The position numbers and the translations under genes are program-made. The notes under the pieces were generated by a model. That model was not told the origin of the DNA. It did not search any database and saw nothing but the letters and a program-made list of their open reading frames with translations. From IMG/VR virus record IMGVR_UViG_3300031784_000003: a stretch of 64,000 nt of DNA, one strand, 5' to 3'. Below are positions 1-64,000 of this stretch, piece after piece; position 1 is the first letter of the stretch, and every line of letters starts with the position of its first letter. Source of the DNA: a virus (lineage: Duplodnaviria > Caudoviricetes).

Positions 1-333
1 AATAACCCAGTTTATAATGTAGGTAGTGGTACATTATCTGGCTCAACTTACGTTATCACATTAGATTTTAATAATAGTTCCATACAGACTGTAACATTAG
101 CAGGTAATACTCAATTTGCAACACCTTTAAATTATAAAGATGGTGCAATATATACGGTAATAGTTAAACAAAATGCTACAGGTGGTAATAACGTTAGTTG
201 GTTTACTCCTACATTTAAATGGGAAAATGGTACGTTTCCAGGAATTACAACAACTGCAAATGGTATTGATTTGATAACATTTATATCTGATGGAACATCA
301 TTGTATGGTTTATCAGCTAAAAACTTTAGTTAA
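1..333 (+). CDS. C-terminal end of a tail fibre/virion appendage protein (5'-partial)
   Basis: Frame +1 is open from base 1 to TAA at 331-333 (…TLDFNNSSIQTVTLAGNTQF…IVKQNATGGNNVSW…FKWENGTFPGITTTANGIDLITFISDGTSLYG…). This pattern is typical of phage fibre C-terminal beta domains. Not in the ORF track. Confidence 0.7.
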   Translation, partial: NNPVYNVGSGTLSGSTYVITLDFNNSSIQTVTLAGNTQFATPLNYKDGAIYTVIVKQNATGGNNVSWFTPTFKWENGTFPGITTTANGIDLITFISDGTSLYGLSAKNFS

Positions 334-338
334 TTTTT

Positions 339-1904
339 ATGATTACAATACCTTACGTATATAGAAAAGGGGTAACTGGTACTACAACAACTGATGTAGG
401 TGAGTTACCTGGAAAAATTTGTAACGTTAATCAAGCAATTTGGATGACGGCTAGAAGGGATACATTATCTGGTACTACAACAACACCAATACCACCTTGT
501 TTACAATGTATAACAACATGGAAAGATCAGTCAGTAAATACTGGTGTTAATAACGCAACGTTATTAAATAGTATTAGGGCAACGACACCAGGAACTAGTG
601 GTTTTCCGTGGTTTAATGTCGATTATTGGACTGGTGACACAACTACTAATAATAAACCATTTTTAAGTTTTGACTTAAAAAGTGCTAGTAGTGTTAATAG
701 ACCAAATTTTTTAGCAATTCCATACGATGCTTCGTTTTCTAAATTAACAAAACTTACTTTCTCAACACTTTTTAGATGTAGAAGAATAAACCCTAATATT
801 GTTACACAACCAGATGATGGTATTGGTGCCAATGTTGTTTTGTTCCAAAATGGAAACTCCACAACTGGTGCTAGAACAGATGGTTGGGGAATTGATATGG
901 GAGGTTCTAATGAATTGAGAGTTTGGTATTATGATAGTACCTCAACTGCGTCAGTTTGTGATTCCGCAGTTGCTAATTCAGTGATAGTACCAATAGTGGA
1001 CTGGACTGATTGGATGAGGTTAACTGTTAGAATTAGTGGGGGGACAATGCAAGCAAATATTTATAATTTAGAAAATTATCAAAGTAGTGGTAATACTTGG
1101 ATAAATGGTTGTAACAATAGTACAAACCCAGCTAGAGGTATAAAATATGGTAATATTTGGCCAAATAACCCAGATTGGTTCATTGCATCACAAAAAGGAC
1201 CTGGTTATCCAACGGCAGTTGGTGATCAAACAATTCTTAATGGTTCTTGGGATATGTTAGAATATGTATTATATGATGGTTGGTTATCTGACTCATGTGT
1301 TCAAACAATTTGGGATTATTACACGACACAATATAATTTTGCGAAAACAACTGGTAGTGCTAGTACATATACAGAAATAGGGACTACAGGAGCAACAGGT
1401 ACAACTACAACTGCACCACTTGATTTAAGTTACGACTATTATTGGAGTGGAATGATACTACCTCAGTCAACAATAAAAAAGGTTGGTGTTATAACAGAAT
1501 TACAATATTATATTGATAACTCACCTACTAATAATGTTTTAAATAATGTTAAAATATATTTAGGACACACCACTACTAGTGCATTTTCAACGGCAACTCC
1601 ATCCGAAAATTTAAGTGCATTAACAACTAATTGGACATTGGTTTATGATGGGACAGTAACATTTAATACATCACCAGGTTGGTCATCGATATCTTTACAA
1701 AATGGTTTTTACTATAATAATACTAAAAATTTATTAATTAAGTTTGAAAGTAGGGATGGGTCTCAAAGTTCGACAGGACAACCATCATTTAAATTTTCTG
1801 GGGCAACTAATACAATGGCATATAGTGGTCAAAGTGGATCTTACCCAACAGGTAACGGTGTTAGAAGTAGTAATAGACCTATCATAAAATTAGGTTTCTT
1901 ATAA
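339..1904 (+). CDS. LamG/concanavalin-like adhesin or fibre-associated protein
   Basis: Thr/Gly/Ser-rich with a LamG-type ending (GSWDMLEYVLYDGWLSDSCVQTIWDYYTTQYN). The C-terminal domain (NVKIYLGHTT…VYDGTV…GWSSISLQNGFYYNNTKNLLI) resembles domains of Bacteroidota surface proteins. Confidence 0.6.
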   Translation: MITIPYVYRKGVTGTTTTDVGELPGKICNVNQAIWMTARRDTLSGTTTTPIPPCLQCITTWKDQSVNTGVNNATLLNSIRATTPGTSGFPWFNVDYWTGDTTTNNKPFLSFDLKSASSVNRPNFLAIPYDASFSKLTKLTFSTLFRCRRINPNIVTQPDDGIGANVVLFQNGNSTTGARTDGWGIDMGGSNELRVWYYDSTSTASVCDSAVANSVIVPIVDWTDWMRLTVRISGGTMQANIYNLENYQSSGNTWINGCNNSTNPARGIKYGNIWPNNPDWFIASQKGPGYPTAVGDQTILNGSWDMLEYVLYDGWLSDSCVQTIWDYYTTQYNFAKTTGSASTYTEIGTTGATGTTTTAPLDLSYDYYWSGMILPQSTIKKVGVITELQYYIDNSPTNNVLNNVKIYLGHTTTSAFSTATPSENLSALTTNWTLVYDGTVTFNTSPGWSSISLQNGFYYNNTKNLLIKFESRDGSQSSTGQPSFKFSGATNTMAYSGQSGSYPTGNGVRSSNRPIIKLGFL

Positions 1905-1913
1905 TCATTTACA

Positions 1914-1945
1914 TTTGTTTTAACAGAAAAAAATTACTATATTTG
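1914..1945 (+). promoter_or_regulatory. Bacteroidota-type housekeeping promoter (-33 TTTG / -7 TAnnTTTG) for DNA polymerase
   Basis: TTTG at 1914-1917, a 20-nt spacer, then TATATTTG at 1938-1945; ATG at 1972. Confidence 0.75.
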
Positions 1946-1971
1946 TTTTAAATTTAATTTAAAGGAAAATT

Positions 1972-4797
1972 ATGCCCGCATCTGTAGATGATATTAAAGA
2001 ATATTTAGAAGGTTACGATGAACAAAAATATATTGTTGGTGTCGAATCTTCTTACTATGAGAATAAAGTATATCTTATTATACACGATCCTGAAACAGGT
2101 AAACGTATAGAAAAACACAAATTCACACCATTTTTATGGATGAAGAGTTTAGATTTAACTAAACTGTATGGTGGTGATAGAAAAGAAATCAAAACTAAAA
2201 TTAAAGAATATAAAATTAAATTTATCCCTTTATCAATAGAAGATGAAAGTGGTGAATCAGTTTCTCGTTTAGAAAATGGATATAAATTTTTAGTAAGATC
2301 AAAAGGTTCTTACGGAGATTTATTAAATTTCTTTAAGAAAGGTAAAATGGATGTGTATGCAGATGAAAATAGAGATAATTTTCTAACTGTAAGTCCTACC
2401 GAACAATTTCTTATCCAAACAGGTAAAAGATTATTTAAAGGTATGGATGAATATAATGATGTTCATAGACTTTCTTTTGACTTAGAGACAACTGGTTTAG
2501 ACCCTAAACATAGTAGAATATTTCAAATAGGGGTTAAAGATAATAGAGAATTCCAACATGTTCTATCTATCGATGGGGATGACGAAGAAACATTACTTAG
2601 AAGAGAGGCAGAGGCGATAACAACATTCTTTAAAATAATTCATTATTTAAAACCAGCAATTATTGCAGGTTACAATTCAGAAAACTTTGACTGGTATTTT
2701 ATTGCGGAAAGATGTAAAATATTAGGTTTAGATATTAGTAAGATTGCCAAAACATTAGGTAATGTTCCATTTTATAGAAAAACCCAAACACTTAAAATGG
2801 GTCCTGAGATGGAAAATTACGAACAAACTCACATGTGGGGTTATAATATAATGGATGTATATCACGCAGTTAGAAGAGCACAAGCAATTAATTCTTCTAT
2901 AAAAGAGGCAGGACTTAAATATATCACAAAATATTCTAAGGCAGCAAAACCTAATCGGGTTTATATACCTGGGGATAAAATAGGTAAGGTATACGCAGAT
3001 AAAGAAAATGAATATTGGTTAGATGATAATAATGGTAGTTGGGGTAAAGTTATAGATGACGAACAACCAGAAAACACTTTAAAAGTTAAAGGGTGTGATA
3101 TTGTAGAAAGATATTTAATTGATGACTTATGGGAAACAGAAAAGGTTGACAATATCTTTAATCAAGCAACTTTTTTATTATCTAAAGTTTTACCTACATC
3201 ATTTATGAGGGCTTCTACTATGGGTACTGCAGCAACATGGAAATTACTTATGTTAGGTTGGTATTACAGAAGTGGTATTGCTATCCCACATACTATGCAA
3301 TCAAAAGGTTTTATAGGTGGTTTATCTAGATTATTAGAAGTAGGTTTTAGTGAGAATGTTGTAAAGTTTGACTTCGCATCACTTTACCCATCCATTCAGT
3401 TAACCCATAATGTATTTACGGATTGTGATGTTATGGGTGCGATGAGAGGGTTGTTACAATATAACTATGATTACCGTAACCTATATAAAGAACTGAAGAA
3501 TAAATACGCATCAGAAGGTGATGAAGAAAAATCTGCATATTATGATAAGAAACAATTACCTTTAAAAATTCTTAACAATGGTATGTTTGGATCTATTTCT
3601 GCACCTAATGTATATCCTTGGGGTGATTCAGATATGGGTGAGAAGATTACATGTACTGGTAGACAATATCTAAGACATATGATTAGATTTTTCTCACATA
3701 AGGGTTTTAAACCATTAGTGGGGGATACCGATGGATTCAACTTCTCCGTCCCTAAAGATGTAGATAGATTCGTATATACATCAAATGGTAATCACCATTT
3801 CAATAAAATAGGTAAAACATATAAAGGTATGGCTGCAGTAGTTGCAGAATACAACGATAAATATATGAAGGGTGTTATGGGGTTAGATGTAGATGAGATA
3901 TGTGAGTCAACTATAAACTTAGCCAGAAAAAATTACGCAGATTTAATAGATGGAAAGGTTAAATTAGTAGGTAATTCTATAAAATCTAAAAAAATGCCTG
4001 TATATATTTCAGAATTTATAGATAAGGGTATTAGGTTACTTTTAGATGGGGATGGGTTAGGATTTGTAAATGAATATTATGAAACAATAGAAATGATTTA
4101 TAATCAAGAAATACCATTATCTAAAATTGCAAATAAGGCTAGAGTAAGAATAAGTTTAGATGCGTATAAAAAGAAAATGAAAACTACTAATAAATCTGGT
4201 GGTTCATTGGCTAGACAAGCTCATATGGAACTTATAATGAAAGAAAATTTAAATGTGAATTTAGGTGATACAATATATTATGTTAATGTAGGTACAAAAA
4301 AATCACACGGAGACGTTCAAACTAAAGCTCATAGTAAATTTACTAAAAAGGAAACTGAATTATATTATATTAATAATGGTAAAATGCCAGATCCTACTAA
4401 GATAGATATTATTGTAAATTGTAATTATATTCCAAATGAATTAATAGAAAACGATCCTAACGCAACTGGTGAATATAATATAGAAAGATATTTAGACGCA
4501 TTTAATAAAAGGGTTAAACCATTATTAGTGTGTTTCGATCCATCAGTAAGAGATGAGATATTAATTACATCACCATTAGAAAGAAAATATTTTACTTCAC
4601 AAGAATTGACATTAACTTCTGGCAAACCTTTCAATGAAAGTGATCAAGATAAGTTAGAAGATTTATTAACTATTACCGATGAAGAACTAGAATTTTGGAA
4701 TAGGATAGGTGTATCCCCAACTTATATGTTTGAAGATTACGGTATTGAGGATGAATTCTCATATGACATAAAAACCCAAAGGTCTATAAGTCAATGA
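1972..4797 (+). CDS. polB: Family B DNA polymerase with 3'-5' exonuclease
   Basis: ExoI DLETTG, ExoII YNSENFD, ExoIII YLIDD, motif A DFASLYPS, motif B KQLPLKILNNGMFG, motif C GDTDG. Confidence 0.97.
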   Translation: MPASVDDIKEYLEGYDEQKYIVGVESSYYENKVYLIIHDPETGKRIEKHKFTPFLWMKSLDLTKLYGGDRKEIKTKIKEYKIKFIPLSIEDESGESVSRLENGYKFLVRSKGSYGDLLNFFKKGKMDVYADENRDNFLTVSPTEQFLIQTGKRLFKGMDEYNDVHRLSFDLETTGLDPKHSRIFQIGVKDNREFQHVLSIDGDDEETLLRREAEAITTFFKIIHYLKPAIIAGYNSENFDWYFIAERCKILGLDISKIAKTLGNVPFYRKTQTLKMGPEMENYEQTHMWGYNIMDVYHAVRRAQAINSSIKEAGLKYITKYSKAAKPNRVYIPGDKIGKVYADKENEYWLDDNNGSWGKVIDDEQPENTLKVKGCDIVERYLIDDLWETEKVDNIFNQATFLLSKVLPTSFMRASTMGTAATWKLLMLGWYYRSGIAIPHTMQSKGFIGGLSRLLEVGFSENVVKFDFASLYPSIQLTHNVFTDCDVMGAMRGLLQYNYDYRNLYKELKNKYASEGDEEKSAYYDKKQLPLKILNNGMFGSISAPNVYPWGDSDMGEKITCTGRQYLRHMIRFFSHKGFKPLVGDTDGFNFSVPKDVDRFVYTSNGNHHFNKIGKTYKGMAAVVAEYNDKYMKGVMGLDVDEICESTINLARKNYADLIDGKVKLVGNSIKSKKMPVYISEFIDKGIRLLLDGDGLGFVNEYYETIEMIYNQEIPLSKIANKARVRISLDAYKKKMKTTNKSGGSLARQAHMELIMKENLNVNLGDTIYYVNVGTKKSHGDVQTKAHSKFTKKETELYYINNGKMPDPTKIDIIVNCNYIPNELIENDPNATGEYNIERYLDAFNKRVKPLLVCFDPSVRDEILITSPLERKYFTSQELTLTSGKPFNESDQDKLEDLLTITDEELEFWNRIGVSPTYMFEDYGIEDEFSYDIKTQRSISQ

Positions 4798-5901
4798 TTT
4801 ATTTAAATTTTCTGCCTCTAACGCTTTATTTTCTAGTTGTTTAACATTAGAAAGGTTAGTTAAACGCGCATCTAATTGTTCTAATAATTTTAACTGTTCT
4901 TCTTTACCTTCATTAAGTAAACTATCAAAATCCATAGTTAATTCAGCTTCAGGAACTTTTAATGCCCCACTAAATTTTCCCCTAACTCTACCTAAAGACT
5001 CTTTAAATAATGCGGTTAGATATCTTCTAACCCATATTCTTGTTGGTTCATTTAAATCTGAATATCTTAATTTAGATAAAGGTACATCATTAGGTAATTT
5101 TATAATATCAGGATTTTCTTCCAAACATTTATCTCTTTCATTATTAGAATCATAATAATGATACCATACTTTAGTACCTGCCAAACCTAATTGTCCGCCA
5201 ACTAAACCTGTTGATGCAAAAGATAATCTACTTCCTGGTATTGGCATAAGGTGTAATAATCTAGTCCCATTTGGTCCTGCAGTAACTTTATACGATAATT
5301 CACTTCTAAGTAATTTAGATTTAAGTTTAAAATCACTTGCTCTAAGTAAAACATCATATGCTGGTGCAACATAAAAACCACCATTACCTAATCCACCACC
5401 TTGACCCCAACCAGCGTAAGGTACTTGCCCAAATCCACCACCGAATCCATAATCACCAAATCCCGCAAACGAATATAGTGCGTGATCAATAGAACTTGGT
5501 GTTAACCAAAGTATTTCATTTAGTTCTCTACCCGCAGGAATTTGGTATACTTGTTGATTTTTTACTATTGTTACATAATCTTTTTTAAGTTCCCAAGGAC
5601 CTCTTTGTTGTAAACCAACTTGTTTAGAATACGCATAAGAAAAATTACTTTCGAAATCTAATGATCTTGTAGTTAATGCAAATGCGATATCTGTTTTATC
5701 AACTTCTTTACCTAATAAAGAAGACCATTGATTTTCAATTAACCAATCCTGAACTCTTTGTGCATAATCTTCTATTGCAGTCTCCAATAAAGAATTCATT
5801 TGATCCCAATCCAACTCTATTTTACGAATAGGTGCACCTAATCTATGTTTAATTTGAGTGAATAATTCATTTTTTAAGTTATCATTAAGAGAATTTGGCA
5901 T
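4759..5901 (-). CDS. gp13: Neck protein, T4 gp13-like
   Basis: N-terminal IKHRLGAPIRKIELDWDQ and C-terminal ALFKESLGRVRGKF…LLNEGKEEQ match the gp13 pattern. ATG at 5901 is preferred over TTG at 5907. Confidence 0.8.
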   Translation of the reverse strand: MPNSLNDNLKNELFTQIKHRLGAPIRKIELDWDQMNSLLETAIEDYAQRVQDWLIENQWSSLLGKEVDKTDIAFALTTRSLDFESNFSYAYSKQVGLQQRGPWELKKDYVTIVKNQQVYQIPAGRELNEILWLTPSSIDHALYSFAGFGDYGFGGGFGQVPYAGWGQGGGLGNGGFYVAPAYDVLLRASDFKLKSKLLRSELSYKVTAGPNGTRLLHLMPIPGSRLSFASTGLVGGQLGLAGTKVWYHYYDSNNERDKCLEENPDIIKLPNDVPLSKLRYSDLNEPTRIWVRRYLTALFKESLGRVRGKFSGALKVPEAELTMDFDSLLNEGKEEQLKLLEQLDARLTNLSNVKQLENKALEAENLNKSLTYRPLGFYVI

Positions 5902-5908
5902 AATCAAT

Positions 5909-5938
5909 ATATTTATATTATAAATATCTGATATTTAT
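5909..5938. promoter_or_regulatory. Back-to-back candidate late-promoter boxes between divergent genes
   Basis: ATATTTAT on the minus strand at 5920-5927 (19 nt before the gp13 ATG) and on the plus strand at 5909-5916 and 5931-5938. Confidence 0.5.
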
Positions 5939-5959
5939 TAAATGTAAAACAAAAAAATT

Positions 5960-6331
5960 ATGAAAGAAGAATTAGTTATAAAATTTGTAGGGATGCAACA
6001 ACAATTTAGAATGTTACATTGGCAAACTAAATCATATGCAAAACATAATGCTTATGGCGGAATATATGAATCATTAGATGGTTTAATAGATGAATTTATA
6101 GAAACTTATATGGGTAAGTATGGTAGAGTTACTTTTGAAAATGGTGAAGGTACTATCACATTAAAAAATACTGAATCGTTAGATTTAAATTCATTTATTA
6201 AGGAAAACATTTCTTGGTTAAAAGGTTTAACACAAAAACTAAATCCTGAAAACGATAGTGACTTATTAAACATTAGAGATGAAGTAATGGGTTCACTAAA
6301 TAAACTTAGATATCTATTAACATTAAAATAA
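5960..6331 (+). CDS. Small ferritin/Dps-like protein (DUF5856-like)
   Basis: LHWQT…KH…IDEFIE reproduces the Dps H-W/H/D-x3-E spacing in a four-helix protein. Confidence 0.7.
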   Translation: MKEELVIKFVGMQQQFRMLHWQTKSYAKHNAYGGIYESLDGLIDEFIETYMGKYGRVTFENGEGTITLKNTESLDLNSFIKENISWLKGLTQKLNPENDSDLLNIRDEVMGSLNKLRYLLTLK

Positions 6332-6708
6332 TGAAATTTAATGATCTACTAAAAGAAACCTTTGCTAATAAATTAGGTGACCCACTTAACGGTAGAGAAA
6401 ATGCTTGTTTTTCTTCTTTATATAAGGCACAACAGTTGTTAGTCGATGCACTTAGATTAATCGAAAACGCTTATCAAGAATGTGACGATGAAGAAAAAAG
6501 AGAGGAGATAATCGAATTCAAAAAAGATTTAATGCACGATTTTGGTCATAATGGAACAAACGGATTTGGTCACGATGAAGAAGATGGGGGAGAAAATGAA
6601 AATAACCTTATCAATAGAATTGCAAATTTTATCGATAAACATTCTCCAGAACACTGGGATTCTAATATTCATTTAGGCTCTAACCCAAACTATAAAAATA
6701 GAAATTAA
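6331..6708 (+). CDS. Hypothetical acidic protein
   Basis: 125-aa ORF coupled to the upstream gene (TAATG overlap); N-terminus MKFNDLLKE contains an L-x-E motif. Confidence 0.6.
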   Translation: MKFNDLLKETFANKLGDPLNGRENACFSSLYKAQQLLVDALRLIENAYQECDDEEKREEIIEFKKDLMHDFGHNGTNGFGHDEEDGGENENNLINRIANFIDKHSPEHWDSNIHLGSNPNYKNRN

Positions 6709-6974
6709 TCTTTTAATAAATGGTTTTTTACTAAAGAAACCGCCTCATCTATTGTCGTAAAAGATTTTTCTGGTACAAATGCAGTCCTATCAATTAAAAT
6801 TGCGGGTAAAAATTCATTATCTACTTTTTTAGAAAATGCGTCATATAATTTTTCATTTTCATCAATATCTAATTCTATAAAATTAATTTTGTTTTCTTTC
6901 AATTTATTCTTTAAATTTTCACAATGAGGACATCCTTTCATTGAAAATACTTTAACCTCTTTTTTAGTTTCCAT
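6705..6974 (-). CDS. Glutaredoxin (NrdH-like)
   Basis: KVFSMKGCPHCENLK with a CxxC motif and the cis-Pro region FLPAIL; 89 aa. Confidence 0.88.
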   Translation of the reverse strand: METKKEVKVFSMKGCPHCENLKNKLKENKINFIELDIDENEKLYDAFSKKVDNEFLPAILIDRTAFVPEKSFTTIDEAVSLVKNHLLKD

Positions 6975-8775
6975 TTTCTATCTTATTTAAAAATTCACTT
7001 ATTATATCATCTTCACCCATTATAGTTCCAATAACTTTCTTTTTATCATTCAATATATTCCATATTATAGTATCTATGGTTTCATCAATTAACATATAAT
7101 AAATATTAACAGTTTCTTTTTGTCCTATTCTATATGCCCTATCTTCTGCCTGTTCGTGATTTCCAGGTACCCAATCTAAAGAGTTCATTATTACAATCTC
7201 CGCCTTAGTTAAAGTTAAACCAACACCTGCAGCCTTTATTTGTCCAATAAAAACCATACAACTATCATCTTCTTGAAATCTATCAACAGAATGTTGTTTT
7301 TGTTTATCTGTCATACCACCTCTAACACAAACCGCTTTATTCCCAAAATGTTTTACAAATTCATCCATTTCGTCATTAAAGTTACAAAATATAATTACTT
7401 TTTTATTTAACTCTAACGCCTCTTCAGTTTTTTCAATAGTGTATGGTACAGTCTCCATTGCAATAAAAGTTCTTAATAAAGTAGTCTCAACTAAATCTTT
7501 TGCAGGATTTCCTTTCTTACCATCTAATTTACGTTTATTCAGATATTCATCCCATACATTTTGATACCCACCAACATTCTGTAATTCTAAATAAACAGGT
7601 GTTATCAATTTTTCAGGTAGATCTAAAACATCCTCTTTTTTTCTTCTAAGAATTGTTCTTCTTGTTTTTGACGATAACTCATCTAAATTAGATGCCCCTT
7701 TAGTGACCCATACAAATTTACCACCTTTTTTAAATCTCATACCATCACAATATGTTTTAGCGTAATGAACCCAATTATTCGCAACTGGTGAATCAATAAT
7801 AGATAGTAGATTATAATAATCCATAGGTCTATTCGCAATAGGTGTACCTGTTAACAACCAAACTCTAGAGTTATTAAAAGTTTTAGATATATCTTTTATA
7901 ATTTTACCTCTAATACTTTTATGGTTTTTTATGTAATGGGCTTCATCTAATATGATTAAATCAGGATTAAATTCTAACAATTCTCTACGTAATTCCCAAT
8001 CTTCATATTCCTTACCTCTTTCTTTTACAGTGTGAAAATTTTTTAAGATATCATAATTTATTATTGTAAATCTAGAAGGATCCCAATAAGTTCCATTTAT
8101 TATGGAAACATCGTTACAAAAATTTTCAACCTCTCTTTTCCAATTTATTTTAAGTGATGATGGGCAAATTATTAATACTCTTTCAGAATTACTCTCTAAT
8201 GCGGCTACTATTGATTGGTAAGTTTTACCTAATCCCATATCATCTGCTAAAATACATTTCTTATTATTTATAAGAAATTTTATTCCATCTTCTTGATGTT
8301 TAAACGCCTTCCATCCCCTCTTATCCAAATCCATATATTTATCAAAGTCAATATCTATATTTAACTCTTCATAATGTATATCATCCAAAAGTTGTGTTTT
8401 AGGTATCCACAATAATTTAAAATCATCTTGTTTTTTATGTAGTTTACATAAAACATGAATCGCCTTTTCCGATTCCGCCAATAATGTATCTATAAAAATT
8501 TTTTTTGGTAAAATTTTTAATTTATGTTCTTCTTGTAATTGTTCAGAAAAATAATCTGTTAATTCAATTACTTTATTAATAACTTTGGGTTCAAAATAAA
8601 AATAAGTTTTAATATAATTAGACTGACTATTAGTTAAAAAATAATTCTTTTCCGTCACCATTTTTTTCTTCATGTAACGGATATAAGGGTTTTTACCCTC
8701 ATAAGAAGACAATAAAATATCTACATCTAAATTGTTTATATCTTTAATATCTAACATATTTTCAATTATAGACAA
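6964..8775 (-). CDS. SNF2/SWI2-family helicase/ATPase (SMARCAL1/HARP-like)
   Basis: LADDMGLGKT, DEAH, LLTGTP, AAGVGLTL and QAEDRAYRIGQ motifs. Start is TTG 8775 or ATG 8757. Confidence 0.93.
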   Translation of the reverse strand: MSIIENMLDIKDINNLDVDILLSSYEGKNPYIRYMKKKMVTEKNYFLTNSQSNYIKTYFYFEPKVINKVIELTDYFSEQLQEEHKLKILPKKIFIDTLLAESEKAIHVLCKLHKKQDDFKLLWIPKTQLLDDIHYEELNIDIDFDKYMDLDKRGWKAFKHQEDGIKFLINNKKCILADDMGLGKTYQSIVAALESNSERVLIICPSSLKINWKREVENFCNDVSIINGTYWDPSRFTIINYDILKNFHTVKERGKEYEDWELRRELLEFNPDLIILDEAHYIKNHKSIRGKIIKDISKTFNNSRVWLLTGTPIANRPMDYYNLLSIIDSPVANNWVHYAKTYCDGMRFKKGGKFVWVTKGASNLDELSSKTRRTILRRKKEDVLDLPEKLITPVYLELQNVGGYQNVWDEYLNKRKLDGKKGNPAKDLVETTLLRTFIAMETVPYTIEKTEEALELNKKVIIFCNFNDEMDEFVKHFGNKAVCVRGGMTDKQKQHSVDRFQEDDSCMVFIGQIKAAGVGLTLTKAEIVIMNSLDWVPGNHEQAEDRAYRIGQKETVNIYYMLIDETIDTIIWNILNDKKKVIGTIMGEDDIISEFLNKIENGN

Positions 8776-8788
8776 TTTTTTCTTAAAA

Positions 8789-8809
8789 ATAAATATTTAT
8801 CTATAAATA
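8789..8809. promoter_or_regulatory. Palindromic pair of candidate late boxes between the SNF2 and gp14-like genes
   Basis: ATAAATATTTAT at 8789-8800 is a perfect 12-bp palindrome containing ATATTTAT on both strands. Confidence 0.5.
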
Positions 8810-8819
8810 GATTTAAGAA

Positions 8820-9332
8820 ATGCGTAAAGTACCGATAGAAAGATTGAACAAATTTTTTTCACAAGACGATTTTGAACTAGAGATTGATTTTGGAAGAGAG
8901 TGGTTAGAAGGGGACATTAACATAAAAGTAATTTTATATCGTGTTGATAGAACTGAAACTACCAATGACGATATATATGGTGAAGCGGGTAAAAATGAAA
9001 TAAGATTTAAACCACCAATAGAGTTATCAGTTAGTTTTAATTACGCACAACCAACTAATAAAAGTTATAATAGTGACGGATCTTTAAGAATATTAGAGAG
9101 AGGTAATGTAACATTAGGGATTTATCAAGATCAATTAGATGAATTAGGGGTTGACGTGAGTTATGGTGATTATATTGCCTATCCTGAAACTGAAACAAAA
9201 ATTAAATATTTTACTGTTGCAAATGATGGTAAAATGTTTTCAGATAATGCTCATACGATAGGTGGTTATAAAGGATTTTATAGAACAATAATATGTGTAC
9301 CAACTGACTTAGACGAATTTAACGGAATGTAA
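8820..9332 (+). CDS. gp14: Head closure/neck protein, T4 gp14-like
   Basis: DDIYGE…RFKPPIEL…GDYIAYPE pattern; lies directly before the gp15-like gene. Confidence 0.7.
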   Translation: MRKVPIERLNKFFSQDDFELEIDFGREWLEGDINIKVILYRVDRTETTNDDIYGEAGKNEIRFKPPIELSVSFNYAQPTNKSYNSDGSLRILERGNVTLGIYQDQLDELGVDVSYGDYIAYPETETKIKYFTVANDGKMFSDNAHTIGGYKGFYRTIICVPTDLDEFNGM

Positions 9333-9333
9333 A

Positions 9334-10365
9334 ATGGGATTACCAAAAAATTATAGAAAATATGTTAATATCACCCCTCACAAACAAGGTTTTGAACAGA
9401 GGCAGAGTATTCTTGATGATATCGCTAATAAAGGGACATATCTCCCTAAAGGGATACTTCACGAAGATATGGATGGTGAAATGATTAATTATATTACTAA
9501 CGATATAGATTTAAGTTTGGCTGGTGAAAAAGTACCTGTCATATTTTTAAGTACACAAAGATGGGCTGAATTTTCTAAGACTTGGCAATATACTGATATA
9601 GATAAAAATATTAAATTACCTTTTATCACTATTGTTAGAAAACCTGACGCACAAAAAGGAACTAATTATGCTGGAAACTTCAATATACCAGGAAGACCTA
9701 CTTTTACTTATATGAAAGTACCAACATGGGATGGTAACCGAAGAGGGTATGACATTTATAAAATACCTCAACCTGTTTCTGTAGATATAATGTATGAAGT
9801 TAGACTTTTTTGTAACAGGATGAGAGATTTAAATCATATGAATACAAAAATGTTGACTTCTTTTTCTGCTTTAGAAAAATATATTAAAGTTAACGGACAC
9901 CCAATACCTTTAATTTTAGATAGTGTTGGTGATGAAAGTTCTATTAGTAATTTAGAAGAAAGAAAATATTACGTCCAACTATACACTATAAAAATGTTAG
10001 GATATTTATTAAATGAAGATGATTTTATAATTACACCTGCAATTAATAGGGCAGTTAATTTTTATGAAATTAGTGAAGAATTGTATAGGGCATCATATCA
10101 AGTTAATTTAGATACAAAAAATAATGGTATTTGTATTAACATACTTTTTAATGCTGGGATAAACAATGTTACAATACCAATAGATATTGATGCAGAATAT
10201 ACGAATGTAAATTTTACAAATACAAATTCAGTTTTATTTAAGAAAAATGGTAATATAGTTACATTACCATTTACTATTAATAATGGAGATAATCTTTACA
10301 TCAAAGTAAATAAAACTGATGTAACTAAAACTTCAGAGATAGAATTAAGTGGTATACTATTATGA
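9334..10365 (+). CDS. gp15: Tail terminator/sheath stabiliser, T4 gp15-like
   Basis: KLPFITIVR…PQPVSVDIMYEVRLF…DLNHM pattern plus gene order. Confidence 0.7.
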   Translation: MGLPKNYRKYVNITPHKQGFEQRQSILDDIANKGTYLPKGILHEDMDGEMINYITNDIDLSLAGEKVPVIFLSTQRWAEFSKTWQYTDIDKNIKLPFITIVRKPDAQKGTNYAGNFNIPGRPTFTYMKVPTWDGNRRGYDIYKIPQPVSVDIMYEVRLFCNRMRDLNHMNTKMLTSFSALEKYIKVNGHPIPLILDSVGDESSISNLEERKYYVQLYTIKMLGYLLNEDDFIITPAINRAVNFYEISEELYRASYQVNLDTKNNGICINILFNAGINNVTIPIDIDAEYTNVNFTNTNSVLFKKNGNIVTLPFTINNGDNLYIKVNKTDVTKTSEIELSGILL

Positions 10366-10736
10366 GTAGTTGTGATAACTCAAATATAAGACAAAATTAT
10401 ATTGTAACAAACACAAATGAGTTTGATACTTTTACTGCCTGTACAGGTATATGGACTTCCAATATTTATGGATGTTCCCCTATTACCATTCAAGATCAAT
10501 TAAATTTGAATGGAGATGTATTACCAAATTCTGATAGTACAATAAATTTAGGTTCGACATTAAATAGATTTAGAAACATAAACACAGTTAGTGGAACTTC
10601 TTCTATATGGACTTCTACTGTTAAAGTTATAACACCTTCAGTAGATTTAGGTTTGGATTCAAATAATGAATCTAGAGTTATAAATGCAAACAATTCAATA
10701 TTACAAGACGATATATTAATGGGTGGAACTTTTTAA
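10362..10736 (+). CDS. Small virion protein (fibre-associated)
   Basis: Thr/Ser/Asn-rich; C-terminus DDILMGGTF is shared with the next ORF. Confidence 0.55.
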   Translation: MSSCDNSNIRQNYIVTNTNEFDTFTACTGIWTSNIYGCSPITIQDQLNLNGDVLPNSDSTINLGSTLNRFRNINTVSGTSSIWTSTVKVITPSVDLGLDSNNESRVINANNSILQDDILMGGTF

Positions 10737-10767
10737 AATAATAAAATACTTATAAATAAAAACAAAA

Positions 10768-12342
10768 ATGGGGATAAGACAAACTAGATTTCAGATTAAA
10801 AATAATACGGTACCAAACGCACCTTTTTCAGGGGCAACGTTACTTGTTGGTGAACCTATTGTAAACACTGCAGATGGTATTTTGATGTTTTCAGGAAAAA
10901 CATCTTCAACTACAGAATGGACACCTGCAGGTTCTGGGGCAAATTCAAACTTTTTTGAGGTTGGTTCTAACCTTTATCAATTAAAAATTAGAGATAAAAT
11001 AACATCTTATGGTGGTGTATCTAATCTTACAGGTAAATTCTTATCAGGAACTACTAATGGTTTTGTGTTAGCAGATATTACTGGAATTGTCGGTGTTGAT
11101 AGTTATGTAACTGGATTTACTTATAACGATAATAATGTATTAACAATTAAACAAAACGAAGGTAAACCAGATTTAACTGCGACTATTAACACAATGTCAG
11201 GTTTAACAGTTAATGGAACATTGTCTGCAACAACAATAAATGTTAGTACTTTGAATACAACTAGTGGTAGTATAACTACTGCACCTAGTAACCCAAATGA
11301 TATTGTTAATTATAGTACATTAACGTCTTTTACACAAAATACTGATGTTTATGTTACTGGTAGTACATTAAATGCTGCTAATAATAATACTAACACACAA
11401 AGTGCTCAATTAGACTATCACGGTACTCCTATTGGTGGTCCTCATTTTATTACAACTCAAAATACATTTACTACTGGTGGTACTTTCTCCAATTCAACTA
11501 AATTAATCACTTTTAAAAGAAACGATGGTACAACTGGATATACAGTTGATTTGAGTAATATCGATATTAATGACACATATGTTACGGGTGGTACGATTAC
11601 AACCTCACCATCTAACAGTAGTATTAACGGTACAATTGGGTTATTATATAATCAAGATATTGCACCTAGTACCTACACATTACCATTTACTGATGTATTT
11701 ACAACTGGATTTACTTATAACCCTACAACAAATACATTTACAATTAAAGATAATAACGGAAACTCATTTAACCAATCATTTAACACAGTTTCTGGTTTAA
11801 CAGTAAGTAACTTAACTTCTGGTAGAGTGGTTTACGTTGGAACAAGTGGGTTATTAACTGATGAGGCAGGATTTACATATGATTCAGGTACAAATACATT
11901 TAGTGTACCTTCCGATGGTTCTGTTAGTGTTGGTACAGGTGGTTTATCAGTTGCGGGTGACGCAGTAATTCAGGGATCATTAACTGTATTCGGACCTTCT
12001 ATTTCAGCATTTACATCTCAATTGTATGTAGAAGACGATAACATCACACTTAACTATAATCCAACAGGTAATACAACCTCAACATCTGTAGGTGCAGGTT
12101 GGACAATTCAAGATGGATCTGGAATTGCTAATACCGCAACCACATTAAATATTGGTGTTTCATATAATAATAGTAATTTATCCCCTAATACAGAATATAC
12201 CTCATCAGTAGGGAATTCGAATAGAAACTTGTTTACTCAGGTTGGTGATATTATAATTAGAAATACTAACTACGATAAAAATTCTCCTGATGGTAACAGA
12301 GTTTTGGCGGAAGGTGATATTTTAGACGGAGGAACTTATTAA
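10768..12342 (+). CDS. Tail fibre-like protein 1
   Basis: N-terminal FQIKNNTVP…LLVGEPIVNTAD resembles the T4 gp37 N-terminal motif; repeats of DxYVTGxT/DVFTTGFTY; Thr/Gly-rich. Confidence 0.75.
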   Translation: MGIRQTRFQIKNNTVPNAPFSGATLLVGEPIVNTADGILMFSGKTSSTTEWTPAGSGANSNFFEVGSNLYQLKIRDKITSYGGVSNLTGKFLSGTTNGFVLADITGIVGVDSYVTGFTYNDNNVLTIKQNEGKPDLTATINTMSGLTVNGTLSATTINVSTLNTTSGSITTAPSNPNDIVNYSTLTSFTQNTDVYVTGSTLNAANNNTNTQSAQLDYHGTPIGGPHFITTQNTFTTGGTFSNSTKLITFKRNDGTTGYTVDLSNIDINDTYVTGGTITTSPSNSSINGTIGLLYNQDIAPSTYTLPFTDVFTTGFTYNPTTNTFTIKDNNGNSFNQSFNTVSGLTVSNLTSGRVVYVGTSGLLTDEAGFTYDSGTNTFSVPSDGSVSVGTGGLSVAGDAVIQGSLTVFGPSISAFTSQLYVEDDNITLNYNPTGNTTSTSVGAGWTIQDGSGIANTATTLNIGVSYNNSNLSPNTEYTSSVGNSNRNLFTQVGDIIIRNTNYDKNSPDGNRVLAEGDILDGGTY

Positions 12343-12361
12343 TAATAAAACTATATTTTAT

Positions 12362-12395
12362 AAAAAAGGAAAGAATAATCTTTCCTTTTTTTTTT
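12362..12395 (+). terminator. Intrinsic terminator
   Basis: AAAAAAGGAAAGA-ATAA-TCTTTCCTTTTTT stem followed by a T run. Confidence 0.85.
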
Positions 12396-12460
12396 ATCAT
12401 AATATTTATTAATTGAGGTTATATAATCTCATTATAATATTTTTAAATAAAGTCATAAAT

Positions 12461-15400
12461 ATGGCAAAAAGACAAACGACATTTCTTTTAAAAAGATCAA
12501 ATATTCCTGGAAAAATACCTCCTTCTAGTGGGTTAACATCGGGAGAATTAGCACTAAATACTGCAGACGCAATATTATATACATCAGGATCAACATCAGG
12601 CACTATATTACCTATAGGTTGGGACAGAGTTTCTAGGACTGGTGATACAATGACAGGTTCTTTATACTCACCTTCTATTTCTGCAACAACAATATCTGCA
12701 ACCACTTATCTTAATTTACCACCTTTTTCTGGTGATTATTTACCTTTGAGTGGTGGTACAGTGTATGGTAATTCATATTTTACCAATGGTTTAACTGCAA
12801 ATACCTTAAATGTAACTGGTTTAACACAAACTAATGGAATCACATCAACTGGTGGAGTTACATTTAAACAAGTAACTATAAACAGTACATATTCTGCAAC
12901 TACGCAGGATTATATGATTGACGTTACGGGTGGAACATTTACTGTTTATTTACCATCAGCAGTCGGAATACAAGGTAGGTTATTAGTTATTAAAAACAAT
13001 GGTGGTGGTGCGGTAACGGTACAACCAATTTTAGGTCAAGATATAGATGGTAAACCATTAGTAATCTTAGGTGAAACAAACACAATACAATTGGCAAGTA
13101 ATGGGTCTGAATGGGTTGCAATATCTTATAACATATCGACAGTTAACTCATCAACAGGTGTATTTGAATTTACAGGTTTAACTATCGCGTCACCAACAAC
13201 ATTTACTGTTGCCCCTGTTAAGGGTTGGATTGTTGATGATACGACAAATCCATTAAGTCCCCAATTATATTATGTTGTTTATAGTGGTGGTACTCATACC
13301 GCAACATATGTTACTACCGCAACTGAAACTTGGGTTTACTTAACAAGTGGTGGTACTATTAGTCAATCAAATATCGAGTTAACTGAACAACAGAGAAGAG
13401 AAAATATATTTTTAGGTAAATTAGGTCATGCTAATAAAACAAATATTATTAACGCTTTTAGTCAACCTGATTTTGTATTATCACCATTATCCCAACTTAG
13501 GGATATGTTTACACCTATAAATCTTATAAATGGGGGGGTGTACGCATCACCTAATGGTGTTAATTTAAGTTTTAATACAAGTGCGGGTTATCTTTATGGT
13601 TTAGGTATTAATTTCGCATCAAGCACTTTAAATCCAAATACTATATATGTTAGTGGTAATTCACCAACAACATTCCAATATAGAACACAAACAGGTGGGA
13701 CATCATCAAATACTACATTTATTGACCCAACAAAATATGATGTTGGTGGTGTTGTTACGTCAATTTCAGGTACAAAGGCTACCAACCAAAGAATTTATTT
13801 GGTTCAGAACGGTATAATTAGGGTTCAATATGGTCAAACAGAATATCAACAGTTAACTGCGGCAATTGAAGGTATTGCAACAGAACAATTTAACACATTT
13901 AGTAATTTTACAAATAATGGAATTTTAATAGGTGTATTATCTGTTTTAAGTACTGCAACTGATTTAAGTGATACGTCTAAAGCACGTTTCTTTTTCACCT
14001 CAAAATTTGGTGAGACAGTTGGATCCGCTGGTGGTGTGTCAACAACTACATTACAACAAGCATACAACAACTCTGTAAACCCAGAAATAACTACAAATTC
14101 AACGTTAGGTGCGTTATCTATAAAGAATGGTACAGGAAATAATGATAATGTAACTAATTTAATAGAAGGTTTAAATACTGCAGGAAATACTACATCATTT
14201 ATAAGATATGATGGTTATATTTCTGGTACAACAGTAGTATCAAATACGATATCAGCAACAACAGTAACTTCTAGTGGTAATATTAGTGGATTTACATTGG
14301 TTTCAACACAATCGATAAATGATGAAGGTGGTGAGATTAAATTAGCAACACCTCAAACAAACTCTACATTGAATGGTGGTAATATAACTTTTGACGTTTA
14401 TCAAAATAGATTAAGATTTTTTGAATCTGGAGGATCAAATAGAGGTGTTTATATTGATTTAACTGCTGCATCTACTGGTGTAGGTACTAACCTATTGTCA
14501 GGAGGTGGTGGTGAAATCAATACTGCGTCAAACTTAGGTGCGGGTACTGGTTTATTCGCACAAAAATCAGCTGCCGATTTACAATTCAAATCATTAACAT
14601 CTACAGGTGGTACAGTAACTATATCAAATGACGCAAATACAGTTAATTTAGAAGTTATTCCATCAAGTAATTTTACTGGTGGAACAGTTACTGGTTCAAC
14701 TATTTTTACAAATGGGTTAAGTGCTAACACAATATCTGCTACAACATATCAAAATTTACCATTTTCTGGTAATGTGATTGGTAATGGTACTGCAAATTAT
14801 TTACCTAAATGGACAGGTACAACAGGTTTAAGTAATAGTATAATACAAGATAATGGCACGAATATAGGAATTGGTAATATACCAAATTCATCGTATAAAG
14901 TTATTGTTTATGGTGGTGGTATTAATGCAGTATACGGTAGTGCATCAGCCTCAAATAAATATGGTATTGTTGGTACAAACTTTGCTGATGATGATGGTAC
15001 TTATATTGGTGGTTATTTTGCGGCTAGTCCAAATGATACACCTATAAGTTCAAATGATTATATAGGTGCTAAAATGGTTGCTGATGGTTTTGCTTCAGCA
15101 AATGCATATTCTGTTCAATTACAAGACGGAACTGAAGGTATAAATAAAGTATTGACATCTCAAACATCGGATGGTAAAGCCAACTGGAGTAGTGTGCTAT
15201 CTGGATTAACTGAAGTTTATACAAATACTATATCAGCTACAACATATCAAAATTTACCAATCAATGTAAGGGTAACTGGCGCAACCTATACTAATAACAC
15301 ATTTACGTATACAAATAACACTGGTGGTACATTTGATGTATTGTTTAATACTGTAACTGGATTAACATCAACAGGTGACATTCAAACAACTACTTTAAGT

Positions 15401-16174
15401 GCTACCTCTATAACTGCCGATACTGTTACTACATTTATACCAGCTTTTGCACCGCAAGAAATTTTTAGGGGTGTAACATTTTCAAATAACTCAACTACAG
15501 TGACCACTTCTGCAGGTATAACTATGTCAACAACTGCATCTAACTTAGCAGTATCAGTTTCTTCTACTGATTTTTCTACTAAACAAATCCGTTTAAGATA
15601 TTATAGTACTACTGTTAGTGGTGGTCGATATACTGGAACTAGAGGTTCTGCGTTATTATGGTATATTCATGGTGGTTTTAGATACATATGTGATTTTAGA
15701 ATATCTGATACTTCTTACGCTAGTGATTGTCAACAATTTTATGGTATGGCGGGACAAACAACAGATTTGGCTTATGGTGGTGTTGGTTTAACACAAGTTA
15801 GTACCCTAACCAACCTAATAGGTGTTGGTAATGATGGTTCAGACGCAAATTTACAAATAATACACAATGATTCGAGTGGTAATGCCACTAAAATTGATTT
15901 AGGTGCTGATTTCCCATCAAATAGAACAGTTGGTGCCGCATCAAGTACTATGTATAGTGTTACATTATATAACCCACCTACATCAAGTAATGTTAGGTAT
16001 ATGGTGGTAAATAATGGAACAGGTGCAGTTGCTATGGGTGAAATAACAACAAACTTACCATCAACAACACAAGGATTAAACTTTTTTGCGAGTAGAGCAA
16101 TGGGCGGTTCTGGAGGTGTTACTGGTTCAGGTCAGTTTGAATTATCAAAATTAGGAGTTAATTCTTTATTATAA
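12461..16174 (+). CDS. Long tail fibre-like protein 2
   Basis: Likely start is ATG 12461 (MAKRQTTFLLKRSNIPGKIP…LTSGELALNTAD, gp37-type N-terminus), not 12413. Three TISATTY.NLP repeats; mosaic beta-rich modules. Confidence 0.8.
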   Translation: MAKRQTTFLLKRSNIPGKIPPSSGLTSGELALNTADAILYTSGSTSGTILPIGWDRVSRTGDTMTGSLYSPSISATTISATTYLNLPPFSGDYLPLSGGTVYGNSYFTNGLTANTLNVTGLTQTNGITSTGGVTFKQVTINSTYSATTQDYMIDVTGGTFTVYLPSAVGIQGRLLVIKNNGGGAVTVQPILGQDIDGKPLVILGETNTIQLASNGSEWVAISYNISTVNSSTGVFEFTGLTIASPTTFTVAPVKGWIVDDTTNPLSPQLYYVVYSGGTHTATYVTTATETWVYLTSGGTISQSNIELTEQQRRENIFLGKLGHANKTNIINAFSQPDFVLSPLSQLRDMFTPINLINGGVYASPNGVNLSFNTSAGYLYGLGINFASSTLNPNTIYVSGNSPTTFQYRTQTGGTSSNTTFIDPTKYDVGGVVTSISGTKATNQRIYLVQNGIIRVQYGQTEYQQLTAAIEGIATEQFNTFSNFTNNGILIGVLSVLSTATDLSDTSKARFFFTSKFGETVGSAGGVSTTTLQQAYNNSVNPEITTNSTLGALSIKNGTGNNDNVTNLIEGLNTAGNTTSFIRYDGYISGTTVVSNTISATTVTSSGNISGFTLVSTQSINDEGGEIKLATPQTNSTLNGGNITFDVYQNRLRFFESGGSNRGVYIDLTAASTGVGTNLLSGGGGEINTASNLGAGTGLFAQKSAADLQFKSLTSTGGTVTISNDANTVNLEVIPSSNFTGGTVTGSTIFTNGLSANTISATTYQNLPFSGNVIGNGTANYLPKWTGTTGLSNSIIQDNGTNIGIGNIPNSSYKVIVYGGGINAVYGSASASNKYGIVGTNFADDDGTYIGGYFAASPNDTPISSNDYIGAKMVADGFASANAYSVQLQDGTEGINKVLTSQTSDGKANWSSVLSGLTEVYTNTISATTYQNLPINVRVTGATYTNNTFTYTNNTGGTFDVLFNTVTGLTSTGDIQTTTLSATSITADTVTTFIPAFAPQEIFRGVTFSNNSTTVTTSAGITMSTTASNLAVSVSSTDFSTKQIRLRYYSTTVSGGRYTGTRGSALLWYIHGGFRYICDFRISDTSYASDCQQFYGMAGQTTDLAYGGVGLTQVSTLTNLIGVGNDGSDANLQIIHNDSSGNATKIDLGADFPSNRTVGAASSTMYSVTLYNPPTSSNVRYMVVNNGTGAVAMGEITTNLPSTTQGLNFFASRAMGGSGGVTGSGQFELSKLGVNSLL

Positions 16175-16176
16175 TT

Positions 16177-16419
16177 ATGGAAAAATTTACATTAACGTCA
16201 ACATATATAATTGAAGATGATTTAGAAGTGAATGTTTGTTTAAAACCTTCTAGTGATTTGATAGATGCTTATATTGCAACATATAGGGTATACCCTAACG
16301 AAGGGGAAGCATTAATAGACATACCTTTTTTTATTGAGGAGATGACCCCACTATTATTTCACGATTTTAAAAATATGGATAATGTGCCTATCGAAATAAG
16401 AGATCAATTTGAGTTATAA
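16177..16419 (+). CDS. Small protein following the fibre (possible fibre assembly chaperone)
   Basis: 80-aa acidic ORF starting 2 nt after the fibre stop; function inferred from position only. Confidence 0.5.
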   Translation: MEKFTLTSTYIIEDDLEVNVCLKPSSDLIDAYIATYRVYPNEGEALIDIPFFIEEMTPLLFHDFKNMDNVPIEIRDQFEL

Positions 16420-16572
16420 TTAATCCTCACCGTACAAATCAGTTTTAGGTTTACATTTTTCTTTAATTAATTTTTCTACAAAGGCGAACATCTTTAATCC
16501 ATTCTTTTCACAATAATCTTTTAACATTTTATGTGTCTGAGGGGTTATTTTCAAATTTTTGTCACGTTTCAT
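16420..16572 (-). CDS. Ribbon-helix-helix (CopG/Arc-like) DNA-binding protein, 50 aa
   Basis: Manual translation: MKRDKNLKITPQTHKMLKDYCEKNGLKMFAFVEKLIKEKCKPKTDLYGED. Shows a beta strand (NLKI), helix A, a Gly turn and helix B. Below the ORF-track size cutoff. Confidence 0.75.
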   Translation of the reverse strand: MKRDKNLKITPQTHKMLKDYCEKNGLKMFAFVEKLIKEKCKPKTDLYGED

Positions 16573-16585
16573 ATTATTTTTATAT

Positions 16586-16634
16586 ATAAGTATGATAAAA
16601 GTATGATAAAAGACATACTAAATTTATTTATCAT
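16586..16634. promoter_or_regulatory. Candidate RHH operator overlapping its promoter box
   Basis: Tandem AAGTATGATAA at 16588-16598 and 16599-16609; inverted CATACT at 16614-16619 and TTATCAT at 16628-16634; ATACTTAT on the minus strand at 16586-16593. Confidence 0.5.
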
Positions 16635-16717
16635 CCTATAAAAAACATTTTTTCTAAAAAAACAATATATTTATATTAAAAGAAAATAATAAATAATAAG
16701 AAAAAAAAATAAATTAA

Positions 16718-19567
16718 ATGGCATCAACAGACAGAATTTTTGTGAGTCCTGGGGTTTTTACTTCTGAAAAGGACTTAACATTCGTAACTAGACAAGTTGG
16801 GGTTACTACATTGGGTTTATTAGGTGAAACACCTAAAGGTCCAGCGTTTGAACCAGTCTTCATTTCTAATTACGATGAATTCATTAGTTATTTTGGTGGG
16901 TTAAATCCTGAAAAATTTAAGGCTAATGGTTTTAATAAGTATGAATTAAATTATATTGCAAAATCATATCTAACCCAAACTAATCAATTATATGTAAGTA
17001 GAGTTTTAGGTTTATCAGGTTATAAGGCAGGAAATGCTTGGTGTATCACATTAGATTCATCAGCTGACCCATCTACTACGGCTATTACTAATACAACATC
17101 TTACGCACTTTTATTAACGTATTCTGCTACAACTGCAGGTACACCAGTTTCAGTGACATTCAACTCACCTGTTTTAACATCACTTTACAATGATGGACAA
17201 ATTGATGGGTTATTTACTTCGGTAGGGTTACTTAGTGTAGGGGATAGTATTTCAATCACTGATCCAGAATATGTAAAAACAGGATCTAGTTTTAGTGGTG
17301 CTACTTTTGATATGGAAGTTATCACTAAAGGAAGTGGTGGTTCGGGATATGTAACAGGAACAACTAGTGGTACTGTTGTCACATACACTGCCTCTGCTTA
17401 CGCAGATATTGATGGTAGTGTTATCGCTACTTTAAGATCTAGAGCTTCTTATGATGGTACAGAAACATTAACATATGAAGTAACTGGTGCAACTGATACA
17501 GTTATGACAAATACTTCGTTTATTACATCTGATCCATTAGCATCATTTAATATTACAGGTACAACTTATAATGGTAACACCTTCAACTATGAAGTTTCTT
17601 TAGATAGAACTAAAAAGAATTTCTTACCGAGAGTATTTGGACAATCTACACAAGATAAAGAAACAGAATTATTCGTTGAGGAAATTTATGGAAATGTATT
17701 AGAAGATTTAATAAGTGCTGGTAAAGTAAGAGGATTAGATACTTCATTTGTAAACATTGGTTCTACAACTACAAATAACTTAAATAACTATTTAGAAGGT
17801 TGGAAAACTGCAGTATCTCCTTGGGTTCTTTCAGAAGTAAAAGGTACAGGTGCAGGATCGACATTACAAAGATTATTTAGATTTGTAACAATATCTGATG
17901 GTAACACTGCAAACAAAGATGTTAAATTTTCAATTATAAACATTCAACCAGATAATAAAACATTTGACTTATTAGTAAGAAAGTATGGTGATACGGATGC
18001 AAATCCTAACATAGTTGAGAAATATTCATCACTTTCTATGGACAGTAATTCAAGTGGATATATTGCTAGAAAAATAGGTACAACTGATGGAGAATTTCCA
18101 TTAAGAAGTAAATATATAATGGTAGAACTTTGGGACGGTAACGATCCAGATTTAGGAAACCACTTCCCTGCAGGGTTTGAAGGTTTCTTAAATAGAACAT
18201 ATATTGGTTCTAACAGAACGGCATTACCACCAAAAATAGAATATAAAACACAATATAACGATTTCAACACATCTAAATTAAGAAAAACTTATTTAGGTTT
18301 AAATAGTGATATCGGTGTGGATCAAGACTTCTTTAATTATAAAGGTGTAAATGCAGTTAACAATGGTGTTTACACAGGAAGAACGGCAGGATTCCACTTA
18401 GATGTTAACGCAACTAATTCATTAATCGATTTAGGTTCTGAAAGTTATGTTCCTACACTACAAGTTGGTATATCAGCATTTACTACAGACCTTTCTTTAA
18501 TAGGTGGTCCATATGAAAAAGTGGCAGCGAGAAAATTCACATTCACATCTTATGGTGGATGGGACGGATGGGACGAATACAGAACCAAAAGAACTAACGG
18601 TGATTCATACACTAAGGCAGGAACAAAAGGAGCATTAGGTTTATCTAAAGGATTATTTAATACATTTGTAACTTCTGAAGGTGATGAAGGTATTACTTCT
18701 GATTACTACGCATTTTTAAATGGTATATATACTTATAACAATCCTGAGGCAGTAAATATTAACGTATTCGCAACACCAGGTATTGATTTAAGAGATAACA
18801 TCAGTTTAGTTGAAAATGCAGTTGACGTAATAGAAAACGATAGAGCGGATTCATTGTATATTATTACAACACCAGATGTTGATTCAGATGGTTTAGCAAT
18901 ATCTGCAGATGAGGCAGTATCTATAGTTGAGGATTCTGGTATCGACTCAAATTATTCCGCTACATACTGGCCTTGGTTACAGATGGTAGATAGTGAAAAC
19001 AATAGATACGTTTGGATACCACCAACAGTAGAAGTTGTTAGAAATATCGCATTAACAGATAACGTAGCGTTCCCTTGGTTCGCAGCAGCAGGTTTAAACA
19101 GAGGTACAACTACCGCAGTTAAGGCTAGAGTAAAACTTAAATTAGACGATAGAGATGATCTTTACGCTGGTAGAATTAACCCTATGGCAACATTCTCAGA
19201 TGTAGGTGTGGTGATATTTGGTAACAAAACATTACAAGTTAGAGAAAGTGCACTTAATAGAATAAACGTAAGAAGATTATTACTACAAGCAAGAAAACTT
19301 ATTTCCGCAGTATCTATCAGATTACTATTCGAACAAAATGATGCGGTTGTTAGAAACCAATTCCTAAGTTTAGTAAACCCTATTTTAGATAACATCAGAA
19401 AAGAAAGAGGTTTAACTGATTTTAGAGTAACATTAGACGATACACCTGAATCTATTGACAGAAATGAATTAAATGGTAGAATTTTTATTAAACCTACAAG
19501 ATCATTAGAATTTATCTCAATAGAGTTTAACATTACTAACACAGGTGCAAGCTTTGATAATATATAA
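16718..19567 (+). CDS. gp18: Contractile tail sheath protein (T4 gp18-like)
   Basis: SPGVFTSEKD, GETPKGPAFEP, WFAAAGLNRG, GRINP, IFGNKTL, RINVRRLL and LFEQND motifs. Confidence 0.95.
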   Translation: MASTDRIFVSPGVFTSEKDLTFVTRQVGVTTLGLLGETPKGPAFEPVFISNYDEFISYFGGLNPEKFKANGFNKYELNYIAKSYLTQTNQLYVSRVLGLSGYKAGNAWCITLDSSADPSTTAITNTTSYALLLTYSATTAGTPVSVTFNSPVLTSLYNDGQIDGLFTSVGLLSVGDSISITDPEYVKTGSSFSGATFDMEVITKGSGGSGYVTGTTSGTVVTYTASAYADIDGSVIATLRSRASYDGTETLTYEVTGATDTVMTNTSFITSDPLASFNITGTTYNGNTFNYEVSLDRTKKNFLPRVFGQSTQDKETELFVEEIYGNVLEDLISAGKVRGLDTSFVNIGSTTTNNLNNYLEGWKTAVSPWVLSEVKGTGAGSTLQRLFRFVTISDGNTANKDVKFSIINIQPDNKTFDLLVRKYGDTDANPNIVEKYSSLSMDSNSSGYIARKIGTTDGEFPLRSKYIMVELWDGNDPDLGNHFPAGFEGFLNRTYIGSNRTALPPKIEYKTQYNDFNTSKLRKTYLGLNSDIGVDQDFFNYKGVNAVNNGVYTGRTAGFHLDVNATNSLIDLGSESYVPTLQVGISAFTTDLSLIGGPYEKVAARKFTFTSYGGWDGWDEYRTKRTNGDSYTKAGTKGALGLSKGLFNTFVTSEGDEGITSDYYAFLNGIYTYNNPEAVNINVFATPGIDLRDNISLVENAVDVIENDRADSLYIITTPDVDSDGLAISADEAVSIVEDSGIDSNYSATYWPWLQMVDSENNRYVWIPPTVEVVRNIALTDNVAFPWFAAAGLNRGTTTAVKARVKLKLDDRDDLYAGRINPMATFSDVGVVIFGNKTLQVRESALNRINVRRLLLQARKLISAVSIRLLFEQNDAVVRNQFLSLVNPILDNIRKERGLTDFRVTLDDTPESIDRNELNGRIFIKPTRSLEFISIEFNITNTGASFDNI

Positions 19568-19575
19568 TAACAATA

Positions 19576-19600
19576 TGGGGGTTAATTACCCCCACTTTTT
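19576..19600 (+). terminator. Intrinsic terminator after the sheath gene
   Basis: TGGGGGT-TAATT-ACCCCCA then CTTTTT. Confidence 0.8.
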
Positions 19601-19615
19601 AAAAATAAAATAAAG

Positions 19616-19900
19616 ATGAAAATTAGAAAAAACGGACAAACAATCACTCTATCTGAATCAGATATGAAAAGAATTGTAAAAAAATTATTAAGAGAGGAAG
19701 CTGATCCTAAAGAAGATTTAGTTGTATGTTGTAAAACGGCAGGTATTAAACCACCTACATCATGTTTATCAGGAGACTATGCTAAATGTTTAGAAGAAGT
19801 AGGTAAAGTAATTATGACTGATCCTATTGGTGAAGGTATGAAGGCTATTGCAGCATTAAATTGTCTTAAAGAAAAAGCTAATTCACCAATTAAAAGTTAA
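19616..19900 (+). CDS. Small Cys-containing protein with LSESDMKRIV N-terminal tag
   Basis: MKIRKNGQTITLSESDMKRIVKKLLREE followed by a domain with 5 Cys. Confidence 0.7.
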   Translation: MKIRKNGQTITLSESDMKRIVKKLLREEADPKEDLVVCCKTAGIKPPTSCLSGDYAKCLEEVGKVIMTDPIGEGMKAIAALNCLKEKANSPIKS

Positions 19901-19929
19901 TAATATTAAAAAAAAATAAATAATAGAGT

Positions 19930-20352
19930 ATGAAAAAAAGGATAGTTAGACTAACTGAATCTGATTTAAGAAGAATAGTTAAAAGAGTAATCAGAGAAGA
20001 TATGGGAGGAATGGACGATGTTCACCCTACTTATGGTAACGTTAACTTCAATGAATTAACTAGAGATCAAATCTTAAATTTAGGTAAGGATAATGATGAT
20101 GATGAATACTACGGTACATTTGATGATACATATATGGTAGATAAAAATGATAGACCTGGTAAATTTGATTATTCGGATTTTGAAGAAGAGGAATTTTCGG
20201 ATTTTGATTCATATAGAAAAAGTAAATATGGTAGAGATCCTAAAAACAAATGGGATTTAAATTCACCTGATGAAGATCAAGGCAGAAGATTTTTTAACGC
20301 ATATCAAGAAAAATCTGGCGGAAGACCTTTTAAAGTAAGAAGGAGAAGATAA
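19930..20352 (+). CDS. Acidic protein with LTESDLRRIV N-terminal tag
   Basis: MKKRIVRLTESDLRRIVKRVIRED followed by a D/E/Y-rich body. Confidence 0.75.
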   Translation: MKKRIVRLTESDLRRIVKRVIREDMGGMDDVHPTYGNVNFNELTRDQILNLGKDNDDDEYYGTFDDTYMVDKNDRPGKFDYSDFEEEEFSDFDSYRKSKYGRDPKNKWDLNSPDEDQGRRFFNAYQEKSGGRPFKVRRRR

Positions 20353-20368
20353 GTTATTTTTAACACAT

Positions 20369-20396
20369 AAAAAACCCATCATTGATGGGTTTTTTT
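20369..20396. terminator. Intrinsic (potentially bidirectional) terminator
   Basis: AAAAAACCCATCA-T-TGATGGGTTTTTTT. Confidence 0.85.
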
Positions 20397-20419
20397 ATTT
20401 AGTTTAAATATTTATAATT

Positions 20420-23400
20420 ATGAATAGATTATTTTCAGAAAAAGAAGTTAAAAAATTAAAAAATTTTATAGGTAAAAGTCTAATTACTGAACAAGGTGTA
20501 GGTAGAAGACTTGCAGATGCGTTAGAAGACGCAACATCTGCCGTTTCTAAGGCAATTAAAAATGTTGACCCAAAATTAGCCACAAACTTTTTAAATACTG
20601 AGATTAAAAGTTTTGATGATATTTCAAAACATTTAAACGATTATAAATCTATATGGAAAGCTATGGGTATAGATTGGGATTATACGAATAAGGCAATTAC
20701 AAATTTTAAAAAATGGTCAGATACTGGATTTTTAAAAACCGCAGATGAAAAGTTAATTTTACAAGTTATTAATGACTTACCAACTGAAGGGGATTTAAGA
20801 GGGATTGTTTTTGACTTATGGAAAAAAAGTAAGGGTACATACACACCAAAAAAACCTAAATCTAAATCTGTTGTTGTTAAAAACAAAAAAACTGGACAAA
20901 ATATAATTCAAAAAACAGAAAACAATCAAGTAAAAAATTATGAGGTAGATAATAACGGAAAATTATCTGAAATAAGTGATTCTGAATTAGATTTAGAACT
21001 AGATTCTAAAGAAAAACCAGAACAAGTTGCGGGTGTAAAATTGGATGACATACCAAAAGATGAATGGGATATTATTGATGCGTCATTTAAAAAATATGGT
21101 TTTGAAAATGATTGGGGTTTTGACCCTAACACAGGAGAACCTGTATATGTTATATTGCAAATAGGTGGAGAAAAAGTAAAATTTAGTTTAAATAAATATG
21201 GTCCTGAAGCATATGATAATCTTAAAATTAGTGATGATAATTTAATAGAAAAATTTAATGATGAATATGAAAAAACTTTTGAGAATACCAGTTGGATGGA
21301 TAAACCATCTAGGGAAGATTGGGTTAAAAAAGAAAAAATATTAAAGGACCCTAAATTAAGGGAAAAATATGTTAATAGATATGATGTTTCATTAGGTGTT
21401 AAATTGTGGGCAGATGAACCTAATGGTGACTGGGGTATTTGGGTTATCGCAAACCCTACAGAAATAAAAAATTATAGGAAAACAATCACACCAGAGGATT
21501 TAAAAAATGCTATATTACATACAGTTTATCACGAATTGACTCACGTTAAACAAAAACCTGGTCAACATAGTAATTTATCGTATGGTTCTGGCGAATTTAA
21601 AACTACTGAACATGCTTGGACTTATTTAAATTTTAAAAGAGATAAATCCACTAAAAGATATTCTTTTGATGAAAAAGAAATATTTAACTTTTGGGCATGG
21701 CATAAAGAAGATCCTGTTAAAGCGGAAGAACTTATTGCAGATTTTGGTGACGAAAAAGGGATTGACACTAGTTTAGATTATAGTTGGAGAGACGATTTTT
21801 ATGAGTGGGGGAAAGAAAAAAATATTTTTGACGAAAAATTTATTACAAAAAATAAAATTAAAAAACAAATTGATTCATATACTTACAAAAGAAACCTTTT
21901 TAGTGATGACGTTAAAGTAAGATCATTAAAATTGAGTATTGATAGATTTTCTAAAAGTGATAGTAGATTTAAAAAAATAAAAGAGACTACAGATAATTTA
22001 AACGATAAAGAATTTTTAAAATTTATAAATGATAATATTAATATACCTGAAATTGAGAAGGTTGTAAATGATGCTGCATATGAATTGAGTTATTGGAGTA
22101 ATGTTAAAGAAATAGAAGCCGAATTTGGGGCTAATATTAAAACTTTAATGGAATTAGGTACTTTAGAAAAAAATAAAGGTTTTGCCACTTTCTTAGTGGA
22201 TTATTTAAGAGGTACAAATAAATCTCAAAAACTGGCAGATATTGATGTAGCAAAACAAAAAAACTATATGGATACTATGCATCCTATGGTAAAAACTGTA
22301 AAAAAAATAGATAGTAGTGTAGATTCATTAATAGAATTTTTCAAAACATATATAAATAAATTTTTAAATAAAAATGTTACTGATAAAGTAAAATTAGAAA
22401 AAGAATTAACTGATGTAGGTGAGTGGGTTAATAATATACCTGAAGATTTTTTCGCAGTATTAGGAAAATTAGAAAACAGATGGAAAAAGGTATACCCTGA
22501 ACAAGCAAAAAAGATTGAGAAGGATTTATATAAACAGGCATACAATTTAATTTCTAAAGGTTATCCAGCGTTATTACCATTTATTGTTAGTGGTTTATCT
22601 GATGATGAAACTGAAGATAATAAAAATAAAAATGAATCTATAGTTTATAAAAAACATTATATAACTGAATCTTTTAAAAAAACTTATTCATTCGATTGGG
22701 ATGACAATATATTAAAAATGCCAACGAGAATTCATTTAGAATATAAGGTTGGTGGTTTACACTGGGTACCAGTTTCAGTGTCTACAGAACAATTTAGATC
22801 CATTAGACATAAAGTAGGGACAGAATTTAGGTATTTAAATGACAATGTATTAGACGCATTTAAAGATTTTAGAGAATATGAATCATTTATTAGAGATGTT
22901 AAATATGCGTTAGACAGTAGAAATTTTGGGCCTAGTTTTAATGACTTTAAAGAGGCGTTAATTAATGGTGAAGATTTTTCTATTATAACTGCGAGGTCAA
23001 ATTCACCCCTATCTTTAATTGATGGTATTAAATTATTGATAGATAAAAACTTTTCTTATAGAGAAAAAGATGAGATGGAAAAAAATCTTAATGGTACATC
23101 AATCAATGACTATCTTAAAATTCAAGATTATCATCCAGTATCTTCAAAAGAATTTTTAAAAAGTTTTAATTTAGATTTAAGTGGATCTAATCCTGAAAAA
23201 GGTAAAGAAATCGCCTTCAGAAGTTTTGTTGACCGTATAGTAAAACAAATAGACAATATAATAGACGATCCTAATTTTGAAGGTATAAGTGTGGGCTATA
23301 GTGACGATGATTTAAAAAATTTAGAGATAATAGAAAATTTAATTAGAAAAGAATTGAGTATGAAATACCCTAAAATAAAATTTAATGTCTATGACACATC

Positions 23401-23446
23401 TGACCCAAATAATCCGAAAAAGAAAAGAATTGTAATAGAAAAATAA
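20420..23446 (+). CDS. Multidomain (polyvalent-like) protein: shared helical domain + HExxH peptidase-like domain + C-terminal HAD-fold domain
   Basis: YHELTH at 21530-21544 with distal EIEAE at 22109-22123. The C-terminal FDWDDN…IITARS…GYSDDD matches HAD motifs I, II and IV. Confidence 0.7.
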   Translation: MNRLFSEKEVKKLKNFIGKSLITEQGVGRRLADALEDATSAVSKAIKNVDPKLATNFLNTEIKSFDDISKHLNDYKSIWKAMGIDWDYTNKAITNFKKWSDTGFLKTADEKLILQVINDLPTEGDLRGIVFDLWKKSKGTYTPKKPKSKSVVVKNKKTGQNIIQKTENNQVKNYEVDNNGKLSEISDSELDLELDSKEKPEQVAGVKLDDIPKDEWDIIDASFKKYGFENDWGFDPNTGEPVYVILQIGGEKVKFSLNKYGPEAYDNLKISDDNLIEKFNDEYEKTFENTSWMDKPSREDWVKKEKILKDPKLREKYVNRYDVSLGVKLWADEPNGDWGIWVIANPTEIKNYRKTITPEDLKNAILHTVYHELTHVKQKPGQHSNLSYGSGEFKTTEHAWTYLNFKRDKSTKRYSFDEKEIFNFWAWHKEDPVKAEELIADFGDEKGIDTSLDYSWRDDFYEWGKEKNIFDEKFITKNKIKKQIDSYTYKRNLFSDDVKVRSLKLSIDRFSKSDSRFKKIKETTDNLNDKEFLKFINDNINIPEIEKVVNDAAYELSYWSNVKEIEAEFGANIKTLMELGTLEKNKGFATFLVDYLRGTNKSQKLADIDVAKQKNYMDTMHPMVKTVKKIDSSVDSLIEFFKTYINKFLNKNVTDKVKLEKELTDVGEWVNNIPEDFFAVLGKLENRWKKVYPEQAKKIEKDLYKQAYNLISKGYPALLPFIVSGLSDDETEDNKNKNESIVYKKHYITESFKKTYSFDWDDNILKMPTRIHLEYKVGGLHWVPVSVSTEQFRSIRHKVGTEFRYLNDNVLDAFKDFREYESFIRDVKYALDSRNFGPSFNDFKEALINGEDFSIITARSNSPLSLIDGIKLLIDKNFSYREKDEMEKNLNGTSINDYLKIQDYHPVSSKEFLKSFNLDLSGSNPEKGKEIAFRSFVDRIVKQIDNIIDDPNFEGISVGYSDDDLKNLEIIENLIRKELSMKYPKIKFNVYDTSDPNNPKKKRIVIEK
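20480..20848 (+). repeat. Copy 1 of a duplicated ~123-codon domain (copy 2 at 27986-28354)
   Basis: Hand alignment gives 23 differences in about 123 aa (~80% identity). An identical 44-bp stretch occurs at 20543-20586 and 28049-28092. Confidence 0.9.
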
Positions 23447-23517
23447 ATTTTTTAAAAAATACAATATTTATATAATAAATAATACAACTAATAAAAAGAA
23501 ATTAAAAAAAAATTAAG

Positions 23518-24006
23518 ATGGCTGATTTATTAATGAGAATGCCTGTTCCTTACGAACCACTAAGAAAGAATAGGTTTATTTTGAGATTTCCAGATGAATT
23601 GGGAATTCAAGAATGGTGGGTATCTACAACTAGCCGACCAAAATATACGAGTCAAGAGGTGGAGATACCTTTTTTAAATACTTCTACATATGTGATTGGT
23701 AGATTTAACTGGGAATCAATCTCTGTAACTTTTAGAGACCCTATCGGACCTTCTGCGACACAAGCATTAATGGAATGGGTTCGTTTACACTCTGAAACTG
23801 TAACGGGTAGACAAGGTTATGCTGCGGGATATAAAAAGGACGTAGAGTTAGAAATGTTAGACCCAACAGGTGTAGTAGTTCAAAAATGGATTTTACAAGG
23901 AACTCAATTAAATGATGTGGATTTCGGTGGATTAGATTATTCATCTTCTGATTTGGCAGATATCACTGCAACACTTAGATTTGATAGAGCAATTAACGTA
24001 TTCTAA
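23518..24006 (+). CDS. gp19: Tail tube protein (T4 gp19-like)
   Basis: EP.RKNRF, WESISVTFRD, QALMEW, KWILQG and LDYSSSD tube-family motifs; 162 aa. Confidence 0.92.
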   Translation: MADLLMRMPVPYEPLRKNRFILRFPDELGIQEWWVSTTSRPKYTSQEVEIPFLNTSTYVIGRFNWESISVTFRDPIGPSATQALMEWVRLHSETVTGRQGYAAGYKKDVELEMLDPTGVVVQKWILQGTQLNDVDFGGLDYSSSDLADITATLRFDRAINVF

Positions 24007-24027
24007 TTTCATATAAAACTTAAATAT

Positions 24028-24056
24028 AAAAATCCCATTATTCAATGGGATTTTTT
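24028..24056. terminator. Intrinsic terminator after the tube gene
   Basis: AAAAATCCCATT-ATTC-AATGGGATTTTTT. Confidence 0.85.
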
Positions 24057-24107
24057 GTTTTTATTTAATATTTATTTATTAGAATAATTATATATAATAA
24101 AAAAATT

Positions 24108-25199
24108 ATGGCAAGAAAAATTTTAAATTTAAATGAAGAATTAAAAAGGATAAAATCTTTATTTACTGAAGAAAGAATGTATGGTAATCTTAATGAAGAT
24201 GTATCTGAATGTCAGTGTGAAGACCCTAATGGTGATCTATACGGTAAACTTAATGAAGAAACGGGTCTATGTGATCCTGAGTTATGTGAATCAGAAGGAG
24301 ATGATGATAATAAATCCACATCAGGCGTTCCCTCAGGTTTTATTGAATTAACGTCATCTAAGAAAAATGAAATAGAAAATGATGAAACAGATTCAATTAA
24401 ATTTTATGAATCAAAACAAGTGGGTGGTAAAACATATGTGAAAAGAATGTCTTTTGAAAAAATAAAACAAAAAGTAGGATATATTGATAAACCAAAACCA
24501 GGAAGAGATATGGACTACGTAAAAAGAAAAATAAAAGACGATAAAGGTGTACCTGTAGAAATTTATATCTCTAAAGATGGTGAATTAAACTTCATGACAA
24601 AAAAAGAAGGTAAAGCAATTAGAAAAGATATTAGTAAAGATGTAAAACAAGATAAGGGTGTTATCGATGATAATATAGATAGTTGTAAAGAACATCTTAA
24701 AGCTATGTATAAAGCTTGGAAAAAGGGTGCTGGTCCTGGTGAATTAGAAGATTTTGGGTTTGAGGCAGATGCATATAAATCTGTTGAAAGATGTATGGCG
24801 AATTTCTATAATAGATTTGAAAAAGATGATGGAGTATTTTCTAGAATTGGAGTTGGTAGAGAGGATATAATGCAAATGGTTAAATCTTTTCAAGACGATG
24901 ATTTAGTTGGTGATTATAGAAGTGGAGAAGGTCAAGTTCAAAAAGGTGTAGAAGGTGAAAAATATACGGTTGAAAATGCTAGAGGTACTAAATTAGGTGT
25001 CATAAAGAAAAAAACAGGAAATCAGTATAAATTTAATGGTGTAAGAGGATATATATTTATAGAAAAAAGAAATGGTGTTTTACAATTTAAACCATTTGTT
25101 TTAGGTCCAATTTTTAAAGCGTTAAATTTAAATGTTGATACTAATAAAATAACGGTAATCGAAGGTGGAGAAAATAACGCATTATTTAGAGTTAAATAA
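24108..25199 (+). CDS. Hypothetical protein with LNEELKRIKSL N-terminal tag
   Basis: The tag is nearly identical to that of ORF 27890; short Cys module CQC…LNEETGLCDPELC. Confidence 0.75.
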   Translation: MARKILNLNEELKRIKSLFTEERMYGNLNEDVSECQCEDPNGDLYGKLNEETGLCDPELCESEGDDDNKSTSGVPSGFIELTSSKKNEIENDETDSIKFYESKQVGGKTYVKRMSFEKIKQKVGYIDKPKPGRDMDYVKRKIKDDKGVPVEIYISKDGELNFMTKKEGKAIRKDISKDVKQDKGVIDDNIDSCKEHLKAMYKAWKKGAGPGELEDFGFEADAYKSVERCMANFYNRFEKDDGVFSRIGVGREDIMQMVKSFQDDDLVGDYRSGEGQVQKGVEGEKYTVENARGTKLGVIKKKTGNQYKFNGVRGYIFIEKRNGVLQFKPFVLGPIFKALNLNVDTNKITVIEGGENNALFRVK

Positions 25200-25201
25200 C
25201 T

Positions 25202-27049
25202 ATGAGTAAAAAAATTTTCATAACAGAAAGTCAATATAATAGAATTTTTAGTGGTGACAATTTTTTATTTGAAGCGGATGATAAAAAGGATGCTGAAAAT
25301 GCTAAAAAATTTTTAAGAAGTATTGGTTGGCCTAACGATATAATAGGTGGATCGTTATCACAAAATCATGTTTTTGCACAATCAGTATTAAATGCATTAA
25401 AGCAATTAAATAATGTTTATATTGCAGAAAAGGTAATCACTGGTACTAAGGGTAAATATGATGTTTGTATCTCTAAACCAGGATTAGGTACTTGTAATGT
25501 TGCGGCTGGAGGTAGTCTATATGCAGCAAAAGACTTTAGTGATTTAGCAAATAAAATTTCTAATAAGACTATTGGTGATAATAGGGCTTCTGATATCGCT
25601 AACAATGACACAGTATACTTTCAATTCGGTAAATTACAAAATGAATTAAATACGGCTTTCAAATATGATAAATATGCTTGGAAGTCAGAATATTTTCCTG
25701 ATGGGTGGTGGAATTTTTTTAGTACATATTTTGGTACAGATAATTATACACAAATAAAAAATAGAATACAAAAAATCCAACCTTATAATATTAATTACAA
25801 TAAAAGTACTTTAAATCAATATGAAAAGGGTACTAGTCTTTGGAATTACATATCAGATTGTTTTACTGATTTTCATTGTGCGATGGATGTTGCCTCTATT
25901 GCGGTTTTAGCAATACCAGGAGTTGGAATGGCTTTAAGTGCGGGTATAGACTTTGCAAATGCAGCCACATATGGTGTTGATGCGTATAACGCAAAAACAA
26001 AAGAAGAAAGAGACGCTGCAATTATTGCAGGTGGATTAACTCTTTTTGGTGGATTTTTAGGTGGTGGTATTGGACAAACAAAAAGAATTTTAACTAAAGG
26101 TAGTGCAAATCCAAAAGTTTATAGATATGCTGATGATGTCATTAAGAGAATCGATGACGAATTACCATTACTTAGAGATGTAAAAACTAATGTAAAAAAC
26201 CAAAAATTAACAACCATTTATAAAGAAACTGCCGAAAAATATGGATTAAAAGATTCAGAAATATTATTAGGTCATGATATTATAGATGATTTCGCAAAAA
26301 TTGATCCTAAAGTTGCAAAAATTTATAGTGATGCTTTAACCACTATAGAAAGTAAGATAGGTAGGGCTAATTTATTGACAGTTGCTAAAAATAAAAATTT
26401 TAAAAATCTTGTCTTACAAAATAATGGTGATGTTGTAACATCACTAAAAGCGTTTATGAAGACTACTGCAGGTAAGGAGGCATTACAAGAATTAGGGATG
26501 TTTGTAATTCTTTCAGAAGTATTATCTGAACCAACAGTTGCAAAATGGTTAAGTGATAAAATTAATCTAATACAACATAGTTTAAAACCAACTGTTCAGA
26601 CTACTATTAAAAATGATGGTTATGATTGGAAGACAACTAAAGAAATATTTTTTTCTGATGGTTCTACTAAAGATAATACTTTACTTTTAAAGGCATATGA
26701 AAAAGGTTGGAGACCTTGGACTAAAAGTGAAGAATTACCAAATGAAGAGGAGATGCAAAAATCTAGAGAGTGGTTATCTAAAAATCCTAGTTTCCAAACT
26801 AAAAAATTTAAAGATTGGTTGTCTACACAAGCTTCTGAATTAGGGAAAGAAAGTCTTAGTGGTAAAGAATCTTTAGGTGTAGAAATGACACCTGTTGACG
26901 CAAAAGACAGAAAAGAAAATGTGAGGTACGCTGATACTAAAGAAGAGATGGACGCTTTAAAACCTGGGATAGATGATGGTAAAAGTGGTGAGGAGGCAAT
27001 AGATTTGTTAGATAAACAACTAGAAGAATATTTAAAAAGTCAAAAATGA
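25202..27049 (+). CDS. Hypothetical protein with ITESQYNRI tag and a pre-toxin-TG-like hydrophobic hairpin
   Basis: HCAMDVASIAVLAIPGVGMALSAGIDFANAATY…AAIIAGGLTLFGGFLGGG. Confidence 0.65.
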   Translation: MSKKIFITESQYNRIFSGDNFLFEADDKKDAENAKKFLRSIGWPNDIIGGSLSQNHVFAQSVLNALKQLNNVYIAEKVITGTKGKYDVCISKPGLGTCNVAAGGSLYAAKDFSDLANKISNKTIGDNRASDIANNDTVYFQFGKLQNELNTAFKYDKYAWKSEYFPDGWWNFFSTYFGTDNYTQIKNRIQKIQPYNINYNKSTLNQYEKGTSLWNYISDCFTDFHCAMDVASIAVLAIPGVGMALSAGIDFANAATYGVDAYNAKTKEERDAAIIAGGLTLFGGFLGGGIGQTKRILTKGSANPKVYRYADDVIKRIDDELPLLRDVKTNVKNQKLTTIYKETAEKYGLKDSEILLGHDIIDDFAKIDPKVAKIYSDALTTIESKIGRANLLTVAKNKNFKNLVLQNNGDVVTSLKAFMKTTAGKEALQELGMFVILSEVLSEPTVAKWLSDKINLIQHSLKPTVQTTIKNDGYDWKTTKEIFFSDGSTKDNTLLLKAYEKGWRPWTKSEELPNEEEMQKSREWLSKNPSFQTKKFKDWLSTQASELGKESLSGKESLGVEMTPVDAKDRKENVRYADTKEEMDALKPGIDDGKSGEEAIDLLDKQLEEYLKSQK

Positions 27050-27234
27050 TAGTTTTAGAAATACAAAAAAAAATAGATGATATAAAAAATAGGTTAGATG
27101 AAATTAATAATCTATTTGATATTTATAATATAAATGATGAAGAAAGTATGAATTATTTTATTAATGAAATACAATCTTATAAAGAAGAATTAAAAAAAAT
27201 AAGTGATGAAAAACTTAAAAGAACAAATAAGTAG
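27046..27234 (+). CDS. Small coiled-coil hypothetical protein
   Basis: 62 aa; ATGA-coupled to the upstream stop; overlaps the next ORF. Confidence 0.45.
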   Translation: MIVLEIQKKIDDIKNRLDEINNLFDIYNINDEESMNYFINEIQSYKEELKKISDEKLKRTNK

Positions 27235-27877
27235 AATAAAAAATCTAATGTTATTATCTGAACAATGTGGCACTGATTTAAATCAATGTGAAGAAGATTT
27301 AGAAAATAAAGGATATAAGGTTTTTAGTCCTACTGAAAGTAAAAATATTTGTGACGATAATGAAAACATACAATGTTTAGAATCATCATTCTCATCATTA
27401 AGTGGAAAATTAAGTGTTAGTTCTGCAGGAAACTCTGTTAAAGATTGTTTTGTACTATTAAAGAGTAATCATCAAACAATGGGAATACCAACGTTTCATT
27501 TTACTTTTTATTCTGACGGTCAAGTCGTTTTATCATTTTTATTAAATGAAAATAATGATAAAAAGAAATTAGTGTATAGATCTAAATATGAATGTAGTGG
27601 TGGTTCTGTAGATATTAAAGGTGGTGCGGGTTTTAAATATATTGGTGTTAAGTCAGGAAACGTAGTTAAGGCAGAAAATATAACTTTTATTAATGATAAT
27701 AATAACAATGTTGTACTTAATGATGCTCAGGCAGTTAAAATGGAACTTAAAAGTGGAGAATTAAAATACCAAGATGTTTTAACATATTATATGAATAGAG
27801 CTGGATTATATACAGGAAATGTTTTAAATAAAGGATTACCATATAATCAAATAGTGGCATTATTAACTCATACATAA
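27206..27877 (+). CDS. Hypothetical protein with LKEQISRIKNL N-terminal tag
   Basis: ATG 27206 gives MKNLKEQISRIKNLMLLSEQ; several Cys. Confidence 0.7.
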   Translation: MKNLKEQISRIKNLMLLSEQCGTDLNQCEEDLENKGYKVFSPTESKNICDDNENIQCLESSFSSLSGKLSVSSAGNSVKDCFVLLKSNHQTMGIPTFHFTFYSDGQVVLSFLLNENNDKKKLVYRSKYECSGGSVDIKGGAGFKYIGVKSGNVVKAENITFINDNNNNVVLNDAQAVKMELKSGELKYQDVLTYYMNRAGLYTGNVLNKGLPYNQIVALLTHT

Positions 27878-27889
27878 AAAAAAATAAAT

Positions 27890-30052
27890 ATGAAAAAAAG
27901 ATATACTAATTTAAATGAAGAAGTGAATAGAATTAAATCTCTATTTACTGAAGAAAGGTTATATGGTAATTTAAAAGAAAATAAATTATTAACTGAGCAA
28001 GGTATAGGTAAAAAACTTGCAGATGCGTTAGAAACTGCAAGTTCTTCTGTTTCTAAGGCAATTAAAAATGTTGACCCAAAATTAGCCACAAATTTTTTAA
28101 ATTCAGAAATCAATACTTTTGATGACTTAGCGAAACATTTAAACGATTATAAATCTATATGGAAAGCTATGGGAATTAATTGGGATTATGCGAATGACGC
28201 AATTTTATCATTTAAAAAATGGTCAGATACTGGATTTTTAAAAAGTGCAGACGATAAATTAATTTTACAAGTTATCAATGATTTACCTGTGGAAGGTGAT
28301 TTAAGAGGTATGGTATTTGATTTATGGAAAGATAGTAAAGGAAAATATACCCCACCTAAATCAAAAAATCAGACTACTATTGTTAGTAAATCTAATAAAG
28401 GTGAAAATGTTATCCATAAAGTAGAAACTGTTGGTGGTAAAGAAAAAATTGAGACTTACTCAATAGAGAGTGATGGGATTAAAAAAGATGACGGTTACGA
28501 CCCAAATAGGGCTAGTGAAGAAGTTAATTCACATTTTGATGGGGATGATTTAGTTTCTGGTGGAGGAAGTAGTAAAATCACTACTGATGTGTTAAATGCT
28601 AAAGGTAATCCAGATAATATAAAAGGTGAAATTATAAATGCTATTGAGGAAGGATTTAATAAAATATCAGGTAGAGGTGGTAAACAAATGACTTCTGATG
28701 AAATTGTTGAACAGATTAAAAATGGGGGAGTTTTAATGGTAAAACGATCTGATGGTTCTTATAGAGTAATAAATACTATAGAATTAATAGAAATGGAAAT
28801 AGATCAAAATTTGGATATAACTAACATAAAAAGTATTGGTAAAAAAGATGTAACACCACCAGTTAATGTTCCACCAGTTAAAGATGGTGGTGAATCAGTA
28901 GATGTACCTACAGACGGTGGTAGAAATGGAAGTAAAAAATCTAAAAATAATTTTTCTTCAAATATTGGTAACATAATTGGACAAGGTTTCAGATATGTGT
29001 TCCCAACAGTTAGTGAAATATTAAAACGTGTATCTTTATTAGGTCCAGGTAGTAAATTTTATTCTAAACAAAGATTTAGTATTGTCGATTCGAGATTTCC
29101 AACAGAAGGAGGTTATAATAAACGAGCTAACAAGATTTTGAAGGGTTTGTTGGAAAACCCTGCAAGAATATTGTTTGTAGAACAAACTGCTTTAATTACT
29201 ATTGTTGGTATAGCAAAATCAATCGAAAGAGGAACACTACCTAAAGATGAAGAAGCTATAAATACTGCAATTGCAGATTATAAGAATAGTGAAATATGGA
29301 AATACAGTGTACCGTATTTATTAGCGGGTACACTTGCCGATGTCTATCAGAGGATTATTAATTTAAGAAAAATTAGTTACGCTTCTTGTAGAAGTAAAGC
29401 AGAAAAAAAATTAAATCCTAATGATCCTCTTTATGAAATAAAGAAAAAGGAAGTTGAAGTGGAAATTGAAGCGTGTAAAGATGAGGTAGACTCATTTTTT
29501 GATAAAATTGATGCTTTTGGAAAAGACTTTACTAAATTTAAAAAAGAATTTGCCGACCTTAGTAATATAGATCAATGGGATCAATCAAAAATAGAAAAAT
29601 TTTGTGAAGAAGATTTAGCGGATAAACAAGAGGTTTTGAAAAATTTGAGGGTTAGTTTAACTAATTTAGATGATGAAATAAAAAATCGATTTAATACAGA
29701 TGACATTAAAAAAAGAGAATATATTGTTACTATAATTAATACTTTGAAGAACGTTATGCCTGCGTTACCTGAATTACCTACTCCAGAAGAAGTAATTAGT
29801 CAATTAATGCCTAAAACGGAAATTAATGGTAAAAAAATAACCCCTTTAGATATACAAGGGTTAGAAACTAAATTAAACGCAGCATGTGCTGAATACTGGA
29901 ACAAAAAAAGAGATGTTCAAGATCAAATAGTTGATCCAGATGATTATGAACAACCAATAGATACAATTAATGTTGACCCTGACACTAAAGAAAGTTTAGA
30001 CGCAGATTTTGGTATGATAGAAGTAATTGTAGAACCAATAGAAATAGTTTAA
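27890..30052 (+). CDS. Mosaic hypothetical protein (tag of ORF 24108 + domain of ORF 20420 + helical C-terminus)
   Basis: NLNEEVNRIKSLFTEERLYGNLKE followed by the LLTEQG duplicated domain. Confidence 0.8.
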   Translation: MKKRYTNLNEEVNRIKSLFTEERLYGNLKENKLLTEQGIGKKLADALETASSSVSKAIKNVDPKLATNFLNSEINTFDDLAKHLNDYKSIWKAMGINWDYANDAILSFKKWSDTGFLKSADDKLILQVINDLPVEGDLRGMVFDLWKDSKGKYTPPKSKNQTTIVSKSNKGENVIHKVETVGGKEKIETYSIESDGIKKDDGYDPNRASEEVNSHFDGDDLVSGGGSSKITTDVLNAKGNPDNIKGEIINAIEEGFNKISGRGGKQMTSDEIVEQIKNGGVLMVKRSDGSYRVINTIELIEMEIDQNLDITNIKSIGKKDVTPPVNVPPVKDGGESVDVPTDGGRNGSKKSKNNFSSNIGNIIGQGFRYVFPTVSEILKRVSLLGPGSKFYSKQRFSIVDSRFPTEGGYNKRANKILKGLLENPARILFVEQTALITIVGIAKSIERGTLPKDEEAINTAIADYKNSEIWKYSVPYLLAGTLADVYQRIINLRKISYASCRSKAEKKLNPNDPLYEIKKKEVEVEIEACKDEVDSFFDKIDAFGKDFTKFKKEFADLSNIDQWDQSKIEKFCEEDLADKQEVLKNLRVSLTNLDDEIKNRFNTDDIKKREYIVTIINTLKNVMPALPELPTPEEVISQLMPKTEINGKKITPLDIQGLETKLNAACAEYWNKKRDVQDQIVDPDDYEQPIDTINVDPDTKESLDADFGMIEVIVEPIEIV
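27986..28354 (+). repeat. Copy 2 of the duplicated ~123-codon domain
   Basis: See copy 1 at 20480-20848. Confidence 0.9.
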
Positions 30053-30055
30053 TAT

Positions 30056-30084
30056 TTACTTTTAATAATATATAAATAGTTTTA
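30056..30084 (+). promoter_or_regulatory. Candidate bipartite promoter TTACTTTT-N13-TAGTTTTA
   Basis: The same two elements with the same spacing recur at 57573-57601. Confidence 0.45.
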
Positions 30085-30088
30085 TAAT

Positions 30089-30868
30089 ATGGAAAATTCA
30101 AATAATATTTTAGACCCAAATTATGTACCTGAAGATTACAAGGTACCTTATGATATAATAGAATTACCTTCACAAGGTTTATTATACCCTAATAAAAAAG
30201 CGCAAGTTAAAGTAGAATATTTAACTGCATATGATGAGAATATTTTAACATCCCCAAACATTTTGGCGAATGGTAAAATTATAGATGTTCTTTTAGAAAG
30301 AAAAGTTAAAGATTTAGGTTTCGACCACAAACTTTTATTAGAAGGTGATAGAATGGCAATAATATTATTTTTAAGAGTGTCTGCATTTGGACCTATTTAT
30401 CTACAACCAGTAATTGATCCAATAAGTAAAAAAATTGTGGAGGGTGAAGTTGATTTAACTCAATTACAAAATAAAAAATTACTTGTAAAACCAGACGAAC
30501 AAGGGTTATTTGATTTCATTTTACCTACTTCTAAAAAGAATATAAAATTCAGATTTCTATCAGGAAAAGATGAAGAAGAAATTGACATTTTAGATAATCA
30601 ATTAATGGAAAGAAATAAAAATGAAATTTCTAATAGAACTACATTAAGGTTAGAAAGATTAATTATGGATATCGATGGTGAAAGAGATAAAATAAAAATA
30701 TCTAATTTACTAAAGGCATTACCTATTATGGATATTAGAAAATTAAATAAATATATTTCTGAAATCGAACCAGGAGTAGATTTCAAAACTAGCGCTAGGA
30801 CTCTGGGGGGAGAGTCCGTTACTACCTTTCTTAGAATCAATAAAAATTTATTTTGGCCTGACATCTAA
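30089..30868 (+). CDS. gp26: Baseplate hub/tail assembly chaperone, T4 gp26-like
   Basis: IELPSQGLLYP, YLTAYDENIL, GDRMAIILFLR and LPTSKKNIKFRFL motifs; lies between the tube and tape-measure genes. Confidence 0.8.
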   Translation: MENSNNILDPNYVPEDYKVPYDIIELPSQGLLYPNKKAQVKVEYLTAYDENILTSPNILANGKIIDVLLERKVKDLGFDHKLLLEGDRMAIILFLRVSAFGPIYLQPVIDPISKKIVEGEVDLTQLQNKKLLVKPDEQGLFDFILPTSKKNIKFRFLSGKDEEEIDILDNQLMERNKNEISNRTTLRLERLIMDIDGERDKIKISNLLKALPIMDIRKLNKYISEIEPGVDFKTSARTLGGESVTTFLRINKNLFWPDI

Positions 30869-30995
30869 CCATCAACAATATCTTTTAAAAGAAATATTGT
30901 TTTTGGTTGGTCGAGGTTTTACATATTCAGATATTCTGATTATGCCAACTTATATGCGTAAATTTTATATTGATTATTTAGTCCCTAAAGAGTAA
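30852..30995 (+). CDS. T4 gp51-like frame without its own start; candidate +1 frameshift extension of the gp26-like gene
   Basis: FGLTSNHQQYLLKEILFLVGRGFTYSDILIMPTYMRKFYIDYLVPKE*. The frame is open from 30780 to 30995 and its first ATG (30942) lies inside the conserved motif. Confidence 0.65.
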   Translation, partial: FGLTSNHQQYLLKEILFLVGRGFTYSDILIMPTYMRKFYIDYLVPKE

Positions 30996-31027
30996 AATAA
31001 AATACTCATATATTTATATAATAAATA

Positions 31028-31537
31028 ATGTATATGAATATAGATAAATATATAACTACAGTATCTAATCTTAATATGTTAATAGAGACAATAACTAATA
31101 ATGATATTGAAGATGTCCAGAATAGTATTAATGTCGCAAAAGAGAAAATAGATATGTTAGATGCTCAGATACAAAGTCGATTGGCTACATCAAATGAGTC
31201 AAATGTTATACCCTACACTGATATTAGAATAGAATTTTTTGACACAATTAAAACTAACGTAAGAGAATCTGTAGAAAAATACGAAATAGAACTTAGTGGG
31301 AGAGAAAATTTAAAGGTTGTTGGTTTTGATGCAATAGAAAAATTTATTGTTGTCCGTAAAAACCAATGGATTAAATCAGTTGCATTAAAAATATATTATA
31401 AAACAATTGGTACAAGAATAAAACAAACAGGAGAATATCAATTATTTTATAATGAAAGAGGGGACCTTTCTGGATACAATATGACAAGATCGGGTATTAA
31501 GGATGGTTTTAGATTTGAAATAATTTCACTTTCTTAG
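31028..31537 (+). CDS. Hypothetical protein
   Basis: 169-aa ORF preceded by ATATTTAT at 31010-31017. Confidence 0.65.
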   Translation: MYMNIDKYITTVSNLNMLIETITNNDIEDVQNSINVAKEKIDMLDAQIQSRLATSNESNVIPYTDIRIEFFDTIKTNVRESVEKYEIELSGRENLKVVGFDAIEKFIVVRKNQWIKSVALKIYYKTIGTRIKQTGEYQLFYNERGDLSGYNMTRSGIKDGFRFEIISLS

Positions 31538-31543
31538 ATAAAA

Positions 31544-31690
31544 ATGTTAGAAAATTTAGGAAATAATGTAAAAAAAATTGTTAATAATTCAGTTCAAAAA
31601 ACTGAAATTAATGAAATAGTAAAAATTTTTGAAAAAATAAAAAAAGATTTTGAAAAAATAAAAGAGGATTTTGAAAAAAATAAAAAGTAA
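31544..31690 (+). CDS. 48-aa micro-ORF with heptad repeats, coupled to the tape-measure gene
   Basis: MLENLGNNVKKIVNNSVQKTEINEIVKIFEKIKKDFEKIKEDFEKNKK*; its TAA overlaps the tape-measure ATG (TAATG). Confidence 0.5.
   Translation: MLENLGNNVKKIVNNSVQKTEINEIVKIFEKIKKDFEKIKEDFEKNKK
31625..31687 (+). repeat. Three imperfect 21-bp tandem repeats
   Basis: ATTTTTGAAAAAATAAAAAAA / GATTTTGAAAAAATAAAAGAG / GATTTTGAAAAAAATAAAAAG. Confidence 0.85.
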
Positions 31691-33648
31691 TGAGTTCACC
31701 TGCAACACAAGATGATATAGAAAAATTAAAGGAACAGATAAAGGATCTTAATGAAAGAATCGATGAGTTAACTGGAAACATGTCCAAACTTAAAAAAGAA
31801 AGTGAAGAGTTTAATGGACGTATTGGGGATAGTAATGACTTATTAGGTGATGCAGTTCTGAAAGTGAGAGACATGGGTAAAGAATTTAGAAAATTTGCCA
31901 CCGATACAAAAGCCCAATACCAATTAGCAGAAGGTTTAGCGGAAAAAAGTAAAGAAACTGCGGTAAATATTGGTATTTCTGTTGGTAGAAGTCAACAATT
32001 TACAAAAGAATTTAATAGGGCAACTGCTGAAGTTACTAAATTTGGTGGTTCAATGAACGATGTCGCGGGTATTATGGAAGAAATGAGTGATAAAAGTGGT
32101 AGGGCTAGAATTATTTCATCTGAAGAAGTAGGGAATATTTTTAAAATTTCAAAATCATTAGCACTTGATAAAGATTCAGTAGCTCAAATGGCAGAACGTT
32201 TCGATTTAATGGGTGTGAGTTCAGAAAAATTTTATGAACATATAAATCAAATGACTATAGATAGTCAAAAATTAGGATTAAATTCTAAAAAAGTTGGTGA
32301 AGCTCTACAAAATAACTTTGAAACTATGTCTAATATGTCATTTAAAAATGGTGTCAAAGGTATGACCGAAATGGCAAAGTTAGCAGTCCAAATGAGAATG
32401 GATGTTCAGGATATGTTAACAATGGCAGGAAAATTCTACAACCCTGAAGATGCAATAAATGCAGCTGCCGAATTACAACTTTTAGGTGGTGATATTGCAG
32501 AGGCGTTTGGTGATCCTTTTGAGACTATGTATTTGGCTAGAAACAAACCAGAAGAATTAGCTAAAAAGGTTTCAAAAATGACTGAAAATATGATTCAGTT
32601 TAATGAAGAAACAGGTGAGTATGAATTACCTGCAGAAGCAAGACAACAATTTGAAGCATTAGCAAAAACAATTGGTGGAACTGCAGATGACTTAATTGAT
32701 ATGTCTAGACAGGCAGCTAAAATTAAAGACATCAAGATGAACGTTTCTGGAAATATCACCGATGAAGATATGAGGGAAGGTTTGGCTGGTATGGCTAAAA
32801 TGAAAGATGGTAAATGGGTAGTAGATTTTAAAGGAGAACAATTAGATATTGGCGATATTGGTATGGATCAAGCTGCAGAAATTTTGGCAGCACCAAAAGA
32901 TTCAGATGATGCTATAATGGATATTGCAATGAATTCAATGACTACCAATCAAATATTAACAAATATTTTAGCGGCAATGAAAACTGGTTATGTCGCAGAA
33001 AAAAATGTATATGAAATAAGTGAAGATATTCTTAGACCAAGTATGAGATCACTTACTGAGGGCGTTGAAGGTCAAGTTGAAAAAGTAATACAAAAACTTC
33101 AAGATACTCCTATTGGGGATATTAGAAAATTAATGTTAGAACAAGGAAGGGCATTAGGTTTAGAATCTGGAGAAAAAATAAAACAAGTATTCGAAATAGA
33201 TATGTCCGAAGAACTTATAGATTTAGTAGAAAAACTACCTAAACTTAAAATGGACCTTGATGAAATTTTAAATAAAGTTAGACTTGATGGTGAATCAGTT
33301 GAAAAAACTGGTGAAGAACATAATGATTTTATGTTAAGGTCTTCAGGTGAAATTACGAGTTTTACTAATGAAGATGATATTATTGGTGCAAAAAAAGGTG
33401 GACCATTAGATAAATTAATGGATAAAAGTTTATCATCAAATAATATTGGTGGTGTACCCTCAAAAATAGAGTTTGGTACATTGGATATATCAGGTAGAAT
33501 TGAACTTGTTTCTCCAAATGGTTCTATTAGTAATATTGATATGGAATCATTAAAACCTATGATACAAAAAACAGTTATATCTCACTTAAATGGTACATTT
33601 AGAAATGGTGGAGTACCTTCAAGTAAAGAGTCAACAGATGTAATGTAA
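31690..33648 (+). CDS. Tape measure protein
   Basis: Long alpha-helical, A/M/E/K-rich protein with an N-terminal coiled coil, downstream of the tube and chaperone genes. Confidence 0.75.
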   Translation: MSSPATQDDIEKLKEQIKDLNERIDELTGNMSKLKKESEEFNGRIGDSNDLLGDAVLKVRDMGKEFRKFATDTKAQYQLAEGLAEKSKETAVNIGISVGRSQQFTKEFNRATAEVTKFGGSMNDVAGIMEEMSDKSGRARIISSEEVGNIFKISKSLALDKDSVAQMAERFDLMGVSSEKFYEHINQMTIDSQKLGLNSKKVGEALQNNFETMSNMSFKNGVKGMTEMAKLAVQMRMDVQDMLTMAGKFYNPEDAINAAAELQLLGGDIAEAFGDPFETMYLARNKPEELAKKVSKMTENMIQFNEETGEYELPAEARQQFEALAKTIGGTADDLIDMSRQAAKIKDIKMNVSGNITDEDMREGLAGMAKMKDGKWVVDFKGEQLDIGDIGMDQAAEILAAPKDSDDAIMDIAMNSMTTNQILTNILAAMKTGYVAEKNVYEISEDILRPSMRSLTEGVEGQVEKVIQKLQDTPIGDIRKLMLEQGRALGLESGEKIKQVFEIDMSEELIDLVEKLPKLKMDLDEILNKVRLDGESVEKTGEEHNDFMLRSSGEITSFTNEDDIIGAKKGGPLDKLMDKSLSSNNIGGVPSKIEFGTLDISGRIELVSPNGSISNIDMESLKPMIQKTVISHLNGTFRNGGVPSSKESTDVM

Positions 33649-33652
33649 ATTT

Positions 33653-33770
33653 TTTTAAAATATTTTAAAATCACTATTGACTTTTTAAAATATAATTACT
33701 ATTATTACAAGGACCTGCAAATACTAGTAAAAATAATATTATATTAATAATAACAAATATAAATATTATT
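33653..33770. other. Structured AT-rich intergenic element (palindrome + host-type promoter + hairpin)
   Basis: 18-bp palindrome at 33653-33670; TTG-N20-TATTATTA at 33677-33707; imperfect 14-bp inverted repeat at 33732-33770. Confidence 0.4.
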
Positions 33771-33827
33771 ATTTAATTATCCAGAATTTTATTGATCTAA
33801 TATTTATATAATAAGAAAATATTATAT

Positions 33828-36800
33828 ATGGCAGGAATATTAGATTATAGTAAAGGTATATATTCTACACAAGGATTTAGAGATAGTCTATTGAATAGAA
33901 ATTTACCTCCACCAGTTAATGAAACTTTAACTCAGGCAGGATTAGTTTCTAAATTACAAGATATAGGTACAGTAATAAGTGTGCCTGTTAATGGTGAGGC
34001 AAATGAAAATATACCTGTCCATTACGATGTAAATAAAAGATTATTCCCGTTAGGTAATTTTTATAGAGTTACACAGAATGTTAATTTAAACAGATATATT
34101 CCACAAGATGAAATATATGAAGTTTATGAATTAACTTACCCTATTAATTTAGGTTATCCATTACCTGAAGGTTTTGGTGAAAAAGTAAGAGATGATTATC
34201 CAATATCATATAATCAAGAACAATTTTTTTTAGTTAATAAAGGTGATCAAAAAGGTGTTAAATTTCCATTTAATGTAATTGATACATATAAATCATTAAA
34301 TTTCCAAAAAGAAAGTTCATTAGGGTTAATAGGTGGTCAACAATTAGAAAAAACTATAATAGATAAAATCGCACAAGTTTCTGAAGAAGTTGGTAACTCT
34401 AATAAAAAAACAGGGTATATTACAGAACCAATTGATAATATTGTTGACAATTTCGTTAATAAATTAAGAGGTAATGATCAATTCTTCAATACTCTACCAA
34501 ATAATGCAGTTGGGTGGAATGAATATAATAGTAGTGCAAAATCAGGTTCAGAATTATTAAAATCAGATTTAGATATACAAGAAGGTGTTGAACCTACTAT
34601 GACCACTGAAGTAAGGATGAATACTTTATTAAGTAGGACTAGTACAACACAAGTATCATTTGCGTTTAACTTATTAAATAGAAATGACTACAGACCATTA
34701 TATGAAGATAGAAGATTAGAAGGTACATCAGACGCAGGTTTAAATGAGAGATACTATATAGGTAATGAGAAAAATACTAATAGAGGTAATAGAATAACTA
34801 AAAAATTTAATAGTGATGACTTTAATGGTGGGCCTGATACATCAGGAAACGCTAAAAGAACTACAATTGAGGGAGTAGGAGAACCTTTTGGTGAACCAAA
34901 TAAATTTTTCTGGGCAACAGGTGGTGAACAAAATTTTAATGAAAAAACTTTATTATATAAAACACAACAATTAGTTGATAATAATCAAAATGATGTGTTT
35001 ATTAATCAAACTAAAAAGTATTTTAAAGATAAAGAACAAGGTAGAATTATAAGTAGGGGTAATGCAATTAAAACTCTTGATTTAATAGATATAGATGGTA
35101 ATGGTAATTTTTGTAGAGTTTGGACTGTTAATGATAGATATAGTTATGCAAACGCTATAAGAAATACAGGTTTATTTTTCTCACCTGACAAAGACTTACA
35201 AGGTTTTTCAGTTACTAATGGTAAAGCGTCTCAAAGTGTATTGATGGATAATGGTATACCTAAGTACCATCCTGTATTATCAGATTCCTCAACTACTCGT
35301 AAAAAATTTATGTTATCCATAGAAAATTTGGCTTGGGCAGATAACTTAGCAGATTTACCATTGAGTGAAATTGGTCCTGGAGATATTTTAAATGGGAACA
35401 AAGGTAGAATAATGTGGTTTCCACCATATGAATTAACTTTTGATGAAAATACTAGTGCGAATTGGAATAAAAATGAATTTATAGGTAGAAGTGAACCTGT
35501 TTATACATATAATAATTCTAGTAGGTCAGGACAATTAGGTTTTAAAATAATTGTCGATCACCCTAGAGTTATAAATTGTTATAGAGGAAACTCTACAAAC
35601 CTTACTGAAAGATTCTTTGCGGGTTGTGCTACACCTGAAGAGTTTTTAAGGGCATTAGAATGTTCAGTAACCCAAAGTGACTTAGAAGAAATAAAGAAGA
35701 AAATTTATGAAAAAAAACCTCAAAAAACTGTAGATGTTGAAAGTAAAGATGATGATGGTACAGTATTACTTGATCAGATAAAAGATTGTGATTCTAAAAC
35801 TGAAAATTGTAAGGCAAAAAGAATACCAAATGAAGATAATTTAAATTCAATAGTATCAAAAATAAAAACATTTGTAGAAAAACAAAGTGGTAACACTAAC
35901 CCAAAAGTTAAAATTACATTAAACGGATGGGTAGGAAAGGGTGCTACTGTAGATAAAAGCGGAGAACCAACAAGTGATAATGGTACAAAATTAAGTAAAG
36001 AATTTGCGGATAAAGTTAAAACAGAAATTGAATCTAAATTAAATTCTTCGGGTATTGACACAAAATTATTATCTAATATAAGTCCTATTGTGACTAAAGG
36101 TAATATTGCGGCAAATACTGAAAATGAAAATGATTATAGGGTTCATGTAAAAATGGAAAATGATACCCAAAATTCTGATCAAACTAAACCAAAAGACGAA
36201 GATAAAGGAGATGGTGCAGGTAGTTTTGATCCTGAAGATATTAGATTAGTAGATAATTTAATTATCGATGAGGGGGCATATTTTGATTACATTGATGAAA
36301 ATTACCCTAATTATTTTAAATATATTTCTGCAAAAATAAAATATTTCCATCCTGGATTTCATAGTATTACACCAGAAGGTTTTAATAGTAGACTAACTTT
36401 TTTAAATCAGTGTATGAAACAAGGTCCGAGTATATATGATAGAAAAACTTTAAAAGATGGAACTGAGGTTGGGGTTCAACCACAAAACTTATCTTTTGGT
36501 AGACCACCAATTTGTATATTAAGAATAGGTGATTTTTTCCACACTAAAATTGTTATAAATAGTTTATCTATAACTTATGATGGACCTCAATGGGATCTTA
36601 ACCCTGAAGGTATAGGGGTACAACCTATGATTGCTACAGTATCTTTAAGTATTGATTATATTGGCGGACATTCTTTAGTTGGACCACTTAATAGATTACA
36701 AAACGCAGTTTCATTTAATTATTATGCGAATACAGAAATGTACGATGTTAGATCTGATAGTATCGATTCGTCTACAGGTAAAGTAGTAGATGGGGTAAAA

Positions 36801-37430
36801 TTAGGTGAACTTAAAAAAGGTTTAGTTGGTGAAAAGAATTTAGAAAAATATATCGAATCACTTAAAAAAGAAGGTATCGTTGATCAAACAAAAGAAAATG
36901 AGAATGCTAATGGTGCAAAAACTACTGAAAATACAGGAGTATTAGAAATTGCAATAAAAGATAAAAATAGTGTAGTTATAAAAACCAAAGACGGTAAGAA
37001 ACCAGGAGATATTGAAATTGATGGTAAAAAAGAAAGTAAGAATAGTATTGTTGGGGAAATATCTGTTGGTAACACTAAAGTAAATGAAAAACCTGATAGT
37101 GAAACATCTGAAGTAGTAATAAATGTTTTATCTGTGGATAAGTTTGAAGGTAAAATTATGTTACCTGAAACACTGAAAAATTTAGAGACTGCCGTTGCAG
37201 AAAAACAAAAGGAATTAGATGATTTAATTGCGCTTGCTAAAATTGATCCTACTGTAAAAAATTCTGAAATAAGGAAAGCAGAAAATGACTTAAAAGATCA
37301 ACAAAAAAATTTAGAAAAATATAAATCATCTGCTTCTGACAAAGTTACTGTAGTTGCTTATTTAGATAAAAATAAAAAAACAACTACTGTGAGTAAAACA
37401 TTTACAATCACTCAAAATGGGTTAAATTAA
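33828..37430 (+). CDS. Tube-initiator/baseplate protein with two gp48/gp54-like domains and a degenerate OmpA-like insert
   Basis: MWFPPYELTFDE…WNKNEFIGRSEPVYTY…R and PPICILRIGDF…IVINSLSITY…PMIATVSLSI tube-fold patterns; follows the tape measure and precedes the LysM gene. Confidence 0.6.
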   Translation: MAGILDYSKGIYSTQGFRDSLLNRNLPPPVNETLTQAGLVSKLQDIGTVISVPVNGEANENIPVHYDVNKRLFPLGNFYRVTQNVNLNRYIPQDEIYEVYELTYPINLGYPLPEGFGEKVRDDYPISYNQEQFFLVNKGDQKGVKFPFNVIDTYKSLNFQKESSLGLIGGQQLEKTIIDKIAQVSEEVGNSNKKTGYITEPIDNIVDNFVNKLRGNDQFFNTLPNNAVGWNEYNSSAKSGSELLKSDLDIQEGVEPTMTTEVRMNTLLSRTSTTQVSFAFNLLNRNDYRPLYEDRRLEGTSDAGLNERYYIGNEKNTNRGNRITKKFNSDDFNGGPDTSGNAKRTTIEGVGEPFGEPNKFFWATGGEQNFNEKTLLYKTQQLVDNNQNDVFINQTKKYFKDKEQGRIISRGNAIKTLDLIDIDGNGNFCRVWTVNDRYSYANAIRNTGLFFSPDKDLQGFSVTNGKASQSVLMDNGIPKYHPVLSDSSTTRKKFMLSIENLAWADNLADLPLSEIGPGDILNGNKGRIMWFPPYELTFDENTSANWNKNEFIGRSEPVYTYNNSSRSGQLGFKIIVDHPRVINCYRGNSTNLTERFFAGCATPEEFLRALECSVTQSDLEEIKKKIYEKKPQKTVDVESKDDDGTVLLDQIKDCDSKTENCKAKRIPNEDNLNSIVSKIKTFVEKQSGNTNPKVKITLNGWVGKGATVDKSGEPTSDNGTKLSKEFADKVKTEIESKLNSSGIDTKLLSNISPIVTKGNIAANTENENDYRVHVKMENDTQNSDQTKPKDEDKGDGAGSFDPEDIRLVDNLIIDEGAYFDYIDENYPNYFKYISAKIKYFHPGFHSITPEGFNSRLTFLNQCMKQGPSIYDRKTLKDGTEVGVQPQNLSFGRPPICILRIGDFFHTKIVINSLSITYDGPQWDLNPEGIGVQPMIATVSLSIDYIGGHSLVGPLNRLQNAVSFNYYANTEMYDVRSDSIDSSTGKVVDGVKLGELKKGLVGEKNLEKYIESLKKEGIVDQTKENENANGAKTTENTGVLEIAIKDKNSVVIKTKDGKKPGDIEIDGKKESKNSIVGEISVGNTKVNEKPDSETSEVVINVLSVDKFEGKIMLPETLKNLETAVAEKQKELDDLIALAKIDPTVKNSEIRKAENDLKDQQKNLEKYKSSASDKVTVVAYLDKNKKTTTVSKTFTITQNGLN

Positions 37431-37435
37431 TAAAT

Positions 37436-37762
37436 ATGGGAAAAGAATATTTTGATAGATATCAGAGTTTTAAATTTGATGGTAAGTATTTACCATTACC
37501 TTATATCGGTATACCACCTAAAGGTTCGGATAAAAGTGTTGTATATGAATCTCAAATTTCTAGGTTAGATAAGTTGAGTCAAAAATATTATAATAACCCT
37601 TATCATGGTTGGTTAATATTACTAGCAAACCCACAATACGGTGGTGTTGAAGAAAATATACCTAATGGTGAAATAATTAGAATACCATTTCCTTTTAGAG
37701 ATAGTGTGCAACAATATATTGATGAAACACAGAAATACATCAATTTATATATTAAAAAATAA
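37436..37762 (+). CDS. LysM-type baseplate protein (T4 gp53/P2 gpX-like)
   Basis: RLDKLSQKYYNNPYHGWLILLAN…GEIIRIP. Confidence 0.8.
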   Translation: MGKEYFDRYQSFKFDGKYLPLPYIGIPPKGSDKSVVYESQISRLDKLSQKYYNNPYHGWLILLANPQYGGVEENIPNGEIIRIPFPFRDSVQQYIDETQKYINLYIKK

Positions 37763-37768
37763 AATTTT

Positions 37769-40700
37769 ATGGACCCTAAAGTAGATAAAATTGGTAAAGC
37801 ATTTATTGTTGATCCAAACCCGCCAGGTATGGAAATAGTTCCGCCAGAAGATTTATTCATTTATGTTAAATTTTCTGCTTACCCTAGAAGTAGGGTAACT
37901 TATGGTGGTGAGAATAAAACTTTTAATAGTGGTATAGAAGATGAAGTTCATTTCATATCAACTAATTTAAAATATAATAGTCAAACAGGTAAATTAGATC
38001 CTACATTACAAAAATCTTATGCGACTACTGATTGGACAAATATCGGTGGATTTTCTAAAGATGTGAAATCAAGAAGTGCTGGTGCTTTAGAGGGGTTTGG
38101 TATTAAATCTATTGATATAAAATATAATTCTAGTTTAGTACCTACAGTAGATATTACATTTACAGATGTTAGAGGTGGTGCATTGTTCGATGTTATTAAA
38201 GATGATGATAGATTATCACCTTATAGTATATTTTTTAAAATGCCTTATCCAGTTTTTAACCTATCAATTAAAGGATATTTTGGACAAAAAGTTGATTTTT
38301 GTTTACATATGGTTAATTGGACATCTAGTTTTGATGGTTCGACAGGTAATTTTGATATTAGTGCAAATTTTTTAGGATTCCAACAAGCATTTTTAAATGA
38401 TATGGTTTTAGGTAACATAATAGGTGTGATAAACACACCTGAAGGTTATAATAAATTAAATAAAATTTATGATGAAAGTAATTCACAAATTGGTTCTTCC
38501 GATTTAAATGGTAAAACTTTAGAAGAGATTAGAAAAAATGGTGATTTAAATATAAGAAAAATAGATGATTTTTTTACTCAAATAAGTAAATTACAAGTAC
38601 AATCTGAAATTATAAAAACAGATTTAGATAGTTTTAAGTTATTAAAAGATTTAAATGGAAAATTAAGTTTATTAAAAACAATTAGAACTTTTATCGGTTC
38701 TCCTATATTGAAAGAGGCGGAGAATAATAGTAATGGTAGTAGTCAAAAAAATCAACAAACTAAATCTTATTTAGAAACTGATAATAGAAAAGATCAAATA
38801 CAGACATCACCTATAAAAGATGATGAGTTGATTATTAATAATAATTATTTATCTATACGTGATTACATTATTTTTAATTCAGTTAATAGGTTAGCATTTA
38901 AATCTTATGTTAGCACATTAAATTCAATAATATTAAAATATCAAGAATATATTAATACTACAGAAAAAACTGTAAAAGATGAAGTAAAAGATAAAAATTT
39001 GATAGAATCTTTTAAATCTATAGGTGATGAGAATAATTGGGAAAATTTTATTGTATCACCGACATTAAATGCTAGTGGTAAACCTGATTTTAAAAAATTA
39101 CAAAACGTATTAGAAGATTTATATACTTCAGGGTCAACAATATATTTAATTAAACCTTATGTTGGTGGACCTGAAGTAAATACTGGTTTTGATGTGGGTT
39201 CTTTTATAAAAAGGGTAAATGAAAGAAATTTTTATGCACCTAAAACAAAATTATTAGAATCAACAAATGTATTGATTGCAGATTTTAGAAAACAAAGAAC
39301 TTTATTAGAAGATATTATAATAGATTTAGAATCTATTATAAAAGTACAAAAAGAAAAAGTACAAGAAGAATTAAATAAAAAATTATTAGAGAATTTTAGA
39401 TCAGAATTAAAAGTTAATTTTGACCCTACAATTGGTAAATGTTTTGAGATTATTGCAAATAATACACAAGCAATGGTTGAAACTGTTTATGATATTAGTC
39501 AGGCAGCGGAACAGAAATCTATTTCTAGTAATAGACAGAGTGTATTAAAAACTTATGAAACTGACGTTCCAACAGGAATAGATGGGGTTGCTTGGCCTTC
39601 AATATACCAAAAAAATGATAAGGGGGACATTCAAGAAATATATGTGGGTGAAATAACTGGTGTTAATACATCAGATTTCCCTGAATGGGATTTTGTTGAA
39701 AGGGTTTTTGAAAACTTAGTGGGTAAAACTAAACAATTAGAAGATGTTAGTAAATCTTCTATATTAAAAAATGGTTTAGATACTGACAATTGGTTTCCTA
39801 TTAACCCTATTGATTATAGTATAAATCCTTGGATAAAATTAAATTCTTTAAATGACGTTAAAAAAATAGGTAATGAATTAGTTGAAAAATTTTTTACTAG
39901 AATTGCGTTATTAGATAACTATACAAGATATTCCCCTAATACTGGATTAAAAGACATTGATAGTTACGCTAGATTAGAATCTATTGCGGCAAATAAAACA
40001 ATTTTTTCAGAAAAGGCTAGACAAATAATATCTAATATATTGATAGATATAGACACTCAAATTAATGCAACTGGTTCTATTTTTGTTCCTGATGATAAAT
40101 TTGATTTAAAAAAATGTAAGTTCTATACCGATTTTATTTTAGAAGAACCTAATAACTATATTATTAGTGAAGAGAATAGTTTTCAAAAAATAGGGAATTT
40201 TAAAATAAGTGGTACGTTTTCTGATAAAGTAGATTATATTTTATTTGATGATCCGTCTATCATTAATAATAGTAAAAAATTATTTCAAGAAATAAAAGAC
40301 GATGAAACATATAGAAAATTTGCAGATAAAAAATCTAGTCCACCAAGTAAAGAATTTAAAACCAATCTATTCTTTAAAAATTTTATTTCTAGTGCAAATA
40401 ATCTAACAACATATAATTCTTTTAATGTTTGGTTTGATGATGTTTGTAATAACATTCTTAAATCTAGTGATAATGAAATATTAGGTAATTTAAATAAATG
40501 TAAAATAATTGATTTTAATCCAGGTCTTTCTACATTAAATAATTCGAGTGGTTCTACATATAATAGTAAATATATTAATATGACATATTTTAGACAGAAT
40601 ACTAATACTTCTGTTGATTATGAAGATATTATGACATATTCAGAACTATACGATAAACAAAGTTCTAATTACGCTAGGGCATTATTATTGTTATCTACAT

Positions 40701-43399
40701 TCCCGTTCAAAAATTTTAAAAAAGGGTTTTTAGAGTCTGTTTTTGATACCAAAGTATTTGATGGGGCGAGAGTAATTAATTTACCTAAATTATATGTTTA
40801 TTATATTGGGGCATTATTGTGGAGATATGAGGAATCTATAAATCTTGTGGATCCATTAAAATTCACTTTCTCAACAGGAAAAGATTATTCTAATTTTAGT
40901 TCTCCCGCAAATTCTTATTTATATAAGGTAGGACATAGATTAACCACAAATGTTACAACAGAACCATTAGAAGATGAATTAATTAATTTACCTAAATCGG
41001 TTAAAGATAAACTTATTAATAAATTTAAGAGTTGGGTGGATAGTGATAATTTTAACAATAGTAAAAATGGTTTTTTTGAAAGATCAGTAAAATTATATGT
41101 ACCTGATTTAATTACCCAAACTACCCTAACTACACAAGAACAAGATTTAGCTCAAAATAATATTTTTACTAAATTAAAAGAAACTACAGATTTAATTTTA
41201 TTGAATCCTGATATTTTTGATAATGTTAAGATTGCACAACTAAGTCAAAATAAAGGATTGATTGTAGATAAATCATTATTGAAAAAATATGTTAGTAATT
41301 TTAAACAAAAGTTTAATGAGGTAGGTAAAGAAAATGATAATGGTAAAAAAGAAGGTAATGAAGAAAAAAAAGATGATAATAAAAGTACAAATATTATAAA
41401 ATTACAACTTTATAATTATTTTAAAAATATAAGTAATAAATGGATAGGTAATAGCGGTTCTTTTAGTATATGTGGAGATTCTTCTGATAAAAATTTATTT
41501 GAATATTTTAAATTTATAGATAGAGGTTGGAGATTTATTGGGGATGAAGCAACATTTAATTTAAAAAGTTTTCTTTCTTTAGGTAGTAATTTAAATACTA
41601 GTGTTTATTTCTTTATGTCTAAACTTTTAAGAGACAGTAATTTTCTTTTCCAAATATTACCTACATATATTAATTTTAAAAGTGCTACTGAAGTCGCTAA
41701 GATATTCCAACCACAAACGGTATTAGAAAATAATGATTCTTCAGGACCTATATTTTGTTGTATTTGGGTTGGTGGGGCATCACAAGCGTTAGATATTGGT
41801 GAGAGAAGTAATTATTATTTTAAAGATGACGGATTTAGTTTAACTACAGGTAATATTCCTTCAGATATTGTTGATGAAAATAAATCAGATACTATTAATA
41901 ATCAAGGTGATATTGATTTAGGTGATTCTTCTTTAGTCGCATTTAGAGTTTCATTTGGGGCACAAAATCAGACAGTTTTTAAAAATGTTTCATTAAGTCA
42001 ACAGGAACATAGAGAGACAGGGGAATATTTTAAAGCATTATCTGATTTAGTAGATAAAAGAGGTGGTACCCAAAAAGCATATGTAGGTACAGATTTATTA
42101 AGATTATTTAAAACTAGATCATATACTTGTAAAGTTGAGGCTATGGGATGTATGAATATACAACCATTAATGTATTTCGATTTACAAAATGTTCCATTTT
42201 TTAATGGTGCATATCTTATAACTAGTGTTAGCCATAACATAACACCAAACCAAATGTCTACTAGTTTTGAGGGGTTAAGACAATCAAAATATATAACATC
42301 ACCTTCAAAACAGATTACTGCGGATTTAGATATAGATTTAAATGAAAGTAGTGAGACACCAAAAATAGAGTTCACTAATCTTAATAATAAAAATGAAATA
42401 TTTAGTATAGGTGTTTTAAACCCTACAGATTTATTTGATTATCAGAAAAACTTTGGTGTTGGTACTGTAGCAAATGTGGATGAGGGTGTTAATAAATTTA
42501 AAAATATTGGTGTTACTACTTTTACTGATCAAAAATTAAGAGAAGTAATAAATGATTTAGAAAGTAAAATGAAATTCAATAACATTTTGACTAATTCACA
42601 AGTTACTATGTTTTTATCTGCAATTCTTTCTAATTCAGAAAATTTATCCAAAAGTGAAATTTCTTGGGATGTGGAAAACAAAGAGACATATGTAGATAAA
42701 TTCCCTAGTACTGATCCTATAAATCCTGATAAAATTAAATATTACGGAAAATCAAATTCTTCAGATAAATATTTGTCATATTTACCTATTTTTACGGGTG
42801 GGTCAGTTAACAATATTGCTTATGACGGTAAATTTCCTGGTAACGATACATTAAAAGAGTATTCAATAAATGATCAGATTGAAGGAAGAAAACAAGATAT
42901 AAATAATAGGATATCTAAATTAGATGTTAATGACCCAAAACAAAAATCTGAAAAAGATACTTTAGAAAAAGAATTAAAAGATTTAACTAAACAGGAAGAA
43001 AATTTAATTAAGACTACTAAATATTATAACATATTTGAGGGTGATGCCTATAGATATAAACCTAGAGGTTATTTATATGTTATTGGTAGAAAACAATACT
43101 ATGATATATATGGTGACTCAGGTTTGGCAGAACCTACAATTGCATCATCAGGAGAACCTTCTACTATATTGACTAGTTTAAAAGTTTGGAATTATTTAAA
43201 AGATGGTGATAAAAATGCGTATGATTATTCTTCATTACCATCTGGTTCGGCATCAATATATAGTAAGTGTATAAATTTAACACATCAATATAGTCCAAAG
43301 GGGTTAGAAAATGCCTTTACTACTTTTGAAAAAGTATTGACTACCTTTGTTGATAAAAATAATCAACCACTTATTAATTATTTTAATCCAGGACCTTAA
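37769..43399 (+). CDS. Giant baseplate hub protein (gp27/VgrG-like) with a C-terminal degenerate GH19-like domain
   Basis: FGIKSIDIKY…VDITFTD N-terminal hub motif; CKVEAMG…IQP…NGAYLITSVSHNI hub C-terminal motif; GDAYRYKPRGYLYVIGRKQY GH19-like motif. Confidence 0.65.
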   Translation: MDPKVDKIGKAFIVDPNPPGMEIVPPEDLFIYVKFSAYPRSRVTYGGENKTFNSGIEDEVHFISTNLKYNSQTGKLDPTLQKSYATTDWTNIGGFSKDVKSRSAGALEGFGIKSIDIKYNSSLVPTVDITFTDVRGGALFDVIKDDDRLSPYSIFFKMPYPVFNLSIKGYFGQKVDFCLHMVNWTSSFDGSTGNFDISANFLGFQQAFLNDMVLGNIIGVINTPEGYNKLNKIYDESNSQIGSSDLNGKTLEEIRKNGDLNIRKIDDFFTQISKLQVQSEIIKTDLDSFKLLKDLNGKLSLLKTIRTFIGSPILKEAENNSNGSSQKNQQTKSYLETDNRKDQIQTSPIKDDELIINNNYLSIRDYIIFNSVNRLAFKSYVSTLNSIILKYQEYINTTEKTVKDEVKDKNLIESFKSIGDENNWENFIVSPTLNASGKPDFKKLQNVLEDLYTSGSTIYLIKPYVGGPEVNTGFDVGSFIKRVNERNFYAPKTKLLESTNVLIADFRKQRTLLEDIIIDLESIIKVQKEKVQEELNKKLLENFRSELKVNFDPTIGKCFEIIANNTQAMVETVYDISQAAEQKSISSNRQSVLKTYETDVPTGIDGVAWPSIYQKNDKGDIQEIYVGEITGVNTSDFPEWDFVERVFENLVGKTKQLEDVSKSSILKNGLDTDNWFPINPIDYSINPWIKLNSLNDVKKIGNELVEKFFTRIALLDNYTRYSPNTGLKDIDSYARLESIAANKTIFSEKARQIISNILIDIDTQINATGSIFVPDDKFDLKKCKFYTDFILEEPNNYIISEENSFQKIGNFKISGTFSDKVDYILFDDPSIINNSKKLFQEIKDDETYRKFADKKSSPPSKEFKTNLFFKNFISSANNLTTYNSFNVWFDDVCNNILKSSDNEILGNLNKCKIIDFNPGLSTLNNSSGSTYNSKYINMTYFRQNTNTSVDYEDIMTYSELYDKQSSNYARALLLLSTFPFKNFKKGFLESVFDTKVFDGARVINLPKLYVYYIGALLWRYEESINLVDPLKFTFSTGKDYSNFSSPANSYLYKVGHRLTTNVTTEPLEDELINLPKSVKDKLINKFKSWVDSDNFNNSKNGFFERSVKLYVPDLITQTTLTTQEQDLAQNNIFTKLKETTDLILLNPDIFDNVKIAQLSQNKGLIVDKSLLKKYVSNFKQKFNEVGKENDNGKKEGNEEKKDDNKSTNIIKLQLYNYFKNISNKWIGNSGSFSICGDSSDKNLFEYFKFIDRGWRFIGDEATFNLKSFLSLGSNLNTSVYFFMSKLLRDSNFLFQILPTYINFKSATEVAKIFQPQTVLENNDSSGPIFCCIWVGGASQALDIGERSNYYFKDDGFSLTTGNIPSDIVDENKSDTINNQGDIDLGDSSLVAFRVSFGAQNQTVFKNVSLSQQEHRETGEYFKALSDLVDKRGGTQKAYVGTDLLRLFKTRSYTCKVEAMGCMNIQPLMYFDLQNVPFFNGAYLITSVSHNITPNQMSTSFEGLRQSKYITSPSKQITADLDIDLNESSETPKIEFTNLNNKNEIFSIGVLNPTDLFDYQKNFGVGTVANVDEGVNKFKNIGVTTFTDQKLREVINDLESKMKFNNILTNSQVTMFLSAILSNSENLSKSEISWDVENKETYVDKFPSTDPINPDKIKYYGKSNSSDKYLSYLPIFTGGSVNNIAYDGKFPGNDTLKEYSINDQIEGRKQDINNRISKLDVNDPKQKSEKDTLEKELKDLTKQEENLIKTTKYYNIFEGDAYRYKPRGYLYVIGRKQYYDIYGDSGLAEPTIASSGEPSTILTSLKVWNYLKDGDKNAYDYSSLPSGSASIYSKCINLTHQYSPKGLENAFTTFEKVLTTFVDKNNQPLINYFNPGP

Positions 43400-43426
43400 C
43401 ATTTTAAAAAAATATTATTATATTTG
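43396..43426 (+). promoter_or_regulatory. Bacteroidota-type -7 element (TATATTTGCA)
   Basis: TATATTTG at 43419-43426 and ATG at 43431; the -33 element is weak (TTAAC). Confidence 0.55.
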
Positions 43427-43430
43427 CACT

Positions 43431-44030
43431 ATGTATTTTGGAAATATAATATCTAATTCCCCTATTAGTATAGAAGGGTTCAAAAATTATGGTAAGGATG
43501 ATTTAATTAATAACGATTTACCTATTTTAATTATTGGTTGGGATTTAGTTAAAGAAATGTATGGTAATAAAGTTTCCATTTTACATAAATCTATTAATTT
43601 AAAAACATATTGGACATTTAATTCTAAAGAGAGGAAGGCAGATTTTGAAACAGATATAGAATCTTTTAAGGAATTTTGTTACAATAGTTTTGGTGATAAC
43701 ATACCTTATGTTTATTTAGATATTTTATATGGTAAAAAAAACGTTAATAAAAAAATAATTAAAAAAATTTTAACGTTAGTAAAACCATATGTGTATGTAT
43801 CAGATAATAATATGGTTTATATATTCGGTGATAATATAATTTTTGGAATTGATTTAAACATTTTAGATTATTTTGACGGTAAAAAAGAAAAAACGTTAAG
43901 GGTGATAAATAATTTAAATTCTGCCGTTTTGATAGATTCTGAGATATTTAATAAATACAGGGATTTTTTATATAAAATAAAAAATAAAAACAGATTAATC
44001 CCGTATATTATTAAAAATGGAAACGACTAA
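43431..44030 (+). CDS. Hypothetical protein
   Basis: The track start at 43347 overlaps the hub gene; ATG 43431 (MYFGNII) after the promoter is preferred. Confidence 0.65.
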   Translation: MYFGNIISNSPISIEGFKNYGKDDLINNDLPILIIGWDLVKEMYGNKVSILHKSINLKTYWTFNSKERKADFETDIESFKEFCYNSFGDNIPYVYLDILYGKKNVNKKIIKKILTLVKPYVYVSDNNMVYIFGDNIIFGIDLNILDYFDGKKEKTLRVINNLNSAVLIDSEIFNKYRDFLYKIKNKNRLIPYIIKNGND

Positions 44031-44430
44031 AATTATAACATTAGCATCTTTTGTATATATAGATAAAATCGAATCATTCAAAAAGTATCTACAAAAAAGA
44101 TTTAAAATAAATTACGAAAACATATTTCAGTATTCATTCTATGATGATAGTAAAAAAATACTAACATATAGAATACCTTTAAAGAATGAAAATAAAATAG
44201 ACATATCTAGTCTAATACCACCCACAATTATTGTACACAAAAAGGGTGAATGTTTTTACACTATTAACGCTCTGAATAAACTTATTGAATTTATTTACAA
44301 TTTAGATAGTGGTAATATAAATCACTTAGAGTATAAAATAGAATGGGATAACTATCAAAATAAAATAATTCTTATTAAGAACGATGAATTAAAAATAATA
44401 GACATTATTAAAGATTTTTCTGAAAAATAA
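44017..44430 (+). CDS. Hypothetical protein
   Basis: 137 aa; overlaps the upstream stop. Confidence 0.65.
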   Translation: METTKIITLASFVYIDKIESFKKYLQKRFKINYENIFQYSFYDDSKKILTYRIPLKNENKIDISSLIPPTIIVHKKGECFYTINALNKLIEFIYNLDSGNINHLEYKIEWDNYQNKIILIKNDELKIIDIIKDFSEK

Positions 44431-44455
44431 GATATTTATTAATAAAAATAAAGTT

Positions 44456-44644
44456 ATGGAAGATAATAAAAATAAAAAATCTACAGAAAACTTAGGGAAA
44501 AAATTAGATGATTTTTTAACTAATAAAAAAACACAATCTAAAGAGTGTGTAGGTGATGAATGTCTGATTAATGACGGAAAAGAAATTGTTGAAAGAGTAA
44601 ATAAAGTTTACAAAACTAATGATGGTAGACAACTTTTAATGTAA
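44456..44644 (+). CDS. Small hypothetical protein
   Basis: 62 aa; preceded by ATATTTAT at 44432-44439. Confidence 0.6.
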   Translation: MEDNKNKKSTENLGKKLDDFLTNKKTQSKECVGDECLINDGKEIVERVNKVYKTNDGRQLLM

Positions 44645-44651
44645 TATATAT

Positions 44652-45404
44652 ATGAACAATAAAAAAAAATTTATTTTAGAGGATTTAAAAAGATATAAAC
44701 AACTTTTGGAATACACTTTTTATGTTCCAGAAGAAAAAGAAGATGATTTAGATGGTGATTTACTATTAGATGATTCTTTTTTAACGGAACAAGATCCTGC
44801 AGGTGACGATCCTTTTATGGATGTTGCCGATCCTGAAGCTGGTGATACAGAAAAAGAAGAACCTGCTGGACAAGCACCTGCTGGAGATACAGAAAAAGAA
44901 GAACCTGAGGGACAAGCACCTGCTGGTGATGAACCTGTTGAAGATGAAGAACCAGAAATAGAAGATGAATTTGCCGATACTGAAGGTGTAGGGGACACTT
45001 CCGAAGATGAGGATACTGTTGAAGTTGATGTAACTGATTTGGTTGATAATACTGAAGAAACTAAAAAATCGGTTTCAGATGTTAGCGATAAAATGGAAGA
45101 ATTACTTTCTAAATTATCAGAATTGGAAAATCAAATATCTGGTATGGATGAAGTCATTAGTAAAATTGATTCGTTAGAAAAAGAAATAGAAAAAAGAAAC
45201 CCAACACCTGTTGAAAAATTAGAAATGAGATCGATGCAAGATTTTAACTTCCCATATAGTGTTAAGTTAAAAGATTTTTGGTCAGATAAAGAAGGTTATG
45301 AAGCAACTAATGATTCAGAAGAAGAATTTATTTTAAGACAAAGTGATGTTGAGAATTTTGACAGAAATGAAATAAAAGCCTCTTTTGATTACCCTAAAAA
45401 ATAA
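44652..45404 (+). CDS. Highly acidic coiled-coil protein (possible prohead core/scaffold)
   Basis: ILEDLKRYKQLL tag, D/E-rich low-complexity middle, and a coiled coil (MEELLSKLSELENQI…). Confidence 0.55.
   Translation: MNNKKKFILEDLKRYKQLLEYTFYVPEEKEDDLDGDLLLDDSFLTEQDPAGDDPFMDVADPEAGDTEKEEPAGQAPAGDTEKEEPEGQAPAGDEPVEDEEPEIEDEFADTEGVGDTSEDEDTVEVDVTDLVDNTEETKKSVSDVSDKMEELLSKLSELENQISGMDEVISKIDSLEKEIEKRNPTPVEKLEMRSMQDFNFPYSVKLKDFWSDKEGYEATNDSEEEFILRQSDVENFDRNEIKASFDYPKK
44838..44930 (+). repeat. 42-bp tandem repeat (2 copies + partial)
   Basis: Encodes AGDTEKEEP(A/E)GQAP twice, then AGD. Confidence 0.9.
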
Positions 45405-45424
45405 AAAAATATCTGTTTTAAAAG

Positions 45425-45454
45425 AACCTCACTAACAAAGTGGGGTTTTTTTTT
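45425..45454 (+). terminator. Intrinsic terminator
   Basis: AACCTCACT-AACAA-AGTGGGGTT followed by a T run. Confidence 0.8.
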
Positions 45455-45463
45455 CTAAAATAA

Positions 45464-45495
45464 TTTGACTTTAGTACAATTTATTCGTAATATTG
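45464..45495 (+). promoter_or_regulatory. Bacteroidota-type promoter for the SSB/recombination/replication operon
   Basis: TTTG at 45464-45467, a 20-nt spacer, then TAATATTG at 45488-45495 (one mismatch to TAnnTTTG). Confidence 0.6.
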
Positions 45496-45524
45496 TCTAT
45501 TATTAATCATTAAAAAAAATAAAA

Positions 45525-46436
45525 ATGAGTAAAACTTTAGATGCAATTTTATCCCAGTATGAAAAAAATACTGAAGATAAGAAAACTACTACTAAGTTGT
45601 CTAATGAAGACAGACTGAAAAAGTATTTTAGTGAAAAGTTACCTAAAGGTGTAAAATCACAAACTAAAAGATTTAGGATTTTACCTAAAAAAGATGGGAC
45701 TTCCCCATTTACTGAGGTATACTATCACGAAAAACTTGTTAATGGTAAGTGGGATAAAATTTATTGTAACCATTTAAATGATGGGGATCATTGTCCTTTA
45801 TGTGAGGCAAAGGATGCACTTTATGAAGATGGTTCTGAGAGAGCTAAAAAATTGGCAAAAGAATTTATTGCTAGAAAATTCTATGTTGTTAAAGGTATTG
45901 ACAGAGACAACGAAGAAGATGGTGTTAAATTTTGGAGATTTAAACATAAATATACTGGTGACGGTATTATGGATAAAATCATTCCATTATTTAAATTAAA
46001 AGGTGACATTAGTGATCCTAGAGAAGGTAGAGATATTATTATCACTACAGGTAAAAACGATAAAGGACATAGTGTGGTTAATTCTATTATGGCTGATGAT
46101 GCTACTATCTTAACAAAAGATAAGGAAAAGGCAAATGAGTGGTTTAATAACGAAGAAACACACAAAGATGTTTACTCTAAAAAATCTCAAGAGTATTTGG
46201 ATATTGTAGCAACAAATAAGACACCTATTTGGGATTCTGAACAAAAGAAATTTGTTGCTGAAGAAGACAAAGAAGAAAAAGAAACTGCATCATTGAGTGA
46301 AGAAATCAATATGATGAAATCTGAAACATTAAAACCAAAAGAATTAAATATTACTGATAATTCTGATGACGATGATGACGATGACACAACTTCATTCAGT
46401 TTAGAAAGTGATGATGACGATGAATTACCATTTTAA
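45525..46436 (+). CDS. gp32: Single-stranded DNA-binding protein (T4 gp32-like)
   Basis: RFRILP, YYH…YC…CPLC (His/Cys3 Zn pattern), KFWRF, and an acidic tail ending DDELPF. Confidence 0.88.
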   Translation: MSKTLDAILSQYEKNTEDKKTTTKLSNEDRLKKYFSEKLPKGVKSQTKRFRILPKKDGTSPFTEVYYHEKLVNGKWDKIYCNHLNDGDHCPLCEAKDALYEDGSERAKKLAKEFIARKFYVVKGIDRDNEEDGVKFWRFKHKYTGDGIMDKIIPLFKLKGDISDPREGRDIIITTGKNDKGHSVVNSIMADDATILTKDKEKANEWFNNEETHKDVYSKKSQEYLDIVATNKTPIWDSEQKKFVAEEDKEEKETASLSEEINMMKSETLKPKELNITDNSDDDDDDDTTSFSLESDDDDELPF

Positions 46437-46445
46437 TTTATAGTT

Positions 46446-47495
46446 ATGGCTAAGACACCATTAAAGAAAAAGGCATCTGATTTTTCGTCAATAAGAAAAA
46501 AGTTCTCTTCTAGTGATAAGTATAAAGAACAAAAATACTTTGATCTAGGAGAAGCTTTCCAAAAATCTACAGGATTACCAGGTCCTGCTATGGGTCAGAT
46601 TAACATGCTTTTAGGTCACTCGGATACTGGTAAAACAACTGCATTAATTAAAACTGCGGTAGATGCTCAGAAAAAAAATATATTACCTGTTTTTATTATT
46701 ACTGAACAAAAATTTAGTTTTGAACACGCTAAACAAATGGGTTTAGAAACTGAATATATTGAAGAAGTAGATGAAAAAACTGGTGAGGTTAGTGCATATT
46801 GGGATGGTTTTTTACTTTATAGATTAGGGTTTGATTATATTGAACAAGCGTTTGATTATGTAACAGAAGTATTAGACGCTCAAAAAAGTGGTGAAATTCC
46901 ATACGACATAGTATTCTTATGGGACTCAATCGGTACAATACCTTGTCAAATGAGTTTTGAGGGTAAAGGTGGTAATCAACATACTGCGAGAGTTATTTCA
47001 GAAAAATGGGGTATGGGGTTGGCTCAAAGAATTACATCTTCGAGAAAAGAAAGTTTCCCATATACTAATACTATGATTTTTGTAAACCAACCTTGGGTAG
47101 CGTTGCCAGACAATCCATTTGGACAACCTACTATACAACCTAAAGGTGGTAACTCAATTTACCTATCTTGTGCCTTAGTATTCTTATTCGGTAATCAAAA
47201 GAGTTCTGGTGTGTCTAAACTTTCTGCAACGAATAAAGGTAGAAAAGTTAACTTTGCAATTAGAACTAAGGTTGGTATCCATAAAAACCATATGAATGGT
47301 TTAGGTTATGCTGATAATAAGATATTGGCAACTACACACGGATTCATCGAAGATGATAAGAAGGCAATTGATGATTATAAATCCGATAACAAAGATTATT
47401 GGGCAGAAGTGTTCGATACTGTTGGGGATGAAGAATCATTTGATGTTGTAGAGGAGAATTTTATTGAATCTCCTGTTGATTATTCAGATGATTGA
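46446..47495 (+). CDS. uvsX: RecA/UvsX-like recombinase
   Basis: Walker A GHSDTGKT, ITEQKF, Walker B FLWDS, FVNQ, PKGG. Confidence 0.88.
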   Translation: MAKTPLKKKASDFSSIRKKFSSSDKYKEQKYFDLGEAFQKSTGLPGPAMGQINMLLGHSDTGKTTALIKTAVDAQKKNILPVFIITEQKFSFEHAKQMGLETEYIEEVDEKTGEVSAYWDGFLLYRLGFDYIEQAFDYVTEVLDAQKSGEIPYDIVFLWDSIGTIPCQMSFEGKGGNQHTARVISEKWGMGLAQRITSSRKESFPYTNTMIFVNQPWVALPDNPFGQPTIQPKGGNSIYLSCALVFLFGNQKSSGVSKLSATNKGRKVNFAIRTKVGIHKNHMNGLGYADNKILATTHGFIEDDKKAIDDYKSDNKDYWAEVFDTVGDEESFDVVEENFIESPVDYSDD

Positions 47496-47521
47496 TTGTT
47501 TAACCATTAAATAATGGTTTT

Positions 47522-48565
47522 GTGAAAATACCAAATAGAAAAACTAAAACATTTCAAAAAACACTTATTGTTGATGGAGACTCTCTGATTAAAACCGCCT
47601 ATCATGGGGCTAAAGATCTTTACTACAAAGATACTCATATAGGCGGAATTTTTCAGTTCCTAACAATGGTTAGGAAACTTATAAATGAGTATAAGTTTGA
47701 CAAAGTATATGTGTTTTGGGATGGACAATTTAGTGGTAGGTTAAGGTATGAAATTTATGAAGATTATAAATCTAACAGAGACAAAGATTTTTATAACGAT
47801 CAACCACCTTCAGAAATTGAATTGTATCTACAAAAAGAAAGAGTTAAATTTTATTGTGAAGAATTGTTTATAAGACAATATAGTGATGATATTATTGAGG
47901 CGGATGATTTAATTGGTTATTACGTAAAGAACATTTCAGAGGACGAAAAAGTTGTGATAATGACTAATGATAGAGATATGTGTCAATTAATCAATGAGAG
48001 AGTCGGAATTTATGTTATAAACTTAAAAAAGATAATCACTAAAGATAATTATTTGGACCACTTTAATCATCATTATAGTAATCTAAAATTAATCAAAATT
48101 ATATCTGGTGACGTTAGTGATAATATAAAAGGTATCACAGGTGTAAGTGAAAAAACTTTATTGAAATTTTTTCCCGAAATTAAAGAAAAAACTTTGACAT
48201 TGGAATATATTTTTAGTAAAATTAAAGATATACAAAAGGATAGAAAAAGTAATTTAAAATCGTTGGATAATATCATTAATAAAGTAACAAAGGGTAAACA
48301 AAAAGAAAAAATATTCGAAGTTAATGAAAAACTAATCGATTTAAGCAACCCTATTATTACAGAAAATATAAAATCAGATTTAGATTATTTAATGTCTACG
48401 ACAATTGATCCTGAAGGTAGAGAAATTAAAAATGTAATTAAAATGATGATGGAAGATGGTTTAATGATGGCAATACCAGGAGGACAAGATGGGTATTTAA
48501 ATTTTTTACAACCATTCCTTTCATTAATTAAAAAAGAAAAAAAATTTTATAACAGTTTAAAATGA
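47522..48565 (+). CDS. 5'-3' exonuclease/flap endonuclease (T4 RNase H-like)
   Basis: LIVDGDS, VFWDG, YKSNR, EADDLI, TNDRD, and the H3TH motif GDVSDNIKGITGVSEKT; GTG start. Confidence 0.92.
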   Translation: MKIPNRKTKTFQKTLIVDGDSLIKTAYHGAKDLYYKDTHIGGIFQFLTMVRKLINEYKFDKVYVFWDGQFSGRLRYEIYEDYKSNRDKDFYNDQPPSEIELYLQKERVKFYCEELFIRQYSDDIIEADDLIGYYVKNISEDEKVVIMTNDRDMCQLINERVGIYVINLKKIITKDNYLDHFNHHYSNLKLIKIISGDVSDNIKGITGVSEKTLLKFFPEIKEKTLTLEYIFSKIKDIQKDRKSNLKSLDNIINKVTKGKQKEKIFEVNEKLIDLSNPIITENIKSDLDYLMSTTIDPEGREIKNVIKMMMEDGLMMAIPGGQDGYLNFLQPFLSLIKKEKKFYNSLK

Positions 48566-49059
48566 GTACAAATATGAAAAAGAGTTATCAAAGTTACCCG
48601 TATGAATTCTTATTTATGATTAACGGTAATCCTATTGTTGGAAGAAATTTCCCAATAAAAAATTTTAATAGAGATAGTTTAAATTCTTTAGATTTAAAAT
48701 ATGTTATAGACGATGTAGTAGATGTAATTAAACTACACTTTAAGAACAATACTTATGAATATCTTTATAAATATTATAGTTATTTTGCAGAAAATATTAA
48801 TAATGAAGAATATGAAACAAAGGATATCTATGAAAATGAAGATTTCTTCACATTCCAAATTAAAGTTAATGGAAAAGTAGTTATTGAGAAAATTTTCACT
48901 GGAAATGACTTCCCACCAAAGGTAAGATATGATGTGGATATAAGAAAAATTATACCTAAAATCATCGAAATCATACAATATGGATTGAGTGAAAAAAATT
49001 ATATAAAAAATTATGGCGATTATGATTTAAACAAGATATTTATTAATAACCAAATCTAA
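48562..49059 (+). CDS. Hypothetical protein in the replication operon
   Basis: 165 aa; ATGA-coupled to the upstream gene. Confidence 0.7.
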   Translation: MSTNMKKSYQSYPYEFLFMINGNPIVGRNFPIKNFNRDSLNSLDLKYVIDDVVDVIKLHFKNNTYEYLYKYYSYFAENINNEEYETKDIYENEDFFTFQIKVNGKVVIEKIFTGNDFPPKVRYDVDIRKIIPKIIEIIQYGLSEKNYIKNYGDYDLNKIFINNQI

Positions 49060-49066
49060 AAACGTT

Positions 49067-50449
49067 ATGGCAAAAAATGAAAGTTCTAATTTAGGGTATT
49101 TAGGATATAGTTTTCAAGTAAAACTAGTTAAGCAATTAATTGAAGATCAAAAATTTTCGGAAAGTATTATCACTATAATCGATCCAAATTATTTTGATAA
49201 TGAGTATATGAGGTTAGTTGTTGCTAGTGTCAAAAATTATTATGAGAAATATGAAACCATACCGTCTTATGATACCATCTTTAACCTTATTAAAACTGAA
49301 GTAAGAAGAGAAATTGCAAGAGAATCAGCAAATGAGTTAATTAAAGAAGTTAAAGATTCAGATAATAAGGATTGTTTACACACACAAGACGTTGCCATTA
49401 AGTTTTGCAAACAACAAGAGCTTAAGAAGGCTACTTTAAAAATTCAGAAGATTTTAGATACAGGAGATTTTGATAGATACGATGAGTGTGAAGAAATAGT
49501 TAAACAAGCCATAACTGTTGGTACAGAAAAAGACGATGGTATAGATGTTTTTCATAATATTAAAAATGTTTTATCAGCGGATTTTAGAAGCCCAATCCCT
49601 ACAGGTTTAATTGGAATAGATAACCTAATGGGTGGTGGACTATCAAAAGGTGAGTTAGGAGTTATTTTGGCGGCGTTTGGTGTAGGTAAAACTACATTAA
49701 TCACTAGAATGGCGAATACTGCCTATAAGATGGGTAAAAATGTAGTACAAATCTTCTTTGAAGATAATGCAGAAGTAATACAAAGAAAACACTACACATG
49801 TTTTACTGAAATCCCTTTAAATGAATTAGAGGAAAGAAGTGATGAGGTAGAACAAAAGTTAACTAATTTTCAAGACTTAACAGGGAATTTAATATTGAAA
49901 AGAATGCCTAGTGATGGTACTACAATACCACACATTAGACAATATCTAAAAAAATTAATTTCTAATGGTGTAAAACCTGATGTTATTTTCTTAGACTACA
50001 TAGACTGTGTACAACCTACGAAACAATTTAAAGATGAGTTTAGTGGTGAAGGTAATGTAATGAGACAGTTTGAAACTATGTTATCTGAATTAGGTGTTGC
50101 TGGGTGGACTGCGGTACAAGGAAATAGAAGTGCGATTGGTGCTGAATTAGTGGAGGCTAATATGATGGGTGGATCCATTAAAAAAGGGCAAATTGGGCAT
50201 TTCATTTTATCTGCAGCTAAAACATTAGAACAAAAAGAAGAAGGTAGGGCAACTTTAGCGATACTTAAATCTAGGTTTGGTAAAGATGGTGTTGTATTTG
50301 AGGATATTTTATTCGATAATGGTACGTTAGTTATTGATACTAGTGATAGTAGAGATGTTACTTTATTAGAACATGATAAAATATCAAAACAAAAAGATTC
50401 TAAATTTATTCAAGAAACATTAAACAAAAAAAGGGAATCATTTAATTAA
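49067..50449 (+). CDS. dnaB: Replicative DNA helicase (DnaB/T4 gp41-like)
   Basis: Walker A AFGVGKT, Walker B FLDY, TAVQGNR, KSRFG. Confidence 0.92.
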   Translation: MAKNESSNLGYLGYSFQVKLVKQLIEDQKFSESIITIIDPNYFDNEYMRLVVASVKNYYEKYETIPSYDTIFNLIKTEVRREIARESANELIKEVKDSDNKDCLHTQDVAIKFCKQQELKKATLKIQKILDTGDFDRYDECEEIVKQAITVGTEKDDGIDVFHNIKNVLSADFRSPIPTGLIGIDNLMGGGLSKGELGVILAAFGVGKTTLITRMANTAYKMGKNVVQIFFEDNAEVIQRKHYTCFTEIPLNELEERSDEVEQKLTNFQDLTGNLILKRMPSDGTTIPHIRQYLKKLISNGVKPDVIFLDYIDCVQPTKQFKDEFSGEGNVMRQFETMLSELGVAGWTAVQGNRSAIGAELVEANMMGGSIKKGQIGHFILSAAKTLEQKEEGRATLAILKSRFGKDGVVFEDILFDNGTLVIDTSDSRDVTLLEHDKISKQKDSKFIQETLNKKRESFN

Positions 50450-50548
50450 TGTGATTTTTTTGAAAAAAAATGAGTTATTTTATAGGTCATATAGGAATCT
50501 ACACACTAATAAATAATTAATAATAAAAATTAAAAAAAGTATTAAAAA

Positions 50549-52408
50549 ATGGAATTATCAAATAAAATTTTGTCTGACATTACGGTTTATATGAAGTATG
50601 CTAAATTCTTACCAGAAATGAATAGAAGAGAAACTTGGGAAGAATTAGTTACTAGAAACAAAGAAATGCATCAAAAAAAATACCCCAATATTAAAGATGA
50701 AATTGAAGAAGTTTATAAATTAGTTTATGATAAAAAAATACTACCTTCAATGAGAAGTTTACAATTTGGTGGTAAACCTATTGAAATATCTCCTAATAGA
50801 GTTTATAACTGTGCATATTTACCTATCGATCATACGGATGCCTTTTCAGAAACAATGTTTTTATTGTTAGGTGGGACAGGTGTAGGTTATTCGGTACAAA
50901 AACATCACGTAGATAAACTACCAGAAATTAGAAAACCTAATCCTGATAGAAAAAGAAGATATTTAATAGGGGATTCAATAGAAGGATGGGCAGACGCAAT
51001 TAAATTATTAGTAGAATCTTATTTTGGTGTAAAGTCATCTACTCCGATATTTGATTATTCAGACATTAGACATAAAGGGGCATTATTAGTGACATCGGGT
51101 GGTAAAGCACCAGGTCCACAACCATTAAAAGACTGTATACATAATATTAAAAAAGTATTGGACTCTAAAACTGATGGAGAAAAATTAACACCTATTGAAA
51201 CACATGATATCGTATGTCATATTGCAGATGCAGTTTTAGCGGGTGGTATTCGTAGAGCAGCATTAATTAGTTTATTTTCTGCGGATGACAATGAAATGAT
51301 TTCTTGTAAAGCAGGAAACTGGTGGGAATTAAATCCTCAGAGAGGTAGAGCAAATAATTCGGCAGTATTATTAAGACATAAAGTTACTAAAGAATTCTTT
51401 TTAGATTTATGGAAAAGAATTGAGTTGAGTGGTGCTGGTGAACCAGGAATCTACTTCTCAAATGACAAAGATTGGGGTACAAACCCTTGTTGTGAGATAG
51501 GTCTTAGACCTTATCAGTTCTGTAATTTATGTGAAGTGAACGCATCGGACATCGAATCGCAAGAAGACTTTGAAAAAAGAGTTAGAGGTGCAGCGTTTAT
51601 TGGGACATTACAGGCTGGTTATACAGACTTCCATTATTTAAGAGATGTATGGAAAAGAACTACTGAAAAAGATGCACTTATTGGTGTAGGTATGACAGGT
51701 ATTGGATCTGGAGTTGTTTTAGGTTATGATATGAAAGCAGCTTCTGAAGCAGTTAAAGATGAAAATGAAAGAGTTGCGACATTAATCGGTATCAATTCTG
51801 CCGCTAGAACTACTACTGTTAAACCATCAGGTACCTCATCATTAGTTTTGGGTACATCATCAGGGATTCATGCTTGGCATAATGACTACTATATTAGAAG
51901 AATCAGAGTTGGTAAAAATGAAGCAATATATACTTACTTATCTATAAACCATCCTGAATTAGTAGAAGATGAAATTTTTAGACCACACGATACTGCAGTG
52001 ATATCTATCCCACAAAAATCACCAGAAGGTTCTATATTAAGATATGAATCTCCTTTTGATTTATTAGAAAGAGTTAAAAAGGTATCACAAGAATGGATTA
52101 AACCAGGACACAGAAGTGGGCAAAATACACATAATGTATCTGCGACAATATCTTTGAAAGAAGAAGATTGGGAATTGGCTGGTGAATGGATGTGGACGAA
52201 TAGAAAATTCTATAATGGATTATCAGTTCTACCTTATAATGGAGGCACATACCAACAAGCACCTTTTGAGGATTGTAATATCGAAACATACGAAACTATG
52301 ATGAAGTCTTTATCTTCAGTTGATTTAACTAAAGTTATAGAATTACAAGATAATACTAATCTTTCAGGTGAAGTTGCTTGTGCTGGAGGAGCTTGTGAAA
52401 TTATATAA
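50549..52408 (+). CDS. nrdJ: Ribonucleotide reductase, probably class II (B12-dependent, monomeric RTPR-like)
   Basis: YNC, GGIRRAA, TNPCCE, FCNL, TTVKPSGT and C-terminal CAGGAC; no ATP cone and no adjacent beta subunit gene. Confidence 0.78.
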   Translation: MELSNKILSDITVYMKYAKFLPEMNRRETWEELVTRNKEMHQKKYPNIKDEIEEVYKLVYDKKILPSMRSLQFGGKPIEISPNRVYNCAYLPIDHTDAFSETMFLLLGGTGVGYSVQKHHVDKLPEIRKPNPDRKRRYLIGDSIEGWADAIKLLVESYFGVKSSTPIFDYSDIRHKGALLVTSGGKAPGPQPLKDCIHNIKKVLDSKTDGEKLTPIETHDIVCHIADAVLAGGIRRAALISLFSADDNEMISCKAGNWWELNPQRGRANNSAVLLRHKVTKEFFLDLWKRIELSGAGEPGIYFSNDKDWGTNPCCEIGLRPYQFCNLCEVNASDIESQEDFEKRVRGAAFIGTLQAGYTDFHYLRDVWKRTTEKDALIGVGMTGIGSGVVLGYDMKAASEAVKDENERVATLIGINSAARTTTVKPSGTSSLVLGTSSGIHAWHNDYYIRRIRVGKNEAIYTYLSINHPELVEDEIFRPHDTAVISIPQKSPEGSILRYESPFDLLERVKKVSQEWIKPGHRSGQNTHNVSATISLKEEDWELAGEWMWTNRKFYNGLSVLPYNGGTYQQAPFEDCNIETYETMMKSLSSVDLTKVIELQDNTNLSGEVACAGGACEII

Positions 52409-52411
52409 GTT

Positions 52412-52492
52412 GTGAACGTAAAATGGGGTAACGATATAACGCTAACATATCAAATTATGTTAGCGTTTTATAATCAAAGAAAAAAGAATTAA
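52412..52492 (+). CDS. Possible 26-aa micro-ORF overlapping a 12-bp hairpin
   Basis: GTG start: MNVKWGNDITLTYQIMLAFYNQRKKN*; inverted repeat at 52438-52449 / 52456-52467. Confidence 0.3.
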   Translation: MNVKWGNDITLTYQIMLAFYNQRKKN

Positions 52493-52497
52493 AAAAA

Positions 52498-52725
52498 ATG
52501 AATGTAGGGGCATCAAAAGATTGGGTACAACAACTATACATAAGGGAATTCGGTCCTAAACTACAACCAAATGAGTTCTATTATGATAATGATGGTAGAA
52601 TAGTTATGAATGAACAATATCATAAACGAAGAGGATCTTGTTGTGGTAATGGATGTTTACATTGTCCTTATGAACCCAAACATATAAAAGGTAATACAGA
52701 AATAAAAAAATCACTACAATCGTAG
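52498..52725 (+). CDS. Small Cys/His-rich protein (DUF5522-like)
   Basis: FYYDNDGRIVMNEQYHKRRGSCCGNGCLHCPY. Confidence 0.75.
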   Translation: MNVGASKDWVQQLYIREFGPKLQPNEFYYDNDGRIVMNEQYHKRRGSCCGNGCLHCPYEPKHIKGNTEIKKSLQS

Positions 52726-52736
52726 TGATTTTTTTT
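52704..52736. terminator. Bidirectional intrinsic terminator between convergent genes
   Basis: AAAAAAATCACTAC-AATC-GTAGTGATTTTTTTT. Confidence 0.88.
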
Positions 52737-53298
52737 ATGTATTAAATTTTTTAGAATAAAGATATTTTATCATTTCAATATCCTTTTCAGTAAAATTATT
52801 ATTGTGATCTAAAATAGAATTATTTTCTTTTTCATAATGAGAAAAACCTAACATATGAAACATTTCGTGTCTAATTGTATTAGAAAATGATTTAAATTCT
52901 TTATTTTCTACAATATCTATATGTATGTAAACACTTTTAATTTTATGGTTTATAGGTTCTGTAAAAGTTATACCTATATTAACTAAATCGTATTTTGACC
53001 ATTTAAACATATTGGCAAACTCTGTATCGGATAAGAAATATATAACCACATTAGCAGAATCTTTATTTTTAACCATACTTATATTAATAGGTTTAATAAG
53101 TGGTTTAAAAATTTTAATAGTTTCAACAACATCCAATGAGTCTTTTTTGGTGTACTTACCGTATAAACATATTTTAATATCTTTATACCATCTATCCCCA
53201 CCTTCTGTTGCTAATAAAAGTTCTTCTTTAGTAAAAAGACTTTGAGAAAAAAACCAAATAGGGTTTAAAATTAATAGTGCAATTATTAAATTTTTCAT
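52735..53298 (-). CDS. Secreted metzincin-type zinc metalloprotease
   Basis: ATG 53298 gives the signal-peptide-like MKNLIIALLILNPIWFFSQS; zinc motif HEMFHMLGFSH (HExxHxxGxxH); NSIL at the Met-turn position. Confidence 0.8.
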   Translation of the reverse strand: MKNLIIALLILNPIWFFSQSLFTKEELLLATEGGDRWYKDIKICLYGKYTKKDSLDVVETIKIFKPLIKPINISMVKNKDSANVVIYFLSDTEFANMFKWSKYDLVNIGITFTEPINHKIKSVYIHIDIVENKEFKSFSNTIRHEMFHMLGFSHYEKENNSILDHNNNFTEKDIEMIKYLYSKKFNT

Positions 53299-53322
53299 AG
53301 TTGTTTTGTATTTATAATAAAA

Positions 53323-53353
53323 CAAATATATAATTTTTTCTTAAATAAACAAA
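53323..53353 (-). promoter_or_regulatory. Bacteroidota-type promoter for the metalloprotease
   Basis: Minus strand: TTTG at 53353-53350, a 19-nt spacer, then TATATTTG at 53330-53323. Confidence 0.72.
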
Positions 53354-53367
53354 AATTATTAAAAAAT

Positions 53368-55293
53368 ATGAAGAATCTTTTTGAGGAGTTACAAAGAATA
53401 AAGTCTTTAATGGTTTACGAACAAGGTGTAAAGATTAATGAAGTTAGTACTGCATCCGTTGAAGGTGGTGATACTGATGAAGGTGATGGTGGTAGTGAAA
53501 ATCAAAATAAACCTGCGGATAGTGAAAACGAAAAAAATAATGTAGAACAAGAATCAAAAACTGAAGGTGGTAAAGAACCAAGTAAAAAGAATTGTGTGTC
53601 TATTACAAATACTGAGGTATATAAAACTGAAAGTGATGTAAATAAAGAAGTACCTGAAAAGTTCTTTCAGAAGTTTAAACAAAAAGTGGAAGAACAGTTT
53701 GGTTTATTCGCGGATGGTGAATTTACTATTGAAGATATCAATGTATTTGGAGGTGCTAGTAACTATTGGAAGGGTAGTAATAGTAATAAATTTCCTGCGG
53801 TAGAACCTAAGTATTGTAATGAATATGATGTTAACGTTGGTATAACTTCATTAAAAACTTGGTCGTCTGGTTGTAAAGGTTTTGGTAAAACCGAAAAAAA
53901 AGTTTATGATAAAAATTCTTCAGGTAAAAAAAGTAATGAAGATTTAGCAAAAAGAAGGGCACAAAAAGTTTTAGATGAATTAACTAAAAAAATTGTGACT
54001 TTTGCTCAACAAAATAATATTAAAGTTCCAGCCGATTTCAAAAAAGAAATAAAAAATATTACTTCTGGTTCCATTTATACTGAAGATAAAACAGATACTC
54101 ATTCAGTAGTAGCAGCAGCAATTAAAAGTGGTGAATTAAATGCGGGTCAATTAGTAATGATAGACGCAGTTTTATGTTTTACACCATACAACCCATGTCC
54201 TAATTGTATGATTAGAGATCCAAAAACTAAACAATGTAAATGTAAAGAAGGGTTAACAGAAAAAGATGGTAAATGTTTTTGCCCTAATGGAAAAGAGGTG
54301 GATGAAAATTGTGAATGTAACAATTGTCCAGATCCTTGTATGACATTTAATAAAGAAACAAAAAAATGTGATTGCCCTGAAGGTATGACATTTAATGAAT
54401 CTACAAAACAATGTGAATGTCCTAAAGGTTTCAAAAAGACAGATGATTGTGAATGTTTGAAAGAAAAAGAAAGAGAATGTCCTGATAAATGTCAAAAACG
54501 TGATGAAAATGGTGATTGTAAATGTCCTAATGGTATGACATTTAATGAAGAGACACAAAAATGTGATTGTCCTGAAGGTAAAATTAAACCTACTGTAGAT
54601 GCGTGTAATTGTGTAACACCAAAACCACCATTAAAATGTGGGTATAATGAGAAAAAAGAAGGGGGTAGAGGTACTAAACAAAATAACTTTGTTGCAGCAA
54701 CAGTTAAAAGTGGATTCCCTGTTGGGGAAGGGGATACGGTAACTATTTCATTTGATTCATTGGTTGTTCCTGACGCATTTTATGTTAAGTATGGTGATCA
54801 AGAGTTCTTTAGCGGATTTATGGGAGATGTCTATAATGATGAATATAGACAAGTTGCTTTAAGTGTTAAAGAAAAGAAAAAAATGTTACCATTACAGTCT
54901 AAATATGTTAAAGATATTGTTAAAGATGAATTAAATGCTGGTGATAACGATTATAGTGGGATGGATAATGTTGTAAGGAATTTTGTTGGTGAGTTAGTAA
55001 TGTATAAACGACAAGATGGTTTATTAGAGAGTATAAATGAAGCAATTAAATCTGAAGGGGGAAAATTGACAGTTAAAGATATCTTTAAAAATGGTGATGC
55101 TGAGGCAGAAAAAATAACTGATGATATTATTAATAGTGGTAGTATAAAAGATAACATTGTTAGATATAAACAAATAATGAAATCTGGTACATCATTTAAA
55201 ATTACCAAAGAAGAAGAGAATTTCCAACTGATAATAATGGTATTTTCACCATTAGATAGAACAATATTTACGATGGAAGTTAAATGTGAATAA
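53368..55293 (+). CDS. Tagged protein with an OmpA-like domain and three 8-Cys repeat units
   Basis: MKNLFEELQRIKSL tag; INVFGGAS…NEDLAKRRAQKV OmpA-like motif; 24 Cys in 54196-54612. Confidence 0.75.
   Translation: MKNLFEELQRIKSLMVYEQGVKINEVSTASVEGGDTDEGDGGSENQNKPADSENEKNNVEQESKTEGGKEPSKKNCVSITNTEVYKTESDVNKEVPEKFFQKFKQKVEEQFGLFADGEFTIEDINVFGGASNYWKGSNSNKFPAVEPKYCNEYDVNVGITSLKTWSSGCKGFGKTEKKVYDKNSSGKKSNEDLAKRRAQKVLDELTKKIVTFAQQNNIKVPADFKKEIKNITSGSIYTEDKTDTHSVVAAAIKSGELNAGQLVMIDAVLCFTPYNPCPNCMIRDPKTKQCKCKEGLTEKDGKCFCPNGKEVDENCECNNCPDPCMTFNKETKKCDCPEGMTFNESTKQCECPKGFKKTDDCECLKEKERECPDKCQKRDENGDCKCPNGMTFNEETQKCDCPEGKIKPTVDACNCVTPKPPLKCGYNEKKEGGRGTKQNNFVAATVKSGFPVGEGDTVTISFDSLVVPDAFYVKYGDQEFFSGFMGDVYNDEYRQVALSVKEKKKMLPLQSKYVKDIVKDELNAGDNDYSGMDNVVRNFVGELVMYKRQDGLLESINEAIKSEGGKLTVKDIFKNGDAEAEKITDDIINSGSIKDNIVRYKQIMKSGTSFKITKEEENFQLIIMVFSPLDRTIFTMEVKCE
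54196..54612 (+). repeat. Cys-rich protein repeat region
   Basis: Three units of C-x2/3-C…CxC…CxC…CxC, with an internal CP.GMTFN..T..C 15-mer. Confidence 0.85.
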
Positions 55294-55353
55294 TAATATT
55301 TATTATTTTAATATTTCTTTTCAAAAATTTTATAGTATAATATTTATATACAT

Positions 55354-55737
55354 ATGGCAAAGACTAGGTATATAAATATTGATTTCCCTTTTAGGGATGG
55401 TGATAATGGGTTTTATTTTCAGATGAATAAAACAGATAAAGACGCTATTAGGGCGGATTTATTACATCTACTTTTAACTAATAAAGGTGAAAGGTTATAT
55501 CTCCCTGATTTTGGTAGTGATTTAAAAAAATACATTTTTGAACCAAATGATTCAATCACACATGAACAAATTAGAGATAATTTAAATGATACAATTAAAT
55601 TATATATACCTAATTTAATCATAAATGACATATCATTTAGAAATGATGATATCGAAGAATTAATAATTGTGGAATTAACCTATACTGTTACAGAAGGAAC
55701 TTTCACTAGTACAGATACAATAACTTTAACATTCTAA
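55354..55737 (+). CDS. gp25: Baseplate wedge/sheath initiator (T4 gp25-like)
   Basis: LLLTNKGERLYLPDFGSDLKKYIFEP. Confidence 0.93.
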   Translation: MAKTRYINIDFPFRDGDNGFYFQMNKTDKDAIRADLLHLLLTNKGERLYLPDFGSDLKKYIFEPNDSITHEQIRDNLNDTIKLYIPNLIINDISFRNDDIEELIIVELTYTVTEGTFTSTDTITLTF

Positions 55738-55739
55738 TT

Positions 55740-57569
55740 ATGGCAAAGAAAATAGATTATAATGCACGTAATTTCTCAGATGTAAGATTACAACTTATAG
55801 AATTCATACAAAAATATTATCCAGAAATATTTTCAGATTTTAATGACGCTTCTGTCGGTATGATGTTATTAGAGTTAAACGCTGCGGTTGGGGATATGTT
55901 ATCATTCCATACCGATAGAATGTTTAATGAGACTCAAATAAATTACGCACAAGAAAGATCTTCATTATTAGAACTGGCAAGAACATTCGGTTTAAATGTA
56001 CCAGGTAAAAGACCTAGTATAACTATCGTTGATTGGACAGTAACTAATATACCTGTAAATGGTGATACATTTGATATAAGTTATGCTCCAAAAATACTAA
56101 AAGGGTCACAAGCAACTGGTGCGGGTAAAATATTTGAATTACAGGAAGACTGTGATTTCGCATCTCCGTTTACGACAGGAGGTATCCCTAATAGATTGGT
56201 GATTCCAAACATAGATGGGAGTGGTATTATACAAAATTATTCTCTTACTAAAAGAGAAATTATGTTAAATGGTATCACAAAAATATATAAAAAAGTATTG
56301 GGTAGAGAAGATTATAGACCATTTTTAGAAATAATCTTACCAGAAGATAACGTATTGTCGATAGAAAATATTATAACTAAGGAAGGTACAAATTTTGTAA
56401 ATAACCCAACAGAAGACGAATTTTCTAATTTTGATTTAAGTTGGTATGAAGTTCCTGCATTGGCACAAGGTGAAATATATATTGAGGATGAAAATGCCGT
56501 TTCAGATAGATCTGGTGTAGTAGTCGGTAAATGGAAAAATGCTCCAAAAAGATTTATACAAGAATATACTGATAATGGTTTCTGTAAAATCATATTTGGT
56601 GCTGGTGATACAGATATTTCCGAATTAAATGATTTTGTTGGTTGTAGAGGACAAATTGAAAGAATAGGTAAAGTAGTAAATAATTTATCTTTGGGTGAGA
56701 TTCCACAAACTAATAATACAATGTATGTTAGATATAGAATAGGTGGTGGAGAAGATTCTAATATTGGACCTAATACCATCACATCTTTGGGGACTACAGG
56801 TGTAATCGTCAATGGTGATGATAATAATTTAAATAGAATTATAAAAAATAGTATTACAGTTAATAATCCTATTCCTGCTTTAGGTGGTAAAGAAGAACCA
56901 TCAGTAGAAGAAATAAGAAATTTAGTTAGATATAATTTTTCTGCACAAAATAGGTGTGTAACAATCAAAGATTACCAAAGTAGAATACCACTTATGCCAG
57001 GTAAATTTGGTGTACCTTTTAGAACTGGTGTGTGGGAAGAAAGAAATAAAATCAATGTTTACATTTTAGCGTTAGATTCTAGTAGTAAACTTACAACAGA
57101 ATCCACATCAACACTAAAACAGAATATTGCAGATTATTTAGCGGATTTTAGGATGATAAATGATTATGTTACTGTGAAAAATGGTAGGGTAATTAATTTA
57201 GGTTTTGAAATAGATGTTTTCGCAGATAAAGCGGTACCAAAAGGTGAGGTGATATCAGGTGTAATTTCATCAGTAACACAATATTTTGATATAAATAAGT
57301 GGCATATGGGTGATAATGTATATCTATCACAATTAGTTGAAAATATCAATAATGTTGCAGGTGTATTAAATGTTACTGATCTTAGAGTTTATAATAAAGT
57401 AAATGAAAATGGTAAATATTCATTAAACGAGATTGCTCAACCATATATCGATGATACAACTAGACAAATAGATTTGTTAGGTAGATATACTTTATTTGGT
57501 GCTCCAAATGCGATGTTCGAAATTAAATATCCAAATAAAGATATTAAAATCACTATTTCTACTTCATAG
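55740..57569 (+). CDS. gp6: Baseplate wedge protein (T4 gp6/baseplate J-like)
   Basis: DFNDASVGMMLLELNA, AQERSS, YRIGGG, GGKEEPSVEEIR, RCVTIKDY. Confidence 0.9.
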   Translation: MAKKIDYNARNFSDVRLQLIEFIQKYYPEIFSDFNDASVGMMLLELNAAVGDMLSFHTDRMFNETQINYAQERSSLLELARTFGLNVPGKRPSITIVDWTVTNIPVNGDTFDISYAPKILKGSQATGAGKIFELQEDCDFASPFTTGGIPNRLVIPNIDGSGIIQNYSLTKREIMLNGITKIYKKVLGREDYRPFLEIILPEDNVLSIENIITKEGTNFVNNPTEDEFSNFDLSWYEVPALAQGEIYIEDENAVSDRSGVVVGKWKNAPKRFIQEYTDNGFCKIIFGAGDTDISELNDFVGCRGQIERIGKVVNNLSLGEIPQTNNTMYVRYRIGGGEDSNIGPNTITSLGTTGVIVNGDDNNLNRIIKNSITVNNPIPALGGKEEPSVEEIRNLVRYNFSAQNRCVTIKDYQSRIPLMPGKFGVPFRTGVWEERNKINVYILALDSSSKLTTESTSTLKQNIADYLADFRMINDYVTVKNGRVINLGFEIDVFADKAVPKGEVISGVISSVTQYFDINKWHMGDNVYLSQLVENINNVAGVLNVTDLRVYNKVNENGKYSLNEIAQPYIDDTTRQIDLLGRYTLFGAPNAMFEIKYPNKDIKITISTS

Positions 57570-57572
57570 TAA

Positions 57573-57601
57573 TTACTTTTTTAAAAATATAATTAGTTTT
57601 A
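57573..57601 (+). promoter_or_regulatory. Candidate bipartite promoter TTACTTTT-N13-TAGTTTTA
   Basis: Matches 30056-30084 in both elements and spacing. Confidence 0.45.
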
Positions 57602-57617
57602 ATAAAAAAATAAAATT

Positions 57618-58043
57618 ATGGAATGTAAAACGTGTAAACAAAAAAATCAAAAATCTAACAACAGTGAAAAACAAAATAAAGGAAATGGTTTTAGTATGAA
57701 TTTAATTTCTGAGGAAATTCAAAAAGGGGATTATAATGGCAATTTCTTTTTTAAAGTTATTGCATTTTTTGTAATCAGTATTGCATTACCACTTATTCTT
57801 TTAGTTTTAATTGGTCAGGTTTTTCTAACTTTCTTTTTACCTAAATCTTTACCGAAAGTCAGAAAAAAGTTTTTTAACTTTTTTACTGGAATCTTAAATG
57901 TGTATGGAAAATTTAAGTATAATAAAGAAATAAAAAAACGTGAAAAACAATTTGGTGAAAATATTTCATATGATGAAAAATCTGAAGATGATGTGAATTT
58001 TAATGATATAGAAATTTTTAATGGTAAGGAAAATAAAAAATAA
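57618..58043 (+). CDS. Membrane protein with an N-terminal CxxC
   Basis: MECKTCK, then the long hydrophobic run FFFKVIAFFVISIALPLILLVLIGQVFLTFFLP and a charged tail. Confidence 0.7.
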   Translation: MECKTCKQKNQKSNNSEKQNKGNGFSMNLISEEIQKGDYNGNFFFKVIAFFVISIALPLILLVLIGQVFLTFFLPKSLPKVRKKFFNFFTGILNVYGKFKYNKEIKKREKQFGENISYDEKSEDDVNFNDIEIFNGKENKK

Positions 58044-58064
58044 TAAAAATAAAATGATACTAAT

Positions 58065-61000
58065 ATGTCTAAATCATTTAGAATTAGGACAACACCAGGT
58101 AATGATAATGGATATTTAAAAGTTAATGTTGATCTTAATCAGAACTACGATCATTTAGAAATATTAAGTTTAAAAATATCTCAAAACGATGACTACCAAA
58201 GTTTTTGTGCTGAATATGGTGTAATTGCGGGTAGAGTCATTATAAATAATGGGTTTGGTGTACCAAATGTTAGGGTATCTATATTTGTACCTGTAGATGA
58301 AGTCGATTTGAGTGATCCAGTTAAATCTGCAATATATCCATATACAGAACCATTTCCTGATCAAAAAAACAAAAATGGTATACGATATAATGTATTACCA
58401 AAAAACCAACAAACATTAGATCATACTCCTGTTGGGACTTTTCCAAAGAAAAGAGAAGTATTAGATAATAATACTACTTTAGAAATTTATGAAAAGTATT
58501 ATAAATATACTACTACAACCAATGAGGCAGGTGATTATATTTTATTTGGTGTACCTGTAGGGGATCATTTCTTACATTATGATATGGATGTAAGTGATAT
58601 TGGTTTTTTATCGGTTAGACCATTTGAATTGATTGAACAAGGATATAGTGATGACTTATTTAAAGATAGGTTTAAATTTAAATCGTCTAATAATTTAGAT
58701 AGTTTACCACAAATTTTTTCTGAAAATATACCTGTTAGAGTTGAACCTTACTGGTGTGATAGTTTAAGTGTGGGTAATGCGTTAGGTATTAATAGATATG
58801 ATATTTCTATTAATAATTTAGAATTAACCCCTACTGCAATTTTTATGGGTAGTGTTTTTACTGATGACGAAAAAGATTCTTTAAATAAGAATTGTAAACC
58901 TGCCAGAGAAATGGGTAAAATGAATGAAGTTGTCACAGGTCCTGGTAATGTAGAAGCAATTAGAAGAACCGTAGATGGTACAATAGAAAGATATAGTTTT
59001 AAGGGTAATGGAATAGATGAAAATGGTAACTGGTCTTTATTAGTTCCTATGAATATAAGAAAAGTTGTTACTGACGAATTTGGTAATTTAGTTCCTTCTC
59101 CTGATGGTATAAAAGGTGTTGCAACTGAAGGTGATTATAGATTCAGAATATCTATGGATGCAACAACAAATGACCAAAGATTAAGACAAAGGGCGAAATT
59201 CTTAGTTCCAAATACAAACAACAACTTCAATTTTGGTGAATATAGTTCAAAAGATTTAAAAAATAGTCAAGATTTTACAATAAATAAACAATTATCTACT
59301 ATAACGACAGGAACACCTTATGCGACTGATTTAAGAAATCAATATAACTACTTAGAAGAATTTTATCCATTTAGATGGAAAAAAGTGTATACCGTTAAAC
59401 AGTATATCGGTAGAATGCAAAAAATACAAAATGATGAGGCTAGAGGATTTATTGGTATTAAAGATATATTAAATGCTGAAGGTGTAAATAAATTTCCAAC
59501 AAATAGAATAGATATAAATCTAAATCCGATATATACTATAATATGTTTATTATTAACATTATTTGGGCATGTTGTGGGTTTCTTAAATGGTATTCTTAAT
59601 ATTATTAATGGTTTAATTACTGCAATATGTTCTATAAAAATACCTGTCGGATTTGGTCTTGATTGGAATATCGATTTTGTTGCCTTCACCTTTAAAGTTT
59701 GGATAACAATCGATTATAAATGTATTTTTAGTCCTCTCTTATGTAGATTTTGTAAAAATATTTGTACAAATGATAAACATAGTTGTTGTCCGTATAATTG
59801 GGCAGAAGGTTGTTATAGTAATAATGCAATTGAAAACATACCTGCAAAAGATGGTCCACCTGACTATATACCTTGTTGTCGTACGTGTTGTGTTAAAGTG
59901 CCTTTAATACCTTTAAAATGTTCTGATGAAGGCAAAAATTATATAATAACTTTAATAAAAACACCATTTGGTGACAACAGTGGGTGTAATTCACCATATG
60001 TAAGACCTTTCTCTTGTAAAAATTGTGGTGGTATACAAACACCAGGTATAAAAGATTGGGTATCATGTGTCATGGAACCAGTTGCAGTATTTTTAAGGAT
60101 GCTTAAGTTTGATTTTTATAATGATTGGGTTGGTGGTTCACTTTATTTCCCATTAATTAAAAGAAAATATAAATTAAAAAAATCTAAAAGAAAATTTGGA
60201 CAAATTAAAAAAGATAAATTTTGTGATTTCGATTGTAGAGAAAGAGGTAATAGTAGTAATTTTCAAGGTAATCCTACTTTTAATCAGTGGAGAATTAAAA
60301 TAAAATCCATTGTGTTCGCAAATCCTAGAATAACAGTAAATGGGTGTACTGCAAAAATAAAAGGTAGAAGAGTTACTGATTGGTATGGGACAGAAGAAAA
60401 TGATCTCCAAACACCTAACTTAAATTTGGCAGTTAAAGAATTAGAATTTAAAGGTAATACTAGTTCTTTTGATGGGTGTGTGATAAAATTTGATACGTTT
60501 GCGTCATTTCAAAATACGTTTAATAGTCAAGGTATTCCTTACGAAATAAAAGATAGAGAAGTTCCAGGGGAACATGGTAAACCAGAATATGTAGAAAGTG
60601 TTGATCCTAACGGAACAACTTCTTGGGAAAACATTGGTGGTCATGGTCACCATAGAAATATATGTGACAACACTAGAATGATAGAAAGAAAAGAATATTT
60701 TAAAACTTCTTTAGATTGTACAACGGTTAGTGTGGGAGGTGTGAAAGACGAGTTTGTGCCAGAAACGAGTGGTTTCGACAAGTTCAACGAACCTACAAGT
60801 GAAGGTGGTACTGGTGGAGAAAGCAACGTTTGTCCAGAATATACTTGTGAACCTGATTGTGGTTCTAATGGTATTGCACCTTGTGTATATGATAAAGCAA
60901 AATATGAACAATATACTCAAATTGTTAAACATGGTTTAATTAGTTGGTCAGAAAATGAAATATATTATACCCCATACATTTCTAATTCAGATGTTAAATT

Positions 61001-62045
61001 TAATAAAATAGAATATAAGGCAAATTTGATGTTACCTACAACTATAATGGAATTGGGTAGTAGTGTTTATTGTGATATAGATGATGTCCCATTTATTTTA
61101 GAATCCATACCAACCACAACATTTAATGTGAGTTATGAAGAAATTAAATATAGTATTGGTCAAAAACAATCATACACTAATGGTAGTACATATAAACCTA
61201 TTTTAAAATTTGATGATAGAAAAGACATTTCATTAAATCTTAGAGCTTATGTAGAATTCTCTTGTTTTAGTACAGTATGTAGTAATATTGCGGCAACTGT
61301 TAATCAGTCGCAATTAGGTGTGAGTATGATAGATACTAATGATATTGGTATCGAAATAGGTAATTGTTTTTTAAGATTTGAACATGATGAAGAAGTTAGA
61401 CAATATTTTTGTAAACGTTTTAACGGATATAAATCACCTAATTTAAATTTTCATCACAGTAGACCAGGATCAATCGAATTCGATAACAATTATCAAACTT
61501 ACCCATCAATATCCTTATCTGATGGTGCACCACTTTATTATAAATTAGATGGTGAATATATATTATCAGAATATAATGATGGTGATTCATTTATACCTGG
61601 AGACGCTTGTGGATATAGAAACACAAATAATACTTCAGACTATTTTTATGGTTTAGCACCTGGTCAAACATCAACATTTATTAATTACCCTAATGGATCA
61701 CAAACAATTAATTTTGGTCAAACCGCTTACGGTAATGGTGTTGATTTAGTAAATGATGATGTAAATGGTGATGAAGATATTTATGGTATTACATTTAATA
61801 GGATACAAACACCATATTACCTTTATTTTGGATTAGTACCCGGAAAAACTACTTTACATAAAACAGTTTCTTTATTCTTTGCGGATAAAATAAGTGCGAC
61901 TACACTTAAAGGTATAGGGGCATCAAATAATAAAGTAGATAGTAATGTTAATAATACACCTAATATTAATAGTGGTACTGAAAATAATTTCACTGTTTAT
62001 AAAACTTGTTTAGGTGAGACTTTAGTAAAACAAATTAAAAAATAA
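58065..62045 (+). CDS. Large baseplate-associated protein with an Ig/carboxypeptidase-regulatory-like domain and an internal hydrophobic Cys-rich segment
   Basis: GVIAGRVI…VPNVRVSIF…TTTNEAGDYILFGVPVG; hydrophobic stretch from 59526; lies after gp6. Confidence 0.55.
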   Translation: MSKSFRIRTTPGNDNGYLKVNVDLNQNYDHLEILSLKISQNDDYQSFCAEYGVIAGRVIINNGFGVPNVRVSIFVPVDEVDLSDPVKSAIYPYTEPFPDQKNKNGIRYNVLPKNQQTLDHTPVGTFPKKREVLDNNTTLEIYEKYYKYTTTTNEAGDYILFGVPVGDHFLHYDMDVSDIGFLSVRPFELIEQGYSDDLFKDRFKFKSSNNLDSLPQIFSENIPVRVEPYWCDSLSVGNALGINRYDISINNLELTPTAIFMGSVFTDDEKDSLNKNCKPAREMGKMNEVVTGPGNVEAIRRTVDGTIERYSFKGNGIDENGNWSLLVPMNIRKVVTDEFGNLVPSPDGIKGVATEGDYRFRISMDATTNDQRLRQRAKFLVPNTNNNFNFGEYSSKDLKNSQDFTINKQLSTITTGTPYATDLRNQYNYLEEFYPFRWKKVYTVKQYIGRMQKIQNDEARGFIGIKDILNAEGVNKFPTNRIDINLNPIYTIICLLLTLFGHVVGFLNGILNIINGLITAICSIKIPVGFGLDWNIDFVAFTFKVWITIDYKCIFSPLLCRFCKNICTNDKHSCCPYNWAEGCYSNNAIENIPAKDGPPDYIPCCRTCCVKVPLIPLKCSDEGKNYIITLIKTPFGDNSGCNSPYVRPFSCKNCGGIQTPGIKDWVSCVMEPVAVFLRMLKFDFYNDWVGGSLYFPLIKRKYKLKKSKRKFGQIKKDKFCDFDCRERGNSSNFQGNPTFNQWRIKIKSIVFANPRITVNGCTAKIKGRRVTDWYGTEENDLQTPNLNLAVKELEFKGNTSSFDGCVIKFDTFASFQNTFNSQGIPYEIKDREVPGEHGKPEYVESVDPNGTTSWENIGGHGHHRNICDNTRMIERKEYFKTSLDCTTVSVGGVKDEFVPETSGFDKFNEPTSEGGTGGESNVCPEYTCEPDCGSNGIAPCVYDKAKYEQYTQIVKHGLISWSENEIYYTPYISNSDVKFNKIEYKANLMLPTTIMELGSSVYCDIDDVPFILESIPTTTFNVSYEEIKYSIGQKQSYTNGSTYKPILKFDDRKDISLNLRAYVEFSCFSTVCSNIAATVNQSQLGVSMIDTNDIGIEIGNCFLRFEHDEEVRQYFCKRFNGYKSPNLNFHHSRPGSIEFDNNYQTYPSISLSDGAPLYYKLDGEYILSEYNDGDSFIPGDACGYRNTNNTSDYFYGLAPGQTSTFINYPNGSQTINFGQTAYGNGVDLVNDDVNGDEDIYGITFNRIQTPYYLYFGLVPGKTTLHKTVSLFFADKISATTLKGIGASNNKVDSNVNNTPNINSGTENNFTVYKTCLGETLVKQIKK

Positions 62046-62060
62046 TTATATTTTAGATAT

Positions 62061-64000
62061 ATGGAAGAAACTAAAAAAATATTATTAAATAGCTCTAGAT
62101 TACCAAATAACGTTAATGTAGACACACAAATTCAATTAGGTATAGAAAATATTACTAAACCTATACCATTGAATGATGTAGATACTACAGTAAGTCAATA
62201 TGAACAATTTGAAAAGGAACGAAAAGAAAGTAATATATACAGATTTTATGGTGTAGTAAAACCCGTAATAAGTAATCCTTTGTTTAATAAAAATGTTAAG
62301 ATATATAAAGATGATAAAAATAATGTTGTTAGTAAGACAATATTAAGTAGTAGTATTTTTGAAAAGAATGGTTGGGTAGGGTATTTTAATGATGAACTTG
62401 ATCAGACTGCATTACAGTTTAATGATAATAAAAGTGCATTGTGTGAATTTTTCCCATTTGATCCGGGATATGATAGATTAAATTTTTTAGATAGTGATGG
62501 TACACAAAATTTTTTGATTAAAATAACATACCCATTTAAAACTAAAGATATTGTTTTAGTAAAAAATAATACAAATGTTTCATTAAAAGATGGTATCCCT
62601 ATTATTGAAAAATTTTTAATTAAATTAAATGGTAGAAATTATACGGGATTTAGAACTGCGATGAATCATGGGTTAATTGAGGGAGATAGGATTAGTTTAT
62701 TAAAATTTACTGATAATACATCAAATAATACATTAAACCTTAACTCAAAATTCTATAGAGTATTTAAATTAGGTAACGAAACTAATGATAATAAACTTAG
62801 AAATTTTGTAATTGATGTTGATCCTAACGATATAAGTTTTACGATTGGTGTAAGTACAGTAAAAAGGGTAGTTAAAGATAAACCTTCGTCATATTATGTT
62901 AGACAATTTAAATCATTAACTAGTTCAGACTATAAAGATTATGATTTATATCCTGCAGCGTATGGAGTTACCTATTTTGATGATAATGTTGCGGCGTTTA
63001 ACTTTAAAAAAGATATTAATATTACTGGTTTAGTCGATAATTTAAATAGACCTTTAACAGAATTATATCTTACAATTATAAAAAATGATAATGACACATC
63101 TTCAGGAAATATATCAACACAGTATTGGTTAAATAAACAAAAAAATTTACAAATTCCTTTTAACACTAGATTTTGGACTAAAATTTCTGCAGGTTATCTT
63201 TTAGAGAATAATACTAATATAAATTATAATATTAGATCTTACGGAGATACGAATTATAATGGTTCAACATATTTTGAAAACATTGATGAATCAGATGATG
63301 TATTTGATGGGGATATTGTTGAATATAATGAGTCTGAATTACTAGAAAGAAGATTAGAAATCATATATCATAGAGTCAATACAGTTTATAGAGAGAAATT
63401 AAATAGTATTGATTCTACACAAGAAAATAAAAAAGAGGGTTACATTTATTCACCATTTAATTTAATTCAAATTAAAGAATTTATGAACTATATAAATCCA
63501 ATAGTAGATTTACAATCTATTGTGGATAAATATAATATAACTAATCCTATAGAAATTGACGATTTAAGGAAGGCATTTAAAATACCTGATTACGCCACAC
63601 AAATAGCACCAAATATATATAAGTGGAGAGATATTATGGAAATTGGTGAATTTGATAGTACGGGTAATGGTGTTGATTATCCTTTTGAGGATGGGGCACA
63701 TTACATATATTTAGATAAAAGATTCTACTTCCAAAGACAAGACCCTCCTTGTGAATTTGTTTTAATATCGGAAGACATTACATTAGGTTCATCGGATGTT
63801 GGAAACGTACAACAGAATAAATTTTTAAAATTATTGGAGGATCCTACATTTTTACAATATAGATTTAAATCAGGAAGTGCAATATCTGGTGTAATAAACA
63901 GTAGTGGCTCAAACGGTGTATTAAATTTAGTGAACTATAATGGTGTTACTCCTTTAGAATTAGAGGTTACTTTGGCAGATTATATAGGTGAATATGAATT
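62061..64000 (+). CDS. Putative baseplate/virion protein (3'-partial)
   Basis: ATG 62061 (MEETKKILLN…); the frame was open at the points spot-checked up to the window end (…TLADYIGEYE). Absent from the track because it has no stop. Confidence 0.7.
   Translation, partial: MEETKKILLNSSRLPNNVNVDTQIQLGIENITKPIPLNDVDTTVSQYEQFEKERKESNIYRFYGVVKPVISNPLFNKNVKIYKDDKNNVVSKTILSSSIFEKNGWVGYFNDELDQTALQFNDNKSALCEFFPFDPGYDRLNFLDSDGTQNFLIKITYPFKTKDIVLVKNNTNVSLKDGIPIIEKFLIKLNGRNYTGFRTAMNHGLIEGDRISLLKFTDNTSNNTLNLNSKFYRVFKLGNETNDNKLRNFVIDVDPNDISFTIGVSTVKRVVKDKPSSYYVRQFKSLTSSDYKDYDLYPAAYGVTYFDDNVAAFNFKKDINITGLVDNLNRPLTELYLTIIKNDNDTSSGNISTQYWLNKQKNLQIPFNTRFWTKISAGYLLENNTNINYNIRSYGDTNYNGSTYFENIDESDDVFDGDIVEYNESELLERRLEIIYHRVNTVYREKLNSIDSTQENKKEGYIYSPFNLIQIKEFMNYINPIVDLQSIVDKYNITNPIEIDDLRKAFKIPDYATQIAPNIYKWRDIMEIGEFDSTGNGVDYPFEDGAHYIYLDKRFYFQRQDPPCEFVLISEDITLGSSDVGNVQQNKFLKLLEDPTFLQYRFKSGSAISGVINSSGSNGVLNLVNYNGVTPLELEVTLADYIGEYE

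Follow-up and report, generated by a model that had tools for sequence, protein, structure and literature searches.

The DNA analysed here (the window) is a 64,000-nucleotide stretch of the virus record IMGVR_UViG_3300031784_000003. The question raised by its region 19616-55293 is what is achieved by a small set of N-terminal peptides that recurs on otherwise dissimilar proteins. An earlier note, made from the letters alone, had proposed that such tags load exchangeable payloads into the phage head.

The phage and its relatives
The source of the window is a jumbo phage of the T4 superfamily, uncultured and with a GC content of about 29%. Its host probably belongs to the Bacteroidota, as suggested by a signal peptide ending in ...FSQ in ORF 52735-53298. 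A 254-kb relative (G001) is syntenic with the window at 77-83% nucleotide identity. Metagenomes have yielded a lineage named 'Moraphages' (PMC12619734), which comprises large phages of aquatic origin that have a T4-like core and are predicted to infect Flavobacteriia. The present phage resembles these in being large and aquatic, in its T4-type sheath, tube, gp25 and gp6, in a prohead protease (seen in G001), in glycosyltransferases and in its suggested Bacteroidota host, whereas the DnaK/DnaJ reported there were not found in G001. The term 'N-terminal' does not occur in the main text of that paper (PMC12619734), and no cultured phage with the leaders described below was found.

Unrelated proteins begin with a few conserved leader peptides
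In this phage, a few conserved leader peptides recur at the N-termini of many unrelated proteins. At least eight genes of the window carry one, and genomes of the clade contain about 30-45 such genes each. The genes concerned are:

19616..19900, + strand, 94-aa protein; A-long leader at residues 1-27 (nt 19616-19696), ending L25-R26-E27 before E28
19930..20352, + strand, 140-aa protein; type A leader at residues 1-23 (nt 19930-19998), ending I21-R22-E23 before D24
20420..23446, + strand, 1008-aa multi-module protein; leader of its own class at residues 1-24 (nt 20420-20491), ending I-T-E before Q; HAD-like domain at residues 753-1008
24108..25199, + strand, 363-aa protein; type B leader at residues 1-30 (nt 24108-24197), ending L28-N29-E30 before D31
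25202..27049, + strand, 615-aa protein; A-short leader (MSKKIFITESQYNRIF...), next ΦxE at L22-F23-E24 before A25 (nt 25202-25273)
27206..27877, + strand, 223-aa protein; short type B leader at residues 1-19 (nt 27206-27262), ending L17-S18-E19 before Q20
27890..30052, + strand, 720-aa protein; type B leader at residues 1-30 (nt 27890-27979), ending L-K-E before N
44652..45404, + strand, 250-aa acidic coiled-coil protein; B-like start (FILEDLKRYKQLLE before Y), doubtful member
53368..55293, + strand, 641-aa protein; short type B leader, orthologue-conserved block to I23-N24-E25 before V26 (nt 53368-53442)

Every tag peptide quoted in the earlier note is present at the ORF start given for it, but the tags had been drawn too short, as the type B and A-long profiles delimit conserved leaders of 19-30 residues (about 18 in the A-short class). 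The 1008-aa protein, previously taken for a weak type B case, instead has a separate conserved leader ending L-x-E-Q. The 250-aa protein, which lies among replication genes, does have a B-like start, but the type B profile gave its G001 orthologue no more than 2.5 bits, so that its membership is weak.

The leaders fall into A-long (27 aa), A-short (about 18 aa), type B (19-30 aa) and the class of the 1008-aa protein (24 aa), to which type C (12 aa, MKxIIRKILKEE), seen only outside the window, is added. The consensus is M-K-I-K-K-N-G-K-V-I-x-L-[TS]-E-S-D-L-[KR]-R-I-V-K-K-V-[LI]-x-E for A-long and N-[LI]-N-E-E-[IL]-x-R-[IM]-K-S-L-F-T-E-E-R-L-[YF]-G-N-L-x-E for type B. Each leader is a basic amphipathic helix, preceded in A-long by a short strand, and lacks a hydrophobic core, so that the leaders are not signal peptides. 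When the pattern [LIF]xE..R[IY][KVF] was searched in all six frames of the window, it was found in eight real ORFs, each time 3-11 residues after the first Met, and only one other match fell inside a long ORF (internal, at 43031). The N-terminal over internal enrichment is 25-123-fold in the window and 19-68-fold in G001.

The earlier suggestion that the tags end in a motif of the type cut by T4 gp21 is borne out: all five sequence-distinct classes terminate in [L/I/V]-x-E, the next residue being Q, E or D, and paralogues cease to be similar exactly at this point. Information content falls off right after L-x-E (+20 to +22 in type B, +13 to +15 in A-long). In certain orthologues the Glu is missing from its usual position (e.g. 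VYD in G001), and about 20% of the database matches have D, T or N in its place (e.g. LVD, LVT), with a ΦxE a few residues beyond. Bare [LI]xE is found 1.2-1.6 times per 100 aa, and about 40% of 34-residue stretches contain it; at this frequency its presence at domain junctions, to which the earlier note had given weight, is not significant and carries no meaning alone.

The leaders are portable modules
A scan with the type B profile, one of the checks that had been proposed, recovered 399 protein clusters at E<=1e-3 among 1.84 billion representatives (50% identity clusters), 210 of them at E<=1e-10 and with top scores up to 93 bits. The match nearly always sits at residue 1. Among the best 150 of the 399, the match begins at residue 6 or earlier in 144, the proteins are 31 to 962 aa long, and the bodies belong to at least 34 unrelated families. 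In these best 150 matches a ΦxE stands at Arg+16/17 in 117/149 and is followed by Q in 52%. Tagged proteins as a whole reach about 1200 aa. Individual loci of relatives hold several paralogues with identical leaders and unrelated bodies; the leaders remain almost unchanged across relatives while bodies are replaced. Paralogous leaders differ by synonymous codons, which points to selection on the peptide and not on the RNA. Taken together, the sequences support the view of the tags as portable N-terminal modules on unrelated bodies, as had been claimed.

Single genes illustrate this. The 27-28-aa leader of the 94-aa protein, whose body is Cys-rich, precedes many different bodies in relatives. 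Homologues of the 140-aa protein were found in metagenomes only, and in relatives its similarity to other proteins ends after the leader. Orthologues of the 615-aa protein have leaders ending ...RIFLKE before E or ...RVFLNE before Q, and one family member (L068:17891) carries a PG_binding domain immediately behind the leader. Whole leaders also occur internally in fusion proteins, and both fusion and fission of genes are evident in the region. The 1008-aa protein contains a vestigial internal A-type leader (YITES, 747-751, nt 22658-22672) directly ahead of its HAD-like domain, which relatives encode separately, in a 273-aa gene that has an A-short leader of its own. The 720-aa protein has a second site, L-T-E before Q, at residue 36 (nt 27997), followed by a module common to the 1008-aa protein (residues ~25-180 of the latter). 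This is the one duplicated domain noticed previously, with 63% identity between residues 4-180 of the 1008-aa protein and residues 18-196 of the 720-aa protein.

Tail and baseplate genes as neighbours of the tagged genes
The tagged genes of the window are located amid tail and baseplate genes and not head genes, with the following landmarks:

16718..19567, + strand, tail sheath gene; start of the leader-gene island
23518..24006, + strand, tail tube gene (phrog_4542, E 1.3e-25); within the island
30089..30868, + strand, gp26-like baseplate hub gene; end of this first island

Of the 6-12 ORFs that follow the sheath gene in 20 relatives, 3-8 carry a leader, and synteny with a gp26-like hub recurs beside a distant leader protein (P0062). 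The gene of the 641-aa protein lies directly upstream of gp25-like and gp6-like baseplate genes. None of the annotated replication or tail-structure proteins of the window carries a leader. The gene of the 363-aa protein is preceded by a terminator hairpin and a TATTTATW box. Promoters did not separate tagged from untagged genes.

Recognisable cargo is mostly directed to the cell wall
Judged from domain matches, most of the recognisable cargo appears to act on the cell wall. PG_binding domains were found in 13/115 type B and 4/46 type A/C proteins, along with one M23 peptidase, OmpA-like, MORN and Cys-rich/EGF-like Cys repeat domains. A peptidoglycan-binding payload, one of five in the earlier note, is thus clear across the leader family but weak for the 641-aa protein itself. 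Behind the leader of this protein, a disordered linker (Pro/Lys/Glu/Thr) leads to an OmpA-like region (N..LA..RRA, against N..L(S/A)..RA for the OmpA_C fold; N190, L193, A194, R197 and A198 invariant), which is followed by CxC Cys repeats and a C-terminal domain. The OmpA-like region matched Pfam OmpA at E 0.1 and, in Foldseek, OmpA-like domains at E 0.04-0.1 and TM 0.40-0.45 (model pLDDT 65). In a low-confidence model the leader forms a free helix with about 55 disordered residues behind it, which would place it outside the fold.

The Cys repeats of the earlier list are present. Besides the 94-aa and 641-aa proteins, the 363-aa protein has a Cys-rich acidic stretch after the leader and the 223-aa protein contains Cys motifs. 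A putative peptidase, also on that list, is represented by an invariant HExxH motif of the 1008-aa protein (YHELTH, 371-375, nt 21530-21544), and the candidate membrane hairpin by the hydrophobicity of a Gly-rich stretch at residues ~226-292 of the 615-aa protein. The proposed phosphatase is a moderately supported candidate: the Rossmann-like HAD fold is marked by the motifs DxDx(T/V), T/S, K and DD, and in the C-terminal domain of the 1008-aa protein D20, D22, D23, T118, K190 and D223-225 are invariant in 34 homologues; its AF2 model (pLDDT 81) matched the T4 Pnkp 3'-phosphatase domain best (VIA, Z 7.7) and then many HADs, all below Z 8, but Foldseek against PDB and Pfam were both negative.

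A gp21-type protease is encoded in a syntenic relative
A gp21-like protease, on which the earlier proposal depended, was found in the syntenic G001 and not in the window's own record. It is a Peptidase_S77 prohead protease (PF03420, 82 bits; phrog_207, 1.7e-39) with His and Ser motifs that align with T4 gp21, and its gene adjoins scaffold and capsid genes. The G001 capsid protein has LLNE before ST ahead of the conserved IVRR N-arm motif. The T4 head-core proteins compared (gp21-24, gp67 and gp68 N-termini) all have [LI]xE within residues 6-10. The residue after Glu is A, S or T at the T4 sites compared and S at the clade capsid site, unlike the Q, E or D that mostly follows the leaders, which counts against a T4-like capsid-targeting role.

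Interpretation
The leaders are best explained as a T4-like capsid-targeting propeptide system that has been greatly expanded, a reading drawn from the sequences that we give an even chance. The leader would bind the scaffolding core and thereby bring the attached protein into the prohead, as the capsid-targeting sequence of T4 does, whereupon the gp21-type Ser protease would cut after the terminal Glu, free the mature cargo inside the head and let it exit with the DNA at infection. We infer head localisation, cleavage and injection in this sense, and the fast gain, loss, fusion and splitting of cargo genes would follow from confining the address to a small N-terminal module. In favour of this reading are the N-terminal position of the leaders, their common ΦxE boundary, their portability, the synonymous variation and the G001 protease and capsid site; whole leaders inside fusion proteins, orthologues without the expected Glu and the location of the known protease in a relative count against it.

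Wall-directed cargo and a location among tail and baseplate genes fit the tail as well as the head, which makes docking a live rival even though we regard it as improbable: the leader would be an uncleaved docking helix that mounts exchangeable accessory proteins on the tail, baseplate hub or virion surface, among them wall-binding or -cutting modules acting in the periplasm during penetration. The flanking sheath, tube, gp26-like hub and gp25/gp6-like genes speak for it, as do the PG-binding, M23, OmpA-like, MORN and Cys-rich/EGF-like cargo typical of extracytoplasmic or virion-associated wall-active proteins. Phage fibres and spikes, moreover, usually combine a conserved N-terminal anchor with variable distal parts. 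On the other hand, gp16 of T7 carries a wall-cutting domain and yet resides inside the head, so that wall-active cargo is compatible with the head. Docking would also leave unexplained why five distinct classes end in ΦxE-Q/E exactly where conservation stops, and 30-45 tagged genes per genome are many for tail sites. In addition, folded domains would be too big for the tube lumen, and many G001 tagged genes are situated far from tail genes (at 3-65 kb).

Another unlikely possibility is that the leader is recognised by an intracellular machine unrelated to the virion, perhaps a modifying enzyme of the RiPP-like kind (one enzyme, many substrates), a chaperone/unfoldase or an unconventional envelope route. 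Wall-directed cargo without signal peptides does need some route to the periplasm, and the tagged genes are interspersed with small genes whose function is unknown. Yet radical-SAM and HSP70 genes are absent from the 254-kb G001, no conserved partner gene was seen beside the tagged genes, the leaders do not resemble signal peptides, and the terminal ΦxE fits the specificity of the only protease known to be present. That the N-termini share no function at all, being leftovers of duplication or recombination at gene starts or the product of an AT-rich translation-initiation constraint, is hardly credible. AT-rich genomes often have MKK... N-termini, bare [LI]xE motifs abound and genes of the region fuse and split, but near-invariant leaders on swapped bodies contrast with sheath proteins that are only 64-79% identical among relatives, and the 30-aa type B leader on hundreds of clusters, the synonymous variation and the 19-123-fold N-terminal enrichment all argue against it.

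Within the capsid-targeting reading, the leader classes (A-long, A-short, B, C and that of the 1008-aa protein) might be distinct address codes for virion sites or ejection order, an extension we consider a long shot. PG-binding, M23 and OmpA-like proteins would then, for instance, be released first into the periplasm, and enzymes such as the Pnkp-like phosphatase would reach the cytoplasm, while multi-leader fusions would be polyproteins cut in the prohead at the leader-terminal L-x-E before Q. A phage would in that case have a programmable, multi-channel means of delivering proteins.

Should the leaders indeed load the head, a simple profile would list the proteins that an entire uncultured phage lineage injects: hundreds of cargo families, many without an assigned function, with counter-defence and envelope-breaching factors likely among them. 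The T4 principle, there confined to a few proteins, would be shown to serve about a tenth of the proteome in a jumbo phage, with several leader types, and new, longer natural packaging tags would become available for phage engineering. Regardless of mechanism, ΦxE-terminated leaders provide a practical rule by which hypothetical proteins are split into address and payload.

Comparison with known systems
Polymorphic toxin and effector systems combine a conserved N-terminal trafficking module with variable C-terminal payloads, and the leader proteins share with them a constant address, an exchangeable payload, quick turnover and multiple paralogues at a locus. Unlike here, where the presumed carrier is the virion and neither immunity genes nor toxin domains were seen, they work through cellular secretion machines and toxin-immunity pairs.

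The capsid-targeting principle is already published for T4, where the tag on the internal proteins IPI, IPII, IPIII and Alt is cut off by the prohead protease gp21, as the earlier note had stated (PMC9026906, PMC5694885, PMC3012670). In both cases a short N-terminal amphipathic peptide ending in L/I-x-E is common to unrelated, fast-evolving proteins, a comparison of architecture only (length, hydrophobic spacing and terminal motif; PMC9026906 and the T4 N-termini above), and both lineages have a gp21-family (Peptidase_S77) protease and a T4-type structural gene core. T4 has one 10-residue class on a handful of proteins and strictly at the N-terminus, whereas here the classes number at least four or five, with 12-30 residues. 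Carriers run to dozens in a genome, metagenomes contain hundreds of cargo clusters, the cargo extends to about 1200 aa and is often wall-directed, and whole leaders are also found inside fusions.

Jumbo phages of the phiKZ-like lineage (SPN3US, 201phi2-1, phiKZ), which is unrelated to the T4-core phage of the window, likewise have many head proteins with removable N-terminal propeptides ending in x-E. Their ejection and inner-body propeptides are long and are cut at S/A-x-E by a diverged gp21 homologue (PMC5694885, PMC9026906); most exceed 100 residues, whereas the leaders described here are short, portable and of few types. SPN3US gp53 and gp54 are paralogues alike at the N-terminus and diverged in their bodies, as are those of the present clade.

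Leader anatomy and occurrence

Each N-terminal peptide quoted in the earlier note was found at the start of its ORF. As tags, these peptides proved to be genuine cores of the conserved N-terminal sequences (leaders), but only cores, since comparison with relatives showed the full leaders to be longer. Five leader classes were described on the basis of this comparison:

Type B: (M-K-K-x-x-x)-N-[LI]-N-E-E-[IL]-x-R-[IM]-K-S-L-F-T-E-E-R-L-[YF]-G-N-L-x-E
Type A-long: M-K-I-K-K-N-G-K-V-I-x-L-[TS]-E-S-D-L-[KR]-R-I-V-K-K-V-[LI]-x-E
Type A-short: M-K-x-I-I-[IL]-[TS]-E-[SN]-Q-[YF]-[KR]-R-[IV]-F-L-x-E-Q
20420 type: M-x-x-L-F-S-E-K-E-I-K-K-L-K-x-F-...-L-x-E-Q
53368 orthologue family: conserved through I-N-E|V-S-T (| marks the putative cut site)

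In position-specific logos the information content fell to background directly past the terminal [LIV]-x-E. The otherwise different leaders thus have one feature in common: a hydrophobic-x-Glu motif (ΦxE), with Gln or an acidic residue next to it in most cases, exactly where paralogue homology ends. The bare [LI]xE tripeptide is frequent (1.2-1.6 per 100 residues), so the earlier proposal that L/I-x-E marks domain junctions carries no weight by itself.

In a six-frame regular-expression scan of the window, eight real ORFs had the motif, in each case 3-11 residues past the first Met, and one long ORF had an additional, internal match. The membership of 44652 in the leader set is doubtful. Within the first 30 residues, three leader patterns were enriched 25-123-fold in the window. 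The corresponding enrichment was 19-68-fold in G001, a relative in which strict patterns identified about 30 carriers and inspection by eye visibly more. The G001 carriers include a class of 12 residues (MKxIIRKILKEE) that is not found on its own in the window. Paralogous leaders encode identical amino acids via different codons, which indicates that the constraint acts on the peptide.

Source genome and relatives

The window derives from a large AT-rich myovirus (~29% GC) within the T4 superfamily, and the 'moraphages' (PMC12619734) may be relatives of its lineage. The following genes were recognized:

16718-19567, tail sheath gene (best cultured match only 33% identical)
23518-24006, tail tube gene
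30089-30868, gp26-like hub gene
46446, UvsX-like gene
55354, gp25-like wedge gene

Eighty related loci were present in IMG/VR. One of them lies on G001, a contig of 253,879 bp that is syntenic with the window (77-83% identical in nucleotides) and served as genome proxy. A 187-aa ORF of the window (52735-53298, minus strand) encodes a classical signal peptide ending in ...WFFSQ, a style common in Bacteroidota, and hints at this phylum as host. Flavobacteriia of freshwater or marine habitats are the likely hosts of the clade. Several lipoprotein-like ORFs (MKKIIILLMGVIGLSSC...) were also found in G001. A small 75-aa ORF of the window (52498-52725) with a Cys cluster at its C-terminus (SCCGNGCLHCPY) is conserved in G001.

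Portability, fusion and fission

Within single loci of relatives, one 27-30-residue leader was carried by several unrelated bodies. The leader-gene island corresponds to the sheath-to-tube-to-hub interval, where three to eight of six to 12 ORFs were tagged in 20 relatives. The earlier note had called for a scan of relatives with a tag profile. A 33-column type B profile (alignment A1) was searched against 1.84 billion cluster representatives and matched 399 proteins at E<=1e-3, of which 210 reached E<=1e-10. Among the best matches the leader started at or before residue 6 in 144 of 150, on proteins of 31-962 aa, and ΦxE occupied its canonical position in 117 of 149, lying at most 12 residues further on in all others but one. 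Bodies of at least 100 aa behind type B leaders fell into at least 34 BLAST-unrelated families.

Gene fusion and fission take place at leader boundaries. In most relatives the HAD-like domain of 20420 (residues 753-1008 of 1008) has a gene to itself (273 aa), headed by an A-short leader (MKVKLTESQYKLLKEF...). The window and its closest relatives have the domain as part of a fusion, with a decayed leader (YITES or YLTES) in front of it. Complete second type B leaders, with M-K-K still in front, were found inside long proteins of 900-1200 aa; such proteins are either true polyproteins or fusions that arose recently by loss of a stop codon. Representative loci are:

L050:4142-4963, separate HAD-like gene (also at about 30 other loci)
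L004:9910-13509, internal complete type B leader at residues ~935-971 (also in L009, L010 and the database leader proteins P0062-P0064)

Protease, scaffold and capsid

The gp21-like prohead protease postulated earlier was found, and verified, in the syntenic relative only. G001 encodes a Peptidase_S77 protein (PF03420, 82 bits; phrog_207, 1.7e-39). In alignment with T4 gp21, its motifs LGE.(D/N)HP and GVSSRG fall on the regions of the catalytic His and Ser, and its gene adjoins a gp23-like capsid gene and a gene for an acidic, scaffold-like protein. T4 gp21 cleaves after L/I-X-E (PMC9026906, PMC5694885, PMC3012670), and [LI]xE occurred within the first 6-10 residues of all T4 head-core proteins compared (gp21, gp22, gp24, gp67 and gp68). 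The G001 capsid protein contains L-L-N-E|S-T about 20 residues ahead of the conserved (I/M)VRR N-arm motif. Since a MAFFT alignment of this protein did not place LLNE opposite the T4 gp23 site (L-T-E|A; FLTE|A), we infer cleavage at LLNE|ST from motif and position only. A complex prediction that paired the G001 protease with the N-terminal 50 residues of a leader protein scored 0.00, which is evidence neither way.

The N-terminus of the scaffold (NIIEEALLEAKSIED) was considered as a type B leader and rejected as insignificant (0.2 bits against the profile, 31st of 338). In G001 the gene directly downstream of the capsid (L094:7962-8798, minus strand) encodes a 278-aa protein that starts with the A-long-like MRIKKKYVILESRL...; it would be a leader-like gene within the head module. 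A 158-aa protein (L094:13359-13835, minus strand), encoded upstream of the protease and in the position of gp67/gp68, has an internal A-type-like stretch (EITESEKKIIKSIL) with a weak profile score of 1.6 bits that may be due to chance.

Cargo bodies

Most bodies lack a recognizable family, and the nine tagged window proteins gave no significant match in Pfam or PHROGs. The dominant theme among recognizable cargo is the cell wall: peptidoglycan-binding domains were detected in 13 of the 115 database proteins with a type B leader (MORN repeats in five) and in four of 46 type A/C carriers from the loci, one of the latter, a 751-aa G001 protein, having an M23 peptidase domain (E 2e-33). The family of 25202, a protein with a Gly-rich hydrophobic hairpin, includes a member with a peptidoglycan-binding domain straight behind the leader. 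The payload list of the earlier note was thus partly right. The YHELTH motif of 20420 is invariant among orthologues, its fold being unverified.

The C-terminal domain of 20420 (window 22676-23446) has invariant DxD...T...K...DDD motifs and an AF2 model with pLDDT 81. Its best structural matches were the 3'-phosphatase domains of T4 Pnkp (Z 7.7) and of bacterial Pnkp1 RNA-repair enzymes (together Z 7.0-7.7); at Z 7.7, below the safe range, the modelled likeness is suggestive, and a putative nucleic-acid end-healing activity is possible. HAD phosphatases ranked first only in an exhaustive VIA search, and Foldseek against the PDB returned no match at E<=1e-3.

In the protein encoded by 53368, a leader helix and ~55 disordered residues are followed by a region that weakly resembles OmpA, then by CxC repeats and a C-terminal domain. 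In this ORF (53368-55293) and its orthologues (L097-L123) the leader is followed by a low-complexity Pro/Lys/Glu/Thr repeat linker (e.g. KPAENKPVENKPTDNK in relatives), which is reminiscent of periplasm-spanning linkers, and then by about eight CxC...C repeats with weak EGF-like structural matches.

Alternative explanations

An expanded T4-type capsid-targeting and propeptide system is the simplest model for all features, and we give it about an even chance of being correct. It is preferred because it explains the N-terminal position and portability of the leaders, their strong conservation versus the hypervariable bodies, the common ΦxE terminus and the gp21-type protease in the lineage. The main rival, in which an uncleaved leader docks accessory proteins on the tail, baseplate or virion surface, would fit the tail-gene neighbourhood of the tagged genes and their wall-directed, Cys-rich cargo, but it is rather unlikely: the ΦxE terminus common to the leader classes counts against it, as do carriers that are numerous and scattered across the genome. 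Recognition of the leader by another, non-virion machine is likewise rather improbable: G001 contains neither a radical-SAM gene, as a RiPP-like reading would involve, nor an HSP70 gene, and no conserved partner gene for the tagged genes was seen. That the similar N-termini are mere duplication remnants appears very improbable.

N-terminal capsid targeting as such is textbook knowledge for T4. Compared with the T4 capsid targeting sequence, the proposed T4-type system is new in three respects: it is larger in scale, its leaders are longer and of several classes that all terminate in ΦxE-Q/E, and some fusion proteins carry leaders internally. Analogous propeptides are known from phiKZ-like phages (PMC5694885, PMC9026906). 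In tblastn searches of 50,697 phage records with 27890, 53368 and two bare leaders, no leader was found in cultured phages even at E 10, to which the low-complexity filter may contribute.

Promoters and terminators

Of 50 window genes, 14 had TATTTATW no more than 70 nt upstream, among them 20420, 24108, 44456 (the gene before 44652) and 53368. As a late-promoter signal this sequence does not discriminate, because it preceded 25% of tagged versus 29% of untagged window genes and showed no strand bias. GC-rich hairpins with T-runs (e.g. AAAAAACCCATCATTGATGGGTTTTTTT) were observed at ~19575-19610 (after the sheath gene), ~20365-20395 (before 20420) and ~24030-24060 (before 24108), the latter two each followed by a ATATTTAT-type box; these sites look like terminator-promoter pairs that would split the island into separate transcription units.

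Follow-up and report, generated by a model that had tools for sequence, protein, structure and literature searches.

A phage protein joining a predicted capsid-targeting leader to OmpA-like, EGF-like and beta-sandwich modules is a candidate head-packaged ejection protein

The window analysed here is a 64-kb stretch of DNA (64,000 nucleotides; IMGVR_UViG_3300031784_000003) from an uncultured giant T4-like freshwater phage. It contains an ORF, here termed P0001, whose product consists of a leader, an acidic disordered linker, a domain of OmpA-like fold, three eight-cysteine units and a beta-sandwich domain into which a helical segment is inserted (Table 1). The preliminary description, made from the letters of the window and a list of its ORFs, had noticed an N-terminal tag, an acidic linker, an OmpA-like domain, an array of cysteine units and a beta-rich C-terminal domain, and all of these features were present where it had placed them. 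A wrong start call concealing a signal peptide was ruled out, as no in-frame start codon lies upstream and Met1 is conserved. We found 73 full-length homologues, all metagenomic and none from a cultured phage; the counts of motifs, cysteines and conservation given below refer to 71 sequences. As a single sequence, P0001 matched nothing in PHROGs or among PDB sequences, and tblastn and megablast searches of 50,697 cultured-phage records gave no match to P0001, to either of two distant N-domain relatives or to the 19-kb region. Pfam gave nothing significant for the 71 homologues and 43 distant N-domain relatives, the ESM Atlas yielded only viral or Bacteroidota clusters without names (at or below 0.91), and no paralogue of any of the three domains was found in the same genome. 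The taxonomy of the cluster members added nothing useful beyond one 'Promethearchaeota' label, which is probably mis-binned.

Table 1. Features of the P0001 locus, in positions of the 64-kb window
Feature	Nucleotides	Strand	Residues	Remarks
HExxHxxGxxH metzincin-like gene with signal peptide	52735..53325	-		divergent upstream neighbour
Possible late promoter (weak)	53308..53321	+		GTATTTATAATAAA, by-eye near match to ATATTTATA(T/A)A box
P0001, whole gene	53368..55293	+	1-641	641 aa; one copy per genome
Leader	53368..53442	+	1-25	amphipathic helix M-x-N-L-x-E-x-L-x-R-[IM]-K-x-L-M-V-Y, then [IL]23-x-E25
Acidic low-complexity linker	53443..53583	+	26-72	pI 4.05; disordered
N-domain	53584..54174	+	73-269	OmpA-like fold (model)
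Cys-rich stalk	54175..54639	+	270-424	26 Cys; invariant C270 and C424 at flanks
EGF-like 8-Cys unit 1	54196..54318	+	277-317	
EGF-like 8-Cys unit 2	54325..54456	+	320-363	
45-nt sub-repeat	54338..54429	+		within Cys-rich stalk
EGF-like 8-Cys unit 3	54478..54612	+	371-415	
C-domain	54640..55290	+	425-641	beta-sandwich, GOLD / SID1-N-terminal / PPC type
gp25-like baseplate wedge gene	55354..55737	+		PHROGs E 3e-20
gp6-like baseplate wedge gene	55740..57569	+		PHROGs E 2e-19

The dN/dS ratio was 0.18-0.30 for P0001 and 0.03-0.08 for its neighbours at equal dS, indicating that P0001 is a real gene under purifying selection. Its identity among loci was 36-87% where the flanking genes were 84-100% identical, so that at the protein level it changed 4-6 times faster than they did. 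This rate points to an arms race with a partner that varies in the host rather than with invariant peptidoglycan. The metzincin-like neighbour always adjoins P0001 and is fast-evolving too (43-79% identity). Its fast evolution beside a very conserved backbone makes P0001 a likely point of phage-host conflict.

The acidic linker had a pLDDT of ~25, an identity of 24% and a dN/dS of ~1, and evolves neutrally. The N-domain that follows it was modelled by AF2 with a pLDDT of ~85. When the model was compared with 48,161 PDB representatives, the matches to residues 73-271 among the top 50 were all OmpA-like peptidoglycan-binding domains, the best having a Z of 8.0 over 116/120 residues. VIA-align against AbOmpA (3td3/3td4/3td5) gave Z 8.0-8.1 and an rmsd of 3.9-4.5 over 115-119 of 119-123 residues, values that rest on the model and lie at the borderline flagged by the tool. 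The helix N190-E-D-L-A-K-R-R-A-Q-K-V, corresponding to the intact N.DLA.RRA..V motif of the preliminary description, was retained in the homologues, with R197 and A198 invariant in all 71 and N190 and L193 kept in at least 90%; R197 and A198 were also invariant in the 43 distant N-domain relatives. At the sequence level, P0001 fell short of the Pfam threshold for OmpA (PF00691; 13.4 bits and E 0.1 over 30 residues only, cut-off 27.2), and an OmpA match was obtained for 2/71 homologues at E 0.1 and for 0/43 distant relatives at E 0.01. Using hhalign against five E. coli OmpA-like domains, only the motif helix was aligned (24 columns, P 0.004, probability 8.5%). An insertion of ~58 residues separates G-G-A-S-N (128-132) from N190-x-x-L-A-x-x-R197-A198.

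Diaminopimelate is held in AbOmpA by Asp271 of the G-[HY]-T-D motif and by Arg286 (PMC12108004). In P0001, the position of this Asp, as taken from the motif alignment, is occupied by Ser at the strand end G128-G-A-S131-N132, where both Ser and Asn are invariant. In addition, the N-domain is the fastest-evolving folded part of the protein, with 29% identity while the flanking genes are 85-95% identical. Because the binding Asp is replaced and the domain evolves fastest, peptidoglycan anchoring by the N-domain is doubtful. The cell-wall anchoring first proposed from the OmpA-like domain is not supported, the Pfam cut-off being missed as well, whereas the fold itself is borne out by the model.

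The C-domain is the most confident part of the model (pLDDT ~92; VIA Z 6-7.4) and the best-conserved folded part of the protein, the N-domain being the most variable. In the model, residues ~425-500 and 606-641 form the sandwich, and about residues 500-600 form a helical insert of ~100 residues; the early label of a beta-rich domain thus suits the sandwich but not the insert. In MORN-repeat proteins, a module preceded by a signal peptide of bacterial type shares 40-44% identity with the C-domain, and the cellular homologues of the C-domain are, judging by sequence, secreted.

Between these two domains lies the cysteine-rich stalk. P0001 contains 30 Cys, 26 of which fall between C270 and C424, and its Cys content (4.7%) compares with a window median of 0.58%. 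Each unit consists of C-P-x(1,2)-C followed by three C-x-C, and all eight Cys are invariant across the three aligned units. Among the ORFs of the window and of a 254-kb relative, G001, only P0001 carries C-x-C...C-x-C arrays. ORF 24108, said in the preliminary description to hold a related unit, does contain the look-alike CQC...NEETGLC...C, which is partial, has four Cys and does not amount to a full unit. In the 71 homologues, the number of Cys in the repeat zone was 2+8n with n = 1-4, indicating that units are gained and lost whole. For the two extra residues, C270 and C424, pairing with C76 and C640 is the better explanation, since each pair is also retained in relatives that lack the repeats. 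We dropped the argument that 2+8n is not divisible by four and so disfavors zinc; once C270 and C424 are set aside, 8n suits either chemistry.

The eight-cysteine units look EGF-like. Counting the preceding Cys, the spacing per unit is C-x(2-7)-C-x(2-3)-C-x(8-9)-C-x-C-x(10-13)-C, which resembles that of EGF. The EGF_2 signature is C-x-C-x(2)-[GP]-[FYW]-x(4,8)-C, and C349-E-C-P-K-G-F-KKTDD-C361 matches it exactly, the remaining hairpins having M or L in place of F/Y/W. Profile positions ~262-405 matched proteins at E 1e-16 to 1e-4, scores that the Cys-rich composition may inflate. A Pfam scan of 33 of these proteins gave cEGF (8), FXa_inhibition (7), EGF_3 (6), EGF (5), EGF_CA (5) and TIL (5), and most repeat-matching proteins had signal-peptide-like N-termini by a crude test. 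The 50 best Foldseek matches of the repeat model (pLDDT 80) were EGF, LE, TNFR and furin-like arrays, all disulfide-rich and extracellular, with a best E of 7e-3; VIA gave Z of at most 2.7. No Pfam EGF family matched P0001 at E <= 1 or the 71 homologues at E <= 0.1, a PDB profile search reached no better than E 0.45, for the LDL-receptor EGF pair, and a word-based search confined to the Cys region returned the same family only. The eukaryote-style, disulfide-type character first noticed in these units is consistent with both the profile relatives and the structural neighbours.

A different reading makes P0001 a cytoplasmic or non-virion protein, active inside the infected cell, in which each Cys unit would hold zinc or some other metal at two Cys4 sites and the leader would be a helix for protein-protein docking. 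The preliminary description had allowed metal binding as an option. Synthesis in a reducing cytoplasm without a signal peptide would suit it, as would the even division of eight Cys into two Cys4 sites, the resemblance of C-P-x-C to a zinc knuckle and the fact that no oxidase gene was found in G001. Nevertheless, there was no zinc finger among the 50 best Foldseek neighbours, the profile matches belong to the EGF, cEGF, TIL and FXa families with their signal-peptide-like N-termini, the combination of C-x-C with hairpins of 9-13 residues is the EGF pattern, and the C-domain has secreted cellular homologues. We regard this reading as quite unlikely.

The leader is the best-conserved segment of P0001 (mean identity 70% in 71 homologues), and residues 2-13 form its helix in the structure model. 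The tag MKNLFEELQRIKSLM is also N-terminal in ORFs 24108, 27206 and 27890, and an HMM of the tag detected four carriers in the window and nine in G001 (E 1e-9 to 1e-13), always at the N-terminus of otherwise unrelated ORFs. In 70/71 homologues the leader closes with [I/L]-x-E, whose middle position is free to vary, and P0001 has I23-N-E25; a second candidate cut site is L4-x-E6. In the 43 more distant N-domain relatives, the Glu was aligned in 41/41, [LI] at -2 was found in 38/41 and Gln at +1 in 37/41. [I/L]-x-E is the motif of the T4 prohead protease; T4-type proteases cleave after Glu (PMC5694885), and the T4 capsid-targeting sequence (CTS; MKTYQEFIAE), with a single cut beside the tag, brings any fused protein into the head (PMC8442874). 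We accordingly predict that the leader of P0001 is a propeptide for capsid targeting and that a prohead protease of T4 type would cut it after E25.

The 64-kb window contained no prohead protease and no gp22/gp23-type head genes. These functions were found in G001, whose P0001 homologue is 77% identical and which encodes a Peptidase_S77/gp21 protein (82 bits; G001 252783-252082), a Gp23 capsid protein (206 bits) and an acidic scaffold. The sites predicted in G001, a genome other than the present one, are LLNE/STS in the major capsid protein (slash, cut; by homology to T4) and LNE/VA and LNE/ST in the scaffold, similar to INE/VST in P0001. Short leaders resembling the T4 CTS, for example F-x-x-W-V-N-E, occur on some phage relatives of the C-domain. 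In addition, ORFs 27890 and 20420 have a common payload from L-x-T-E-Q/G onward behind differing leaders, implying that the tag boundary is a recombination joint. The P0001 leader itself has no similarity to MKTYQEFIAE, being 25 aa long and different in sequence. A double-glycine, bacteriocin-type export leader was rejected; the helix L-x-E-E-L-x-x-I looks similar to such a leader, but the conserved part is [LI]-x-E-Q, with no G-G.

Wherever a locus extends as far as the gp25-like and gp6-like genes, P0001 lies directly upstream. Copies of the ATATTTATA(T/A)A box recur ahead of tail genes and of other tagged genes. These other tagged genes are embedded among tail genes, in the interval from the tail tube gene to the hub-chaperone gene. 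Because of its constant position next to the baseplate genes, the main rival to packaging in the head is an external tail or baseplate (or capsid-decoration) adhesin with an N-terminal anchor, an EGF-like stalk and a C-terminal receptor- or glycan-binding head, in which the disulfides would form once lysis had released the protein into oxic water, and the leader would be a tag for assembly or for a chaperone and not a signal for loading into the head. Besides the gene order, the late-type box and the place of the other tagged genes, this reading is favored by the anchor-stalk-head layout, the whole-unit variation in stalk length and the CBM/GOLD/PPC-like C-domain, which are typical of adhesins, and by the fast evolution that is also typical of receptor-binding proteins. 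However, the would-be tip is the best-conserved folded part and the would-be anchor the most variable, whereas phage fibres show the reverse. Proteolysis is suggested by the invariant Glu and the [LI] at -2 that more than 100 diverse leader-bearing proteins retain, the payloads of leader-bearing neighbours are enzyme-like or toxin-like, and P0001 is unlike any known baseplate or fibre protein in the PHROGs and cultured-phage searches. An external adhesin thus seems somewhat unlikely; if it were correct, it would represent a new stalk design for phage fibres.

The same gene order bears on another location, the tail lumen or hub. N-terminal leaders are known to load cargo into the tube of extracellular contractile injection systems (eCIS/PVC), and P0001 could by analogy be loaded there and released into the periplasm on contraction; the tagged genes lie within the tail and hub block, and periplasm-type modules would suit release at the tail tip. 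In T4-like tails, the lumen is occupied by the tape-measure protein, and the conserved Glu cleavage motif would have no role in such a model. We know of no evidence for leader-loaded tail-lumen cargo in any phage and consider this location very unlikely.

P0001 thus joins a leader of head-loading type to three kinds of module that usually occur outside the cytoplasm, suggesting that it is probably packaged into virions and active in the envelope of the host cell. The best explanation, to which we assign about an even chance, is that it is a head-packaged, protease-trimmed ejection protein acting in that envelope. During prohead assembly, the 25-residue amphipathic leader would dock P0001 on the scaffolding core in the manner of a T4 internal-protein CTS, after which a gp21-type prohead protease would cut it off behind I-N-E25. 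The mature protein (616 residues) would remain in the head and exit via the tail at infection. Sequence and model together describe this mature chain as a string of beads, namely the linker, the OmpA-like domain, the thin eight-cysteine stalk and the beta-sandwich/helical head domain. Searches of G001 for a thiol oxidase (Erv1/ALR) or DsbA found none, the Erv1/ALR search having been run without a positive control. Since all three kinds of folded module usually belong outside the cytoplasm and the phage appears to lack a thiol oxidase, P0001 is probably kept reduced in the infected cytoplasm. Disulfide formation is suggested by the fold class, and the final bonded form would arise only outside, in released virions or in the periplasm of the next host, where it may bind an envelope component. 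The earlier proposal of an ejected protein fits the leader and its T4-type cleavage motif.

Some features of P0001 weigh against loading into the head. The leader is unlike the T4 CTS in sequence and 2.5 times longer, and the mature protein is acidic (pI 5.2) where T4 internal proteins are basic. The context of baseplate and tail genes is just as compatible with a location in the tail, ejection would require a 69-kDa multidomain protein to traverse the tail tube, and [LI]-x-E is a short motif.

An extension of the head-packaged reading, which we judge unlikely, is that a reduced Cys-rich protein is stored in the head and ejected to the periplasm, where the host disulfide machinery rigidifies the EGF-like stalk in a one-way 'oxidative folding ratchet'. 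Oxidation would pull the protein from the virion and fix its OmpA-like foot and beta-sandwich head to envelope components, where it might brace the injection channel, for instance, or keep out rival phages. If true, this would define a class of periplasm-acting ejection protein made of eukaryote-style modules, and P0001 would be one member of a large, undescribed system of leader-addressed cargoes in uncultured T4-like jumbo phages.

Compared with known OmpA_C-like domains (A. baumannii OmpA (3TD3/3TD5), Pal, MotB, RmpM and TagL), the predicted N-domain superposes over nearly the whole domain and shares the motif helix N-x-x-L-[AS]-x-x-R-A-x-x-V with its invariant Arg. It differs from them in its sub-threshold Pfam score, its insertion, the Ser in place of Asp, the lack of a signal peptide and its fast evolution. 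Disulfide-bonded EGF-like repeats in tandem are a hallmark of extracellular proteins in eukaryotes. The stalk is like those of Pfs25/Pvs25, the LDL-receptor EGF-AB pair, matrilin, NELL and uromodulin in its C-x-C-P-x-G-hydrophobic...C hairpins, its Cys spacing and its tandem, rod-like array, and its profile matches genuine EGF-family proteins, as do eukaryotic arrays. In contrast to those arrays, it has a quantum of eight Cys (~43 aa), no Pfam EGF score and no calcium-binding motif, and it comes from a phage gene whose product lacks a signal peptide. P0001 would be a rare instance of EGF-like repeats in a bacterial virus, and in a protein made in a reducing cytoplasm.

The ejection proteins gp14/15/16 of T7 and gp7/16/20 of P22 and the E proteins of giant phages (SPN3US, phiKZ) are likewise stored in the head and leave with the DNA. 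Some proteins of this kind are trimmed by the prohead protease after Glu, some act in the periplasm, and T7 gp16 has a cell-wall-directed domain. They form channels or carry enzymes, however, and are without relation to P0001 in sequence or fold, and in the literature searched we found no EGF-like disulfide repeats or OmpA-like domain in a known ejection protein.

A close parallel is provided by the internal proteins of T4 (IPI, IPII, IPIII) and Alt, whose CTS is processed by the prohead protease gp21, and beside which the packaging and cleavage of P0001 are predictions from sequence. As in the P0001 group, a short N-terminal leader ending in [L/I]-x-E stands on otherwise unrelated, fast-evolving proteins, payloads are swapped at the leader boundary, and the head genes include those for a gp21-family protease, a gp22-like scaffold and a gp23-like capsid protein. 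The P0001 leader differs from the T4 CTS in its length (~25 residues against 10) and in its sequence, and its payload is a 69-kDa acidic protein of extracytoplasmic-type modules where T4 has small basic DNA-associated proteins or a cytoplasm-acting enzyme. The leader and its predicted cut site constitute a testable, portable tag for this uncultured phage group. If the head-packaged reading holds, the T4 principle of one address tag for many swappable cargoes would extend beyond the cytoplasm to cargoes of the envelope.

P0001 is encoded by an ORF of 641 codons (53368-55293, +) in AT-rich, phage-like DNA with a G+C content of ~29%. A gp25-like baseplate wedge gene lies directly 3' of it (PHROG E 3e-20), with a gp6-like wedge gene also downstream (PHROG E 2e-19); upstream are ORFs that we take, from sequence reading alone, to be DnaB-like helicase-like and ribonucleotide-reductase (RNR)-like. 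We found 73 full-length homologues in a 5.8-billion-protein collection, on contigs of up to 287 kb, and the gene was present in 27 IMG/VR loci. Gene order was constant wherever the contig extended to the genes concerned: RNR, small ORF, metzincin (-), P0001, gp25, gp6. No relative of the protein or its region was found in cultured phages, whose closest baseplate genes (Microcystis phage Mel-JY01 and Flavobacterium 'immuto' phages) were only ~27% identical. The metzincin-like gene adjoined P0001 divergently wherever the 27 related loci extended to it. It was likewise fast-evolving (43-79% identity, versus 92-95% for the adjoining RNR), and the two genes may be functionally linked or may merely share a hyperplastic spot.

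Features of the P0001 region and of the AF2 model of P0001 (71 sequences, mean pLDDT 78)
Feature	Location	Strand	Remarks
Metzincin-like gene	window 52735-53325	-	divergent gene before P0001; HEMFHMLGFSH (HExxHxxGxxH motif); signal-peptide-like start
Tandem sub-repeat, 45 nt (15 aa)	window 54338-54429		within unit 2; 2.0 copies, 82% matches
Box ATATTTATA(T/A)A	upstream of window ORFs 5960, 16718, 23518, 31028, 33828, 55354 and others
Helix	residues 2-13
Disordered	residues 14-72		pLDDT ~25
Alpha/beta domain	residues 74-271		pLDDT ~85
Short beta-hairpins	residues 277-415		pLDDT 75-85
Beta-sandwich, helices at 500-600	residues 421-641		pLDDT ~92

Across the IMG/VR loci, P0001 was 36-87% identical, versus 84-100% for RNR, gp25, gp6, and the UvsX-like gene. 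Comparing codons with those of three relatives, we obtained a dN/dS of 0.18-0.30 for P0001 and 0.03-0.08 for its neighbours at equal dS; inside P0001, the ratio was ~1 in the linker and 0.1-0.4 in each folded domain. These values indicate that P0001 is a real gene, constrained yet fast-evolving. P0001 alleles of 37% identity sit within ~90%-identical backbones, suggesting allele replacement via recombination. The invariant position upstream of gp25 and gp6 and the anchor-stalk-head design would suit an external baseplate or tail adhesin, the main rival reading; however, conservation falls at the presumed tip and variability at the presumed anchor, and we consider this role unlikely.

We instead favour, with confidence evenly balanced, a processed cargo protein loaded into the head, because of the leader logic, the protease context, and payload shuffling. 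Cargo of the tail lumen is the least probable of the readings weighed here. The N-terminal motif of P0001 also occurs on ORFs 24108, 27206, and 27890, and a leader HMM detected four N-terminal carriers in the window and nine in G001 (IMGVR_UViG_3300042868_007959), a related genome of 253,879 bp whose P0001 homologue is 77% identical. Within the family, the leader is the most conserved segment (mean identity 70%, compared with 29% for the N-domain of the distant group). Of 71 homologues, 70 carry [IL]-x-E at positions 23-25, with a middle residue varying among N, T, D, I, M, and V. The same L/I-x-E motif marks the cutting site of the T4 prohead protease, which lies just after it. Cutting after Glu by T4-type proteases has been described (PMC5694885). 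G001 has genes, in T4 order, for a homologue of gp21 (Peptidase_S77), for a Gp23 capsid protein, and for an acidic scaffold. With a slash marking the cut, the capsid protein has a maturation site predicted from homology to T4 gp23 (...ALLNE/STSADSSG), the scaffold has candidate sites LNE/VA and LNE/ST, and P0001 has the candidate KINE/VSTASVEG. The propeptide of the G001 capsid protein (250650-248887, -) includes G-L-E-H-L-K-Q-I-R-S, which loosely resembles the leader core E-E-L-Q-R-I-K-S; it obtained no score from the leader HMM, and the likeness may be chance.

We searched 1.84 billion representatives exhaustively with a profile and obtained 173 matches. Distant N-domain relatives were numerous, and nearly all started with variants of this leader; the aligned leader Glu was present in 41/41, and [LIV]-x-E-Q followed the leader in 36/43. 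Metagenomic proteins P0114-P0242 form a large phage superfamily of one design: an amphipathic leader (L-x-E-E-x-x-R-I-x-x-L...), [LIV]-x-E-Q, a GGASN...N-x-x-L-A-x-x-R-A domain, and varied C-terminal domains, the commonest with an H-x-C-N...N-G motif; Pfam named no part of them. ORFs 27890 (27890-30052) and 20420 (20420-23446) have in common a payload of ~180 residues (63% identical) that starts exactly after L-x-T-E-Q (L-x-T-E-Q/G) behind two different leaders. The leader boundary is thus a recombination joint, and these neighbouring genes have had payload and leader shuffled between them.

By sequence, the N-domain resembled OmpA weakly: Pfam OmpA scored 13.4 bits on P0001, Pfam gave no significant match among its relatives, and comparison by hhalign with five OmpA-like domains of E. 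coli aligned only the N-x-x-L-x-x-R-A helix (P 0.004). The model, in contrast, matched the A. baumannii OmpA-like domain with Z 8.0-8.1 over 115-119 of ~120 residues. In an unbiased search of 48,161 PDB representatives, every top-50 match to the region was an OmpA-like cell-wall-binding domain (OprF, RmpM, FopA, TagL, Pal, MotB/PomB, PorE, T4SS/T6SS anchors), and we therefore accept the OmpA-like fold proposed in the preliminary description. The best BFVD neighbour was a phage protein named 'OmpA-like domain-containing' in UniProt (E 5.5e-6). The diaminopimelate-clamp Arg is invariant in the family, whereas its Asp partner in AbOmpA, Asp271 (PMC12108004), is replaced by an invariant Ser (G-G-A-S-N). 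Because of this substitution, a 58-residue insertion after G-G-A-S-N, and the status of the N-domain as the fastest-evolving folded part, canonical peptidoglycan binding appears doubtful.

P0001 has 26 Cys from C270 to C424, and all eight Cys are invariant among its three aligned units (CPDxCM...CKCPEGMTFNExTxKCxCPxG...CEC). The repeat zone contained only 10, 18, 26, or 34 Cys in 71 homologues, corresponding to 1, 2, 3, and 4 units in 1, 24, 17, and 29 of them; in homologue P0008, unit 2 was recently duplicated in tandem. The sub-repeat within unit 2 reads MTFN-x-x-TK-x-C-x-C-P-x-G, and the 8-Cys unit is thus itself composed of hairpin sub-repeats closed by C-x-C. The family profile aligned weakly with an LDL-receptor EGF pair (E 0.45). 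Many of 33 scanned proteins matching the repeat part were Pfam cEGF, FXa_inhibition, EGF_3, EGF, EGF_CA, or TIL, and the majority of matching proteins had signal-peptide-like N-termini. For the repeat modelled alone (pLDDT 80), each of the 50 best Foldseek neighbours was an extracellular array rich in disulfides, with Pfs25, uromodulin, NELL, LRP2, netrin, EGFR, and 4-1BB among them, although the scores were weak (best E 7e-3; VIA Z <= 2.7). From these families and neighbours, the label 'eukaryote-style' was fair; EGF is the class that best fits sequence and model, and the Cys may form disulfides. A zinc-binding intracellular protein seems improbable. G001 yielded thioredoxin only, with no Erv1/ALR or DsbA found, so any disulfides would need to arise outside the cytoplasm. 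The most Cys-rich G001 ORF (4413-5195, -; 15 Cys in 260 aa) begins with another leader variant (MKKRVIKLTESQLSKIVKSVLNE/A), and leader-bearing proteins may be Cys-enriched generally.

The C-domain is a beta-sandwich with a helical insert, like GOLD, SID1 N-terminal, PPC, and collagen-binding domains, at the level of a generic fold (Z 6-7.4). It is a mobile module: it is 40-44% identical to a module that MORN-repeat proteins carry directly after a signal peptide of bacterial type (MKNILLLLILFTGLVSWGQ...), and it also occurs behind short leaders resembling a capsid targeting sequence (CTS) in other phage proteins. Most simply, it would have a binding role outside the cytoplasm. The module set of P0001 points to action in the envelope, not the cytoplasm.

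The tabulated box is found repeatedly, 10-50 nt ahead of many structural and tagged genes, and is possibly the late promoter of this phage group; it is not the same as the late box of T4, TATAAATA, which also occurs before some genes. Leaders of 10-15 residues on many C-domain phage relatives (for example M-x(4)-F-T-Q-W-V-N-E/A) recall the T4 CTS MKTYQEFIAE. Together, the leader findings match the build and evolution of the T4 internal proteins, whose packaging P0001 may share.
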